A DNA stretch of 64,000 nt, taken from NCBI GenBank assembly GCA_965644495.1, contig CBFFSA010000009.1:62001-126000 (forward strand), in the 5' to 3' direction. Numbering within the stretch: position 1 is the stretch's first letter; every line of letters begins with the position of its first letter. A program made the position numbers and the translations under genes. Below, in pieces: positions 1 through 64,000 of this stretch. Source of the DNA: Perkinsela sp. CCAP 1560/9 (Eukaryota; Protista; Euglenozoa: Kinetoplastea). The notes under the pieces are model-generated. The model made no database searches. It was given only the letters and a program-made list of their open reading frames with translations, and was not told the DNA's origin.

Positions 1-533
1 ATAATCTTGAATCCCAATTATGGGATTCATTGGCATGCCCCTGACTTGTACATTCGAAGAGGAGTTCCATAGCATAATCCACTTCATATAGCGGTTTGCG
101 TGCGATTCTGAGTACCTAAAGGAGCCGTGCAATCCAGCGTACTGCCGTACAAACAGTAAAGTCATCATAAGTAGACTTTGGTGTCAGACTGTGGTGAGAC
201 CGTTTCACTATGAACTCGCCAAAAAAGAATGTCCTTCCATTCGTATTCAACTCCCGAAAAATTGGCCTTCAGACTTTCGCAGAATGGTTTTGGTTCTTTC
301 CAGTACGCCTGTAAAATTTTGGAATCCTCCCTCGAACAACCATTCCCCACCACCACCACTCCCTTCTTCCCTCACTGCGAACAGTCATTTCCCACCACCA
401 TCCCGGTCGTCTCGCCCATGGCTCCTTGATGCTTGGGTTACAATATGGCCTCCTGCCCCACGAGTCGGTGCTCTATCAAACCCCATACCTTATAGCGGTT
501 TGACAAAAGAAACTACTACAACTATAAACTTTA

Positions 534-2137
534 TTGCGGTGGTGGTAAAACTACCGCTCTACACTCGATTATTGAAAAAAAAGTGAACAAAGACTGAACA
601 AAAACAGTGAAAATATAAAGAGGAACACAGTAATATAATAGAAGAAAAAAATATAAAAGGGGGCTCCGGTGGTCCAAAACTGAAAATTTTTTTTGAAAAA
701 AATGGGGGGTCCAGGGGGGGGGGTCCAGGGGGGAGGGCATGGTCGAGCAAATTTTTTCGAAAAAATTAGTTTTCGAAAAAAAAACCGCAGAAAGGGTAGC
801 CGGGGTCTTGGCGCGCATTTTCCACCCCCCTACCCGGGGGTGACCCCCCCGCGTATCCGCAGGACGGGTCCGCCAAGTTCGGATTTTTTCGGAAATTTTT
901 TTTTGAAAAAAATTTCAACTTGGCGAAAAAAATGACAAAAAAAATATTTTTCCAAAATCGTTTCCCCTATTGTATTTTGATAGTTTGGGACCTACACTAG
1001 CTTTCTACGCAGTTGTTTTCGCAAGGTATCACTTCTTCGAACCGTGGTGCGCCCCTCAAAATGACCCATTTTTGACTAAAAAAGGTGAAAAAGTATTTTT
1101 CGGACCTAAAGGGGCATTTTTGTGTCGAAAGAATGGTATTGTTGGAGTCGCATTCTCTACCCAATACGTTCGGTAGGCTTCCATTCATGCCTACGAGTGA
1201 TTTCCCACGCGCAAATGTCGGATTTAGTGCTCTGAGAGCAAAAATACGCGAAAATCACCCCATTTTTACCCGAAATTAGGCTATTTTTGGCTATAATCTT
1301 TCCGTTTTCCAGGCTAAATTTTCTTTTTTAGGCTCTTCGTTAAACGCGGCGGTAGTTTTCAACGCGAAGCGCGCAGCATGAGTGACTTCTAAGTTGAAAG
1401 CAACCACCGCGTTTAACGAAGAGCCTAAAAAAGAAAATTAGTACGGGAAAGGTAGAAAAACTACTCATACGATAAAGATACCGTTTCTGTAAAGCCAACT
1501 TTATCCAAACGCTTTGGAGATTCCTAAAATAATGAAAAAAGCCTCTTCCTAAAATAATGAAATGAATCCGTCTTGCACTACTCTAATTAAGTGCGTAAAA
1601 AAGTTTTTAATAATATTCTTGAATCTGATCGTACTGTTTTAAGTTTCAACAGATGCCTCAAAGTTTGCAAAAAAAAATGGTGGCGAAAAAGTGAAAAAAT
1701 GGTAATACTAAATTCATATTTTATTGGTTCCCAGTTTTATTCTCTATATGATATGCGCAAACAAGCGTCACCGAGATTTGCAAAATGCAACAAAAATTAG
1801 CCCAAACGAAGACTTTACACAAATTTTAGAGGGGGTGACTTATCGTGTCCCTAGGTTTATACACAAAAAAAAATATTTTTTTGACAAAATGCGTTTGAAG
1901 TAAAAATGCGGGAAACAATATGTATTCCACTCGAGTGCGCTATTATATGTAAGAAAGTGGTAGTAGTAAATTCATATTTTATTGGTTCCCAGTTTTATTC
2001 TCTATATGATACATGTATGCGCAAACAAGCTTCACCGAGATCGGCAAAAATGCAACAAAAATAAACCCAAGGGACAAAATAACCAAATTTTAGAGGGGGG
2101 TGACTTCTTATGCCTCGGGGTTTATACTCTACCGCAA
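534..2137. mobile_element. Non-autonomous DNA transposon, 'TTGCGGT' family, copy 1
   Basis: TA-TTGCGGT at 532-540 and ACCGCAA-TA at 2131-2139 (short imperfect TIR, TA TSD); left ~900 bp recurs from 19031 and inverted at 28290-28650; internal ~160-bp direct repeat (~1705-1860 / ~1965-2125); no credible ORF. Confidence 0.7.
1315..1440. repeat. ~125-bp palindrome (~47-bp arms, 29-nt loop)
   Basis: AATTTTCTTTTTTAGGCTCTTCGTTAAACGCGG...TTTTCAAC and its inverted copy; further copies at ~10690-10770 (partial), 19767-19873, 58186-58306, 61315-61437. Confidence 0.9.
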
Positions 2138-2231
2138 TAGGGGTATATGGCGGTTTTGCATGGTAATAATAACAATGCTTCTTTTCTTTCTTTCCTATCT
2201 TAAGACACCAGATATTCCTTGGATTTAACAC

Positions 2232-3824
2232 ATGAATCGCGTTACCGACACGCGTGATGAACAGTCACCCCCTGTTAAACGTAGGAAACTGCATCAAGAT
2301 GTCCCACATAACACGGCACCTTATCCATCTACTCGCCCCGGGAAAATACACGGGGCTGTTCTACCGCAAGAATATGACCTGGAACGAGTTATTGCGGACG
2401 TATTGCATCCTAACCCATCCTGGACGACATCCACAGCTGCGTGCGAATGGGCAAGAGTGGGATGTAATGAACATGGAGAGGTGACGGAACTTATGTGGGA
2501 CGCTGATTCCGATATCTGGGTTTGGCGATACTCGGGCGAATTGCATTTAGAACATCTTCCCAGGACCGTTTTGCGAGTATCCGCCACAGGGAACGATTTT
2601 TCTGGATCCGTTTGTTTAGATAATTTGCCGCCGAACCTGACGTACCTTAAGCTCAGTTTCAACGATTTTGCTGGTACAGTAAATTTTTCTCTTTTTCCGC
2701 CAACGTTGCAAGTCATTAATTTGGAATTTAACTTGTTTGAAGGTGGCATTGATTTGGGTAGCCTCCCAGCAAAGTTGAGGATATTGACGTTGACTAGAAA
2801 TCAGTTTTTTTCAGGCACCAATCAGTCTGCCCAGGACATGGATCTTGGTGCCCTGCCGGTACACATGGAAGTTTTCAATGTAGCTGAAAACAAGTTTTCA
2901 GGTAGGCTACACCTGAATAATTTGCCAGACACGCTTAAAGACCTGACTGTGCTAGATAACGAATTGACAGGTACGCTTGATTTGCAAGGTCTGCCATCAT
3001 CACTCGAGCTAGTAGATCTTTCAGAAAACCAGTTCGAAGGATCTCTGCAGTTGAATTCCCTTCCCCAGAACCTTAAATTATTTGCCGCGTCGGGCAACAA
3101 GTTTACGGGTATAACGAGTCTAGATACACTACCAAATGAACTGTACAAGTTGGATCTTTCCGAAAATCAGTTGGCGGGGACGTTAGACTTACGGCACTTA
3201 CCAGAGGAGCTTGAAGACCTTAACCTTTCGCGTAACGCATTCACGGGAGAGATCGATCTCCGCTCCCTACCTGATTCTCTTACCCACCTCCTTTTGTACC
3301 GTAACAAGCTATCTGGATCACCAGATCTCAGTGATTTGCCCGAGGAACTAACTTTTATGGACATCAGCAATAATGAATTTGTGGGTTCGTTTAAATTAGA
3401 TACACTTCCACCTTCACTTGAGAGTTTACGAATCAAACGCAATCAATTTACGGGCAATCTTCACCTCATCGATTTGCCTGACTCCTGCGTTGTTTTTATC
3501 GCTAGCCATAATAAGTTTTCGGGAGCCCTAGATCTGCAGGATATGCCGATCGGGCTTCAAACTCTAAAATTTGATCACAATGGCTTTAGCGATGTCACCG
3601 GTCTCATATCGCTCCCTAAAACGCTTGAAACTCTTTTGCTAAACCATAATTGTTTGGAAGGGAATATCCCACTCGATTCTCTCCCCGACACGTTATTGAC
3701 TTTAGCGTTAAGCGATAACCCAGAGCTCCATGGATTTGTCAGTCAAAAGGTACGGCGGTCCATAAATATATTGTTGGACAGAACTCATATTGGGATTGTC
3801 AAAGACCTGGGAAATGGCGAATAA
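2232..3824 (+). CDS. LRR protein subfamily A (A1), 530 aa, ~17 24-residue LRRs with N-terminal cap
   Basis: Intact ATG-stop ORF; SWxxSTxACEWxxVxC cap; repeats LPxxLxxLxLxxNxFxGxLDL; basic PPVKRRK near N-terminus; paralogue at 28721. Confidence 0.95.
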   Translation: MNRVTDTRDEQSPPVKRRKLHQDVPHNTAPYPSTRPGKIHGAVLPQEYDLERVIADVLHPNPSWTTSTAACEWARVGCNEHGEVTELMWDADSDIWVWRYSGELHLEHLPRTVLRVSATGNDFSGSVCLDNLPPNLTYLKLSFNDFAGTVNFSLFPPTLQVINLEFNLFEGGIDLGSLPAKLRILTLTRNQFFSGTNQSAQDMDLGALPVHMEVFNVAENKFSGRLHLNNLPDTLKDLTVLDNELTGTLDLQGLPSSLELVDLSENQFEGSLQLNSLPQNLKLFAASGNKFTGITSLDTLPNELYKLDLSENQLAGTLDLRHLPEELEDLNLSRNAFTGEIDLRSLPDSLTHLLLYRNKLSGSPDLSDLPEELTFMDISNNEFVGSFKLDTLPPSLESLRIKRNQFTGNLHLIDLPDSCVVFIASHNKFSGALDLQDMPIGLQTLKFDHNGFSDVTGLISLPKTLETLLLNHNCLEGNIPLDSLPDTLLTLALSDNPELHGFVSQKVRRSINILLDRTHIGIVKDLGNGE

Positions 3825-4003
3825 CTGTAAGGATGCGAAGACCACGTAGGGCGTTATGACGTGCATTGTTGCGCTCAATGTGTCAGAGAAGACATACTAA
3901 AAATGCGAATGTATGTGTGTGATATTAGACAATATGTGAGTTTCAACGTTTTTTGAAAGTATGGGAATGATAGGCCCGAAAATCGAAATTTCTATTTTAA
4001 TTC

Positions 4004-4090
4004 TACAGGGGTCAAAATCCCATGGCGGGGGAGTCTAAAATGCGTAAAATTTGTTCGATTTTGGAAAATAATAGCGCATTCGAGAGCCCC
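4004..4090. mobile_element. Isolated Tc1-type terminus (TA-CAGGGG)
   Basis: Matches termini at ~33785, ~53400 and (inverted) 27385-27470, sharing the TTTTGGAAAATAATAGCGCATTCGAGAGC subterminal block. Confidence 0.6.
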
Positions 4091-4289
4091 CACCACGAGG
4101 TTTTCATCCCTGTTCTTCCACGCTTCCTGTTCAGAGAATAAGCTTTTTCAGAAACAGCTGGCTAGGGTTGTTTGTTCATTTATTTCAATGCAGAGTGTTT
4201 ATGTTATTGTTCCCGCAAACAACGGACTTATCCACTTTTTCCTAAGCTGAAACACCACTTTCCGGTGTTCATTCCGCCTACGTAAGAGG

Positions 4290-6910
4290 GTTCATTGGGA
4301 GGGGTCTAAGACCTGGCTCCCACGCCTCTCCCCGTCAACGGCCCCCCCAGTCAGCTACAAAACGAGCCGAACAGTTAGTCCGGGTAGGTACCTTCTCCCG
4401 GCTGCAAAGATCCTCGAAGCCGCACTAGACCCTCTATACGGATAGTATACACGGCGGATAGTCTACACGGCGGACGTAGCCAGTAAGGCTCTGAGCCTGG
4501 CCCCGCTCAGAGCGCCTGGTTCTTCTGGATGGACTAACGAACTTTTGATCCCTATCCTCCAGGCGGACGATCCCAGAGATGCGGGGACTTGGATCACCCC
4601 GGGAATCACACCAACTCTCTACAACCGTCTATGATTGATTGATTGATTTATAAGGGCATTTATCCCAGGGATGTACCCTCCCGGAGATAGCCGGGCACTA
4701 TCCAATATTAACTGCTTTTAGCCGCGCGCGCCAGGCAATGAAAATCATAGCTTTTGCCATGCGCCACAGTTTTGAGGCTGTGTGCATTACAGACAGTACA
4801 GCGGCCAAGCATCCAATGATTATTTTTTTGTGCGTATGTGTATTTACCCTAGTTTCCTAGTGTCTTTGTTAACACCAGGTAACCCCATACGCGGGAAAAA
4901 GTATTCTGTCCTAGTTTTTTAGCACCTTGTTTTGATGGTGCCGAGTAGACTCTTTCAGCGGCATTCCTCACTCCCTAGTTCTTTGGCGCCTTGATTTGTT
5001 GGCGCCGGGTGCTGGAATTGCCATTTCTAGGTTGCACCAAATCAATCTCACCCTAATTGTTTAGCGTCTTGCTTTACGACACCGGGTGAGTTAGCTCGGG
5101 AAGCTGGGATCGCTAAGTCCCATCATCCGACATAAGCCGAATGCCCTGACTTCGTCTATAAGGTCCTTCCTCACGGGAGCCAACCTCAAGCTCTTCATCC
5201 AACCTGGGCCCCGGGTCGGACACCACTCCTCCTTCAGGCCCATTGTTATGGGGGACGTGTTTCTCAAGATCGCCGGACCGTTGGCTCGCGAACAGATAAG
5301 AGCCCACCTGCCAGCGGCGTTCCAGGGTGTCCAATTCGGAGACCAATGCACTCTCGGGTGTGACCATTTCGTGTATGAATCTCTCACTGCGAGTCTCTCA
5401 CTTCCGCGACAGACCCGACGAGGTGGTCGTGGCGGCAGATCTAGAAAATACTTTTACGAGTAGCCGCAAAGCGGCACGCTTTTTTTTTGAGGGGGGAAAA
5501 TTTTCACCCTCGACCTGAAACCTACTACCCCCCCCCCACTTATAGTGCCGTTTGGTCGAAAACCGCGGCACTATATGTGGAGGGAACAGTATCCGCATTT
5601 CCCGCGGGGCGATTTTCCGTGCCCTCCAACGACACCCCAACCTGTCCCCCCTGGAAGGGATCACCCCTGTCGGGAAAGGCCCCTCCGCAAACTACGTTTG
5701 GGGGAGGGGCTCTGTATCCCGAGCTCCCGGGGGTCAAACAAGGGGACGCCATTGGGCCCATCCTCTTCGCTCTGGGCATCCAGGGCGCCATCTCAGCCGT
5801 GACGGCTAAATTCTCGGGGTGTCTCAAGCTATGGCCATATCTGGATGATATTGACATAGCCGCGGAACCCCGGGTTTGCGAACAAGTTCATACAGGAAGA
5901 GATCAATACGGGTGTCGGGACTGAGGCTTAATGGGGCCAACCTACAGGTAGACGCGGCCATCACGGCATTGTTGCGTCTTCTCATTGTTCGAGTAAGTGG
6001 GCTTACGTGGTCGATAACATGGTTTACAATAGCTGCACCATGTCCGCGGAAACTCTCGGGAAGGGACCCAAAAAACCAACAACTTGCGTAGCCCGACTAT
6101 CACAGGCCGTTAGCCTTGTTTGAGCTGTTGGGTATGTCGCTTTTGATTTTAGAGACCAAGGCGACCACTCATAGCAGCTAGAAAAAATTGGTCACAACGT
6201 AGATAAAACGAGTCTGCCAGGTGAGCAGAATAGGTACAATATTCTAGAGAGTGCTGCTTGTGTACATCTCAGACGACTCGTTGCAGAGATCAATTCCAAG
6301 AATGTAATGCTTTAGATTAAAGAATGGACAAGATTTTACCGCGGAAGGGGGCCATCGGCCCAAAAGAGATTCTTCATAAGATAACCTACACCGATTGCTT
6401 TCTAATGATGATTCTATATGTACGACGGTCTTCTGACGCGGACATGAATTCATAAACACTACAAACGTGTACTGAAGTAGATTTTGATAATAAGACTTGA
6501 TGATAAGGCAATGAAAGGCACGACCCCGGGGCCAACCTACAGGTAGACGCGGCCATCACTACATGCTCCGAAGCCTTGATCGGGGGAATGGGCTCCCTGG
6601 GAACGAAACCGTTTGTAAACAAAGTCTTTACGGCGGACTTCCTGGGCACGCTACAGATCAAGAACATTCATTCCACTGAGTGGATGAATGCATGGACTAT
6701 ATGCGGGATCCCGAATGAGAGACAGCCGCTGGACCCCCTCTGAACCTGAACTCCAATGCGTGTGCGGCGCAGCCCTCAGAAATGAGGAGTTTTGCATCCA
6801 TGCCACGGATTGTAAGAAGGTTCGGGGTTCACGCAAGTCGAGTATTCCGGTCCCCTGGAGGACGAAGATGGGTCGACGTCAACGTCGAGGGGGTGTTTCT
6901 CCGGTCCAGT
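4290..6910 (+). pseudogene. Degenerate CRE/SLACS-like non-LTR retrotransposon (RT + CCHC zinc knuckle), interrupted by insertions
   Basis: RAPGSSGWTNELL (~4510), FRPIVMGDVFLK, VVAADLENTF, GVKQGDAIGPILF, YLDD (~5840), CVCG...HATDC (~6760-6815); frame is restored across the 4633-5152 insertion; frameshifts elsewhere. Confidence 0.8.
4633..5152 (-). mobile_element. SINE-like non-coding retroelement, family 1 copy 1, (AATC)n tail
   Basis: 7-bp TSD CGTCTAT (4626-4632 / 5153-5159); tetranucleotide tail; highly similar copy at 11792-12307; four structured modules. Confidence 0.8.
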
Positions 6911-7053
6911 AAGTATAATACTCCATGTCAATGACTGCGCGACACCACCTATTTGGCCCCCGCGACAGCACCTATTTGGGAAAACACCGGAGCACATTTT
7001 TTTTGACCAAAAGTGTAGAGTAAATATAGCGTAAATTTCTAAAATTTTCATTT

Positions 7054-8340
7054 ATGGAAATCACTGAAACTTTATTAATAGTTCCCTTCATCCTTTCAAT
7101 GACTGTCGATTCGAACGAGAACGAGACGCTAGACAAAGCGCACATTTGTGGATCGGCGATTTCAGGTCCTTTGGGACGCTGGTTTACGGTTATTCCGCCA
7201 GCGCCGAGAGCTGGTCCCCCGGTGGCCCGCCGTCCTCCCCACAACACACTTGATTCTCTTCCCATGAGCATACCTAGGACCTTTAGAGTGTGTTTGACTA
7301 TGCAAGAGAAGTTGAATGTGTGTCTGAGCGAATTGGACACAAAAAAGCTGAGCGAAAAGTATCGGATCAGTTTAAGAACTGTCCGAAGTATTAAAAGCAA
7401 CGGTGCCTCTTTTTATCAATCACGTATTAATCGTGGTCTCAAGGGAAGAAAGCGCCAGAGAGGCTTTAACAAAGAACGGAAGGCAATTTTAAAGAAAGTG
7501 CACCTTAAATTGCTCCAAGAATTCAATGGTAAACATGCTGTAACGAAGGTATTCGTCGTTTCCGTTATGGAAACATACGGAATACAGCTTCAAGACTTTG
7601 CCGATGAGACGAAGGAACGCATATACAAGCGCTTCAAGCGTCTTTTCGGGTGGATAAACCAAAGATTTGGACGTGTCCACTACGTGGGTCCTTCCGACGT
7701 GGGCTCGCGAATACGAGCTTGGGCACGGCAGCTCTACATACAAAATCAAGTCCGTTCATACGCGTATGTGATATTTGGGGATGAAACGTCTCTTCCCGTT
7801 GATGGTGAAAATACGAGAGTAACATTGGCTCCCATAGGGCTTCGTAACGTGCAAGTCGTAACCACCAACGACAAGGAAAGTATAACTGTTTTTCCTTCCG
7901 GTGTTTACGATGTTCACAACAGAAAAGCTCTTCCCCTTCCTCCTACGGTACTGTTCAAGTCTAATGCCGAAGATGAAAAGTCCCGCATACTGCGAGACGC
8001 TCGACATCATGTTGCTCGGACGCTCGACAACGCTTTGAAGGTGTACGTAACTTCGATTGGTTGGATGAACCGTCAAGTATTTGAAGAGATCGTGCACGAT
8101 CAAGCTTCCTTACTTGGAGGTTCGCAACCTGCGACAGCTCTTGTAGTGGATGAGTACACAGGTTCATCCAACATCGGGTTCATAGAATCTCCACTAATTG
8201 TGAGTTCCACAGAATACCTGGGGGTTGTACTTATCTCATTCAAGTACACGATCTTCGGATTATTGTATTCTTAAGATACTAGATGGCGTTGCCTATGAGA
8301 CTAAAAAATCAAGTAAGTGTACTAAGTAATATTATTTACG
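7054..8340 (+). pseudogene. pogo-like transposase, frameshifted
   Basis: N-terminal HTH; IFGDETSL, KESITVF, PPTVLFKS, GWMN, VVDEY; after a frameshift at ~8190 another frame gives HRIPGGCTYLIQVHD; homologous to 46701-48078. Confidence 0.8.
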
Positions 8341-8377
8341 TTCAAGGCTCGTGGTAATTTTGTAGTTATAAATAAGT

Positions 8378-8538
8378 GAGGGGCTGCGGGTGAGGCCAAT
8401 ATGAGATCACGTGAGATCACGCGAGAGCTCTCTAGAGCGGATTTGGCTCGGGAGGGTGGTTGGACGACCTCAAAACGAGATCACGCGAGATCATGCGAGA
8501 TCACGCGAGATAATGCGAGATCATACACGCAGCCCCTC
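8378..8538. mobile_element. Sola-like MITE (GAG termini, 4-bp TSD)
   Basis: GAGGGGCTGCG...CGCAGCCCCTC TIR; AAGT duplicated at 8374-8377 / 8539-8542; internal 10-bp GAGATCACGC repeats; related ends at ~8800, ~33700, ~57378. The superfamily is inferred from termini and TSD only. Confidence 0.6.
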
Positions 8539-8985
8539 AAGTGTATCAGAGTTACCCCTTTCTTTGGTAAAATCACGCGTATATTCCTTTTAGTAGATTT
8601 GTTTCTAACCGTACAGATTTGTTAATAACCTTAAATTTCATTGAGATTTCCTCTCCAACAATGTCCGGATTCATGAATCCTCGCCTTCGCCTTCTACGCC
8701 CATGCCCTCCACCCATTCCACACTCCGCATTCCTGTTCCTGCACTGAGATAAGTGGGTACACCGTACCGAGACCGCACCGAGACCGCACCGAATCCCCAC
8801 CCGCAGCTCCTCATGTATAGTACTTAAAAAGCATTTTTGCGGAATTTAGATTGTTTGTTCCCGAAATCTATTACCAACCCTCGCTGTATCGTATTTCCAC
8901 AACTAGGTGATCTAGAGGGTATTGTGGTGTCATGCAAAACAAATTCATTCAACTTTTCTACACATTCTACATTTTTTGAAGTTTC

Positions 8986-10266
8986 ATGCTTTGTAGCGTT
9001 TCTGCTGCGGATATTACAGTGTTTTGGTGTTCATGCGCTCGTTGGCGCAGAGATACAGCCCTTGATGCGACAGCCGATATCATCGGCACAATCCGTAATG
9101 ACGGATGTCGCACCAAGGGGGTTTAGCTCGGACTCTGTCGGTAGAGGGGGTCCAGGCAACTCGCCCTCTCTTTACGCAGCCGGAGGGGCGCACTGCAACC
9201 GACCGCTGCCTCGCGATAAGACGAGGCAGAGCCACGCCCAGTGGTGCTCAAGGGAGGCCACCATGGCGCATGACTCCCCGGGAAGGAAAGGGCGCGAAGG
9301 GAAGAAAGCCGGGGAGGGAAGATAACACACTCAAAGAGTGAGCCGGGGAGGGGTGATGGGGTGGAAGCGCGTCCCCTACTTCGCCGAGAAAGAGGGACAG
9401 TTTCGGCCGTAGTGCCGGCCGGCAACGGACATATTAACAGTAAGACTATGCCCGTTGCCGGGGAAAGAAAAGATGAACTAAAGGAAAATGTACCAACAAG
9501 ATACAGAAACTGTATCTACATTTGTATATACAAAGTGTATATACACTATATATCCCACTATACAAGACGAGCAGCTAGAGTCAGCAAGGCGAATCTCCCA
9601 CAGGAATACGAACTTGCACTACTCGTACAGAATATTGAGAATACACATTGTTCATGGAATACATCAACTCCTGCTTGTAATTGGGATGGCGCGGATTGTA
9701 ATAAGGCGAATGAGATTACGTCTATATATTGGAACGGGTATTTAAATAAGTCATACAAAGATCTCACTGGATCGTTGAATTTTGGTTATCTCCCAAATAC
9801 AGTATACACGTTCAGTTTTTTTCTTACTAAACTTTCGGGCGAAGTTCCACTGAGCACATTGCCCTGTAAGTTAGGTGTTTTGATTCTAGCTTACAATGAT
9901 TTTAGTGGACCATTGGACTTGACAACTCTCCCTCCGAATATGAACAAGCTGAACCTCTCCGGTAACCGATTTACAGGTGAAATTTGCTTAGATAGATTGC
10001 CTCCTGGGTTGAAATATCTCAGTCTTGACTGTAATCAGTTATCAGGAAACCTTTGTCTACGTGATCTCCCAAACTTGTACGATCTTCGACTATTCACGAA
10101 TAGGTTTTCCGGCAAAATTGACGTAAGAAGCCTTCCAAGTACATTGCACCAGCTCGATTTGTCAAACAACGTAAATCTGCATGGCGAGATAGAAAAGCGC
10201 CTGCTTCCCAATATGGCTGGCTTTAATCTCAACATTAGAAACACGAATATTACTTTACTTTTCTAA
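8986..10266 (+). pseudogene. LRR protein subfamily B (B1), N-terminus split by a ~535-bp insertion
   Basis: ATG 8986 MLCSVSAADIT aligns to the B2 start; homology resumes at ~9553 (SHYTRRAARVSKANLPQEYEL); the LRR part is open to the stop at 10266. Confidence 0.8.
9020..9552 (+). other. GC-rich insertion in LRR-B1, possibly the 3' end of a DIRS-type element
   Basis: Absent from paralogue B2; no TIR or TSD; QPISSAQSVMTDVAPRG weakly resembles a DIRS RNase H C-terminus. Confidence 0.4.
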
Positions 10267-10771
10267 TAACTTGTCGGGTCATTGTTAGTTCCTAGCATCT
10301 TGTCATACATTTAATATTACACATGTATTACCATAGGACACTATGCAGTTATCCTGTGCCATTCGGTGCTACCCTGTGCCATTTCGTGCCATCCTGTGCC
10401 ATCCAGAGCGAAGATTTTTGGCAGAATGACCACCTTTGGTGCTCGTCTTCATGTGGATCTTGGTACCCGTTTACAAGAAAAGGCAGGGTGGTTCCAAGCA
10501 CTATACCCCTCCTGCTTATGAGTTCCCCGGTTTTGAGAAAAAGGAGTGCATAAGCGTACCAGACCAGAATTCGAGTCATGAAAATGCGAAAATTCGGGCC
10601 CGCGGCCCGAAGCGCTGCGGGTTCTCCTTGACAATTTCACCCAAAAAAATAGATTCTTCATGATCTTTTGCCAATTTTAGAAGTTTTGCCAACTTAGAAG
10701 TCACTTATGCTGCGAGCTTTGCGTTGAAAACTACCACCGCGTTTAACGAAGAGCCTAAAAAAGAAAAATTA

Positions 10772-12307
10772 ATTGATTGATTGATTGGGGACGGTAGGGA
10801 CAAATATTTGACGAAAAATTGTTTTTTTTCGAAAATGATTCAAAAGTCCTTTTAAATGTTTTTATGGCATTTGCAGGTTCATACAACCATTTTAAGCGTT
10901 TAAAAGAGACATCACCGCCCGCCCAGCTACCGTCACCCATCCCAGCCACGATCCCCCATCCAGCCCCTCGAACCAAATCTCGTTTACTGGGGCCCAATGT
11001 CTCTTACGGGACTTACGGTAATAGTGGGCGGTCTAACACTCCGAGAAATTCGACCAGTCAGCAAGAACAATGATTAGTGATTCACACAGCTGCTCCGAAT
11101 CCACACAGACCCTCCGAATAGGTCTGAGGTCTGGGGGACCGACTCGGACCCCCCCGCATGGGACCAACTCCCGTACCCGATGTGGTCGTTAAACAACGTT
11201 AAACACGTCGGCAGAAACTGGTAGAGGCGTTCGGACCTCGCACCCCCAAACGTCTGTGAAGGGCCTATTGTGTCACTCTTGAAGGAGGGTGGCAACTTCC
11301 CAAAGGGGGAACATCCTGAGGGAGCCAGCGGCCAGCCGGGGCGACCCGGTGCCCTTCATTCACTCAGAAACGCATTTGCCGTCCTGCGATAGTCATCTGC
11401 GTTTGTCAGGTAAGAAAATGTTGATTTCATGTGGATCAAAGCGTCGAAACTTCCTTCAGATCGCCGGGAAGAAACAAAGTAACCGATCATTCCCAAATAA
11501 TCGTCAGGGGAGCTCAAGCGCCGACATGAACGTCTCGCCGCGCTGACTTATTGCACTCTCGACCAGAGTGTTGGATTTCTGGGTGATCTACCCATGGGAA
11601 AAGTTTCGATAGAGTGAATTACTATGCCATGTTACTAAAGAAGTATGGTGCAACAAGTTAATAAAATTATGCACTCAGAGACGCTGAAAATGGCTGCATG
11701 AATACGAAAATGATTTGAAAACGTTTAAAAAATTATTGTGAGAAATTTCGAAAAAAATCAAATTTTCGTCAAATATTTGTCCCTACCGCCCATTGATTGG
11801 TAAGGACATTTTTCCCGTAGGGACGTACCTTCCCGGAGATAGCCGGGCACTATCCAAAATTAACTGCTTTTAGCCGCGCGCGCCAGGCAATGAAAATCAT
11901 AGCTTTTGCCATGCGTCACAGTTTTTAGGCTCTGGGCATTACAGACTGCACAACGGCAAGCATCCAATGATTATTAGTTGGTGCGTATGGGTATTTACCC
12001 TAGTTTCCTAGTGTTTCGTTTTGCTAACACCGGGTAACCCCATACGCGGGATAAAGAATTCTGTCCTAGTTATTTAGCACCTTGATTTGTTGGTGCCGGG
12101 CAGACTCTTTCAGCGGCATTCCTCATACCCTAGTTATTTGGCGCCTTGATTTGTTGGCGCCCGGTGCTGGAATTGCCATTTCCAGTTTCCATGAAAGCAA
12201 TCTCACCCTAGTTGTTTAGCGTCTTGCTTTACGACGCCTGGTGAGTTAGCTCGGGAAGCTGGGATCACTAAGTCCCATCATCCGACATAAGCCGGATGCC
12301 CTGACTC
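10772..12307 (-). mobile_element. SINE-like element, family 1 copy 2, with a DNA transposon inserted in its tail
   Basis: 11792-12307 aligns with 4640-5152; the (ATTG)n tail continues at 10772-10788 on the other side of the insertion. Confidence 0.8.
10789..11791. mobile_element. Non-autonomous Merlin/MULE-like DNA transposon
   Basis: TIR GG(A/G)CGGTAGGGACAAATATTTGACGAAAA (~35 bp); 9-bp TSD ATTGATTGG (10780-10788 / 11792-11800). Confidence 0.75.
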
Positions 12308-12769
12308 TATAACATAAAAATTGGAAAAAGATCATGAAGAATCTATTTTTTTGGGTGAAAAAGCTGGATTTTTCGGCGAAATTTCAGCCGCGAAATTTCA
12401 ACCCGAATTTGGGCCGTTTTTGATGCCTTACCAGTAGGGGCAGGAGTCGAATCTGTCGAAAAAAACGTCGTAGAATGGTAGCTGAGGCCCAAACCTCATA
12501 AAATCCGTTTTAAGAGTCGATTTTCGAAATACCGTATACCCCCCCAGTAAGGTACCCCCCAGTAAGAGAGATTTGGCCCTTTTTGGGCTGACCCCCGGTA
12601 AGAGAGATTTGGCTTGGGAGCCCAACAGGAGGCGTACAGGGGGTAGGGGGTGGGTGTCTGCATGTCCGGGACCTCAGGGGTAACCCAAAGAAGCGTTTTA
12701 ACACGTTTTCAGAAAAAATAAATAGAAACAATTGTCAAAAAAATTGGGAAAAAAGAGGAAACTGGCTAA

Positions 12770-13540
12770 TGGATCATCTAAACGCAACACTTCCCTTACA
12801 TTGCCCTTCATGTACCCTTTGGTTTTAAAAGTTTTAAAACAAACCGGCTCACAGTGCAGCCGAAGAGCCTTTATTAGAGCCCTAAAGGAAGAAGGTATTG
12901 TGCAACGAGGTGCCCCAAGAGTGCCCAATCGCACTTCTCGGCACAAGAGCGAAAGGCTTGAGTTCTCCCAGGTGATAATTTTTTGCAACTGCGCATTGCT
13001 CCCTGGGGGACCAATGGTAATCGTGGCCATATAAAAGGCCCTTTTTCGCGCTGGTCATCCACGATGACATTTTCGTGGAAATAGATAGGTTTCGTCGGCA
13101 GCGCACTTCGAAAATTTGATTTCGTCGTTTTGCTTTAAAACTGCATTGTGAACCCACCCTAAAAGCTGACGCTTCCATAAAAAAGCTGTACGCCTGGTCA
13201 CTTTGCACTGCGAAGCTGCGCTGGACATTTCCACCCTTTGGCACAGCTTGATCCAGAACATAACCTTTTGGGAGAAAAGGAAGGCGCAAGTCTTGTGAGG
13301 CGTTTCCTACACTTGAATAATCCATGCTTACGCCAGCAGATGTTCAATGTTGGATTTCGTTTGTGTGGAGTACCGCATCCTTTATGCGTAGAACGCAATG
13401 CTTGGCGTTTTATGCCGTGCGAAACCAAAAACGCCACAAAGTCTTCGGGAATATCACCGTCGTATTTCCTTCGAAGCACACAGCCCATATTGGAACACGA
13501 ACACGTGTAAGGCATGTAGTTATTATGATTTCTGAGAAGA
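12770..13540 (-). pseudogene. Merlin/ISXO2-like transposase remnant
   Basis: Cys-rich N-terminus; ADETYLFPRKCHRG.PARK...YMATIT matches VDETYIGKRLHHRGRQVRK...FMTAT of 50438; frameshifted and internally deleted. Confidence 0.65.
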
Positions 13541-13719
13541 AAAATGATTTTTTTGGGAAACAAATGTCAAAGACGAAAACATGCTTTTTGGGGTGCAATA
13601 TAAGTATCCATTAACCATATATTTTTACTCGTAATATGTAACTAGGAGATACCACCGGTATTGTGGTGTCATGCAATTTATTCAAAATTTTATACACATT
13701 ATTCTGCATTGGTTATTTT

Positions 13720-14406
13720 ATGCTTTGTAACGTTTCCGCTGCGGATATTACAGAATCCCACGCAACACGAAGAGCAGGTAGAGTCAGCAAGGCGAATCTC
13801 CCACAAGAATACGAACTTGCACAACTCGTACAGAATATTGAAAATCCACATCCCTCGTGGAATACGTCAACCCCTGCTTGCGAGTGGGACGGCGTGTATT
13901 GTGATGTAGCGAGTGAGATTAAGTCTATAAAGTGGAACGTTTATTCAGGGAAGTCATACCAACAACTCACTGGGTCGTTGAGTTTTGTTTATCTCCCAAA
14001 GACATTACGCAAGTTTGATGTTTTTCTTACTAAACTTTCGGGCGAAGTTCCACTGAACACTTTGCCCTACAGGTTAAAATCTATGAATCTTCGGAACAAT
14101 AATCTTAGTGGACCATTGGACTTGACAGCTCTCCCTCCGATTTTCAAAAAGCTGGTCGCCTCCGGTAACCGATTTACAGGTGAAATTTGCTTAGATAAAT
14201 TGCCTTTGGGGTTGAAATATCTCTTTCTTGACTGTAATCAGTTATCAGGAAAAGTGTGCTTATGTAATCTTCCAAGTACATTGTACCTGCTCGATTTGTC
14301 AAGCAACGTAAATCTGCATGGCGAGGTAGAAAGGCGTCTGCTTCGAGAGATGGATGGATTTCATCTCACGGTTAGAAATACGAGTATTACACGTATAGGA
14401 CCGTAG
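13720..14406 (+). CDS. LRR protein subfamily B (B2)
   Basis: ATG 13720 (MLCNVSAADITES); cap SWNTSTPACEWDGVYC; ~5 LRRs, one fewer than B1. Confidence 0.9.
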   Translation: MLCNVSAADITESHATRRAGRVSKANLPQEYELAQLVQNIENPHPSWNTSTPACEWDGVYCDVASEIKSIKWNVYSGKSYQQLTGSLSFVYLPKTLRKFDVFLTKLSGEVPLNTLPYRLKSMNLRNNNLSGPLDLTALPPIFKKLVASGNRFTGEICLDKLPLGLKYLFLDCNQLSGKVCLCNLPSTLYLLDLSSNVNLHGEVERRLLREMDGFHLTVRNTSITRIGP

Positions 14407-14750
14407 TCTTGTGAGACCGTATGAAAGACATACAAATAATTGGGTTCAAAGCCGGTGAAAGTGCGGTGTTTTTTTTAAATAAGTATCTTTTTTTTTGAAC
14501 ATTGGAAGCTTTTTATGTCATTTTAAGATGCTTTAAGCCCTTTTAATGAGGTTTCGAGAATACTACGTTGTAAAGTAATTTTCATGGTAAGGATACCTTC
14601 TCGTGATCTTCAAAAATGGGCATTTTCCTAAAAATATCCCGTTTTTATAAATGTCCAACCGGGGACAGCATCAAAAGATCTCTTGCAGAGAAACAAGGCT
14701 GCTCTAGAATTGAAGAGTTTTTTGTATGGCATTGAAGGCACAAAGATTTA

Positions 14751-15546
14751 GGTAGAGTGAGTGCGATGAATCTCCCACAAGATTTCTCTAGCTCATGTTT
14801 TCTTTTCCCGGAAGCGGACATACTCTTAACCTCTTATGTATGTCCTTTTCCGGTTGACGCCAGGACCGGAAACTCATCTTTCCGTTGAAGAGGGGCCGGC
14901 CGCTTCCCACACCTGTGCAGCGCGTCAGACGCGCCGAATCCTTCGAATGCTCCGGCTGGATGAACGCCGGGGAGAGCCTCTCAACGACGCTGCGTAGCCG
15001 AAAGGTTTCTTGCAGGCTCTCAACGACGCCCCCCGCAGTGGAAATCCTGTATAGGCCGAATCCCTGCGTACGACCGGCGTTGAAGGCGCCGCAATGGCCG
15101 TTGAGAACGGTCGTCGTATAGTCAGGCGTATATCTCTACAGGCGTCTGTCTGTATGAACAAAAAATAATGAATATAGTGGATCATTGTGCTTGATGAATC
15201 TCCCTCCGAATTTGCAAAATCTGGACCTCTGCGCTAACCGATTTACAGGCGAAATTTGTGTTTCCGAATGTACCTATCCGTCAGGGGAGAAATATTTCTG
15301 TCTTGACTGTAATCAGTTAGCAGGAGAACTTTGTTTAAGTCACCTCCCAAGCCGAACCTATCCTCGCCTTTTCAAGAACAATTTATTGTGAGATTTTGAC
15401 ATAAGCAGCATTCTACATGTATGTACTTTGAATGAGCTTTGTCGAACAACGTAAATCTGCATGGCGAGATACGAGCGTATCTACTTTCCCACGAGCTTAG
15501 TGTTCTCATGATACAAGATGCCACCATTACACTTGCAACACCGTAG
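14751..15546 (+). pseudogene. LRR subfamily B pseudogene
   Basis: RVSAMNLPQ at ~14755; LRR remnants 15180-15546 with frameshifts; middle replaced by unrelated GC-rich DNA (~14790-15178). Confidence 0.75.
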
Positions 15547-16939
15547 AACGATCCAAATATTATTAGATACTGTGCCGGAAGCAGGACGGAAAATACCAAG
15601 ACATGACTTTTATGTTTCTTAACCTATGCAATATTCCTTTACTTACTTTTTATTCCTTACTTACTTTGGCTACAAATGCACGCTACATGGAATTGTAGTC
15701 ATGTTGCAAACGTACAATCTCGATATCCTCTAAATTTCCTTTTCCCAGTGCAAAGGCAATGGCACTCCGCCTAGCACATAGGGCGGAAGAACTTAGCTAC
15801 TCGAGCACGACTAGAGCACGCGGTATCGCATACAGTTGTGTCGATCAATAATAATCAATAATCAATATAAATTTATATTATAATTATAATAAATTTATAA
15901 TATAATCATTAAAATGCTCAATTGTATCACGCAAGCACGAGCCGTGCGTCCTGAAATTTTAGCCTCCTTCAAAGATCGTGCGGGTTGCCCGCGTGCACGC
16001 TAATGAAGGAATAGGGCGTGTAATTTGCCGGTTGCATGTCGAATAATGCCGCTATTCGTTCATGCTTTTGGCCAATACGCAGCTATTTCGTTCATGAGGC
16101 ATTGGCCCTGATATCACACCCGCGGCCTTGTAACATTAAAATAGTTGCATCTGTAGTACTTTGCAACGATTTTTCCCGCTGAATGAAGAATTGTCTCTCA
16201 GCGTTGCCTGGCTTTGGTAAAAGCAACACTAGGAGGGGGGGTTAAGAGGAGAAGCCAAGGATGCTGTGGGATGTGGTATGGGATGTGGTGGTGGGGATGC
16301 GTTACTGTCTTTCATTTCCGAAACATTGCAGAAAGCATACATGTATTAAAAATTCAATTAAATTAATGCTTCTATATCATTGACACGAGAAATCTTAAGA
16401 TGAAATACATGTTTAGTCATTCAATTCAATAGGCAGAAAATTGCGTCCCGTCAGACAAGTAGGCGTTCGTAAATCTAAGACCTGATAAAAAGTTTTCATC
16501 ACTTGGATTGACACTGGGTAAAACCATAGAAAATCCCAGATAAGAAGACGAAAGAAACAGTTAGCCAAAAATGGAGCTGTGGACCTAAAACGCTTAGGGA
16601 ACATTAAATCAAGACAACATACAAGAATGTTGTATATAAGAAAATAAAATCAAGAGTATAAGATGAAGAGAATGGCACACAAATCATACTGAAACTGTAG
16701 TTGCTTCTGGAGCCTTTGGCACCCAACTTTCGCAAACTGTCATACGAGTGACGACATCTTCACACTGAACCGAATACGGTACAGGTTATTTACCACATGA
16801 GAACCGAACGAGTTTTCATGACCTCTTTGCTGTGGACAATTCATGTAAACCGGGGGTCACTCCAATATCAAAATCAAGGTTCGATATTAAGCTAGCAATT
16901 TTGATATTAAACCCCTCCACAAGAATAAGACAGCCCCTC

Positions 16940-17260
16940 CCCCCTTGTTTTTCGCGCGCGGGGTTGCAGCACCACTTTTTCGTTCACAATTTTGAGATCT
17001 GTGCATTCCTGGGGTTTTTAGCTGTGTTTTAACAATTTGAAAAAAATTGTTTGAGAAAAGAATTTTTGAGAACAGTTTTCTGTAAAATTATGGTAAAATC
17101 CAAGTACCGTCCATCCAGGGGAGGGATGACACCATGGGGAAAATATTATTATTATGCCAAATTTTCGAGGAAGGTATCCCGAACAATCAACTGACATGAA
17201 ACCTCAATATTAAATATTGAAGTTTTTTTTCACAGAAATATTATTTCTGTGAAATACATA
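16940..17260 (+). pseudogene. Tc1-like left end and transposase N-terminal remnant
   Basis: Similar to 36070-36360 (TTTGAGATCTGT block; MVKSKYRPSREG vs MPKNTYRHPRGG). Confidence 0.45.
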
Positions 17261-17439
17261 CGAGGATATCCGAAAGCAAAAAGACACCAAATAGACAGCA
17301 AGTTGACAGTGAAGAAAAAAAATTATGTCGAACAAAACATATAAACAGATCATTTTTACTAAAGATGTTGATGGAAACTGCAGCGTTAGATACATTGCAG
17401 GAAGATGAAGCAAAACCAGGTGTATCTCCCCCTGGTTAA

Positions 17440-18400
17440 CCTTTTCGAACGAGTATTGCGGATGTGTCGCGAATACTGCGCATGGTCGGCTTCAGAGGAG
17501 TCCCTAATGGGAGCATAGACATTTAAAAGAGTACCCTTCCCATCATTGAGATGATACCCAGCTGACATGATTCTATCACTTACCTTCCGCACCCGCGAAA
17601 GAACTCGACGACTAACAATTCCCGTGCCATTATATGAATACCCCCGGTCGCTGACTGCAGGTGCATATATCGCTGACTGCAAGCATATACGGAACGTGCA
17701 TCCTAGGTTCTCAACTTTTCTGTATAGCACGCCGTCCTCACAAGTATCATCAGAAAACTTAAATCTGGTCTCCTGGAGGCACAATACGTCAATCCCCTTT
17801 TCTACCATAAAGGAGAGAATTTCACAAAAGCATCTGCATCGTCGGATAGAAAACTCGTCTTACCCCTCAAGTTTGAGCGTTGTCACGTTAAGTGTTCCTA
17901 CGGTAGTACTTTCCTTCACAGCAGAACCTATCGGGTTCTCCGAATCTCGTTGGACACGCTGCCACGCAACGTCCAGGGCTTGCGCGGGCGATGGGAAGCA
18001 ATTCTTCGTTTCGCTTTTCTGGGGTTACAAACCTCCACTGCGCAAAGAACTACACCAGTGGAAGAAAAGGGGGTGAACGGCAGCGTTACGCGAGGACGTT
18101 CTTCGTACCTCACACGAAATAAACCCGACAAAGACTCAGACTTAAGCCTTGCCAAGCATACATCTACAACCCTCCCGCTTCAAAGCGAGAGTTTACCACT
18201 AGTTTCGTGTCTCCACACGACACGGAGACAAGCACACAATCGATCTAACTTACAAATTGCCCTCACCACCCGCTGGCGGAGTTTCGCAAGCTCTCTTCTC
18301 TCCAGAGAACGAAAGATAACTCCCCGAATACGCTTGGTTCGGCAGAAGGTTTCAAGGAGCTCTGTCCTCCCTGCCGCGCCGGAAGCATCCGCCATTTTAC
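17440..18400 (-). pseudogene. RTE-like non-LTR retrotransposon, 5' part (AP endonuclease), 3' truncated
   Basis: GTLNVTTL (~17890), IDVLCLQETR, NGTGIV, VSDRIM, LLNVYAP: EEP/APE motifs. Confidence 0.8.
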
Positions 18401-19030
18401 GAACGAATTTATTTTATAAACGAATTTATTTTATAAAAATGGGTCTTTCGACGTCGAACTAAGGAAAAAAATAAGGGATACGTGTGTTCATGTACAGCAC
18501 TTAAAAAAGTGTTTCGATCGACGGATTCATTTCACTACAGCAATTTGCTATGGTATTCGGACGAATAGATGACTATTAGAGAATAAGAAAGTAGCAACGT
18601 GTGGCTGTCGCCAGGTTGTCCGTCAGACCGCTAGGAAGTTCTAACCGTGTTAAATGCGTCAACTTTTAATTGAAACATGTTCAGAAACGCAATTAATGAA
18701 GTTTAATAAAATAAAGATACGGAAAATTCTGACTGTACTAGTCATTGTCATAGTATAAGCTTGTGGCGTTTACTGTTGCTGTATAGGTAAACACAAAATA
18801 TCTCGCGCTGCAATAATACGAGTAAAATTTAAGTGTGGGGAAAGTTTATCCTTAATGGACCTGAAGTATGAGACAAAACATGGAAAAAACCCCAGAACAT
18901 ATCAGTTTAAATATCAGAGTAGATGTTATTAGTAATAGTAATAGTAAAACATTCTCCAAACAATACATTAAACATCCATACATTATAAATAATTATAAAT
19001 CAATACAACAATATTATAATGGGTTATGAA

Positions 19031-20660
19031 TTGCGGTGGTTGTATAACTACCGCTCTACCCTCGATTATTGAAAAAAAAGTGAACAAAAACAGTGAAAAT
19101 ATAAAGAGGAACACAGTAATATAGTAGAAGAAAAAATTATAAACGGGGGCTCCGGTGGTCCAAAATTGAAAAAAATGGGGGGTCTAGGGGGGGGGGCATA
19201 CCGCACGAATTTTTTTTTGAAAAAATTAGTTTTCGAAACAAACCCGCAGAAGGGGTAGCCGGGGTCTTGGCGCGTATTTTCCACCCCGCTATCCGGGGGT
19301 GACCCCCCCTCGTATCCGCAGGACGGGTCCGCCAAGTTCAGTTTTTTTCGGAAAAAAAAATTGAAAAAAATTTCAACTTAGCGAAAAAAATTTCAAAAAA
19401 AATATTTTTCCAAAATTGTTTCCCCTATTGTATTTCGATAGTTTGGGGCCTATACTAGCTTTCTGGGCAGTTGTTTTCACAAGGTATCTCTTCTTCGAGC
19501 CGTGGTATGCCCGCGAAAATGGCCTATTTTTGACTAAAAAGGGTGAAAAAATATTTTTCGGACCCCAAGGGGCCTTTCTGTGTCGAAAGAATGGTGTGGT
19601 TGGAGTCGCATTCTCTACCCAATACGTTCAATTAAAATGTCGGATTTTAAAATCAATTAAAATGTCGGATTTTTGCTCTGAGAGCAAAAATACTAAAAAG
19701 TCATCCCATTTTTACCCGCAAATCGGCTATTTTTGTCTAGAATGTTTCCGTTCAGCTTTCCAGGCCAAATTTCCTTTTTTAGGCTCTTCGTTAAACGAGG
19801 TGGTAGTTTCATACGCGAAGCGCGCAGCATGTGTGACTTCTAAGTTGAAAACAACCACCGCGTTTAACGAAGACCCACTCGCACATTGATAATGCATAGT
19901 TACTGCACATTGATAATGCATAACGTGCCGCACATCGATAATGCATATAGCACATTGATAATGCATATAGCCCATTGATATTGCATATAGCACATTGATA
20001 GTGCATACTAAGCGGCACATTGATATTGCATAGTTACTGCACATTGATAATGCATATAGCACATTGATAATGCATATAGCACATTGATAATGCATATAGC
20101 ACATTGATAATGCATACAGCACATTGATGATGCATTATTTGGAAATTAAAGGTGTTTTCAAGAAATAGTGAACACTCGTCTCTGCTCCCGGTGAGGCCCC
20201 GAAGTTGCGAGAGGCCTCCATACCCCACAACTACCACCTTCCCCCCTATTTAGCGGGGGTCGCGCGAGCGACCCCTGATAAATGGGGGGAAGGTGGTAGT
20301 TGTTTTGGGGAATATGAGAGGCCGAACGCACGGAGGGGCCGGCCCGGCCACTGAGTCACGTGAAAGTGTGACACCCTAAAACGAAACCTAGATCTTGTTT
20401 ACCCGTCTGCACAACAGAACCGTAAATGGAACGTAAAGATGCTTGGCCGAAGTACCCAATAAATTCACCTTTGCTCCCGGTGAGGCCCCGGAGTTGCGTG
20501 AAGGCCTCCATACCCCACAACTACCACCTTCCCCCCCTATTTAGCGGGGGTCGCGCGATATGCATTATCAATGTGCTATATGCAATATCAATGTGCTATA
20601 TGCATTATCAATGTGCCGCTTAGTATGCATTATTAATGTGCGGGCGCCAGAGCCTAAAAT
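19031..20660. mobile_element. 'TTGCGGT' family copy 2 (left part), interrupted by 19874-20648
   Basis: Aligns with 534-1430; the palindrome right arm resumes at 20649 (AGAGCCTAAAA). Confidence 0.8.
19874..20648. mobile_element. Element with inverted arrays of a 20-bp subterminal repeat (CACTA/CMC-like architecture)
   Basis: (GCACATTGATAATGCATATA)n at 19881-20135, inverted at 20559-20641; AGA duplicated at 19871-19873 / 20649-20651; outermost bases of the termini do not match. Confidence 0.6.
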
Positions 20661-20767
20661 TTATGATGTATCAGAAGAAAAGCAGACTCGCATCAGCAGC
20701 CTATTTATTGAGTAATTCGGAAGCTTGAAAGAAGTTCCCCCGAATCCCCATTTCCCGCGGATCCTAA

Positions 20768-23428
20768 CTATTCCAAATTGTCAAGATACCCGAGTTTATC
20801 GTAGTTCCCCCGTAACAGCATAGAGTTTTGTCCTGTTTGAGTGCCCATGGATGATTGACGGGAGTTGTACTTGGTGTTCATAACCGACATCCAGGAATCA
20901 CATTTCGTCACTAAAGGGGGTACCCATAAATAATGTATCGCCGCTTGGTGTATCCCTGGGTATTTGTAGACTCCAACTGTTTGCCACCAATGCAATTCGC
21001 ACTTGTGCACTCGCGAATCCCATTCGTAGTCGACGCAATTCACATATTCACTCCATTTATTTTTCGTAATTTGAAAAATGGGAGAACCGCCTCGAAAAAG
21101 GTCATTAGCACGACTGAAATCAATTGGTTTGAGATCAGCTTTCCGGGCGCGTAGTGCAATGAAATCCGGTGCAAACCACATGACGTCTTCCAATATTTCA
21201 TATTGTGATGAACTGAAAGTCGATCTATGTGATGCTTGAGGACACATTCAAAAGCTTCACTGCAGCTTCCCCCCGACTAGCCTTCCGTAATCTTTCTAAA
21301 GTTGGCTAAACTCCCGTTGCTAAAGGCGTACCGTTTAAATCCAAAAATTTCTGTAACGCTTTCTGGATAGGAGCTAGTTCTTCAAGAAAATATTTTGCGG
21401 AAGTCGCAAGCTTATCTACCCCTCCCCGAGCAATACGATTGCCCCGAGCAATCTTAATTCGATTCGATCCCCGAGCAACACACTTACAGACTGTACGTAC
21501 AGACTGACAGACTCGGGGGTTTTCCAGTTCTTGCTTGAGGAACGCGACAACAGTAGGTAACTGAGTAGAAAAGAAGGAAATGCTTCTGAACTTATCATGA
21601 CACCAGCGAGTAACTCCTCCTAACTTAGGAGCCGTAGTGCCGTGTACATCCTTTGCTCTACGAACAGCTTCAATTACTTGAGGTCCATACAATGAAAGTG
21701 CGTCACGACACCGAGGAATATTTTCATGCTGAGCGTTCAGTTCCGCCAAAATTAGATCAACTTCATCGGGAGCATACTGTTTCAAAATCTGTACGCTGCT
21801 ACGAAGCTGACACACCAGCTCTGTCTGATATTCATCGTCCAGTTTATTGCTAGACAGCCCCCCATACCATTGAGTGAAAAATTGTTCCGCTTTGTTAGTT
21901 TCTTCGTCGAAAGATCCAAGAAGAACGTCTAGGGCCACACCACGATACCGCCCCTTCTTCATACAGATCTTGTCCATAAAATGTTTGTCTGAAGAGTTTT
22001 TTAAGTTCAAAAAGGGGTGTTTCCTGAAAGGGTTTCACCGCATCCATCGCGAGGTTATTGAGAAAATGACGAAAGCAAGGTAGTAAGGAGACGTGTGGCA
22101 TCATGTCCACGGCCCGGTTTCCGAAGTTTATCCAGTCTCACCCCCCAATTCTTTGAACGTGATCATATATTCTTTTTTATTCTCCTTCTGCCTCATCACG
22201 GGCCACGCGGTTAACGGCACAGCCATCCACCATTAAAAATCCCAATTTTCGTACCAGAGTAATGCCGAGAATAGAATTCAATGTATTAACCAAACTCTCA
22301 GCTGTTTCTTTGCTGTTGAATGCTTTGCGCTTCGGATGGTACATAGGTGGTAATAGATATTGCTCATCTGAAACATACACCCCTGTCCAGCTTCATTTAC
22401 CCCCCCCCCCCTACATGTCCTATATTTTCTTCGATTTTGGAAATATTTAGCATGCGACTGTTTTTCGACCCAATCGTCTCGAATGCGCTGTCCTTTCCAT
22501 GATTGGAATAAAAAACATTACTAAAATGACATGACAATTTTTGAGGGTGTACACTTTTTCTTCAATTTTTTTTTCATATTTTTGGGATTTTTTTATGCTT
22601 TTAAAAGTATAAATCGTGCTTAGATAACGCAAGAATGACGCTAGATACGTATTCAATATCCAATATGACAACCTTTCTTTTTTATCACAAATTGAAGTAG
22701 TTTGCGATAGTTTTTGAATGGATTTCTTAGCTCGTCAACATGTTGTACTGTGAAATGGTCGGATGTTTGAAGCATAGCGTCTTGTATTTCGTGTCTATTC
22801 TTTTTAGCTAAAGCACGCAAGGATCATAGTTCCTAGTACCGTGCTATGATCAGGGTTCGACTTTCCGGTGGATTTGGGAGAAGAGGAAGCCAGTTATCTC
22901 TTGGCCATTAAGGAAAAAACTGAAAATAAAGTTTTTTTTTGGGTGGGCAAAACAAAATCGGGTTTTTAGACAGAAGTTTTAAGGTCTCGGAGGAAAAAAA
23001 GGTCGCTCAAGTGAAAAGGACAGCGGATTCGAGACGATTGGATCGAAAAACAGTCCCATACCAAACATTTCCAAAGTCGAACAAAATACAAGACCTGTAG
23101 GGGGGGGGGGTAAATGAAGCTGTACAAGGGTGTACACTACCCCTACTAATACGTGCTCGTCAACCCCAGCATCCACAGCTACCCCGAAGAAAGGATGAAT
23201 ATCGATTTTTGAAATCATTGTTTCCCATATTTCGTTGGCCAAATCCTTCTCGCAATCACGAATAACCCTGTGATTGTTGCCAAGTGCATGGAGAATTTCT
23301 TCAGTATTTGCTCTCTTAGGGCGTAATTCTTCATAGTTACGAAGTAAAGCGTGTGCAGCTTTGCATGACAAGTTCGTCTTTGCCACAAGACAAGGAACGC
23401 AGCTGCGGACAAAAACATTTGCACTCAT
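20768..23428 (-). pseudogene. hAT-like DDE transposase pseudogene
   Basis: FFGVAVDAG, LMVDGCAVN, MMPH, GVTRWC, HYLWVPP...CDSWMS in hAT order; frame joins across the 22378-23132 insertion; frameshifts. Confidence 0.65.
22378..23132 (-). mobile_element. Internally deleted Tc1 element, 'CACCCCTG' family copy 1
   Basis: ~120-bp TIRs, TA TSD; remnant RTLIIARY...GCHIGY. Confidence 0.9.
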
Positions 23429-23581
23429 TGAATTGTCGTTCGGGGTCAGTGAAGCGGCGCCGTTTTCTTTTTCCGTTCATTTTTTATCAGTTTTTCACGT
23501 CTTTTTCATTGATCTTTCCTTTCCCCTACTTAGTGTTTAATTTCTACAAAACACTTATCTGTCACCTTTTCGCGAAAAGTA

Positions 23582-23652
23582 GTGACAGATAAGTAGGGGG
23601 GGTACAGTATTATGATTTATAATTATACTGCCCCCCCCTAGTTATCTGTCAC
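23582..23652. repeat. Back-to-back CTG(TA)CCCCCCC transposon ends forming an inverted repeat
   Basis: GTGACAGATAAGTAGGGGGGGTACAG-TA...TA-CTGCCCCCCCCTAGTTATCTGTCAC; similar ends at ~27685, 30732, 33424, 37942, 43875, 48233, 58075. Confidence 0.6.
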
Positions 23653-23834
23653 ATGTTAGCCCCCCATAGTCATTTGTCACGTTTCAAAAAAACAAACAAA
23701 CGAAACTCGCATTTTTTCTTTTTTCAGGCGAATGGTCGTGCGTGGTGTTGTGCGCATGAAATTAGAGTTTTCCATACTGTGGATAGGTACATGGATTTCC
23801 CAGGCGCTTACAGTAGCGCCACATTGCTTGGGGC

Positions 23835-25600
23835 TTATCGTATAGTTGCACGAGAGTGTGATGGACTCAAGGAGTTGCTCCTTGGATATCTTGTTCCCGA
23901 GCGTTTTTCCGATATGTTGTCCCTTTGATTTTTCTGAACGGCAATACTTAGGAGAATTTTCTGAACAGCAATACTTGAGCGCTCATAACGTAACCTTTGT
24001 TTGAGTCGATCACCAACACCAACATCACAAGGCTGAAATTTTCCAGTGCATCTCGCAGAAACACACACTGTTCTTAATCAAATGCAGCACCTTCTCGACA
24101 ATCATCATTAATCTGCGCTTGAGTACTCGAGCTAATGCGAACACTGCAACAGTCGATGAGAAATATCAAAGGCAATTTCATTACAAACTTCTTTTTATCA
24201 CGCACTGGAACGTAATAGTGGTGCAAAATGCAATGGATAACCTCAAGTAGTACCCCAGTAGAAGTGTCGTGATTGGAAGTTTGATCCTGTACGGAGCTAG
24301 AAGCAGACGAACATGTGCACCACTATGGGTTTCTACACCATTCCATATAATGAATGGGTCTGATATAGAACCTGTCAATGAAACAGCAGCTAACAAAGCA
24401 GCTCTGCGCTTCTCACCCTTGCATATGTTTTCCAGGGATTTACCCATATACCGTATGTAACGCCGGATTCACTCAGCAAATTGTAAGCGACACCGGTTAT
24501 ACTGTGAGTGTTAGTAGTAGGAATATAAAATACTTGACTGCTTAAATTATTTTCGCAGCTCTGTTTTTCAATTTCCAACAATTCATCACAAATTTCTTTT
24601 CTGCTCGAAGTTTTTCTTTGCAGAGAGTGCACTGCGACCATGTCACAGCCCAAAAGCACGTGCGGAGCCAGTTTGGATGGGCTGCTTTCGCGGACCGAGA
24701 TTCCAACGTGTAAATATCCGAGTTTCCGTGCACGGGAACAGACCTTTCAATCAAAACGCATCCACACGTATCATATACACCGTATCCTGTACGAGATAGC
24801 GAGCGTCCGAAAAGGCAATCGCATAACTCGATACCAGTCTGGGTTGCTTCCGCACACTTTCATAATTCTGCAATATCCGGATCATGGCGTCCTTCAGAAG
24901 CAACATCTCGGTCTCATTATTAAACACTCGCCCTTCGAGCAAAGGCCTTTCGCGAAAGGCACGTTTCTCAAGTGGGTGTCCCACATGATTATACCTGTCA
25001 CGTGTAGAATGTCGCGCACTTTGTGGCAATTCAAAATCTGTATTTTGGCCCAATTTTCTATGTTCTGAGCAGCATGCTTCCAAAGAAGAAATTTTTCTTC
25101 CCATCGAAAATCGAACCCAAGAAATGTACCTAATGGTGGGAGGAGTAATATATTTCTACTGAATATTAAAGACAGCAGGAGCTTTCTTTCCCGCCTTGCA
25201 ACGGACGTGGTAAACTAACTGAAGCAACATTTTTCTGCCTTGATCCAAATATTCGTTTGGATAATTTTGCTCAGGAGTGCTACGTGCTTTCCGAAGAGTA
25301 AGGTTCAAAGCTTTTAACCAAGGTACGAATGATGGATACAAGGGCGTAGAATTGGGGTCTTTGCTTCGCTTTGCATTTTCCTTGATTTTTTGAACAAAAG
25401 CGTTTGTGTCCGCTTCGGAAAGTTCAGGATCTTGCCGCGCTTTGGCACACCATTTCCCACAGTAGCGTATTGCCGACAGGTATTCCAAAGTGTAATTTAG
25501 TTCGGTTATTGTGACGCGTATGAGTTGGGCGTATTTCTTGACATGATCGTACGAACGAAAGGAAGGCTTCCGTTAACATACTGCTCTTAGCCACCAATCA
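23835..25600 (-). pseudogene. pogo-like transposase pseudogene with an internal foreign segment
   Basis: WLKALNLTLRKA (HTH), VFNI|..|TGVAY, KGEKRRAALLAAVSLTG, PFIIWNG, CTGKFQPCDVGV. Confidence 0.7.
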
Positions 25601-26339
25601 TGGGAGACCTTCATTCAAGAAATCTACACGTTTGACGAAGTTTGACTGGGTATCCTGTTGTTCTCTGTTATTGTTGTTCTCTGTTAAGGACTCTTCCAAG
25701 AACGTCACATCCCCCGAAGATCTGACGCTGAGGATCTTTCGAGTTATTATAGCTTTGTTTTCCAAGCCTTCATCCTGGTAAGCTATGTCGGTGAATTTCA
25801 TCCCCGCGAGCCCGCAAGGATCTTCGGGCATCTCACTCGTATAACTAGCAACCTTTTTTAATTCCAATTTCCTCTGGAATTGCAGCATGTTTTTCACATT
25901 GATTCGGCTTCCACACGGTGTCGGTAACCGAGCCTCATTTTTTTGACTATCAGGAGGATTAGATTCGACATCTTGTGCCGGTGTCCGTCGCTGTGAGTGT
26001 ATCATTAGAAAACAACAGACCAAGAAACTTTAAAAGGCAGGTCTCCGAAATCGAATAAAGTATTGCATCTCTTTGTATAGATACATGTGCAACATCCATG
26101 CGCAACACAAGCCATTAAGAAAAACGCTACAAATGTAATAACACAGCATCTTTACCTCCTAGTTGTGGCTCCTTTAATCACCATTTATTTATTTATTTTT
26201 CCTGCGAGTACTAGAGCCTCTCTCTGATCCTCCCTTTTTTTTAATTTAAACATTGTGTATGCAGTCACGGTACCAGGCAAGCATTGGCTCGTTTCATGCG
26301 CCGAGACAATGGGTCGCTGAACTTACTGGACAGGTATCC

Positions 26340-27470
26340 TGGCCAGTGGGGCAACGACCTCATTTTTCAAGAACATTCTTAATTCGTCTAGGCATGCTCT
26401 GTAAAGTACATGAAAACACATCATGTTCTCCTTTCAATAATTCGATACCTGAATGTATTGCATAACGCAATTCCCCCTATTTTTAGGACATTTAGTATTT
26501 GTGTGTGATTCAATTTGTCCCCAAATATTTTCGTTGGGGTTAAGATCAGGGGACTTGGGGGGCCAGCATTGTGACACTATTTTCATCAAAATGACGACGT
26601 GCAATATTGTGGATAGGACAATTATCCATCACCATAACAGCGCCTGAATGTCTCTTCAAAAAATTAAAAAAATCCGTTCTTTTTAGAATAGCGTCTTTAA
26701 ATGCAGCTCCGCTTACTGAAATTTTATTTCCGTCATCATCTTTGTTAGGAAATTCGTGGAAAAAAACCGTATTTTATACTCACCCCCATCCACGCCATAA
26801 TGCCATCACCGCCACGCCACTTTTCCTGTTCTCCTCGGTGTTCTTTGGGGGAATCCGCTTTACGGCAAAGGTAGGTAATCTTTGTCGCCCCCCGCAAGTA
26901 AACTTCTTCTCGTCCGTCCAAATTGTGGACTCGAGATCACGAGGGGTCCACTCCGACAGCTCGCGTCACAGCTCAACTCGTTTCTGCTTGTGCGCAGCCG
27001 CAAGAGCTGGATGACGGGGGACAGTGCGCCAAAGGATGCCTTCACGCTTTAAAGTGCGCGTGATAGAGCGCCGGGAACAATGAAACCCTTCGGACTGAAG
27101 GGTTGACACGAGGCTCGGCCATGACGGAATTCCGTAAGGCAAATCTCGTGTACCTTCATCCATGAGGGTTATAGCCCGGGTCATTAGCTCGGGAGTCATG
27201 ACAACTGATTGACGCTCTTTGTAAGGCGACCTATTCACGTCCCCTGTCTCCTCGTATCGCTGAAAAAAACGAAAAAGTGGCCTAACTGCAGAATTTTGCA
27301 CTTTGAAAAATCAAGATTTTTTTAAAATTTTAAGAAAATTAAAAGCGCGGGAGACGCATTATCACGTGACACGTAACTCTGCGAGAGCTCTCGAATGCGG
27401 TACTACTTTCTAAAATTGGCCAAGTTATAGAAATTTTGACCCCTCCCCCACATTTTCGTGCCCACCCCTG
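26340..27470 (-). mobile_element. Tc1-like element, decayed transposase
   Basis: CAGGGG terminus + TA at 27470-27472; RYEETGDV, IWTDEKKFTCGG, VMALWRG, MDNCPIHN, WPPKSPDLNPNENIW. Confidence 0.85.
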
Positions 27471-27784
27471 TATCTTCCTCACACTTCGCTCCAATGATAC
27501 TGGGTATTAACGAAGCGATCCGGGCTTGGAACCGGTATCTAGCGTGCTTACGTAGGTCGTGAAATGAAAATCTATAAAGAAATGCCGACCCCCCCTTAGG
27601 AGTCCTGAAAATTCTGAACCCCCACTTAAGAGTGCAAATGCCCAAAATCGGCGGACTCTTAGGAAGTTCTCTTAAGTAGGAGGGGTACAGTAAATAATCT
27701 GTAATGCGATAAAAATTAAACCTTCACCAAAACAATTGAAATATGTATACGCATTTACATGTGTATGCATATTCATGATGTTCA

Positions 27785-28215
27785 CTACTCATATATCATT
27801 CCATAGAATACCGTGTGGCTGTGATTTCTGACATCCAGCTCCCGCGTCGAAGAGTTGAGGTCGACTCCTTGTCGCGTCAGTTGCCCAGCGCAGTCGTGGC
27901 GCAGATAGTGAAAGGACCATGTTTGATGGTCGTTCCGTCCCGATCGGGCGGCCACGGTCGCTATCAAGCGATTGGTCTTTACTTTATTCCAATTAGGGAG
28001 TAAGTTAGGGGTTGTCGATGATGATTTCTAGTAGATCAGTAAGTGACGCACTTCTGGTGTCTGAACAATGTCAACAACGTAGCGCTCGCGACTTTTTCCT
28101 CCACAGATTTTTAACAAACCATCCGCTGCACCAACGTCTACTGATCTCTGAAGACCAACAAGTTCGCAGTGGCATAGAAGTCCATAGTATGCAACAGCAA
28201 ATCCTTGGCCATATA
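27785..28215 (-). pseudogene. Tyrosine recombinase remnant (DIRS/VIPER/TATE- or Crypton-like)
   Basis: AYYGLL(C)HCELVGL (box I, Arg position reads TGC), GGKS, then FHYLRHDCAGQLTRQGVD...HTVFY (HxLR...Y). Confidence 0.75.
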
Positions 28216-28289
28216 CAATCTCTCCCCATGCTGAGTGTGTCAGGCTTCAGTGAAGTGTTTTTGTACAATGCTTACGACTTTCTTTGCAC

Positions 28290-28650
28290 ATGCTTCAAAT
28301 TGTTTTTTCCGAAAAAATCCGAACTTGGCGGAACCGTCCTGCGGATACGCGGGGGGATCACCCCCGGGTAGAGGGGTGGAAAATGCGCGCCATGATCCCG
28401 GCTACCCCTTGTGCGGGTTTGTTTCGAAAAGTAATTTTTTCAAAAAAAAAATCGTGCGGTATGCCCCCCCCAAGACGCCCCCTTAGACCCGCCATTTTTT
28501 TCAATTTTTTTTTCAATTTTGGACCACCGGAGTCCCCGTTTATAAGTTGTTCTATTATATTACTGTGTTCCTCTTTATATTTTCACTGTTTGTGTTCACT
28601 TTTTTTTTTCAATAATCGAGGTTAGAGCGGTAGTTTTACAACCACCGCAA
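28290..28650. mobile_element. 'TTGCGGT' family copy 3, left end in reverse orientation
   Basis: Reverse complement of 534-920; ends ACCGCAA-TA 70 bp upstream of the A2 ATG. Confidence 0.85.
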
Positions 28651-28720
28651 TAGCATAGTAATAACGCTTCTTTTACTTCCTTACTATCTTAAGACACCAG
28701 ATATTCCTTGGATTTAACAC

Positions 28721-30313
28721 ATGAATCGCGTTACCGAGACGCGTGATGAACTGTCACCCCCTGTTAAACGTAGGAAAGTGCATCAAGATGTCCCACATAA
28801 CATGGCACCTTATCCATCTACTCGCCCCGGGAAAGTACACCGGGCTGTTTTACCGCAAGAATATGAGCTGGAACGAGTCATTGCGGACGTACTGCATCCT
28901 CACCCATCCTGGACGACATCCACAGCTGCGTGCAATTGGGCTGGAGTAGTGTGTAATGAACATGGAGAGGTCACGGAACTTATGTGGGGCGCGGATTCAG
29001 AACATGAGACATACGGGCCATTTTATGGCGCATTGCATTTAGAACATCTTCCCAGGACCGTTTTGCGAATATCCGTATCGGAGAGAGATTTTTCTGGATC
29101 CGTTTGTTTAGACAATTTGCCGACGAATCTCACGTACCTTAATCTCAGTTTCAACGGCTTTACTGGCGCAGTAAATTTTTCTCTTTTTCCGCCAACGTTG
29201 CAAGTCATTAATTTAGAAGTTAACATGTTTGAAGGTGGTATAGATTTGGGTAGCCTCCCAGCAGAGTTGAGGATATTGGAACTTGGGGGAAATCAATTTT
29301 TCTCAGGCACGATTCAGTCTGAAGAGGACATGGATCTTGGTGCCCTGCCAGTTCAGATGGAAACTTTCAATGCTGAACAAAACAAGTTTTCAGGTGAGTT
29401 ACACCTGAGTAATTTGCCAGACACGCTTAAACACCTGAGTGTGCAAGATAACGAATTGACGGGTACACTTGATTTGCAAGGTCTGCCATCATTACTCGAG
29501 GATGTAAATCTTTCTCAAAATTGGTTTTGTGGTTCTCTACAGCTGGATTCCCTTCCTGAGAACCTTACCTCATTTATCGTGTCGGGCAACAAGTTTACGG
29601 GCGTGTCGAGTCTAGATAAGTTACCAACCGGGCTGACCGATTTGAATCTTTCCAAAAATGCGTTGACCGGAACGTTAGACTTACGGCACTTACCCGATAC
29701 GCTTGAAGAACTTACCCTTTCGCGTAACGCATTCACGGGAGAGATCGACCTACGCTTCCTACCTGATTCTCTTACCCATCTCTTTTTGTACCGCAACAAG
29801 CTATCTGGATCACCAGATCTCAGTGAATTCCCTGAAGGGTTAATTGAGCTGGACATCAGCGATAATGAATTTGTGGGTTCCTTTAAATTAGATGCACTTC
29901 CACCTTCACTTGAGATTTTACGAATCAAACGCAATCAATTTACGGGTAATCTTCACCTCAACGACCTCCCCGAGGCTTGCTCTGAATTTATCGCTAGCCA
30001 TAATAAATTTTCAGGCGCGCTGAATTTGCAAGATATACCGGTCGGGCTTCGAACTCTAAAACTTGACCACAATTGCCTTACCGGTGTGTCTGGCTTTACT
30101 TCTCTCCCTGAATATTTAGGAAAGCTTTTACTTAACCATAACTGCTTGGAAGGGAATATCCAACTCGATACGTTACCCGATACGCTATTATTGAATTTAA
30201 GCGATAACCCAAAGCTACATGGATATGTCAGTCACAAAGCACAGGAAGGTAGAAATATTACGTTTGAAAGGACTCATATTGTGATTGTGGAAGAGCAAAA
30301 TGAAAATTTATAG
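28721..30313 (+). CDS. LRR protein subfamily A (A2), 530 aa
   Basis: Intact ORF, colinear paralogue of 2232-3824 including ~60 bp of upstream sequence. Confidence 0.95.
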   Translation: MNRVTETRDELSPPVKRRKVHQDVPHNMAPYPSTRPGKVHRAVLPQEYELERVIADVLHPHPSWTTSTAACNWAGVVCNEHGEVTELMWGADSEHETYGPFYGALHLEHLPRTVLRISVSERDFSGSVCLDNLPTNLTYLNLSFNGFTGAVNFSLFPPTLQVINLEVNMFEGGIDLGSLPAELRILELGGNQFFSGTIQSEEDMDLGALPVQMETFNAEQNKFSGELHLSNLPDTLKHLSVQDNELTGTLDLQGLPSLLEDVNLSQNWFCGSLQLDSLPENLTSFIVSGNKFTGVSSLDKLPTGLTDLNLSKNALTGTLDLRHLPDTLEELTLSRNAFTGEIDLRFLPDSLTHLFLYRNKLSGSPDLSEFPEGLIELDISDNEFVGSFKLDALPPSLEILRIKRNQFTGNLHLNDLPEACSEFIASHNKFSGALNLQDIPVGLRTLKLDHNCLTGVSGFTSLPEYLGKLLLNHNCLEGNIQLDTLPDTLLLNLSDNPKLHGYVSHKAQEGRNITFERTHIVIVEEQNENL

Positions 30314-30465
30314 TGATGAATATCTTTGTAATCCGGGGTATGATTAGTGTATTGTAATTCCGGGGTTTGGGGGGTACTCCCCTTTCATGTAAAGGTCAAA
30401 AACACATATTGCAATACTTTAGTGGTGTCAATAACTTCTGTAATTTGGATTGCAAAAGACAATTA

Positions 30466-30720
30466 CTAACCACAGTGCCCCCCGTTCCGACTAATAACAA
30501 TTTCACAACGCTTCCTGAAACTCTTCAACGTTTTCTGAACCGTTGTAGAGTGGGTCTGTTTCAATTTATGGAAAGACCCCTCAATAGCGGCTTCCAGTTG
30601 CTGTCGATTTCGGGGTCGAAGAAGATTTTTGTCTGTGTCCATCACAGACCACAAATTTTCGATCGGATTCAGGTCTGGAGATTTTGCAGGCCAGGGAAGA
30701 ACGGAAATTCCTGTGTCACG
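30466..30720 (-). pseudogene. Tc1 transposase C-terminal fragment
   Basis: PWPAKSPDLNPIENLWSVM...ISRNGGHCG. Confidence 0.8.
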
Positions 30721-31771
30721 GAATTTATTTTACTGCCCCCCCCTTAAGAGCACCCGGTCAGATCCCCCCGTTTAAGCGCATATAGAGTTGAGATGCGGAC
30801 TCCGGCGCCGCGAACCTCCTCTGAGTCATTATGATTATGCTGTGCACCCTAAGGTGTGCATACATTTCGGCTTCTCTACTTTCGCTTATGATACACAAGT
30901 ACCAAACAATTTTCTCCGGCGTACATAACGCCTACAACTATGTGCTGGTGCTTGACATTATCCATTCCTCCGCCTACAACTAGCCCAAAAAATGAGTGCT
31001 GCAGTTGCATGAATCGTTTCCCAAAATTTACTAGTATTTTTTTTCCAGGGATCCCTAAAACTTTAAAAACTTTATTATAGTACTTTTATAGTACTATAAA
31101 CTTTTAATTTTAAAGTACTATATACAGGGGGGTCACCAATCAACAGATCTCGAAATTCTAAGCTGTTTTGCGCTATAAAAAGTCTCATAAAAAACATATA
31201 TGAGAAATTTTTAAGGAAAAAATAGGGTCAAAATTGTGCAGATTATTCGAAATATTACGAAAATTCATAATTTATGCTGTATAATTGTTGATATTAAGAG
31301 AGATTCAGTCTACAAGTGTAACAAACTATTTGTTTACGCCTAAATCCCTTCGCCGACAGGGGCGCACACTTTCTACTCGGCATACTTCGTACCAGAAACG
31401 CTTTATTTGCGTACATGACATACCCTGGACTTAGCTCCGAGTAAATTAAGCATCATTAAGCACAACTAAACATTTTTCTCTTCCTTGGTGCAATGGTGAC
31501 GAGTTCCACTTCATCAAAGGAAGCGCAGTAAGCCGTGGGACGCAGTAAGCCGTGGGATGTATTACACGATGTATTGTACATTAACACAATTTTAAATTGT
31601 GCTAATGTACAATACAATAAATTATTTATTGTACATCAGCACATAATACCGAATACACGTGTATGGGTAGAGGTCGTGACCTAGCCTCGAATTCGGGACC
31701 AATACTGGAAGTGGAGTAGAACCGCATTCTAGTACCATTTTTGCAAACTTTTCCGTACGACGTTCAGTTTC

Positions 31772-32506
31772 ATGCTTTACACCCTTCCCGCTGCGGATGT
31801 TACAGAATCACGCGTGGTGAGACGTGCCGCAAAAGTGAGTAACACGAACCTCCCCCAGGAGTACCAACTTGCACGACTTGTTCGCAATGTTGAGAATTCC
31901 TTTTCTTCGTGGAACACATCTACCCCTGCCTGTGAGTGGTACGGTGTGGATTGTAACAAAGAGGGCGAGATTATGTCCATAAAGTGGCCGATGAGTAAAC
32001 TGAAGGGTTCGTTAAGCTTTCGTTATCTCCCAGAAACCATGCACACCTTTTATGCATATGTAAACGAACTTTCCGGTGATGTTCCGCTAGGCACTTTGTC
32101 TTCCAGTTTGCACCGTTTGAGTCTTCGGGACAATGAGCTGAGTGGAACATTGGACTTGGCAGCTCTCCCTTTGAATTTGACCACGCTGATTCTTTCTGGT
32201 AACCGATTTACGGGTGAAGTGTGCTTAACCAGATTGCCCTCGGGGCTTCTCAATTTATGCCTTGGCAGAAACATGCTGTCCGGAGAACTTTACTTGAACG
32301 AATTACCTAATGTGATTATGCTCCGACTGGAAAATAATAATTTTTCAGGAAATGTTGACCTAAGTAGCCTGCCGGCTTCATTGGATGAGCTGGATTTGTC
32401 ATGTAACGTGAATCTTAGTGGTGAGGTTAAAAAATCTGTTCTTCCCGAAAAGCTATGTTCAGCTCTGCGAATTCGGAGCACGAAGATTGTACGTTGCGCT
32501 ACATAA
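31772..32506 (+). CDS. LRR protein subfamily B (B3), 244 aa
   Basis: Intact ORF; AADVTES leader, LPQEY, cap SWNTSTPACEWYGVDC, ~6 LRRs. Confidence 0.92.
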   Translation: MLYTLPAADVTESRVVRRAAKVSNTNLPQEYQLARLVRNVENSFSSWNTSTPACEWYGVDCNKEGEIMSIKWPMSKLKGSLSFRYLPETMHTFYAYVNELSGDVPLGTLSSSLHRLSLRDNELSGTLDLAALPLNLTTLILSGNRFTGEVCLTRLPSGLLNLCLGRNMLSGELYLNELPNVIMLRLENNNFSGNVDLSSLPASLDELDLSCNVNLSGEVKKSVLPEKLCSALRIRSTKIVRCAT

Positions 32507-34289
32507 CGTTGTAAATTTGTTGGAGAAATATTACTAGTGGTTACAGTAGGGGACTGAAACCGATTAAAGAAAATTCAGGAAAATTCGGGCCAATTCCGGG
32601 GCGCCTCATTGTTTTTTAAGTAGCTACTTACGATTTCGCTTTCTGCTAAGATTCTGTTTTATTCGATGATCATTAGGACGGGCAGCTTTTCATTTCTCGT
32701 TTTTCAACTTTAGTTGACGTTAAGCGTTCGTATGTAACTCTTTTTCCATGTGCAGGATATTTCCCCAATCTAACATCGGACGAATGGATTTTTTAACATG
32801 ATCTCGATATTGCTGTATGGCTTCTTGATCCTCACGATTGTCTTTGTAAAATTCAAAGTAGCACATCCCACGAGACCTGAACCCAAGAACTCGTGGATCG
32901 GCTACACTCAACTCTTCAGTAGAGTCCCTGCAATATTGTAGGCGATCCACCTGCCAGTGCATACACTCAGCGTTCCACAAGAGGCCAAAGAAGGAACGTA
33001 TTTACGCGTATTACTTCTTTGGTGTTAGCCCAGAACTTTAATTCATTTTGTGTCGATTGTTGCACCAGAATTAGAGAACGTTTTTTTTCTGGATCAGAGA
33101 GTTGACACAGCCGCAGCGTGCAAACTAACTCAGTTATCTTCCATTCGCTAGGTTTTTTCTTCTTTCCGGCGCTACTCATACCACTTCATTGAGGTTTCCA
33201 ACCTTTATCAATGGAATGCGGAACGTTTCTTGTGTAGAGTAAGCCACTTCCTCAAGGTTAAGTACCTCTCGGAATCAGGACCGTCACTCACATCTTCATC
33301 GTTGCTCGGAGGAAGGTCGTATTCGAAAAAACCAGTCGCGAAAGCAGAAAATAGAGCCAATTGAAAAATCAATTTCCGAGAAGGAAATAAAATTTTCCCT
33401 TGTTATAATTTAAAAAGTAGAGTACTGTGACCCCCCCCTTTAATATGCATCCCACCCTTACCCCCCTTTAATACGCATAAAATGGAGGCTGAAGAAAGTT
33501 TGTGTAGTGTGACCCCCACTTTAACATGCACAAAATTGAAGCTGAAGAAAGTTCGAGTAGTGGGACCGATTTGATTTTTTTTATTCTGTTTGGAAAGTCA
33601 CCTAGTTCTAACTTTAAGTTAATACTGTAGACTTTCTAGCCTTCTCTATCAGCTTCTCTTCGTCAGTATAATGTCGCACACGACACGCGGTTAACGTGAC
33701 CCGCAGCCCCTCATACAATATAGTCCCTTATCTGGGCATGTTCGTGTAGATTCACGAAAAGCTCATCCCGCGCTACCTTATCTACAGGGGGGATCAGCTA
33801 ATACTGGGGGGTCTAAAATTTGTAAAACTTGGCCAATTTTGGAAAATAATAGCACATTCGAGAGCTCTCACACAACCCTCCTGTGGAGGAAATATCGTTT
33901 CCCGTGCTTTTACACATGACGCATTTTAGAGTGAAAATAGGTTTTTTTGACTTGCATTTTCCCAATTTTTTTGATTGCTTTTGAGATTTCCCCTGTTTTC
34001 ATCATTCATGCCTCAAAGACGAGTCACGTTCACTTCGGGAGAAATTGTCGGAGAGCCGTTTTTCACCCCAGGGGACATAAAAATTGCTAGAGAGAGATAA
34101 TGTTAGTATAGAGGGGAACGGGGGTCACTGTGAGTGCTAGGTTTGGATTTACGCTTCGGGGAAAAAACGTCAGAATTTCTTAAAAAACAATCGACGTTTT
34201 TGACCCTCCCACTATTTTACAAAACTGTGGGCCAGGGGGCGTCACCCCCAGGTGTGGAGGATGGAAAATCATCCCCGCGGCATACTCTA

Positions 34290-34530
34290 CAACTTCCCTG
34301 CGCTCGATTCATCCACCTCTATACAGTCCGGGTCAAACATCTCGGTCCATGATTGGACCCTCGCTTCTGAATACAAATTCTTTATGCGCCTGTAGTCTTC
34401 TTGTAGCTTCCGTTCTTCGCTGATGGCGTCTGCAATTTGGGACAAAGCTCCACGGCTATGTCGAGAGTCCCCTCTTCCCATTCTTTTACCAAAGTTTTTG
34501 CAACTCGATTTCAACACCACCGCGTTGACG
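34290..34530 (-). pseudogene. Merlin/ISXO2-like transposase fragment in the LRR-C upstream flank
   Basis: DCIEVDESSAGK resembles the ISXO2 V(E)IDES motif; copies at ~38990-39225 and ~62600-62830. Confidence 0.5.
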
Positions 34531-34840
34531 TTCGAAGTCCCTTATCTGGGCATGTTCGTGTAAATTCACGTAATGCTCATCCCGCGCTACCTTATCTGGG
34601 AGCTTTATGTTCTATAATGCTATATAAATGGTATACAGGGGGGACATTTTTCTGTGTAATACTAATCTGGAGAACATTAATCTGTATGATATTAATCTGT
34701 GTTAACTCGAAAATATCTGGCCCGACAGAAATCTGTGTTAAAAAAATAAAAATGCGCCGCAGGCGAAATTCTTCTTTTTCCATGCATTTTTACGTCTTTT
34801 TCTCGGAAATTTTCTTTTTTCTTGATTTGTATTCGTAATT

Positions 34841-35563
34841 ATGATTGTCTCTATGCTCTCGGCCGATGTAACGGAACCGTTAAGAAAGAAAGCCAGGAGA
34901 GAAACGAACTTATCCGACACAACACTTTCCACGAGCAGTTCTAGTGTGACTGGAACATCTCGTCCATCTAAAGTCAGTGCCGTGTCGTTACCCGTGGAGT
35001 ACGATTTGATGAGACTCGTAGAAAACCCTCCACCGTCATGGTCCACCGATACCCCGGGATGTAGATGGGATCGAGTCAGATGTAACGACAAGGGCGACGT
35101 GATTTGGATAACCTGGGGTCACATGATGGGCTCTAGCGAGAAACTACAAGGCCAGTTCAATGTAAAATATTTGCCGTATGAATTGGAAATTTTACGGCTA
35201 GCGTTCAATTCTCTATCGGGCGAGTTTCCCTTTGATCAGTTGCCTCCGAAATTGAAAGACATTAACATATCCAACAACCAATTCACGGGCACTCCAGATT
35301 TTCGCCACTTGCCACCCTTTCTAGTCTATCTTAATATGTCTGACAATAAATTTTCTGGTCATGTTGAATTCGATTTCGTGCACGAAAACTTGTGCGACAT
35401 AATTTTAGCTTTTAATGCAGAACTTGAAGGCTTCCTAAATATCAGAGACGAGTTAAAAAATCTGTATTATACTGTAGCGCGAACAAAGATTACGGTAAGC
35501 AATGGTGAGATGACACGCTACAGACCGAGCCCGCGTGTTTGTGGAACATGTGGACTAAGGTAA
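34841..35563 (+). CDS. LRR protein subfamily C (C1), 240 aa
   Basis: Intact ORF; PLRKKARR, S/T-rich linker, LPVEYDL, cap SWSTDTPGCRWDRVRC, ~4 LRRs. Confidence 0.92.
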   Translation: MIVSMLSADVTEPLRKKARRETNLSDTTLSTSSSSVTGTSRPSKVSAVSLPVEYDLMRLVENPPPSWSTDTPGCRWDRVRCNDKGDVIWITWGHMMGSSEKLQGQFNVKYLPYELEILRLAFNSLSGEFPFDQLPPKLKDINISNNQFTGTPDFRHLPPFLVYLNMSDNKFSGHVEFDFVHENLCDIILAFNAELEGFLNIRDELKNLYYTVARTKITVSNGEMTRYRPSPRVCGTCGLR

Positions 35564-36226
35564 AGTGATCTCTATAATGGGAAATAGGCACGAAAAAACT
35601 CAGCATACAAAAAATACTTGACAAAGAAATAGTTAAATTTTGCGGTAGGATATCACTCAAATTGGGAACTAAATATTATAGAATTAGACGGCCCGATTTA
35701 AATAATATTGTGTTATTATTGAATAATATAGTGTTAATTTGAGTATTGTATGTCTTTTCGAAATAGTAATTACATATTCTCATATTCAGAGAATTGGTAA
35801 TACAAACGTTTGAACGGCGGCCATGCTCATGTATTGGTCGCTTTGCTCTTGCATATTCCCCCTGCAACCTTTTCTTCGTCACCCTTTTCATAGGAATAAA
35901 TTATTGTTGGGAGAATGTTTTTTTCGGTGAATGTTTTACAATTACTACCCCCCCTCTCATTAATATTATAAACCTCCAAAAATGATTAAAGGGATTGTTT
36001 GTAGAAATTTAATGAGATTATAATTCTGAGACGCACTTTTATAACTGAACCCCTCCGCATCAAAGAGGCACCCCCCCCTTATTTTTCGCACGAGGGGGGC
36101 TAGGGGGTTATCGTACCACTTTTTCTTATAAAAGTTTGAGATCTGTACGTTCCCGCCGTTTTTAGGTCTCTTGGAAAAACAAAAAGATAAAATTATTTTT
36201 TTTTTTTTGATTTTTTTTACCTTATC

Positions 36227-37700
36227 ATGCCAAAAAATACATATCGACACCCGAGGGGTGGTCTTACAGAAAGTGGAATAGTGTTATTGCGCATGAGGTA
36301 TGGTCAGGGGGTTGCAAAGAAACAACTAGCTCGCGAGTTTAATGTTAATATAAAACATATTAGAAAATATTTGAAAAATGATTCGCTGGAAAATATTTAT
36401 ACTGAAAGCCCTGAAGTAAAAAAGAGGATGAAAAAAAGGAGAAATCTTGTTAAAATGCTCTTGAGCCTTTGGATCAAGCTGGGGTCTCATAAATGGGTCT
36501 TCTCGCAAGATTCGTGGAAAACTGAAGAGAAAGGGTGTAAACGTATCTTCTGACACCATCAATAGAGATATACGTTCCCTAGGCCACAAGTATGGGTCAC
36601 GGCCTTTGTCACAAGGACTGACGAAGGAAAAAGAAAAGGGTATTGTTTGCTTTAAAATGGTAAGAATTAAAATGGGACACCTCTCGTTTAGTTTTTACTA
36701 ACGAAAAGCTGTTCGATACAAATGATCATAGAAAAAAGATGTGGGTGACTCCAGGCAAAAAGCCCGCAAAGCGACAAACAGTGCGTTGGGCACCTAAGTG
36801 TCATGTATGGGGTGCCGTGGAGGTAGGCTATAGGAAACTTGTTGTTCTCTCTTCCAACTCAATTAGATGCGTTTCATAAATTTCATAAAATTATATCAAC
36901 ACACTAACTTTAAGGATCTTTATCTTTCGTGCAACGGGTTCACGGGGGAGATCGATCTTCGTTTCTTGCCTGATACGCTTAAACATCTTAACCTGAAGAA
37001 CAATAAGCTGTCTGGGTCATTAAATCTTAGTGCGTTACCGTTGCTGAATGGACTGGACATCAGTAATAATACGTTTGTGGGTCCTTTTAAATTAGACGCA
37101 CTTCCACTATCGCTCGAGATTATACGAATCAAACGCAATCAATTTACGGGCAATCTTCACCTCAGCGATATGCCCGAGTCCTGCTTTGCTTTTATTGCTA
37201 GCCATAATAATTTTTCAGGCGCGCTGAATTTGCAGAATATGCCGGAGGGTCTCAAAACTCTGAAGCTTGAAAGCACAATTGCTTTACCGGTGTGTCTGGT
37301 TTTGCTTCTCTTCCTGAAGATTTGGGAAAGCTTTTACTCAACCATAATTGTTTGGAAGGAAATATCCAACTCGATACGCTACCCGATATGCTATCCGTTT
37401 TGTCGTTAAGCAATAACCCAGGACTCTACGGAACTAAGCCAAAGAAACTAAGGCTTATCATGAAAAAAACCGAAATGACACTATTGCCAAATTGGCCACC
37501 GAACTCCCCTGATCTTTCCCCCATAGAAAGCGTGTGGAGTATGGTGCAAGAGCTTGTCGATGAGTACACTCCTTCAAATAAGGAAGATATCATAAAAAGT
37601 GTATGTAAAGCTTGGTCTAAATTACCTCAAGAATACATGTTGATGATTCGGTTTTGAGCTTCGATGCTCGGCTCAAGGCTGATATGGTACTTTCAAGGCT
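36227..37700 (+). pseudogene. Tc1 transposase pseudogene carrying a captured LRR-A segment
   Basis: HTH LAREFNVNIKHIRKY, FTNEKLFD, CHVWGAV, then the LRR segment, then WPPNSPDLSPIESVW. Confidence 0.85.
36912..37431 (+). pseudogene. Captured LRR-A fragment (~7 repeats)
   Basis: Aligns to A2 ~29705-30222 and A1 ~3213-3735 (GEIDLRFLPD...IKRNQFTGNLHL...NHNCLEGNIQLDTLPD); one frameshift at ~37272. Confidence 0.9.
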
Positions 37701-38556
37701 GCCGGTACCACTTTTCACGCAGGAACTGAGCCTTTCTTTTTTTCTTTCGGAGGTCGGTGCCAAAAATGCGGAACTCACGGTCCTGTACTGTTGCTGTAGA
37801 ACCGACTCTAGTGCTATCTAATGTGCAGCTCGTGGCATGTATTGCGAGGAAAGCGACAAACGCCTTGTGCGTAATTGTTCGCTCCTTTCCGAGCAGTAAA
37901 TTACACCAGTTCACGGAAAGATTGTTGTATTCTGACGGATACTGTACCCCCCCTACTTAGATGGGGGGCCACCGCCCAAGCGGCACTATTCTGCCATATT
38001 TTGCCGATCGCAGGGGTTTCGTCCTTTGGAGGCGTATTTTATTGTCGGAACCGGCCCCGCGGCGCGAAGCGGCGCTTTTTTTTTTGTCAGAAGCTTTCTT
38101 TCCTTTGGCGGTTATATAGCAGTGGTTACTAGCGGCTACTCTGTATATAGCGACTACTATTAGTTTTGAATGCATATTTATAACAATTTGTCGAAATCGT
38201 TGCGGTAAAAGAGGAATTAAAAATCACCCACCCTTGGACAAAGGGGGTAAAAATCACTCACTATTGGCAAACTTTTTTGCCAATAGTGGGTGTACCCCCC
38301 TTTACAAGATATTTAGCTCGTTTTCAACATTGCTGGGGTTGTTTACAACCTCTGCCTTTTCCTTCTCTATGGTGTCCGGGGTAGGGTGGATCGAGTAGGG
38401 GTCCAGCGTCCGTATCCTCGATTTTGGCACCAATCACTGTGTTTAATAGCATGTACGTCTCGGGATTCGATTTGGTAGTACATGCCGCTCGTCATTGGTT
38501 AATCGCAGGTTCGACTCCCGCTCGTTTCATTTTCACTACAAGCGGTCTTGTTTAAT

Positions 38557-38745
38557 TTAGGGTATAGTCATTGAACATTTCGTATTTCGATATAGTTTCA
38601 TGTTGGACCACAGATTTTCAATCGGATTTAGATCCCTAGAGTCCGCAGACAAAACTCTTCTATACATGTATATTCTATACGTGTATGGGAAGAGACAAAA
38701 CTCTTCAACATAGGCTTTGATATGGGCGAAGATAGGGCACTTCAT
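38557..38745 (-). pseudogene. Tc1 transposase fragment
   Basis: CPIFAH...SRDLNPIENLWSNMK. Confidence 0.6.
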
Positions 38746-39534
38746 TTCTGGAGGTGTACACTATCGAAAATCAATCTTCAGTCTTTAAGATGTCGTCGTA
38801 GAATCGTTTCTTGTTTATTAACACTTTCTTGTTTATTAGTATGACACAAGCTTCATGAAAAAAATTCTACTTTTTTTGGTCAACAATATTTTTTTTGCGT
38901 CATCCCAAAAATTTCGAACTTGTCGGGCCGGGGGGGGTCACCCCCAGGTGTGGAGGATGGAAAATCATCCCCGCGGCATACTCTACAACTTCCCTGCGCT
39001 CGATTCATCCACCTATACAGTCCGGGTCAAACATCTCGGTCCATGATTGGACCCTCGCTTCTGAATACAAATTCTTTATGCGCCTGTAGTCGTCTTGTAG
39101 CTTCCGTTCTTCGCTGATGGCGTCTTCAATTTGGGACAAAGCTCCACGGCTATGTCGAGAGTCCCCTCTTCCCATTCTTTTACCAAAGTTTTTGCAACTC
39201 GATTTCAACACCACCGCGTTGACGTTCGAAGTCCCTTATCTGGGCATGTTCGTGTAAATTCACGTAATGCTCATCCCGCGCTACCTTATCTGGGAGCTTT
39301 ATGTTCTATAATGCTATATAAATGGTATACAGGGGGGACATTTTTCTGTGTAATACTAATCTGGAGAACATTAATCTGTATGATATTAATCTGTGTTAAC
39401 TCGAAAATATCTGGCCCGACAGAAATCTGTGTTAAAAAAATAAAAATGCGCCGCAGGCGAAATTCTTCTTTTTCCATGCATTTTCTCCGCATTTTCTCTG
39501 AAAATTTCTTTTTTCTTGATTTGTATTTGTAATT

Positions 39535-40257
39535 ATGATTGTCTCTATGCTCTCGGCCGATGTAACGGAACCGTTAAGAAAGAAAGCCTGGATAGAAACG
39601 AACTCATCCGACACGACACTTTCAACGAGTAGTTCTAATGTGACTGGAACATCTCGTCCATCCAAAGTCAGTGCCGTGTCGTTACCCGTGGAGTACGATT
39701 TGATGAGACTCGTAGAAATCCCTCCACGCTCGTGGTCCACCGATACCCCGGGATGTAGATGGGATCGAGTCAGATGTAACGACAAGGGCGAAGTGATTTT
39801 GATAAACTGGAGTGGCGCGATGGGCGAAGACACTAGCAAGAAACTGCAAGGTCGGCTCCATGTAAAATATTTGCCGTCCGAGTTGGGAAACTTAAGCCTG
39901 CAGAACAACTTCCTGTCGGGTGAGTTTTCCTTCGATCAGTTGCCTCCGAAATTGGAATTCATTAACATATCCATCAATCAGTTCACGGGTACTCCAGATT
40001 TTCGTCACCTGCCACCCTTTCTAGTCTATCTTAATATGTCTGACAATAAATTTTCCGGTCATATTGAATTTGATTTCGTGCACGAAAACATGCGCGACAT
40101 AATTTTAGCTTTTAATGCAGAACTTGAAGGCTTCCTAAATATCAGAGACGAGTTAAAAAATCTGTATTATACTGTAGCGCGAACAAAGATTACGGTAAGC
40201 AACGGTGAGATGAGACGCTACAGACCGAGCCGGTCTGCTTGTGGAATACGTGGATGA
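39535..40257 (+). CDS. LRR protein subfamily C (C2), 240 aa
   Basis: Intact paralogue of C1. Confidence 0.92.
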   Translation: MIVSMLSADVTEPLRKKAWIETNSSDTTLSTSSSNVTGTSRPSKVSAVSLPVEYDLMRLVEIPPRSWSTDTPGCRWDRVRCNDKGEVILINWSGAMGEDTSKKLQGRLHVKYLPSELGNLSLQNNFLSGEFSFDQLPPKLEFINISINQFTGTPDFRHLPPFLVYLNMSDNKFSGHIEFDFVHENMRDIILAFNAELEGFLNIRDELKNLYYTVARTKITVSNGEMRRYRPSRSACGIRG

Positions 40258-41336
40258 TGGTGAGTTAATACCTGTAAAGGGAAATAGACACGACGAACCT
40301 CAGCATACAAAAAATAATTGACAACTAAATAGTGGATGTTGCGCTGGGATAGAATTCAAATTGGGAGTCAAATATTATAGAATTAGACGGTCTTATTTAA
40401 ATACTATAGTGTTAGTTCGAATAATATAGTGTTCGGAGAATCTTTTTACTGAGAATGTTTTACAGTTACTATTTTGTGTGGCTAACAAAGGGGAAAAGGT
40501 GAAAAAATGGTAATTCTTCTTTAAAATTTGCATATGGGTTTCTTTTTGTTTCGTTTCTTCACGCGCAAAGTCTTTGTGTTGAGATCTGCAAAATGTAATC
40601 AGCTCAAACGGACATTTTTCTGAAAAGTTAAGGGGGAGGCGCCTTATTGGTGCGGAGGGGTTATTATAGATAGAGGGGTAAAGTGATCTCTATAATGTGA
40701 AATAGGCACGACAAAACTCAGCATACAAAAAATACTTGACAAAGAAATAGTTAAATTTTGCGGTGGGATATCACTCAAATTGGGAGCTAAATATTATAGA
40801 ATTAGACGGCCCGATTTAAATAATATTGTGTTATTATTAAATAATAGTATTAATTTGAGTATTATATGTTTTTTCGAAATAGTAATTACATATTCTCATA
40901 TTCAGAGAATTGGTAATACAAACATTTGAACGGCGGTCATGCTCATGTATTGGTCGCTTTACTCTTGCATATTCCCCCTGCAACCTTTTCTTCATCACCC
41001 TTTTCATAGGAATAAATTACTGTTGGGAGAATGTTTTTTTCGGTGAATGTTTTACAGTTACTACCCCCCCTCTCATCCCGCGCTACCTTATCTGGGAGCT
41101 TTATATTCTATAAAGCTATATAAATGGTATACGGGGGGGGCATTTGTCTGTGTAATACTAATCTGGAGAACATTAATCTGTATGATATTAATCTGTGTTA
41201 ACTTGAAAATATTTGGCCCGACAGAAATCTGTGTTAAAAAAATAAAAATGCGCCGCAGGCGAAATTTTTCTTTTTCCATGCATTTTCTCCGCATTTTCTC
41301 TGAAAATTTCTTTTTTTTTGATTTGTATTTGTAATT

Positions 41337-42059
41337 ATGATTGTCTCTATGCTCTCGGCCGATGTAACGGAACCGTTAAGAAAGAAAGCCTGGATAGAAA
41401 CGAACTCATCCGACACGACACTTTCAACGAGTAGTTCTAATGTGACTGGAACATCTCGTCCATCCAAAGTCAGTGCCGTGTCGTTACCCGTGGAGTACGA
41501 TTTGATAAGACTCGTAGAAATCCCTCCACGCTCGTGGTCCACCGATACCCCGGGATGTAGATGGGACCGAATCAGATGTAACGACAAGGGCGACGTGATT
41601 TCAATAAACTGGTATGGCAGAATGGGCGAAGACATTAGCAAGAACCTGCAAGGTCGGCTGAATGTAAAATATTTGCCGTCCGAGTTGGGAAACTTAAGCC
41701 TGCAGAACAACTTCCTGTCGGGTGAGTTTCTCTTCGATCAGTTGCCTCCGAAACTGGAATTCATTAACATATCCAACAACCAGTTCACGGGTACTCCAGA
41801 TTTTCGTCACCTGCCACCCTTTCTAGTCTATCTTAATATGTCTGACAATAAATTTTCTGGTCATATTGAATTCGATTTCGTGCACGAAAACATGCGCGAC
41901 ATAATTTTAGCTTTTAATGCAGAACTTGAAGGCTTCCTAAATATCAGAGACGAGTTAAAGAATCTGTATTATACTGTAGCGCGAACAAAGATTACGGTAA
42001 GCAATGGTGAGTTGACACGCTACAGACCGATCCCGCGTGTTTGTGGAATATGTAGGTAA
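41337..42059 (+). CDS. LRR protein subfamily C (C3), 240 aa
   Basis: Intact paralogue, closest to C2. Confidence 0.92.
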   Translation: MIVSMLSADVTEPLRKKAWIETNSSDTTLSTSSSNVTGTSRPSKVSAVSLPVEYDLIRLVEIPPRSWSTDTPGCRWDRIRCNDKGDVISINWYGRMGEDISKNLQGRLNVKYLPSELGNLSLQNNFLSGEFLFDQLPPKLEFINISNNQFTGTPDFRHLPPFLVYLNMSDNKFSGHIEFDFVHENMRDIILAFNAELEGFLNIRDELKNLYYTVARTKITVSNGELTRYRPIPRVCGICR

Positions 42060-42889
42060 AGTGATCTCTATAATGGGAAATAGGCACGAAAAAACTCAGC
42101 ATACAAAAAATACTTGACAAAGAAATAGTTAAATTTTGCGGTAGGATATCACTCAAATTGGGAACTAAATATTATAGAATTAGACGGCCCGATTTAAATA
42201 ATATTGTGTTATTATTGAATAATATAGTGTTAATTTGAGTATTGTATGTCTTTTCTAAATAGTAATTACATATTCTCATATTCAGAGAATTGGTAATACA
42301 AACGTTTGAACGGCGGCCATGCTCATGTATTGGTCGCTTTGCTCTTGCATATTCCCCCTGCAACCTTTTCTTCATCACCCTTTTCATAGGAGTAAATTAT
42401 TGTTGGGAGAATGTTTTTTTCGGTGAATGTTTTACAGTTACTACCCCCCCTCTCATTAATATTTTCTCTGTTAATGAGATTTACACGATTTTAGAATGTA
42501 CAGCCCATTAGGCGCACCTCGGAGCCCCAGAATACATACACAGAACATCCAAAAAGAACAATTACGAGTCGCGCAACTCGATTCACAGGTGTTCTGGAGC
42601 TCTAAAGTCAGGTCAAATAGGAATGAGCAAGCATGCCACAAGGTTAAGCCATTCCTTGGTCGACAGCATGCGTAGGCGCATATAGACATCAATCAAGGCA
42701 CAAGAAAGAGTTCCGCTAGTATTCATTTGAAGGTACATGCTTCGTTTTTATGCATCAGTAAATTGTGTTTTTCGCCTAAAAAATCTTACCTCGAAATTGC
42801 AAAAAAACTGTTCACATGTTTTTCTTTACTTGCATACGATCACACTTTTGTTACAAAGCCGATTGAGTCGGAAGCTCTATGGCAACATA

Positions 42890-45800
42890 CAGGGGGGGCC
42901 ACGAAAACTGACAAGGTCCGCATTTTAGCGTCCTGAGGACGTTTGAGCTGATTTTTGTTGCAAACGAGAGATCTCGTTCTGAATATCGTGTCTACGCTAT
43001 TTGGAGCCCGTTTCTGCTAATCAAAAAAAATATATTTACAAAATATTGAAAATTTTGGGCAAAGTATTTTGCAAAAAGTTCGAACCGTGTGCTACACGTC
43101 AAAATTTTGTGCCCACACCTTGATTCGATTATCGATGTCTTTGGGGGAAATACATTGAGCTTTTCCAAACTTTCTATTCGTCCATCCGAAAACGTACTTG
43201 AATCGATGGTACGTTTCCTCTTTCGCCTTCTCATACAGGTCAGCTCGAAAAACACCACGTTCCTCCATCAAATGTAGAACGGTATGTTTCGTGATCGGTC
43301 GCATGCCATCGAGTTCGCCAAGGAGGATTTCATTTATCTTTTCCATTTCGACATGCCTGTCCTTGTTGAAACCCCTTTCACGCTTGCGACTACGGCCGCC
43401 TAGATTTACCTTTTTCTGGTAAAATCCGGCACCATTTTTTCGGATGGATCGGATGCTTCGCGACGAAATGCCGTATTTGTCACTAAGTTGTTGTGCACTA
43501 TTACTGGAGTGACACACAACTTCTCCTTCAACTTCTCCTGCATCGTGAGGTTCTTCCTTCCCTGAGGTGAACCGACGGACAATGGCAAAGTCGCCGGCTC
43601 GGGGCTCGAAACTGTTAGTTCGTTGGGGAGTCCAACGCGAGGAAGAGGGGGACGAAGCTTAACCCACTGTGTGAGTAATGGCATGTTAAAAAATATCGCA
43701 AATAATTTTCTATCTAGCAATATCTCTATGCATCTCCAATTTTTTTACGAAAACATGTAAAAAAATGTTCAAAAAAAAAAGCAACGCTTCGCGGCGCGCT
43801 TTTTCTTGGGCGGAAGTATAAAGGGGGGGTACTAATTTTTCGGTTTCATAAAAACGGAAGTATAAAGGGGGGGTGACAGTAATTACTTATGGATGTAAAA
43901 CTGGTGAACCTGGAGGAGAGTACAAGTTGTTATCTTAGATACCTGCCATCAAAATTTCACAAATAAGCGCTTCAAATAGATAATTGTTCTAATCCTACGT
44001 CAGTAAGGTTATCAAGCTCATGAGGCATGTATGTTTTAGTGATTCTTCGGAACGTATATTGTTGATCACTTTGCCAAAGTGAGTTTCTAGAGCGCCTATA
44101 ATTGTTTGACGTAGAACGCATTCGTGCTCAAAAACGAGTTCATTGAACTTAAGAGTTTCATCCAGAGCGTGATCTCGGTCACTTTCACTCATTTCGAAAA
44201 TGAAGCGAAAGCAGAGAAGTTTTTTCTCAACCCACCTTTTTGATGATCTAACAACAACCGAAGTAAAGTCCACTAGAAAAATGGCCATTGTGGCTTGCAC
44301 AAGTTGTCACTGGCTTGCAGTGGCAGTACACATGAGGTCGATTAAGTAGTGTCAGGAAAGTAGTGAGGATTTTTTTCCTAAAAAATATTGATCGAATCGG
44401 TCGAAGTTGCATTTATAATTACTTATGAAAGACATAGGAATTATAAGAGGGTTGAAACCTGTTAAGTTTTTCCGGGTTTTGCCAGGACACCTATTTTGGT
44501 GGGCATCATCTTGGGAGATGTGTCACGACTTAAAGAAGGGGTATCTTGTGAAAAAAACGTCATAGAAAGATAGTACAGGTCCCAAACTCTCAAACTACTA
44601 TACAAGTAAGTAATTTGGTTTTGAAAAACTATTTTTTAAGCCATGTTTTTCGCCAAGTTGACTTTTTTTTCAATTTTCTTTTCAGAAAAAACCGAACTTG
44701 ACGGCCCCGTCCTGTTGATACCAGGGGGAAAATGTGCGCCAAGACCTCGGCTACCCTTTCTGGGGGTTTATTTCGAGTTTTTCAAAATTTTCGTTTTTTG
44801 TGGCGCAAAAAATGTTTTGCAGCGCAGGATGATGACCAAGTATGTTATTCACTAATTTTGACGAAGTACATTTCTTCGCCACGTCAATGAGGAATATGCG
44901 GGTTTTGCCAGGTTTTGCCTTTCATAGATTTCAACACTCTTATTATTACAAATATTATTATTTCAGCTATGGAAAGTGCTTTAAAAGTGCTTTTCGAGCT
45001 TTTTTTAGTTTTCGAGCTTTCGAGCACATGTGTAGACCTTTACCCTGCGGATGCTTCCTGAGGCCGTTTGAGCTGATTTTTGTTGCAAACGAGAGATCTC
45101 GTTCTGAATCTCGTGTCTACGCTATTTGGAGCCCATTTCTGCTAATCAAAAAAATATATATTTACAAAATATTGAAAATTTGGGCAAAATATTTTGCAAA
45201 AAGTATCGAAAAACGTAAAAAAGGCTATTTTTTCTTCTTTTTACCTTACTATGGGCAAACGGAATAGACTAAACCGTCGCCAGCTATCACCAGAACATGT
45301 TCATATCCTGTGCGCATTGTCTGCGCACACGAAAGACACCGTGGGACATCTATTCCGGATACGGCACGTATGATGAACTGTTCAGAGAGCTCTGTCTCTC
45401 GGTACAAAGCGCGTTTCGATGAGTCAGGTGACGTGGCACGTGCACCCTACTCGCGCGATAACGGCGTTGATACGGATGAGTTCCGAGCCATGCTCTGTGC
45501 TATTGTTGATGCTGAGCGAGACACGCCATTCGGGTGTCCGGGGTTTAAATGGGTACATAAGAGAGTGGATAAAGTACTTTATCCAAGTAGTCCACAGAAT
45601 CGAAAAGAATCGAAAAGAATTACAAGCGGCTATTCCAAAGGCCAAGGAATATTTGTTGAACGAATGTCACGAGGCGTACGTGAATACGCTAAAGAGTCTT
45701 CCCACGCGCCTCGCTATACTACGTGAGCGTGGAGGTGGGAATACTGGCTATTAAGACCTACTTTCTGGGTGCTTTTTAGGCCGCGGTACGTAAAAATTAC

Positions 45801-46006
45801 GAATTTTAGACCCGTTTTTCAATTTGCAAAATCTTTAAATTTCACTTTTGTAACTCATTGGAAATGTTTTCCGGCGAACGTTTTTTTATTTTAAATAGCG
45901 TAGACACGATATTCAGAACGAGATCTCTCGTTTGCAACAAAAATCAGCTCAAACGGCCTCAGGACGCTAAAATGCGGACCTTGTCAGTTTTCGTGGCCCC
46001 CCCTGT
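42890..46006 (+). mobile_element. Tc1 deletion derivative ('CAGGGGGGGCCACG' family) carrying ~2 kb of copied neighbouring DNA
   Basis: ~110-bp TIRs at 42890 and 45895-46006 with TA TSD; transposase remnant 45251-45754 ending GGGNTGY; cargo 43080-45055 duplicates 47438-49413. Confidence 0.85.
43080..45490. repeat. Segmental duplication of 47438-49850
   Basis: Near-identical sequence and identical ORF track at an offset of 4358 bp. Confidence 0.95.
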
Positions 46007-48240
46007 ATACTAGTGGGTACGTATTGGGACGATCTACCAGCAGAACCTTCATGAGACAGTTTTTAAAACGATCTACATTCGCCTTTGCAGCAGCGGGCGC
46101 GTGCAAGCGCTGACTGTCATGTACGGCGATAATGTGGCCCCCGACTTCTATGAGTACATAGCGATACTCATAGCGGAGAGAAGCATAAATGCGAGTAGCG
46201 TGATTTACATTTTTCGGAAGTATCCCTCTAGCTAACATATTCTGTGTCACCCAGATGTTCCAGTAGACAATGTTAGACTCTTTGGATTCGGACAAATACA
46301 ATTCCAAAACCCTTGTGCAGAAGGTGTCCAAAACGAGAGAAGAAATCATTACGTTACCACGGCGAAAGCGCTTCCAGTCGTCTGGTGTACTGTCTTCTTC
46401 AGAATCTTCATCAAGAAGTAGGGTTAAAGGTGTCGGGAGAGCTGCTTGCATCATTACACGCGCTTTACTGGGACTCAATGGGATTTTAATTGGGAGGCGT
46501 CTGGGAGGGTGAGGAATGGAGGCAGGAGGAAATGAATCAGCAGGGATTACATCACTTGCGGTCGAAGCAGAATCATGCTCTGGAGCTGGGGTAGGAGATT
46601 CATTGATGGGGAAAGAGAGAACTGGTGTGGAAGAAAGTGGAGTGGTCACATTTGGGGTACCAAGCAAGTTTTTTCGCTTAGCCTCTTTTTTTCTTTTTTT
46701 CTACTTTCGCTTGGTTGTAGTCGAGCTTTTTCCTGGATCCTTCCATTCCCAAGGGCAGTTGGTCATCGGTTCTAAAATGTACCGTTGACATTTACGGTTA
46801 ATTTTTTCGAAGTGAACGGACCATTTTTTTTCGTGCGCATCTTTGACTAGCTCCAAAACTTCTTTTCGCTTTATTTTCTGAGTAGGAAACTTTACTTTCC
46901 ACTCCCGTAGGCCTGTTTCATAGATACGTATGAATAAATTGATAATAATCAAATCATATATCTGCAAGAAAGGAGTACATCCACCAGGAATCCTGTGTGC
47001 GTCGCAGTTCATTATTGCCAATTTATTGGCGCGATGCGCCGTGAAATCATCAACTACAATGGCAGATGGAAGTTTTGAATCTCCGGTGAGCGCTATGTAG
47101 GTTGATAGAATTTTGGAGAAAATTTCCTCTTGCATTCAACCGGACTCGGTTACGCGAACATAAATTTTCCCAAAATTATTTTCAACGCTCTTGAGGTCCT
47201 TTAATATGCGGGAATTTTCTTCCTTCGTCGAAGATTGAAAAATGACTATTGGAGGTAGCGGGAGCGCCTTTTTCGCACACACATCATATATCCCAGCCAG
47301 AAAAACAGTTACATTTTCTTTCTCATTGGTGCCCTTCACTCGCACGTTCAGAGCACCAATGGGAGCAACGCTCACACCTGTGGTTGGCCCGTCAATAGAG
47401 AGCGAAGTTCGTCCCCGAACAACAGATAATTATATTTTCGAACCGTGTGCTACACGTCAAAATTTTGTGCCCACACCTTGATTCGATTATCGATGTCTTT
47501 GGGGGAAATACATTGAGCTTTTCCAAACTTTCTATTCGTCCATCCGAAAACGTACTTGAATCGATGGTACGTTTCCTCTTTCGCCTTCTCATACAGGTCA
47601 GCTCGAAAAACACCACGTTCCTCCATCAAATGTAGAACGGTATGTTTCGTGATCGGTCGCATGCCATCGAGTTCGCCAAGGAGGATTTCATTTATCTTTT
47701 CCATTTCGACATGCCTGTCCTTGTTGAAACCCCTTTCACGCTTGCGACTACGGCCGCCTAGATTTACCTTTTTCTGGTAAAATCCGGCACCATTTTTTCG
47801 GATGGATCGGATGCTTCGCGACGAAATGCCGTATTTGTCACTAAGTTGTTGTGCACTATTACTGGAGTGACACACAACTTCTCCTTCAACTTCTCCTGCA
47901 TCGTGAGGTTCTTCCTTCCCTGAGGTGAACCGACGGACAATGGCAAAGTCGCCGGCTCGGGGCTCGAAACTGTTAGTTCGTTGGGGAGTCCAACGCGAGG
48001 AAGAGGGGGACGAAGCTTAACCCACTGTGTGAGTAATGGCATGTTAAAAAATATCGCAAATAATTTTCTATCTAGCAATATCTCTATGCATCTCCAATTT
48101 TTTTACGAAAACATGTAAAAAAATGTTCAAAAAAAAAAGCAACGCTTCGCGGCGCGCTTTTTCTTGGGCGGAAGTATAAAGGGGGGGTACTAATTTTTCG
48201 GTTTCATAAAAACGGAAGTATAAAGGGGGGGTGACAGTAA
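46007..48240 (-). mobile_element. pogo-like element: DD31D transposase + P/S-rich linker + Ulp1-like region, decayed
   Basis: TA-CTGTCACCCCCCC end at ~48238; HTH, LFGDE, KENVTVFLA, PPIVIFQS, VVDDFTAH...IPGGCTPFLQIYD; downstream ISSLVLDTF...RYVLIEV...VHDS. Confidence 0.75.
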
Positions 48241-49413
48241 TTACTTATGGATGTAAAACTGGTGAACCTGGAGGAGAGTACAAGTTGTTATCTTAGATAC
48301 CTGCCATCAAAATTTCACAAATAAGCGCTTCAAATAGATAATTGTTCTAATCCTACGTCAGTAAGGTTATCAAGCTCATGAGGCATGTATGTTTTAGTGA
48401 TTCTTCGGAACGTATATTGTTGATCACTTTGCCAAAGTGAGTTTCTAGAGCGCCTATAATTGTTTGACGTAGAACGCATTCGTGCTCAAAAACGAGTTCA
48501 TTGAACTTAAGAGTTTCATCCAGAGCGTGATCTCGGTCACTTTCACTCATTTCGAAAATGAAGCGAAAGCAGAGAAGTTTTTTCTCAACCCACCTTTTTG
48601 ATGATCTAACAACAACCGAAGTAAAGTCCACTAGAAAAATGGCCATTGTGGCTTGCACAAGTTGTCACTGGCTTGCAGTGGCAGTACACATGAGGTCGAT
48701 TAAGTAGTGTCAGGAAAGTAGTGAGGATTTTTTTCCTAAAAAATATTGATCGAATCGGTCGAAGTTGCATTTATAATTACTTATGAAAGACATAGGAATT
48801 ATAAGAGGGTTGAAACCTGTTAAGTTTTTCCGGGTTTTGCCAGGACACCTATTTTGGTGGGCATCATCTTGGGAGATGTGTCACGACTTAAAGAAGGGGT
48901 ATCTTGTGAAAAAAACGTCATAGAAAGATAGTACAGGTCCCAAACTCTCAAACTACTATACAAGTAAGTAATTTGGTTTTGAAAAACTATTTTTTAAGCC
49001 ATGTTTTTCGCCAAGTTGACTTTTTTTTCAATTTTCTTTTCAGAAAAAACCGAACTTGACGGCCCCGTCCTGTTGATACCAGGGGGAAAATGTGCGCCAA
49101 GACCTCGGCTACCCTTTCTGGGGGTTTATTTCGAGTTTTTCAAAATTTTCGTTTTTTGTGGCGCAAAAAATGTTTTGCAGCGCAGGATGATGACCAAGTA
49201 TGTTATTCACTAATTTTGACGAAGTACATTTCTTCGCCACGTCAATGAGGAATATGCGGGTTTTGCCAGGTTTTGCCTTTCATAGATTTCAACACTCTTA
49301 TTATTACAAATATTATTATTTCAGCTATGGAAAGTGCTTTAAAAGTGCTTTTCGAGCTTTTTTTAGTTTTCGAGCTTTCGAGCACATGTGTAGACCTTTA
49401 CCCTGCGGATGCT

Positions 49414-50143
49414 TCCTGAGGCCGTTTGAGCTGATTTTTGTTGCAAACGAGAGATCTCGTTCTGAATCTCGTGTCTACGCTATTTGGAGCCCATTTCTGC
49501 TAATCAAAAAAATATATATTTACAAAATATTGAAAATTTGGGCAAAATATTTTGCAAAAAGTATCGAAAAACGTAAAAAAGGCTATTTTTTCTTCTTTTT
49601 ACCTTACTATGGGCAAACGGAATAGACTAAACCGTCGCCAGCTATCACCAGAACAGTGTTCATATCCTGTGCGCATTGTCTGCGCACACGAAAGACACCG
49701 TGGGACATCTATTCCGGATACGGCACGTATGATGAACTGTTCAGAGAGCTCTGTCTCTCGGTACAAAGCGCGTTTCGATGAGTCAGGTGACGTGGCACGT
49801 GCACCCTACTCGCGCGATAACGGCGTTGATACGGAGGAGTTCCGAGCCACGCTATACTACGTGAGCGTGGAGGTGGGAATACTGGCTATTAAGACCTACT
49901 TTCTGGGAACTTTTTGGGCCGTGGTACGTAAAAATTACGAATTTTAGACCCGTTTTTCAAATTGCAAAATCTTTAAAATTTCACTTTTGTAACTCATTGG
50001 AAATGTTTTCCGGCGAACGTTTTTGTATTTTAAATAGCGTAGACACGATATTCAGAACAAGATCTCTCGTTTGCAACAAAAATCAGCTCAAACGGCCTCA
50101 GGACGCTAAAATGCGGACCTTGTCAGTTTTCGTGGCCCCCCTG
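49414..50143 (+). mobile_element. Second, further-deleted copy of the 'CAGGGGGGGCCACG' Tc1 family
   Basis: Left TIR lacks its first ~44 bp; right TIR ends CCCCCCTG-TA; lacks the equivalent of ~45490-45712. Confidence 0.85.
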
Positions 50144-50291
50144 TATACCTAGTACCCACGCGTACACTACTCTGATATACTACTTCAATGCACACGACAT
50201 TCCCTGGCCACAGGGAAACACCAACAATAAAAAAGTGTCAAACATGTCAACAGTTTTTTTTGCATACTGCATATTATAAACTAAAAAGGTT

Positions 50292-51867
50292 GGGTAATAT
50301 GCAGTCAAACTGTACCCTAAATTTCATTTTTTTTTTACTTTTTTTTGTCAAATAAATATGTGTGATTAATTATTTACTTGATAGTTTTGAGTCATTTTCA
50401 CCCACTTTTAAGCTTTGTTTACGTCTTAAACCATTGAATGGACTGCTCAGGGTGTAGAACTTTTGCGTGCTTGACGCTAGTTACGTCAATTTTGCAAATA
50501 ACGTCAGAGAATGTTGTTTCCTGGCTAGTAAATCACTCTTTCGGGGCTTATACACAGTGTCTTCGCTGCAAAGAGAAACCGAGAAGCGATCAATGCTTCA
50601 AAAAACTCGAACGCGGTTCGAAGTGCCGCCTACAAATTCCGAAATTTGGCCCCTTTTTTCCTTTAAACTGTCGAATTGTTGATAAATTTCGATGTTGGCT
50701 GCTTCTAGCGCAAGGTAACCTGCCCTTGAACGCAGCTTTGCAAGCGCTCAGGTCTCTTCGTTCAGTTCTTACAGACCTAAGTGAAATTGAACGCATATTC
50801 AGCATTCCCCGTTCCCCGCACATGCTCATGAAGTACGTTATGGTGGATGAGACATACATTGGGAAACGCCTGCACCATCGCGGGAGACAAGTCCGCAAAC
50901 AAAAGTTCTGGTTTATGACGGCTACAGAGGTTGATCCAAACACCGGGAAATCATTGCAAACATACTGGGAGGCAACGGTTCGCCGAACGAGAGAGGTTTG
51001 CCACAGGTTTGTCCGATCAGTCATAGAAAATAGAAATGCCATGGTAATTACTGATGAGTGGGCTGCATATCGTGGAATCGATGCCTTTTGCCGACATTAC
51101 ACTATTTGCCACGCTGATGCATTCTCGCGAGAGCACTCCCCGCACGTCAGCATTCATATCAACAACGCAGAGTCTGCCCATGCCAGTGTAAAGGGTTACT
51201 GCAAGCGTTTTTTTCACAAATGGGGCAGAAGTTTGGAAAGCTGTCAGGCACGAGCGCATTTTATTTGCACGGTCTTCTTCAAGGCGGAAGCTAAAAAGCG
51301 TTTTCAGAACCTTATGACTGTTATGGCGAGATACTCCTCTGACAATAGCGCGGTATACGGAGATCAGTCAAATGAAGAAGATGCGGAAGTTTCCAGTGAC
51401 TCTAGTGAGGACCTTCAGGAAGATTATGAAAGCCCAACCACGCGACTAGGTCGAGCGCTCACTGAACATATACAGACTGTAAGACTCAAGCGCAGATATG
51501 GAAGGGATGAAATGGGATTCCACAAGTGTATGATAAAAAGTGCTACTGACCGCCACTACACTATTTATGTTGGTCCTGGTGGTGCTCGATGCACTTGCCG
51601 TGACGGACGTCTGGGCAATCGATGTAAGCATATATATTTCATTTTGATGCTGGAACTTGGGGTGGATGAAAACCATTCAGTTCTATTAAAATCGGAATTT
51701 TCATCAGAAGACCTATCGAATTTGTTGTAGACGAGGCAGAAATTATCGGTAAATCGTCTTATTTATATGCAAATTTGCGTAAAAACTAAAAAGGAACACA
51801 TATGTGATGGAAATATACAGTTTTTAGAAAAAACAAATTTAGGGTACATTTTGACTGCAGTTGACCC
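50292..51867 (+). mobile_element. Merlin (IS1595/ISXO2-like) DNA transposon, apparently complete
   Basis: ~33-bp TIR GGGT(AATA/CAAC)TGCAGTCAAA(C/A)TGTACCCTAAATTT; 8-bp TSD AAAAGGTT (50284-50291 / 51868-51875). Confidence 0.92.
50438..51730 (+). CDS. Merlin/ISXO2-like DDE transposase with C-terminal SWIM zinc finger, 430 aa
   Basis: VMVDETYIG, VITDEWAAY, HYTICH, HINNAESAH; acidic linker; YTIYV...CTC.D......CKHIYFIL. Confidence 0.88.
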   Translation: MDCSGCRTFACLTLVTSILQITSENVVSWLVNHSFGAYTQCLRCKEKPRSDQCFKKLERGSKCRLQIPKFGPFFPLNCRIVDKFRCWLLLAQGNLPLNAALQALRSLRSVLTDLSEIERIFSIPRSPHMLMKYVMVDETYIGKRLHHRGRQVRKQKFWFMTATEVDPNTGKSLQTYWEATVRRTREVCHRFVRSVIENRNAMVITDEWAAYRGIDAFCRHYTICHADAFSREHSPHVSIHINNAESAHASVKGYCKRFFHKWGRSLESCQARAHFICTVFFKAEAKKRFQNLMTVMARYSSDNSAVYGDQSNEEDAEVSSDSSEDLQEDYESPTTRLGRALTEHIQTVRLKRRYGRDEMGFHKCMIKSATDRHYTIYVGPGGARCTCRDGRLGNRCKHIYFILMLELGVDENHSVLLKSEFSSEDLSNLL

Positions 51868-52179
51868 AAAAGGTTTATAGATTATAATTATATTTATTAA
51901 TGAGGGGGCGCATTTTGTCAGGGCGTGCAAGAATATCTACTCTGATATTTGTATCAGTGTTTGACGGCTAGGCCGTTAAACGGAAGTTTGTTGCATTACT
52001 GAAAGGGCGCGACTAACGACACGTGTTTGGGTCTTGGTTGGGAGTGCAGCCCAGGAGGCATCTGGGCACCGCCTTCCCGTTGTGCCGGTTTCCACGAAAC
52101 TGTAAAGCCGGTATCCTTTATCCACATGGGGGGAGACGTAGTCCTTCCCAGGACCTTTTGAAGGGTGTACATGCATATA

Positions 52180-52940
52180 CACCCCTGGGCAGCTTCATTT
52201 ACCCCCCCCCTACAGGTCTTGCATTTTGTTCGATTTCGGAAATATTTGGCATGGGACTGTTTTTCGCTCCGATCGTCTCGAATCCGTGGTCCTTTTCATG
52301 ATTGGAATAATATTTTTTTACTAAAATGACTAGACAATTTTTGAGGGTGTACACTTTTTTTTTGAATTTTTTTTTTGCTTTTAAATATTTTTTTATGTTT
52401 TTAAAAATGTAAATCATGCTTAGAGAACGCAAAAAAGACGCTGAATACGTATTCAATAACCAACATGATAACCTTTCTTTTCTACCACCAATTTAAGTCG
52501 TTTGCGGAAGTCTTTAAATGGATTTCTTAATTTATCGACATGTACTCCTGATAAAACATCGAATTCCTGGAGAAAAAAAACATTCCTGGAAATTTTGAGC
52601 TCATTAGCTACAGCACGTAGGGATTTTAGTTCCTTGTAGCGTGCTATGATGAGAGTTCGCTTTTCTGGTGAAATACGCTGATTCGGGAGGGAAGAAGCCC
52701 GATATCGTTTGACCATTGAGGAAAAAACAGAAAAAAAGTCGATTTTTCTAGGGTGGGCAAAAAAAAAATTGACTTTTTGGACAAACATTTTAAGGTCTCG
52801 GAGCAAATCAAGGTCGCTCGAGTGAAAACGATCGCGGATTCGAGACGATCGGAGCGAAAAACAGTCCCATACCAAATATTTCCGAAATCGAACAAAATGC
52901 AAGACCTGTAGGGAGGGGTAAGTGAAGCTGCCCAGGGGTG
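52180..52940 (-). mobile_element. Internally deleted Tc1 element, 'CACCCCTG' family copy 2
   Basis: ~120-bp TIRs, TA TSD; open 87-aa ORF 52716-52453 (HTH start fused to GYHVGY tail). Confidence 0.92.
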
Positions 52941-53105
52941 TACACCTAGACCTTGTAGGACCTGTAGACAGGTCCTTGAGATCAGGTAACGTTTACTCCC
53001 CCCTCCATAAGTAATTATAAGTATAAATTATAATTCTTTTGAATTTATAATTATAACCATAATTACTTATGGATGTGAACCTAGTGAACCTGGAGAGGGG
53101 TAAAA

Positions 53106-53256
53106 ATTGGAATTTCACACTAATACTCTTCATGATGATGATGATGATTCTAGACAGGGCGGGCGAGGAGGGCGGCAGACAGGGCGACGAAGCGGGCGTG
53201 CGAAACAAGGGGGGTCTTCTTTTCTTCTTCCTCTCGGGGTAACGGGGGGCATGGGG
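53106..53256 (-). mobile_element. Short retro-type insertion
   Basis: GAGGGGTAAAA duplicated on both sides; GC-rich body with an (ATG)n tract; absent from the related sequence at ~43910. Confidence 0.5.
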
Positions 53257-53508
53257 GAGGGGTAAAATTTAGTTATCCAGTTATATATCAACAAGTAAGG
53301 AAAAGATATATTTTGGAGTCAAACTAAACGTTCTCCGCCCGGCCGGCGTAGGGGGCCGGTGTGTGGGCACCAAAGAGCGAAAAGAGAATAAATGAACTAC
53401 AGGGGGATCAGCTCGATCTGGGGGAGGTCTAAAAATTTTAATACTCGGCCAATTTTGGAAAATAATAGCGCATTTGAGAGCTCTCACATAGCCCTCTGGT
53501 GGAATATA

Positions 53509-55248
53509 CAATGGTTTCAGTTGATCTTGCCCCCCCCCTCGGAATTTTGATTTTTTTTATCCATTTTTGCTCATCTTTGCAGCATTGGAGAGATCTCGTT
53601 CCCCTAGCGAAGAGCTTTGCCGCCTTTTTTTCATAGAGACCCTCTGGTGCCCCCTGGGTCCGAAAAACACTGTTTTTTTGGACGTTTTCTGTGTACACAA
53701 CCATTTTTTGTCACATTTTCCCGATTTTTTGTACATTTTGAACATGTAAGTACGAGTAATAGTGTTCTAAATTGATAATTTGAAAGCTCTATGTCTAGTA
53801 CCATCCCTATCGCCTAATTTAATATAGTCAACACCTCTACATTATGCAGACTAGACCCTCTAACCCCAAACAGGGGGAGTACGTACAAGGATGGAATGAC
53901 AAAAGAGAAGACAATCCCCCAATATCCCACAAAGGAACCGTGGCATTACCTCTTTGCGAGAGAAAAGAAATAATAAAGCAACACAAAAAGGGATTAAGCA
54001 TACATGAATTATCTAATAATTTCGGACGTGACCGTCGCACCATAAGAAGAATTGTTAACCTGTGCAAGGAAGGAGAAGGTCTTACACCCCAAAAATCCCC
54101 AGGAAAAAAATCATCAAGGCGGTTTAAGGACCTTGTAAAAAAAATTGTGAATGATGAAAACGAAACGTACGATGGTTGCTTAACTTATACTTGGATACAC
54201 GAGCAAGTGCTGAATATGGGGTATAAATGTTCGTTAAACAAAATAAGAACTATTTTGAAAAATATTGATTACGGTAGATGGGCTAAGTCGCCGAACTGTG
54301 ACCTAACTGAGGAACACAAGTCGCAGCGTTTGAGATTAGCAAACGAATTGCTTACATGGCCTAAAGAAGATTTAAACAAAATCATTTGGACCGATGAAAA
54401 GTTGTTTACCTGTGGGGTTCATGGGTCTCAGTTTTTCATTGGACCTAAAGGGTGCCAAAGAAAACCTCGCTGCAGAAACCGTAGGTGGTATGGGGGGAAG
54501 GGGGTAATGGCTTGGATGGGTATTAGTGTAGAACACGGATTTTTCTTGCACGTGTTTGAACCCAATGACAATACAACTTATGAAAACGCGCACAAGGTCA
54601 CTGGGGGAGTGATCCTTGACTCCTTTCAGAAGCCTAATGGGTTTTTACATTATCTCAAAGACCACGTTGACAATGTGACTGTGCAAATGGATAATGCTAC
54701 CACCCATAACTTGGCAAAAGGTGAATTGATTAAATATCGTATTAAACAATTGTCTTGGCCAGCGAATTCGCCTGATTTAAATCCAATAGAAAATGTTTGG
54801 AAACAAATGAACGGTATCATAAAGAAAAAAATTAAGCCCCACAATCATGCTACTCTCGCCGATGCCATTAAAAAAGCTTTTCAGATTCTAAAACGTCCTC
54901 AAGAAAAACGTAAAGTGTGCAACACAATTGATTCAGTCCCTAATAGACTTCAAAAAGTGTTGCAAAACAATGGAGGCCATTCCGGATACTAGTTCTTTTC
55001 CTTTAGAGTTAACTTTTGGACATAAAATCCGTTTTTCGTTCCATTTTTGATATGGTAAAAAAATATCATTTTTTATTATTTTGGTCAACTTTCGGGTCAC
55101 CCAAGGGGCACCAGGGGGTCTCTATGAAAAAAAGGCGGCAAAGCTCTTCGCTAGGGGAACGAGATCTGTCCAATGCTGCAAAGATGAGCAAAAATGGATA
55201 AAAAAAATCAAAATTCCGAGGGGGGGGCAAGATCAACTGAAACCACTG
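53509..55248 (+). mobile_element. Intact Tc1-like transposon
   Basis: ~155-bp TIRs (CAATGG.../...CCACTG), TA TSD; inserted into a CAGGGG-family end whose empty site is seen at ~33890. Confidence 0.95.
53844..54992 (+). CDS. Tc1-like transposase, 382 aa, DD32E
   Basis: Paired-like HTHs; IIWTDEK, VMAWMGI, QMDNATTH, WPANSPDLNPIENVW, GGHSGY. Confidence 0.93.
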   Translation: MQTRPSNPKQGEYVQGWNDKREDNPPISHKGTVALPLCERKEIIKQHKKGLSIHELSNNFGRDRRTIRRIVNLCKEGEGLTPQKSPGKKSSRRFKDLVKKIVNDENETYDGCLTYTWIHEQVLNMGYKCSLNKIRTILKNIDYGRWAKSPNCDLTEEHKSQRLRLANELLTWPKEDLNKIIWTDEKLFTCGVHGSQFFIGPKGCQRKPRCRNRRWYGGKGVMAWMGISVEHGFFLHVFEPNDNTTYENAHKVTGGVILDSFQKPNGFLHYLKDHVDNVTVQMDNATTHNLAKGELIKYRIKQLSWPANSPDLNPIENVWKQMNGIIKKKIKPHNHATLADAIKKAFQILKRPQEKRKVCNTIDSVPNRLQKVLQNNGGHSGY

Positions 55249-55712
55249 TATATCGTTTCCCGTGTAATTAGCAGTATCATAAAATGGTAAGAGGATCAAA
55301 AACGTCAATTGCAAGTTTTTTTAAGAAATTTCACCTTTTTGGCATAAAATTGAGCAGACGAACCTAGTACCCACAGTGTCCCCCAGTGTATGAATCTACT
55401 GAAATTCGAAAATGTAATGGCAAAGAATTGGGCTTTATTGAATAAAGCCCAACTCACTAATCGTTGCACATCTTTCAGTCGTTCCACTCCAATCTCAGCA
55501 AGGTTGTCAAGCTCATCAGAAATCAACAAAAAAGAGAAAACAAAAAAAATATGAGGCAAAAAAAATTATCGATCGAATCGATCGGAGTTGCATTTATACT
55601 TACTTATGAAAGGCATTGGAATTATAAGTCACAAGGGAGTAAAAGTGCTAGTTTGAGGTGTATTTATAATTACTTATGGAGGGGGGAGTAGTTCATTTCT
55701 ATTATTGTTATT

Positions 55713-56153
55713 GCTGTTGTTTCTTGCACCCTTTTGGCCTTTACAGGCTATGGGCCCTCTACCGTCCACGCGAGGGGGCCCGACGGCTCGGATGTTACTC
55801 CGATGCGTACCGGCTTGCGGACCGGCGGGCAAGCCAGCCGTAGCAAGCCACGGCTGGCACTTCACAGTGAACGGGTGTCGGAGAAGCAGTGAGGCTAGGC
55901 GACACACTGATCAGCGGTCCCTACGAGAGGGACAACCAGCCCTCCGCGCGCCTTCAAAGAAGGTGGGAAGGAGTACTACCCTAGTTGTTTGGCACCTTGT
56001 TTTACTGGTGCTGGGTAGTGCCTCCCCAAAAGATTTCAAGCACCCTAGGCATGTAGCGTCTTGTCTTATTGACGCCGGGTGCCGAAATTTCGGAGTGCCC
56101 GACGGAGAGGACACCGGAAGGGGCGACGTTGGGGGCAGCGCAAAGGCGGGTTG
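55713..56153 (-). mobile_element. SINE-like structured non-coding element, family 2
   Basis: GC-rich with many hairpins; (AAC/AAT) tail on the - strand; possible TSD ATTGTTATT; two modules shared with family 1. Confidence 0.55.
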
Positions 56154-56310
56154 ATTGTTATTCCTTCGACTTTCTCAAACCCTATTGGACTCTTTGCTTC
56201 ACTTTTGTGATACGTCGATGAAAAGTACGTTTGCACGTGCTGCAGTTTTTGTGTTGATGTCTGGCCTTCAACATGAAGTGTAGCTTATTGTTATTATTTG
56301 ATGCCAGACT

Positions 56311-57132
56311 TCAATTACCATCTTTTTTGTTATCAAGGCCACCATCCACAAGAAATTCATTGCGTGGTACGTACGTCACAGCCTTATCTATGTATTGAGA
56401 CAGCGACCATCGCAAGCGGCTTACAGTGCTGGACAAACGAGCTTTAACATCTTCTTCCGAGTAATTCATAAGTGGTCGTGTTCCGATATCAGCAACATTG
56501 TAGTGAGACGATATATCGGCCACAACCATTTCTACATTCGCAAATATTAACCATTTAACGGTTTTTTCAATGACGTAATCTACTGACGAATTCAATTCAA
56601 ACTCGTCGCAAGGAGATAGACACATACTCCACTCTGGCAAAAGAGAGCTAGCCCGCCAGCAAGGTCAATGGGTATCGGATACAATGTCATTGCACAAAAG
56701 TTGGACAACGTGCGGCCAGCACGGTAGAATAGAAGCATGGCGTTCGGTGAAAACCTTAGACGCTTCGTCTGTTCGATCACCGGGAGTCTTTCTAGCCACT
56801 CCTTGCGCATTAGAGGCATTATGAGTGGTCATTGCAATTAAGTCAATGATTCTCTTCTCGCACATTTCAAAAAAATCGTCCAGTTTTGCACGTAGGGTCA
56901 CAGACCCTTTGTCTAATATGGCTTTCTCGTTATCTTCCTCTTCCTCCCCATCAGAGCTTTCCCCCTCTTCCCCATAAGAGCTTTCCCCCTCTTCTCCACA
57001 AGCGATTTCCTCCTCTTCCAGGCTAGAGCTTTCCCCCTCTTCCCCATCAGAGATTTCCCCTTCTTCTATACAAGTGCTTTCCTCTTTTTCTCTCCCCGCC
57101 TCCTCCTTTCGCGCAGACAAGGAACGCCTCAT
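56311..57132 (-). pseudogene. hAT-like transposase fragment with acidic repeat N-terminus
   Basis: AMTTHNASN, LPCWPHVVQLLCNDI, RLRWS; (GEEGESS)-type repeats. Confidence 0.55.
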
Positions 57133-57214
57133 TTTTAATCAGGGGTCCTTAAAACTTTATAAAACTTATAAAACTTTATATAGTTTATAGTACTTAGTAT
57201 TTCAAAAAAAAATA

Positions 57215-58183
57215 TAGTAACCCGGGATGCGGATTAATATTTAAATTCCAATTTAAATATTAATCCGCAATTTAAATAGTAACCTGCAAGAGAAAACGAT
57301 TTGAATATTAATGTGCAAGCAGATTAATATTTGAATTCCAGAATGTTCTTCAAGGTATGATCTTTTTTTTGTGAATGAAGGGCTGCGGGTATGATCGCGC
57401 GTGATCTCGTTTTGGGTCTCACCCGCTGACACTCGAATGTAGAAATATAATAAACTTTATAATATTAGGAGGTAAAAATATAATAAACAATAATTTATAA
57501 GCTTCTTCTTCTCGAGTTTTGCTCTTTGTGGCATACTCGAAATCGTTCGTTTGGCCACTTTTCAGCAATGAAAGCATTCATGTGGGGTATAAGACCTTTT
57601 TTGGAATCTTTTACATTCTGAGAGAGGCTTTGGTAGTACCGAAAAACTTTTACTTTATGTTTGTTTTGGATTGTTACGTTTTTGCGCTTGCCGACTAAGA
57701 GAGGACGTTTTTCTCGAGCAGGCTTTCCTCCGACCAGAATTCGTTTATTGTGCTCTTCTACATTTTCTTCGTCACTTTCGGATGCAGAACATTCGGACAT
57801 GCTTGAGCTCGAACTCGCTTCACTTTGCATGTCATTGTCAAGGTCCGAGATGGGACAGGATACACTTTCTTCTGTGCTTTCGGGGCTTCCAGAGTCACTC
57901 TCAAAACCGTTATCATCTGAAAGGGACTCACATCCCGATTTAATTTCCCAGGTAACGTCCGGGGATGACCGTTCAGTTGAATGTATCTTGACACCTTCTT
58001 GAAACCGTTTGACCTTTTAGACAAAATAGCCCTATTAAAGGGGGGGGGCACGCGTAGCCCTATTAAATAGGGGGGGGATAGTAATATTTAAATAAAATTT
58101 AAATATTAACTTGCAGTTTAAATATTAAAGAGAATTTAAATATTAATCCGCATTTAAAAATTATTCCGCACCCCGGGTTACTC
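57215..58183. mobile_element. Foldback-like MITE with AT-rich internal repeats, hosting a pogo fragment
   Basis: AGTAACCCGGG(A/G)TGCGGA inverted ends flanked by TA; TTTAAATATTAA repeats; right part duplicated at ~61200-61312. Confidence 0.6.
57495..57830 (-). pseudogene. pogo-like transposase N-terminal fragment
   Basis: KRKNVTIQNKHKV HTH-like start; 57517-57633 duplicated at 61079-61193. Confidence 0.5.
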
Positions 58184-59289
58184 TAAATTCTTTTTTAGGT
58201 TCCTCGTTAAACGCGGTGGTTGTTTTCAACTTAGAAGTCCCTCATGCTGCGCGCTTCGCGTTGAAAAATACCACCGCGTTTGACGAAGAGCCTAAAAAAG
58301 AAAAATTCGTTTCGAAAGCTGAAGAAAAAGGGAGGATTTGAGCCAAAAATGTGAGGGTTGGTAGTCCTAATCTGGGCTTACCCAGAGAGGGTCCACCAAC
58401 CCGTCATTATCACGGCGCAGTAGACGCGCCATGGCAGGCCTGGCACGATGAAGGCCAGAAAAAAAGGCACATTCATGAATACTCAGGCACACCCCCCTGA
58501 AGGGGCCGACGACACGCAAGAAGTGGTCTCTACAGCATCCGAACAAGTCGAATGTTGAAAAGGCTTCAATATGCTGTCGGGAAATTCATTTAGAGAAAAA
58601 TTAGGAAAACTAAAATAAATACTGTTACTATAGTAAATAAATAAAGTTAGTAATAGTAAATACAAACGAAATATTGCAACTGCATAACGTATAATTTATG
58701 CAGACACCGTGATACATGATTGAAGTTTGATACAGACATCCTTTGAAAGGAAGGATACATACACGACAAGATGTGTATGAAGCCTCGCTCGCAATAATTT
58801 AACTTAACACAAATAAATTGAGATACAGTGAGTCGTTGGTTCAATGAATGAAGCCGAGCACACCATCATTCTCGGAATGTTTATCACGTCTATTATTAGG
58901 ACGGCAACCCTACATATACACACGTTTCAACCACCAGAACTATACAGAACTGTACTACTTCAACTAGTCTCTACTTGTAATACTAGGAATCTATACTGAA
59001 TTAGCATTCTTACTACTCTTACTAGTGGAACTACTCTAGGAAAGGCCGCTCCATTAAAACCTAGAAACCCTCCACTAAACGAGTAACTACGACTCAATGG
59101 CACTGGTGATTTAGGGTTCCCCTAATTTACGCATCATCTAAGATGCAGGGATACCGCACTTACAAAGGGTATGGCGTATCTAAAACGTAATAATCAAAGC
59201 GAGTCAGAGTCCACACGTGGAACTGTAGTCATCCAGACCGACACTGTATTCAACCGCCATTGCAATTCCACGAGACGCAGTACCCTTGA

Positions 59290-59570
59290 TGCGAGCGGTC
59301 ATATTCTGTATCAAACGCGGATCTACACTCCATGCGAGCGGTTCGACGCTGTATCAAACAGCGGATCTACGCTCCTATAAATCGGCATGAGTGGCTAAAC
59401 GCTGCAGGAGCAGCGGATCTACACTACATGCGAGCGGTTCGACGCCGTATCAAACAGCGGATCTACGCTCCTATAAATCAGCATGAGTGGCTCCACGCTG
59501 CTAAAACAGCGGCTCCACATTCCATGCGAGCGGCTCCACGCTGTGTCAAACAGCGGCTCCACGCTCTATC
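59290..59570. repeat. Minisatellite of ~21-bp AGCGG(A/T/C)TC(T/G/C)AC subunits with a ~106-bp higher-order period
   Basis: 59312-59410 repeats at 59413-59515. Confidence 0.8.
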
Positions 59571-59637
59571 GAATCTGCTTGAATTCCGCCGAATTAGTTT
59601 TCGGATTTTGGTGCAGGCCGGGTTTCAAGCCCGGTGT

Positions 59638-59784
<147 letters not shown>

Positions 59785-59984
59785 NNNNNNNNNNNNNNNN
59801 NNNNNNNNNNNNNNNNNNNNNNNNNNNNNNNNNNNNNNNNNNNNNNNNNNNNNNNNNNNNNNNNNNNNNNNNNNNNNNNNNNNNNNNNNNNNNNNNNNNN
59901 NNNNNNNNNNNNNNNNNNNNNNNNNNNNNNNNNNNNNNNNNNNNNNNNNNNNNNNNNNNNNNNNNNNNNNNNNNNNNNNNNNNN
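59785..59984. other. Assembly gap (200 N)
   Basis: Run of n. Confidence 1.
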
Positions 59985-60380
59985 CAGGGGTATAGCACAC
60001 CCCACCTCCCTAGCTGTAACCTAACTCCTCTCCAAGCGGAGGTCAGCCGTAGCTTGCTATGGCTGGCTCTCCGGATACGTCGCAAGACGTATTCGGACTG
60101 CCCGTTTGGGGAGTTGAGGGGCCATAACTCTTCGGAGTCAAAAGGCACAATACATCTTCTCATCATGTAGCGGTTTGTTGTGCGACGCCGGGTGAGTTAG
60201 CTAGAATCAAGATGCCAACGATCGCACGCAATGAGACTTTGCCGGTGGATGTGAGGAGACTTCGCCAGTAGAACCGCAGATCCGTGCACTGATTTCGCCG
60301 TCCCGACAAAACCTCGGGAACGCAGCAATCGCAGACAAACCAGATCCGAGCTGAAAAGGGATTTGGGCGCCCTAGAATCA

Positions 60381-60600
60381 NNNNNNNNNNNNNNNNNNNN
60401 NNNNNNNNNNNNNNNNNNNNNNNNNNNNNNNNNNNNNNNNNNNNNNNNNNNNNNNNNNNNNNNNNNNNNNNNNNNNNNNNNNNNNNNNNNNNNNNNNNNN
60501 NNNNNNNNNNNNNNNNNNNNNNNNNNNNNNNNNNNNNNNNNNNNNNNNNNNNNNNNNNNNNNNNNNNNNNNNNNNNNNNNTGGCGCACCTCTTTTCGTCA
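60381..60600. other. Assembly gap (220 N)
   Basis: Run of n. Confidence 1.
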
Positions 60601-60619
60601 GCCGGATTCACCAAAGCGT

Positions 60620-61193
60620 GTACATCTTTTTCTCCTTTTTCAGAGACGGTCTTCAAGGATTTCATGGATCCTCTGGAGGGGACAACGGTATTTCATCGAA
60701 ATTGAAGATACAGCTGAAAAGTTTTGTTCTCAGAGAGCAGCAAATGAAAGTAAAAAAACTTCCCACCTTTTCCCGAAGTTGCTCCCTAGAAAGTTGCGTT
60801 TTTTTTGCACAATGCGTTGACTGAATGCGTATCGGTGCAAAAACCTGGATACCCAAGAATCACTAACAGTGCGAATGTTGTGCTGCTGGGCCTCGGGTTG
60901 TCGTCGGAGAATTCGAATTGCTTCTGATTTAACGTTTTCAAAAGTAACAAGTGCATTCGAATGACGTCTGCCTCGTATGTAACCTTCAAGGACTTCTTTG
61001 GTGCGCAACAATGGGTGTTTCTTGTGGTGTGCTTTACGCATCCCTTTGCTACGATCAATCGAACCCCAAGAAAGCAATTGCTCTTTGTGGCATACTTGAA
61101 ATCGTTCGTTTGACCACTTTTCAGCAATGAAAGCATTCATGTGGGGTATAAGACCTTTTTTGGAATCTTTTACATTCTGCGAGAGGCTTTGGT
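60620..61193 (-). pseudogene. pogo-like transposase fragment (CENP-B/Tc5-type HTH)
   Basis: KKHPLLRTKEVLEGYIRGRR...VSDSWVSRFLHRYAFSQRIVQK; IFNFDEIPL. Confidence 0.75.
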
Positions 61194-61611
61194 AAAAAGG
61201 GGGGGGATAGTAATATTTAAATAAAATTTAAATATTAACTTGCAGTTTAAATATTAAAGAGAATTTAAATATTAATCCGCATTTAAAAATTATTCCGCAC
61301 CCCGGGTTACTCTAAATTCTTTTTTAGGTTCCTCGTTAAACGCGGTGGTTGTTTTCAACTTAGAAGTCCCCTCATGCTGCGCGCTTCGCGTTGAAAAATA
61401 CCACCGCGCTTGACGAAGAGCCTAAAAAAGAAAAATTCGTTTCGAAAGCTGAAGAAAAAGGGAGGATTTGAGCCAAAAATGTCAGGGTTGGTAGTCCTAA
61501 TCTGGGCTTACCCAGAGAGGGTCCACCAACCCGTCATTATCACCACCTACGTAGGCACCTAGACACTGGTTCCAGGCCGGTGGGTGACAGGCATGCCTTT
61601 GGGGCTGTTGA

Positions 61612-61826
<215 letters not shown>

Positions 61827-61849
61827 TAACGCCCAATACGAATGGTATT

Positions 61850-62287
61850 GGAGCCGCGGATGCGTCGAAAACCTATGGTAAAGGAGGACTATTCTTTGAT
61901 ACGAACGGCACTCCATACGGTGAATGGAGTGAAACAAATGCGACAGAGGAAAGTGGAAGTGGTGCCTTCATTCTTGAAGTAAGAGCTCTTAGAATCGCCA
62001 TTGACCACGCGATTCACCTGCACAAAGAGGCGAAGATAAAGCGAATTGTTCTGGTTACGGACAACCAGGCGGCTCAGCACGCGATCAATGTGGGCTATTC
62101 AACGTCGAGTGAGGCCCTAAAGGAAATAAGAATCATTTTCCGAGCCAAAACAGCACATGAAATAGATCTTGAACTGTTATGGATAGCAGGAGACCTGAAT
62201 GCAGCCGATCCACCCTGGCGAGGAGTAGAGACTAATTATTTTCGAGATTCAGCCACCTGGAAAGTTCTAAAGTGTGCTGGCACTTAG
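61850..62287 (+). pseudogene. DIRS-type RNase H fragment
   Basis: AADAS..G.GG, ILEVRAL, VLVTDNQAA, LLWIAGDLNAADPPWR. Confidence 0.75.
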
Positions 62288-63142
62288 CATGGGAGGGACA
62301 AATACATGTATGCATGTATATGATATACATGATCTACATGTAATATCAGTCAAATCAATCCACGCACAATTCATAATACCATAGATCTTAATGCAGATGA
62401 ATTCTTAAGTAGCAATCCTAGTATAACAAACGTTCGTACACCCAATCGGACTGGTATACATATCCGTTTACCTAGCCGTGCGTGGTGTATCGGACCGATA
62501 CCCAATACACAAGCTGTAGCTCGGGCCAAAAAAAAACATGTTTTTACTCTACAACTTTCCTTTTCATATTTCATCTTTCATCTTTTTACTCTACAACTTC
62601 CCTGCGCTCGATTCATCCACCTCTATACAGTCCGGGTCAAACATCTCGGTCCATGATTGGACTCTCGTTTCTGAATACAACTTCTTTATGCGCCTGTAGT
62701 CTTCTTGTAGCTTCCGTTCTTCGCTGATGGCGTCTGCAATTTGGGACAAAGCTCCACGGCTATGTCGAGAGTCCCTCTTCTCATTCTTTTACCAAAGTTT
62801 TTGCAACTCGATTTCAACACCACCGCGTAGACGTTCGAAGTCCCTTATCTGGGCATGTTTGTGTAGATTCACGTAATGCTCATCCCGAGCTACCTTATCT
62901 GGGAGCTTTATATTCTATAAAGCTATATAAATGATATACAGGGGGACATTTGTCTGTGTAATACTAATCTGGAGAACATTAATCTGTATGATATTAATCT
63001 GTGTTAACTCGAAAATATTTGGCCCGACAGAAATCTGTGTTAAAAAAACAAGAATGCGCCGCAGGCGAAATTCTTCTTTTTCCATGCATTTTTACGTCTT
63101 TTTCTCGGAAATTTTCTTTTTTCTTGATTTGTATTTGTAATT

Positions 63143-63880
63143 ATGATTGTCTCTATGCTCTCGGCCGATGTAACGGAACCGTTAAGAAAGAAAGCCAGGA
63201 GAGAAACGAACTCATCCGACACGACACTTTCAACGAGTAGTTCTAATGTGACTGGAACATCTCGTCCATCTAAAGTCAGTGCCGTGTCGTTACCCGTGGA
63301 GTACGATTTGATGAGACTCGTAGAAAACCCTCCACCGTCATGGTCCACCGATACCCCGGGATGTAGCTGGGATGGGGTCACATGTAACGACAAGGGCGAC
63401 GTGATTTGGATAACCTGGGGTCACATGATGGGCTCTACTACTAGTTTCTCTAGCGAGAAACTACAAGGCCAGTTCAATGTAAAATATTTGCCGTACGAAT
63501 TGGAAATTTTACGGCTAACGTTCAATTCTCTATCGGGTGAGTTTCCCTTTGATCAGTTGCCTCCGAAATTGAAAGACATTAACATATCCTTCAATCAGTT
63601 CACGGGTACTCCAGATTTTCGTCACCTGCCACCCTTTCTAGTCTATCTTAATATGTGTGACAATAAATTTTCTGGTCATATTGAATTCGATTTCGTGCAC
63701 GAAAACTTGCGCGACATAATTTTAGCTTTTAATACAGAACTTGAAGGCTTCCTAAACATCAGAGACGAGTTAAAAAATCTGTATTATACTGTAGCGCGAA
63801 CAAAGATTACGGTAAGCAACGGTGAGATGACACGCGACAGACCGAGTCCGCGTGTTTATGGAATGTGTGGACTAAGGTAA
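63143..63880 (+). CDS. LRR protein subfamily C (C4), 245 aa
   Basis: Intact paralogue closest to C1, with a 5-aa insertion (TTSFS) in the variable loop. Confidence 0.92.
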   Translation: MIVSMLSADVTEPLRKKARRETNSSDTTLSTSSSNVTGTSRPSKVSAVSLPVEYDLMRLVENPPPSWSTDTPGCSWDGVTCNDKGDVIWITWGHMMGSTTSFSSEKLQGQFNVKYLPYELEILRLTFNSLSGEFPFDQLPPKLKDINISFNQFTGTPDFRHLPPFLVYLNMCDNKFSGHIEFDFVHENLRDIILAFNTELEGFLNIRDELKNLYYTVARTKITVSNGEMTRDRPSPRVYGMCGLR

Positions 63881-64000
63881 AGTGATCTCTATAATGGGAA
63901 ATAGGCACGAAAAGCGTCAGCATACAAAAAATACTTGACAAAGAAATAGTTAATTTTGCGGTGGGATATTATTTTGATTGGAATTTGAATATTATAGTAT

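What the first reader, a model, noticed from the sequence alone, without database searches (positions are those of the whole stretch)
2232..63880. Single-strand array of LRR genes with a shared hypervariable loop: candidate diversified receptor/effector system
Seen: all 11 LRR genes or fragments across 62 kb are on the + strand and intronless, while the TEs lie on both strands. The full-length genes share an R..(K/R)(V/I)...LP(Q/V)EY.L leader and a Cys cap. The loop after the conserved Trp varies in length and sequence: DADSDIWVWRYSG, GADSEHETYGPFYG, NGYLNKSYKDLTG, NVYSGKSYQQLTG, PMSKLKG, GHMMGSSEKLQG, SGAMGEDTSKKLQG, YGRMGEDISKNLQG, GHMMGSTTSFSSEKLQG. Repeat number also varies. Known: LRR concave faces and protruding loops determine ligand specificity in plant receptors and agnathan VLRs. 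Inference: a rapidly diversifying recognition repertoire in a protist.
Basis: partly seen in the sequence, partly recalled or inferred. Interest (0 to 1): 0.8.

Follow-up and report, generated by a model that had tools for sequence, protein, structure and literature searches.

The report
Large LRR gene family in kinetoplastid
The window holds eleven members of a family of at least about 650 small leucine-rich-repeat genes in a kinetoplastid-type protist; they share a strand because the whole genome is built of one-directional gene blocks, and their variation looks like ordinary germline duplication, gene conversion and relaxed constraint, not a special diversifying mechanism.

Summary
The window has nine intact LRR ORFs and two fragments, all on +. 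Every quoted loop, the leader and the Cys pair are there. Both assembly gaps lie in CT-repeat/TE space between genes.

- Strand: this follows from genome architecture. The genome carries a kinetoplastid spliced-leader core. LRR genes switch strand only 7 times in about 127 neighbour pairs. 18 of 18 protein-kinase genes inside LRR blocks share the block's strand.
- Loop: it is an indel-prone insertion in the first repeat, where the wider family has a canonical 7 residues. Its dN/dS (0.76) equals that of concave positions (0.74). That is above scaffold (0.12) and convex (0.48) positions, but not above 1.
- Diversity: it comes from duplication, whole-repeat gain or loss, loop indels and gene conversion (clear mosaics in subfamily C).
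- Location: no signal peptide, membrane segment or GPI tail, so a surface receptor is unsupported. A disordered leader with a KRRK-type motif is conserved across genomes.

Family size is at least about 650 genes in 21 Mb. Transcription is suggested but not proven.

The scan found this family before on other DNA of this genome (s1-682876).

The parts
2232..3824 (+). A1, 530-aa LRR gene (leader, cap, 13-aa loop at 2499-2537, about 18 repeats of 23 aa, C-cap)
9448..10266 (+). B1, LRR gene whose native 5' end is replaced; the head of an antisense SL-headed retroposon ends at 9512
13720..14406 (+). B2, 228-aa LRR gene (ATG start), one repeat fewer than B1 and B3
15122..15568 (+). Fragment 1: decayed, frameshifted B-like LRR relic
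28721..30313 (+). A2, 530-aa LRR gene, 75% identical to A1
31772..32506 (+). B3, 244-aa LRR gene with the canonical 7-aa first-repeat segment
34841..35563 (+). C1, 240-aa LRR gene; mosaic with C2, C3, C4 and a copy 78 kb upstream
36867..37594 (+). Fragment 2: 3' third of an A-type gene, frameshifted, flanked by and fused in frame to pieces of a Tc1-like transposase; with C1 it is part of a 96-99% (DNA 99% over the fragment, protein 96% for C1) segmental duplicate on contig C59
39535..40257 (+). C2, 240-aa LRR gene
41337..42059 (+). C3, 240-aa LRR gene, tandem to C2 (1802-bp period)
63143..63880 (+). C4, 245-aa LRR gene; loop at 63419-63469 carries a 5-aa insertion relative to C1
59785..60580 (.). 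Two 200-N assembly gaps (59785-59984, 60381-60580) in CT-repeat/TE space; not inside any LRR gene

Best explanation
The window is part of a directional gene cluster of at least 150 kb in a spliced-leader-using, Perkinsela-like kinetoplastid genome. The cluster is filled with transposons and with members of a family of at least about 650 (roughly 800) small intronless genes. Each gene encodes a soluble protein with four parts: a disordered N-terminal leader, a plant-type LRRNT_2-like cap with a Cys pair, 3 to 18 very regular 23-residue LRRs, and a C-terminal cap. The leader has a short hydrophobic start, a D(V/I)(T/Q)E(P/S) motif, a KRRK-type basic patch and R..K(V/I)S. The genes share a strand because genes in this genome, LRR or not, lie in long one-directional blocks, read as polycistronic units with trans-splicing (inferred from kinetoplastid biology). 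Diversity is germline and arises by birth-and-death. The steps shown are gene-sized and segmental duplication, gene conversion between paralogs that yields mosaics, gain or loss of whole repeats, and indels in the first repeat (the 'loop'). Substitution is near-neutral at concave-face positions while scaffold residues are strongly conserved. The proteins most likely act as intracellular protein-binding modules with varied specificity, possibly nuclear because of the KRRK motif. Their ligands are unknown. Family membership, architecture, strand logic, selection pattern and mosaicism are shown. Localisation, binding function and polycistronic expression are inferred.
For: Genome type: the kinetoplastid SL 3' core is present 502 times against 1 in the control, and it matches the published prokinetoplastid SL core (PMC7859406). 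Strand: there are 7 strand switches among about 127 adjacent LRR pairs. On contig C9, 24 of 24 genes are + up to 152 kb, then 12 of 12 are - from 194 kb. 18 of 18 protein-kinase genes inside LRR blocks share the block's strand. LRR homologs in two other assemblies lie in same-strand clusters with LSM, NTF2, SPT5-KOW and thymidylate-synthase genes. Family size: the cap motif occurs 673 times against 22 in the control, 29 of 36 local caps carry it, and all 150 scored profile hits have E<1e-27. Selection, from 10 independent paralog pairs: scaffold omega 0.12, convex 0.48, cap 0.54, leader 0.47, concave 0.74, loop 0.76. By repeat position, 2/3/5 are about 0.9, 22/23 about 0.8, and scaffold positions (1, 4, 9, 11, 13, 17, 20, 21) are 0.08-0.18. 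Indels concentrate in the loop: 8 gap columns per 105 loop columns against 1 per 1172 in the repeats, Fisher p=1.4e-8. Mosaicism: the nearest paralog changes along the C genes with 100%-identical blocks, and a PHI-like test gives P<0.001. Fold: AF2 mean pLDDT 83.6, leader disordered, loop 71-76. The nearest solved structures are plant SERK/BIR/PSKR ectodomains. No TM segment and no hydrophobic C-tail. The leader motifs are conserved in homologs P0001 and P0004 from another assembly. Expression hints: contigs of run X1 lie only on the ORFs of A2, B3 and C1 and not on high-copy repeats. A cluster-mate at 90% identity or more to P0004 is a Paramoeba atlantica MMETSP transcript.
Against: The invariant Cys pair and the LRRNT_2 cap are typical of extracellular, disulfide-bonded plant LRR domains, which sits uneasily with a cytosolic or nuclear location. 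A short hydrophobic N-terminus before a conserved motif could be an unconventional targeting or processing signal. No polypyrimidine-tract excess was seen upstream of the genes. Run X1 is RNA only by the tool's guess, and contigs cannot show strand or trans-splicing. dN/dS comes from only 36 genes on one contig arm, and gene conversion can bias pairwise estimates. The 95% intervals for the loop (0.42-1.62) and concave positions (0.51-1.07) do not exclude values at or above 1 at individual sites.
Confidence: 0.72

Rival explanations
1. Host-directed effectors. The kinetoplastid is an endosymbiont living free in an amoeba's cytoplasm. On this reading it exports these LRR proteins into the host, where the KRRK motif takes them to the host nucleus, and the repertoire diversifies through co-evolution with host targets.
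For: A close homolog is labelled as a Paramoeba atlantica holobiont transcript. An NLS-like KRRK motif and a conserved N-terminal module are retained across genomes. Concave positions evolve fastest. The Perkinsela genome paper proposes secretion into the host cytoplasm as a hypothesis (PMC5601477).
Against: No signal peptide or other recognised export signal is present. No omega above 1 was found. No localisation data exist. An NLS would serve equally in the organism's own nucleus. That this genome is an endosymbiont's rests on earlier notes and on one cluster label, not on a test made here.
Confidence: 0.12
2. Programmed diversification or variant-expression system, VLR-like cassette assembly or VSG-like switching. 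On this reading most copies are silent donors for one or a few expressed genes.
For: Hundreds of co-oriented variant genes lie in TE-rich arrays. Paralogs have mosaic structure. Two gene fragments are present.
Against: Nearly all copies are complete ORFs with their own start, cap and C-cap, under purifying selection on the scaffold. The fragments are a decayed relic and a Tc1-associated truncated copy, not cassettes. Independent DNA runs give the same B3 sequence, with 1 difference in 2379 bases. There are no surface-anchoring signals. The variable loop sits in the first repeat, not in a C-terminal cap as in VLRs.
Confidence: 0.03
3. Largely functionless expansion. On this reading the family grew by drift and by hitch-hiking with the dense transposon load, and most copies are on their way to decay.
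For: The region is about 85% non-LRR, mostly TE. Young pairs have gene-wide omega of 0.16-0.73. Two of eleven loci are fragments and one is 5'-truncated. Earlier notes report retrotransposons that target these repeats (not tested here).
Against: Scaffold omega is 0.12, and leader and cap are about 0.5. 142 of the 150 best hits have no internal stop. Leader motifs are conserved in another genome at 34-48% identity. There is a transcript-level hint.
Confidence: 0.08

Closest known systems
Plant-type (LRRNT_2-capped) LRR ectodomains, e.g. SERK/BIR co-receptors, RLPs, PGIP
   Same: LRRNT_2 cap with a C-x-W-x-G-V-x-C-like Cys pair; an LxxLxLxxNxFxGxLxLxxLP repeat; a small capped solenoid. Foldseek's best hits are SERK1/2, BIR2/3, SOBIR1 and PSKR (prob 1.0, TM up to 0.73 on the target). 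The fastest-evolving residues lie on the beta-sheet face.
   Different: No signal peptide, TM segment, kinase or GPI signal. The repeat is 23 residues, not 24. There is a disordered leader with a KRRK motif. The host is a kinetoplastid, the copy number is in the hundreds, and the genes are intronless.
Leishmania PSA-2/GP46 and related kinetoplastid LRR surface families (bodonin relatives)
   Same: A kinetoplastid LRR multigene family in tandem same-strand arrays with variable repeat number. These are regarded as binding proteins (PMC4728078).
   Different: PSA proteins are secreted or GPI-anchored surface antigens. The proteins here lack both signals. Direct sequence relatedness was not tested.
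Kinetoplastid directional gene clusters / multigene-family compartments (T. brucei VSG arrays, T. cruzi surface-gene compartments)
   Same: Long same-strand arrays of variant paralogs interspersed with retroelements, gene conversion producing mosaics, and convergent strand-switch regions.
   Different: Most copies here are intact rather than pseudogenes. No surface signals are present, and no expression-site logic is evident.
Agnathan variable lymphocyte receptors
   Same: LRR solenoid in which concave residues and a protruding, length-variable insert vary between copies.
   Different: VLRs are assembled somatically from cassettes into an incomplete germline gene, and their variable insert is in LRRCT. 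Here each gene is complete in the germline and the insert is in LRR1.

Membership tests
Plant-type capped LRR (Pfam LRRNT_2 + LRR_1/LRR_4) | LRRNT_2 cap match above Pfam's cut-off | tested here: met
   21.6-24.0 bits against a cut-off of 20.7 in three of the six LRR genes scanned (B2, B3, C4); the Cys pair is invariant
Plant-type capped LRR (Pfam LRRNT_2 + LRR_1/LRR_4) | LxxLxLxxNxLxGxIP-type repeat | tested here: met
   201 units give L..L.L..N.F.G.L.L..LP.., period 23
Plant-type capped LRR (Pfam LRRNT_2 + LRR_1/LRR_4) | Fold like solved plant LRR ectodomains | tested here: met
   AF2 pLDDT above 90 over residues 50-235; Foldseek top hits are SERK/BIR/PSKR
Plant-type capped LRR (Pfam LRRNT_2 + LRR_1/LRR_4) | Secreted or extracellular (signal peptide, often TM) | tested here: not met
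   No hydrophobic segment reaches TM level in intact genes; N-termini have only 5-15 hydrophobic residues
Kinetoplastid polycistronic directional gene cluster | Long blocks of co-oriented genes of unrelated function, with strand-switch regions | tested here: met
   7 switches in about 127 LRR neighbour pairs; 18 of 18 kinase genes agree with the block strand; the C9 switch lies between 152 and 194 kb
Kinetoplastid polycistronic directional gene cluster | Spliced-leader trans-splicing | tested here: inconclusive
   The SL core sequence is present 502 times against 1 in the control, but no SL-mRNA junction on an LRR gene was observed
Kinetoplastid polycistronic directional gene cluster | Polycistronic primary transcripts | not testable with these tools
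   Only contigs of a run guessed to be RNA were available
Agnathan VLR-type somatic assembly | Incomplete germline gene plus donor cassettes | tested here: not met
   Nine of eleven loci are complete ORFs; the fragments are a decayed relic and a TE-associated truncation
Agnathan VLR-type somatic assembly | Somatic variants in clonal cells | not testable with these tools
   Contigs drop rare variants
Leishmania PSA-2/GP46 | Signal peptide and GPI anchor or secretion | tested here: not met
Leishmania PSA-2/GP46 | Sequence homology beyond generic LRR | not tested

The most novel reading that the evidence does not exclude
A repertoire of roughly 800 soluble, NLS-bearing, capped LRR proteins is used by a eukaryotic endosymbiont (a Perkinsela-like kinetoplastid). 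Either it acts on its amoeba host after unconventional export, or it serves as an intracellular recognition repertoire, for example against the genome's own very active retroelements or viruses. On this reading, gene conversion among arrayed paralogs is the engine of specificity change.
Probability: 0.1. Interest if true: 0.85.

Novelty: new member of a known kind. Interest (0 to 1): 0.42.

Why it matters
An LRR family of this size, several hundred genes in a 21-Mb genome, is not mentioned in the Perkinsela or prokinetoplastid genome papers I could search. It would be one of the largest gene families in any kinetoplastid. It combines a cap typical of extracellular plant receptors with proteins that lack secretion signals. 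If the organism is the Paramoeba endosymbiont, these proteins are obvious candidates for host-symbiont interaction. For the scan, the useful result is negative: co-orientation in such genomes is architectural and should not be read as evidence of a dedicated system.

Tried and rejected
- Telomere context: the (C8-9 TGGA)n repeat at the start of contig C9 is not a telomere. It occurs 143 times, mostly inside contigs, so it is a TE end, and 'subtelomeric' was dropped.
- Splice-acceptor signal: polypyrimidine tracts upstream of the 36 genes are no stronger on the sense strand than on the antisense strand (Wilcoxon p=0.37), which is uninformative.
- Rfam on the window: no hits.
- PTS2-type glycosomal signal in the leader: the spacing does not fit (inspection).
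dN/dS therefore rests on 36 genes of C9:1-256000.
- Exact look-up of the window's proteins: only B2 and B3 were found, on an unnamed 64.6-kb ENA contig, with no transcript record.
- The exhaustive protein-representative search was not run, because no claim here rests on absence of relatives.
Full report
**1. What is in the window**

Searching the window with its own LRR proteins, and then with 36 family members from the same contig, finds eleven LRR loci, all on the + strand. Nine are single uninterrupted ORFs. They fall into three subfamilies:
- A: 530 aa, starting at 2232 and 28721.
- B: starting at 9448, 13720 and 31772.
- C: 240-245 aa, starting at 34841, 39535, 41337 and 63143.

Two loci are fragments, at 15122-15568 and 36867-37594. 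Pfam gives LRRNT_2 plus LRR_1/LRR_4.

The two assembly gaps (59785-59984 and 60381-60580) lie in CT-microsatellite/TE sequence between genes. ORFs that read through them are repeat artefacts. I could not test continuity across the gaps. Only the linkage of the last gene to the rest depends on it.

**2. Anatomy of the proteins**

A position matrix refined on 201 repeat units gives a very regular 23-residue unit, L..L.L..N.F.G.L.L..LP...

An AlphaFold2 model of the 245-aa gene was built on a 33-sequence alignment.
- Mean pLDDT is 83.6.
- Residues 1-45 are disordered.
- The cap and solenoid (residues 50-235) score above 90.
- The loop scores 71-76.

'LP.EY.L' is the first helix of the cap, not a separate leader. 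The nearest solved structures are small plant LRR ectodomains: SERK1/2, BIR2/3, SOBIR1 and PSKR.

The 'loop' occupies positions 7-13 of the first repeat. Most of the wider family has a canonical 7-8 residues there. Subfamilies A, B and C carry insertions of up to 10 extra residues.

No intact gene has a segment hydrophobic enough for a TM helix or a classical signal peptide, and the C-termini are hydrophilic. The leader holds four elements:
- a short hydrophobic start,
- a D(V/I)(T/Q)E(P/S) motif,
- a KRRK-type basic patch,
- R..K(V/I)S.

The same elements occur in homologs P0001 and P0004 from another assembly, at 34-48% identity.

**3. Why one strand**

The genome is 21.0 Mb in 110 contigs, and the window is C9:62001-126000. 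It contains the conserved 3' core of the kinetoplastid spliced leader 502 times, against 1 for the reversed control. Most copies are heads of retroposons. The core agrees with the published prokinetoplastid SL (PMC7859406).

LRR genes are co-oriented in blocks of hundreds of kilobases.
- Among the 150 best cap matches I count 7 strand switches in about 127 neighbour pairs.
- On C9, 24 of 24 cap-bearing ORFs are + from 1.7 to 152 kb.
- From 194 kb on, 12 of 12 are -, and further - copies extend to 641 kb.

An independent test used protein kinases. All 18 kinase genes that lie inside an LRR block have that block's strand.

In two other assemblies, LRR homologs sit in dense same-strand clusters with LSM, NTF2, SPT5-KOW and thymidylate-synthase genes.

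Co-orientation is therefore a property of the genome, namely directional and presumably polycistronic gene clusters. TEs are exempt from it.

**4. Family size**

The DNA motif for C-x-W-x4-C-(N/D) occurs 673 times, against 22 for the control. It is carried by 29 of the 36 local cap ORFs. That gives at least about 650 genes, and roughly 800 after correction. All 150 scored profile hits have E<1e-27, and only 8 of them have an internal stop.

**5. Is the loop hypervariable, and is selection positive?**

I pooled Nei-Gojobori counts from ten phylogenetically independent paralog pairs (dS 0.04-0.50). The resulting omega values are:

| Class | omega | 95% interval |
|---|---|---|
| scaffold | 0.12 | 0.08-0.18 |
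| convex | 0.48 | 0.34-0.70 |
| cap | 0.54 | 0.34-0.89 |
| leader | 0.47 | 0.29-0.77 |
| C-terminus | 0.53 | 0.38-0.77 |
| concave | 0.74 | 0.51-1.07 |
| loop | 0.76 | 0.42-1.62 |

- Loop plus concave exceed the other non-scaffold classes (bootstrap P=0.025).
- Their pooled omega is below 1 (P(omega>=1)=0.045).
- By repeat position, positions 2, 3 and 5 are about 0.9, and 22 and 23 about 0.8.
- The convex side (positions 10-19) is 0.08-0.5.

The binding face and the loop therefore evolve almost neutrally on a strongly conserved scaffold. Positive selection is not shown. What is special about the loop is indels: 8 gap columns per 105 loop columns, against 1 per 1172 in the repeats (Fisher p=1.4e-8).

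**6. How diversity arises**

Duplications are gene-sized, covering the gene plus 100-600 bp of flank, at 81-95% DNA identity. One recent segmental duplicate on contig C59 covers C1 (96% protein identity) and fragment 2 (99% DNA identity).

B2 lacks exactly one repeat unit.

The six C genes on C9 are mosaics.
- The nearest relative of each gene changes along its length, with 100%-identical blocks shared between copies up to about 107 kb apart.
- 3040 of 14365 informative-site pairs are incompatible.
- A PHI-like permutation test gives P<0.001.
- The two loop haplotypes segregate independently of the flanks.

This is germline gene conversion or unequal exchange, as in other arrayed families.

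**7. The fragments**

Fragment 1 is a frameshifted B-like relic.

Fragment 2 is the 3' third of an A-type gene. It lies between the 5' part and the 3' end of a Tc1-like element, and its C-cap is fused in frame to the transposase C-terminus. The same LRR/Tc1 junction ends four tandem A-type genes on C59.

B1's native 5' end is cut by the head of an antisense SL-headed retroposon.

None of these looks like a donor cassette.

**8. Expression**

Run X1 is labelled RNA only by the tool's guess. Its contigs lie on the ORFs of A2, B3 (both with exact matches) and C1. They do not lie on intergenic DNA, not even on a repeat that is thousands-fold deep in the DNA runs.

A cluster-mate of homolog P0004, at 90% identity or more, is a Paramoeba atlantica MMETSP transcript.

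This suggests transcription, and it suggests a Paramoeba-Perkinsela context. It proves neither.

**9. Comparison and verdict**

The proteins work like other germline LRR binding repertoires. By sequence and fold they are plant-type capped LRRs. They fail the 'secreted/extracellular' feature of that group and of Leishmania PSA. They also fail the defining features of VLR-type assembly.

The papers I could search on Perkinsela and prokinetoplastid genomes do not mention such a family.

The scan had already described the family on another piece of this genome (s1-682876). My independent measurements agree with that note. Earlier notes on retrotransposons that target these repeats were not tested here.

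I file this as a new member of a known kind. The specific claims of a dedicated single-strand array and of a uniquely hypervariable loop are largely explained away.

Noticed in passing
window 36227-37657: Chimera: the 5' part of a Tc1-like transposase, then a 3' piece of an A-type LRR gene, then the Tc1 3' end. The LRR C-cap is fused in frame to the transposase C-terminus (WPPNSPDLSPIE motif). The same LRR/Tc1 junction ends four tandem 546-aa LRR genes on contig C59.
   Followed up: partly
window about 9300-9512 (minus strand): A retroposon whose head is a partial spliced leader (ATACAGTTTCTGTATCTTGTTG followed by the same sequence as in L003/L004). It is inserted antisense into the 5' end of LRR gene B1. 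Earlier notes described such elements as inserting in the gene's own direction.
   Followed up: partly
G000:C9:157900-186300 (L016-L019): The convergent strand-switch region between the + and - LRR blocks holds about five tandem copies of a 5.4-kb unit with three ORFs that have no Pfam match. Next to it is an APE-plus-RT LINE on the minus strand.
   Followed up: partly
window 43079-45494 and 47437-49853: 2417-bp direct repeat at 99.9% identity, 4.4 kb apart: a very young duplication or element pair.
   Followed up: no
window 50438-51730 (+): Intact 430-aa ORF with an IS1595/ISXO2-like DDE domain plus a SWIM finger (Merlin-type). Merlin transposons have been reported in Perkinsela (PMC8101967, listed, not read).
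   Followed up: no
G000:C9:1-110 and 143 other places: The (C8-9 TGGA)n repeat at the contig start is dispersed through the genome, so it is the end of a repeat family and not a telomere.
   Followed up: yes
window 59332-62287: Long (CT)n microsatellites flank both assembly gaps and probably caused them. An RNase H-like ORF follows at 61580-62287.
   Followed up: no
G000:C20:166385-178795 and C59:16784-34204: Perfect tandem arrays of LRR genes: five copies at a 2922-bp period on C20 and four at a 5220-bp period on C59. Within each array every copy listed with an internal TGA gives the same score, so the stop probably predates the amplification (its position was not compared).
   Followed up: no

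What the first reader, a model, noticed from the sequence alone, without database searches (positions are those of the whole stretch)
36912..37431. Seven LRR-A repeats captured inside a Tc1 transposase and fused in frame to its C-terminus
Seen: a ~520-bp LRR-A segment, distinct from both A1 and A2, replaces the part of the transposase that holds the second catalytic Asp. It has no TSD, lies in the same orientation, and reads straight on as LSNNPGLYG|TKPKK...WPPNSPDLSPIE. Known: DNA transposons capture gene fragments through gap repair (Pack-type elements). Inference: evidence for a route by which LRR modules are copied, moved and stored as donor cassettes.
Basis: partly seen in the sequence, partly recalled or inferred. 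Interest (0 to 1): 0.8.

Follow-up and report, generated by a model that had tools for sequence, protein, structure and literature searches.

The report
Dead transposon patched with LRR DNA
A broken jumping gene inside a cluster of leucine-rich-repeat genes was patched twice with copies of LRR-gene DNA, once with a 0.5-kb piece and once with a whole gene, but it has not moved since and nothing shows it feeding sequence back to working genes, so it is a well-documented case of a known DNA-repair accident.

Summary
Real, and larger than reported. LRR-A DNA (36910-37432, 7.5 repeats) replaces 55 bp holding the second Asp of a DD35E Tc1-like transposase. The same element carries a second, 2.8-kb insert (37681-40473) with an intact LRR gene and ends in its right TIR at 40662. 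Short-read contigs support the junctions. The donor paralogue (A3, 99% identical) survives only on contig C59, a second haplotype, where a 5.2-kb unit containing it is tandemly repeated starting exactly at the left junction. The in-frame fusion is accidental. It follows a frameshift in the LRR part, passes through about 11 non-native codons and joins a dead transposase. Best reading (0.6): a single-locus Pack-TIR-like element made by template-switch gap filling, after which the captured piece seeded ectopic recombination and amplification. An earlier scan report describes a similar single case in this genome (s1-682897).

The parts
36048..36907 (+). Left TIR and 5' part of an IS630-Tc1-mariner (DD35E) element; transposase start at 36227, several frameshifts and a stop
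   Evidence: 93% to the C6 copy over 837 bp; DDE_3 start, weak; disablements shared with C59, except that the first Asp is N only in the window
36879..36893 (+). About 15 bp of locally duplicated filler, 14 bp before the left junction (approximate limits)
   Evidence: absent from relatives L007, L008, L013
36903..36909 (+). Left junction J1: ACTAA (transposon) plus 2 filler bases
   Evidence: X2 record 11, X4 record 26; C59 has one J1
36910..37432 (+). Insert 1: 3' part of LRR-A paralogue A3, 7.5 repeats, lacking the ~29-codon C-terminal cap; +2 frameshift at 37270-37271
   Evidence: 99% to the A3 3' part on C59, 68-79% to five other A genes
37433..37437 (+). Right junction J2: ACTAA, i.e. native ACT plus 2 extra bases; repeats the J1 flank and also a 7-mer 12 bp downstream
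   Evidence: bridged by X1 record 4 and X2 record 13
37438..37680 (+). Middle piece of the transposon: C-terminal transposase with WPPNSPDLSPIE (third acidic residue); +1 near 37463, +2 at 37635-37636
   Evidence: DDE_3 E=1e-4
37681..40473 (+). Insert 2 (2.8 kb): locus-specific and repeat DNA (Z), LRR upstream module (U), an intact LRR gene and its short 3' flank; 4-bp microhomology TTGT at the right end; no transposon bases lost
   Evidence: transposon reference position 1110 at both 37680 and 40474; junctions in X1, X2, X3
39535..40257 (+).
   Evidence: ORF, LRR_1 and LRRNT_2, 95% to B3 and 89% to B1
40474..40662 (+). 3' end of the same transposon with the right TIR (40629-40662)
   Evidence: 92.8% to the C6 copy, positions 1110-1300
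36031..36047 (+). Left flank: host repeat ending in TA, then 4 extra bases before the TIR
   Evidence: uninterrupted form present in 5 exact copies in the genome; loose ends at 36044
40663..40668 (+). Right flank ATTATA, the continuation of the host repeat; second TA missing

Best explanation
A single-locus Pack-TIR-like element made by DNA repair, not by transposition of the cargo. (1, shown) A DD35E Tc1-like element inserted at a TA in a repeat inside an LRR gene cluster and decayed. (2, inferred) A break inside it was repaired by template switching: 55 bp were lost and 523 bp were copied from the 3' part of LRR-A gene A3, leaving short filler at both joins. (3, inferred) A second switch 250 bp further on copied 2.8 kb with a whole LRR gene and returned through a 4-bp microhomology; this may have been part of the same event. 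(4, shown as structure, inferred as order) On a second haplotype (C59) the captured piece recombined with the A3 gene itself. That replaced A3's C-terminal cap with the transposase tail and produced a 5.2-kb unit, then amplified to five copies by unequal exchange. The captured DNA acted as a recombination trap that rearranged its donor. It did not act as a mobile or donor cassette.
For: Transposon sequence is colinear across both inserts, with 55 bp and 0 bp lost. 55 bp is about 4% of the 1.3-kb element, near the 4.6% median for gap-filled Pack-TIRs (PMC8277862). Junctions carry filler, a repeated ACTAA and a TTGT microhomology. Insert 2's upstream module is 97.7% identical to DNA 4.7 kb upstream. 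All six copies share one locus. The C59 array starts exactly at the left junction. The A3 3' part occurs in two versions that differ at 5 sites within 36996-37227, while copies c1 and c3 differ by only 2 events in the other ~2.3 kb, as expected if a donor copy recombined with the inserted copy. The unit's other join cuts a repeat that continues natively in the last unit. Contig depth over the unit is roughly 2.3-3 times that of single-copy pieces (a rough measure only). A sister element on C13/C2 also has its interior replaced, by non-LRR repeat DNA.
Against: No A3 with its native tail is in the assembly, so the pre-capture donor and its distance cannot be shown. The donor of the first 275 bp of insert 2 is also missing. 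No allele with the uninterrupted transposon at this site was seen. C59 is joined to bacterial DNA at both ends, so its exact copy number is unverified. One copy (c4) carries the first copy's version although it follows A3's 5' part, and other copies have variant tracts of their own.
Confidence: 0.6

Rival explanations
1. Long insert, then deletion. Insert 1 originally carried the nearly whole A3 gene with its upstream DNA, as insert 2 carries a whole gene. The 5.2-kb unit arose from that allele, and a later deletion from the transposon into mid-A3 made the left junction. The seven-repeat cassette is then a remnant, not a unit of capture.
For: A3's 5' part is found only joined to the chimeric 3' end, and no native-tailed A3 exists. 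Insert 2 shows that multi-kb captures occur here.
Against: The independent deletion must end only 55 bp from the insertion point, within an 860-bp target, and leave ACTAA matching the other junction. A simple duplication does not give two diverged versions of the 3' part unless a second allele was the template.
Confidence: 0.25
2. One reading: a transposition-competent Pack element (36048-40662) that captures LRR modules, moves them and stores them as donors for intact genes.
For: Both TIRs are present, and an intact LRR gene lies between them. Internally deleted family members are 95-98% alike, so the family moved fairly recently. A2 and A3 share an old similar tract.
Against: One locus only. 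Neither TIR abuts TA (12 of 12 relatives do). No uninterrupted transposase was seen among the copies of this family that I examined. The longest exact runs shared with intact A genes inside the captured part are 20-42 bp, no longer than those between intact genes (32-80 bp). The A2-like tract is only 86% identical, more diverged than the transposon is from its sister copy (7%), so it predates the capture.
Confidence: 0.07
3. Excision-triggered capture: the transposase cut the element out, and abortive gap repair from the sister chromatid picked up LRR DNA while rebuilding it (the transposition-dependent form of gap filling).
For: Both ends are damaged (4 extra bases on the left, TA missing on the right), which a cut at the ends could explain. 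The family was active recently.
Against: Both inserts lie deep inside the element, 860 and 190 bp from the ends, with little or no loss of transposon sequence. PMC8277862 takes this pattern as a sign of internal breaks.
Confidence: 0.06
4. Assembly artefact.
For: C59 is a bacterial-eukaryotic chimera. No single contig spans the whole element.
Against: Each junction is crossed by short-read contigs. J1, J2 and J3 occur on two contigs that differ by 1.5%.
Confidence: 0.02

Closest known systems
Single-copy Pack-TIRs of animals formed by transposition-independent gap filling (Tan et al. 2021, PMC8277862)
   Same: Non-transposon DNA of 0.1-5 kb between two colinear parts of one TIR element; internal breakpoints; small gap (4% against a median of 4.6%); microhomology or short filler; single locus; a nearby template for at least part of the cargo.
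   Different: Two inserts in one element, one with a complete gene. The donor of insert 1 is itself fused to the transposon. The captured piece seeded a tandem amplification. The host is a protist (Perkinsela-like kinetoplastid according to earlier scan reports, not tested here).
Pack-MULEs and multicopy Pack-TIRs (FoSTeST model, e.g. Drosophila Ssk-FB4; PMC8277862)
   Same: TIR element carrying host gene sequence; template switching at its origin.
   Different: No dispersed copies, no distinct TSDs, no sign of a functional chimeric protein; superfamily is IS630-Tc1-mariner, not Mutator or Foldback.
Templated insertions from microhomology-mediated template switching or end joining (MMBIR, polymerase theta; PMC8421209 and PMC12426944, seen as abstracts only)
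   Same: Short locally templated filler, small deletion, copied nearby DNA.
   Different: The enzyme is not identified here, and insert 2 is long for end joining (own knowledge).
IS630-Tc1-mariner transposons with DD35E spacing (e.g. Traveler, PMC7093834, abstract only)
   Same: DDE_3 domain, 35 residues between the second Asp and the Glu, TIRs, TA duplication in relatives.
   Different: No phylogeny was run, so family placement is open; Tc1 proper is DD34E (own knowledge).

Membership tests
IS630-Tc1-mariner element | DDE/D transposase domain | tested here: met
   DDE_3 on both pieces; relatives pass the cut-off; TDEK...QQDGA...SPIE in relatives, DD35E
IS630-Tc1-mariner element | Terminal inverted repeats | tested here: met
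   36048 onward and 40629-40662, 88% complementary over 34 bp
IS630-Tc1-mariner element | TA target duplication | tested here: inconclusive
   12 of 12 relatives have it. In this copy the left TA is 4 bases off the TIR and the right one is missing, though the right flank continues the host repeat
Tc1 family proper (DD34E) or Traveler (DD35E) | Catalytic spacing and phylogenetic position | tested here: inconclusive
   spacing is 35; no tree built
Pack-TIR (criteria of PMC8277862) | Internal sequence of 100-5000 bp flanked by two parts of one TIR element, both termini present | tested here: met
   inserts of 523 bp and 2.8 kb; both TIRs
Pack-TIR (criteria of PMC8277862) | Parental copy at least 90% identical | tested here: met
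   A3 3' part on C59, 99%; parts of insert 2 are 95-98% to neighbours, with no single parent for all of it
Pack-TIR (criteria of PMC8277862) | Parental copy free of flanking transposon (excludes segmental duplication) | tested here: not met
   every A3 3' end in the assembly is joined to the transposon, hence 'Pack-TIR-like' rather than a strict member
Single-copy gap-filled Pack-TIR | Small internal gap; microhomology or filler at breakpoints | tested here: met
   55 bp and 0 bp lost; TTGT, ACTAA, 2-base fillers
Single-copy gap-filled Pack-TIR | Orthologous element without the insert in an outgroup or other allele | not testable with these tools
   no relatives of this genome are served; both haplotypes carry J1-J3
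Multicopy (transposed) Pack element | Copies at other loci with distinct TSDs | tested here: not met
   six junction copies, one locus, shared left flank
Silent donor cassette for gene conversion | Recent tracts shared with expressed genes | tested here: not met
   five other A genes compared; no young tract; more distant LRR genes not compared

The most novel reading that the evidence does not exclude
In this genome Tc1-like shells routinely pick up LRR genes or modules by template switching, and a share of them (such as the 4.6-kb element here with an intact LRR gene) are mobilised in trans or used as recombination substrates. This would make transposon capture a main route by which the large LRR family is dispersed and reshuffled.
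Probability: 0.07. Interest if true: 0.6.

Novelty: new member of a known kind. Interest (0 to 1): 0.27.

Why it matters
It is a clear, read-supported example of gap-filling capture in a protist lineage where DNA transposons were barely known (PMC8101967). It also shows one consequence directly: a captured gene piece became a substrate for ectopic recombination that truncated its donor and amplified 5 kb. It would matter more if such elements moved LRR genes around, but this case gives no evidence of that.

Tried and rejected
Nested transposition as the source of either insert: rejected, no TIRs or target duplication at the insert ends. A1, A2, A0, C20 or C19 as the donor: rejected, 68-79% identity. 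A functional LRR-transposase fusion: rejected for now. There is a frameshift upstream, a nonsense codon in A3's 5' part shared by all four C59 copies, a non-native linker and a frameshifted tail. In run X3, which looks like RNA, no contig crosses J2. Donor-cassette role: the one enriched tract (A2, 37185-37376, scan p about 0.01) is too old. The C13/C2 element as a moved Pack copy: rejected, the two copies share flanks at 100% and the filler is repeat DNA. Eukaryote DNA truly inserted in a bacterial gene on C59: not supported, since the right flank does not continue the broken gene. Searches for a native-tailed A3 and for the donor of 37681-37960 found nothing. The big protein search was not used, as nothing rests on absence of relatives.

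Full report
Observation. The segment is there. Bases 36910-37432 encode seven full 23-residue LRRs and part of an eighth. They are 79% identical to A2 (28721-30313) and 75% to A1 (2232-3824), and lie in the orientation of a transposase that starts at 36227. The closest family member (contig C6, 93%) shows what was replaced: 55 bp including the QQDGA motif with the second catalytic Asp. The family has DD35E spacing, TIRs beginning AACCCCTCC, and TA on both sides in 12 of 12 complete copies. It is an IS630-Tc1-mariner element; 'Tc1' in the strict sense is not shown.

The fusion. The read-through from LSNNPGLYG to WPPNSPDLSPIE exists, but it is not a clean in-frame fusion. Native transposase reads HTAKESKAYLEKTEM. 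Here two extra bases at the junction shift the frame, and an extra A about 25 bp later restores it at KTEM, so about 11 codons are foreign to both parents. A +2 frameshift at 37270-37271 cuts the first five repeats off from the fusion, and the tail is frameshifted again at 37635. The 5' part of the transposase has several frameshifts and a stop on both haplotypes; its first Asp is N only in the window.

The transposon continues. Reference position 1110 falls both at 37680 and at 40474, and 40474-40662 is the element's 3' end with the right TIR, 92.8% identical to the C6 copy like the 5' part. Between the two lies a second insert of 2.8 kb with an intact 240-codon LRR gene (39535-40257). It has an upstream module 97.7% identical to DNA 4.7 kb upstream, and a 4-bp microhomology (TTGT) at its right end. 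The left flank is a host repeat found uninterrupted in five exact copies, and the right flank (ATTATA) continues it, so both TIRs most likely belong to one insertion. Neither TIR abuts a TA. The whole element is 36048-40662.

The donor. A search of the genome found the same locus on contig C59 at 98.6%. C59 has the left junction once, followed by four further tandem copies of a 5.22-kb unit that starts exactly at that junction. The unit runs: LRR 3' part, transposon middle, Z, U, repeat DNA, and then the 5' two-thirds of an LRR-A gene, A3, which runs straight into the next LRR 3' part. A3's 3' part is 99% identical to the insert. A3 has a nonsense codon near codon 76 in all four copies. No A3 with a native tail exists in the assembly. 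C59 lacks the intact gene and the right TIR, and differs from the window by 1.5% in the transposon 5' part, so I read it as a second haplotype. C59 is joined to bacterial DNA at both ends, probably a contig chimera, so its copy number is unverified.

Reads (Logan contigs of four runs from one study, possibly including the source sample). J2 is bridged in X1 and X2, J3 (37680) in X1, X2 and X3, and the 40474 join in X3. J1 is crossed by an X2 contig that ends at the graph branch 30 nt inside the insert, and by an X4 contig with 21 nt on the left. An X3 contig carries 946 nt of A3's 5' part into the same 3' part, confirming the donor-linked form. Depth over the unit is roughly 2.3-3 times that of single-copy pieces in X1 and X2. 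That fits one plus several copies on two haplotypes, though the tool warns that depth is no copy number. X3 looks like RNA: it has a poly(A) loose end, a leader-like loose end before an LRR gene, depth on LRR coding regions and none on the transposase 5' part. In it A3 is covered but no contig crosses J2. This is inference, since the run kind is not on record.

Donor-cassette test. Within the captured part the longest exact runs shared with five other A genes are 20-42 bp, no more than intact genes share among themselves (32-80 bp). One region, 37185-37376, is closer to A2 (86%) than to the others (70-77%; scan p about 0.01). That 14% divergence is twice the distance between the transposon and its sister copy, so the exchange predates the capture. 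Among the six copies of the captured part there are three versions about 1% apart, so they exchange among themselves or come from different alleles.

Mechanism. Best (0.6): template-switch gap filling at internal breaks of a resident element, then recombination between the captured piece and A3, then unequal exchange. Shown: colinearity, small or no loss, junction filler, a single locus, the array boundary, and a derived second join in the unit. Inferred: the order of events, the original position of A3 and the repair pathway. ACTAA on both sides of insert 1 and the 55-bp distance between its joins favour one event. The support is modest, because ACT is native on the right and a 7-mer 12 bp downstream could also have supplied the filler. 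Rivals: a long insert later trimmed (0.25), a mobile Pack and donor cassette (0.07), excision-triggered repair (0.06), artefact (0.02).

Context. The genome has at least 150 DDE_3 matches, and LRR coding DNA fills about a seventh of this window, so a repair filler made of LRR DNA needs no special affinity. A sister element on C13 and C2 has its interior replaced by non-LRR repeat DNA. LRR-A homologues include a Perkinsela LRR protein at 33% identity. Earlier scan reports call the organism a Perkinsela-like kinetoplastid with about a thousand LRR genes and describe another single TIR element with an LRR fragment; I did not test these.

Comparison and verdict. It works like the single-copy, gap-filled Pack-TIRs of Tan et al. 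2021 (PMC8277862). It fails their criterion of a transposon-free parent, and it fails the tests for a transposed multicopy Pack element and for a conversion donor. It is a new member of a known kind, with two unusual details: a whole gene in a second insert, and amplification seeded by the captured piece. Interest 0.27.

Noticed in passing
G000:C59 1-7338 and 40489-49198 (L037, L039, L040, L053): Both ends of contig C59 are bacterial (metabolic genes with a PEP carboxykinase gene cut at the join; a phage-like DNA methylase on the other side) around 33 kb of the eukaryotic locus. The flanks do not continue each other and the stretch searched occurs nowhere else in the assembly: probably a chimeric contig.
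   Followed up: partly
   Followed up: partly
window 36889-37425 and 37648-37788, run X4 (sample S3): One contig matches from just left of J1 to 37425 and then has 24 unlike letters; another has 257 unlike letters left of 37648. A different allele or RNA ends; unexplained.
   Followed up: no
L058 (G000:C13:13861-15074) and G000:C2:1111000-1112339: A sister transposon lacks its left TIR and has about 520 bp of its interior replaced by pieces of other repeats, including a short motif that resembles a spliced-leader end. The two copies are identical over the 892 bp compared, flank included.
   Followed up: partly
C59 last unit (L031:5684-7040): A 1.36-kb nested pair of repeats sits in the LRR upstream module, flanked by a ~155-bp duplication of that module.
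   Followed up: partly
window 37672-37701: The 9-mer TCAAGGCTG occurs at the left join of insert 2 and again 20 bp later, a possible microhomology or templated scar; donor not found.
   Followed up: partly
window 38255-38292: 17-bp perfect-stem hairpin in insert 2; the first C59 copy has the 4-base loop inverted.
   Followed up: no
window 38917-39443: The upstream module is a mosaic: after about 39300 the window copy matches the B1 module, and the last C59 copy matches other paralogues, a sign of exchange between LRR upstream modules.
   Followed up: partly
G000:C20:166382-179155: LRR genes of the B type in a tandem array with a 2,922-bp period.
   Followed up: no
window 53844-54992: An uninterrupted 382-codon Tc1-like transposase of another family; the C59 allele has it split by a frameshift.
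   Followed up: no
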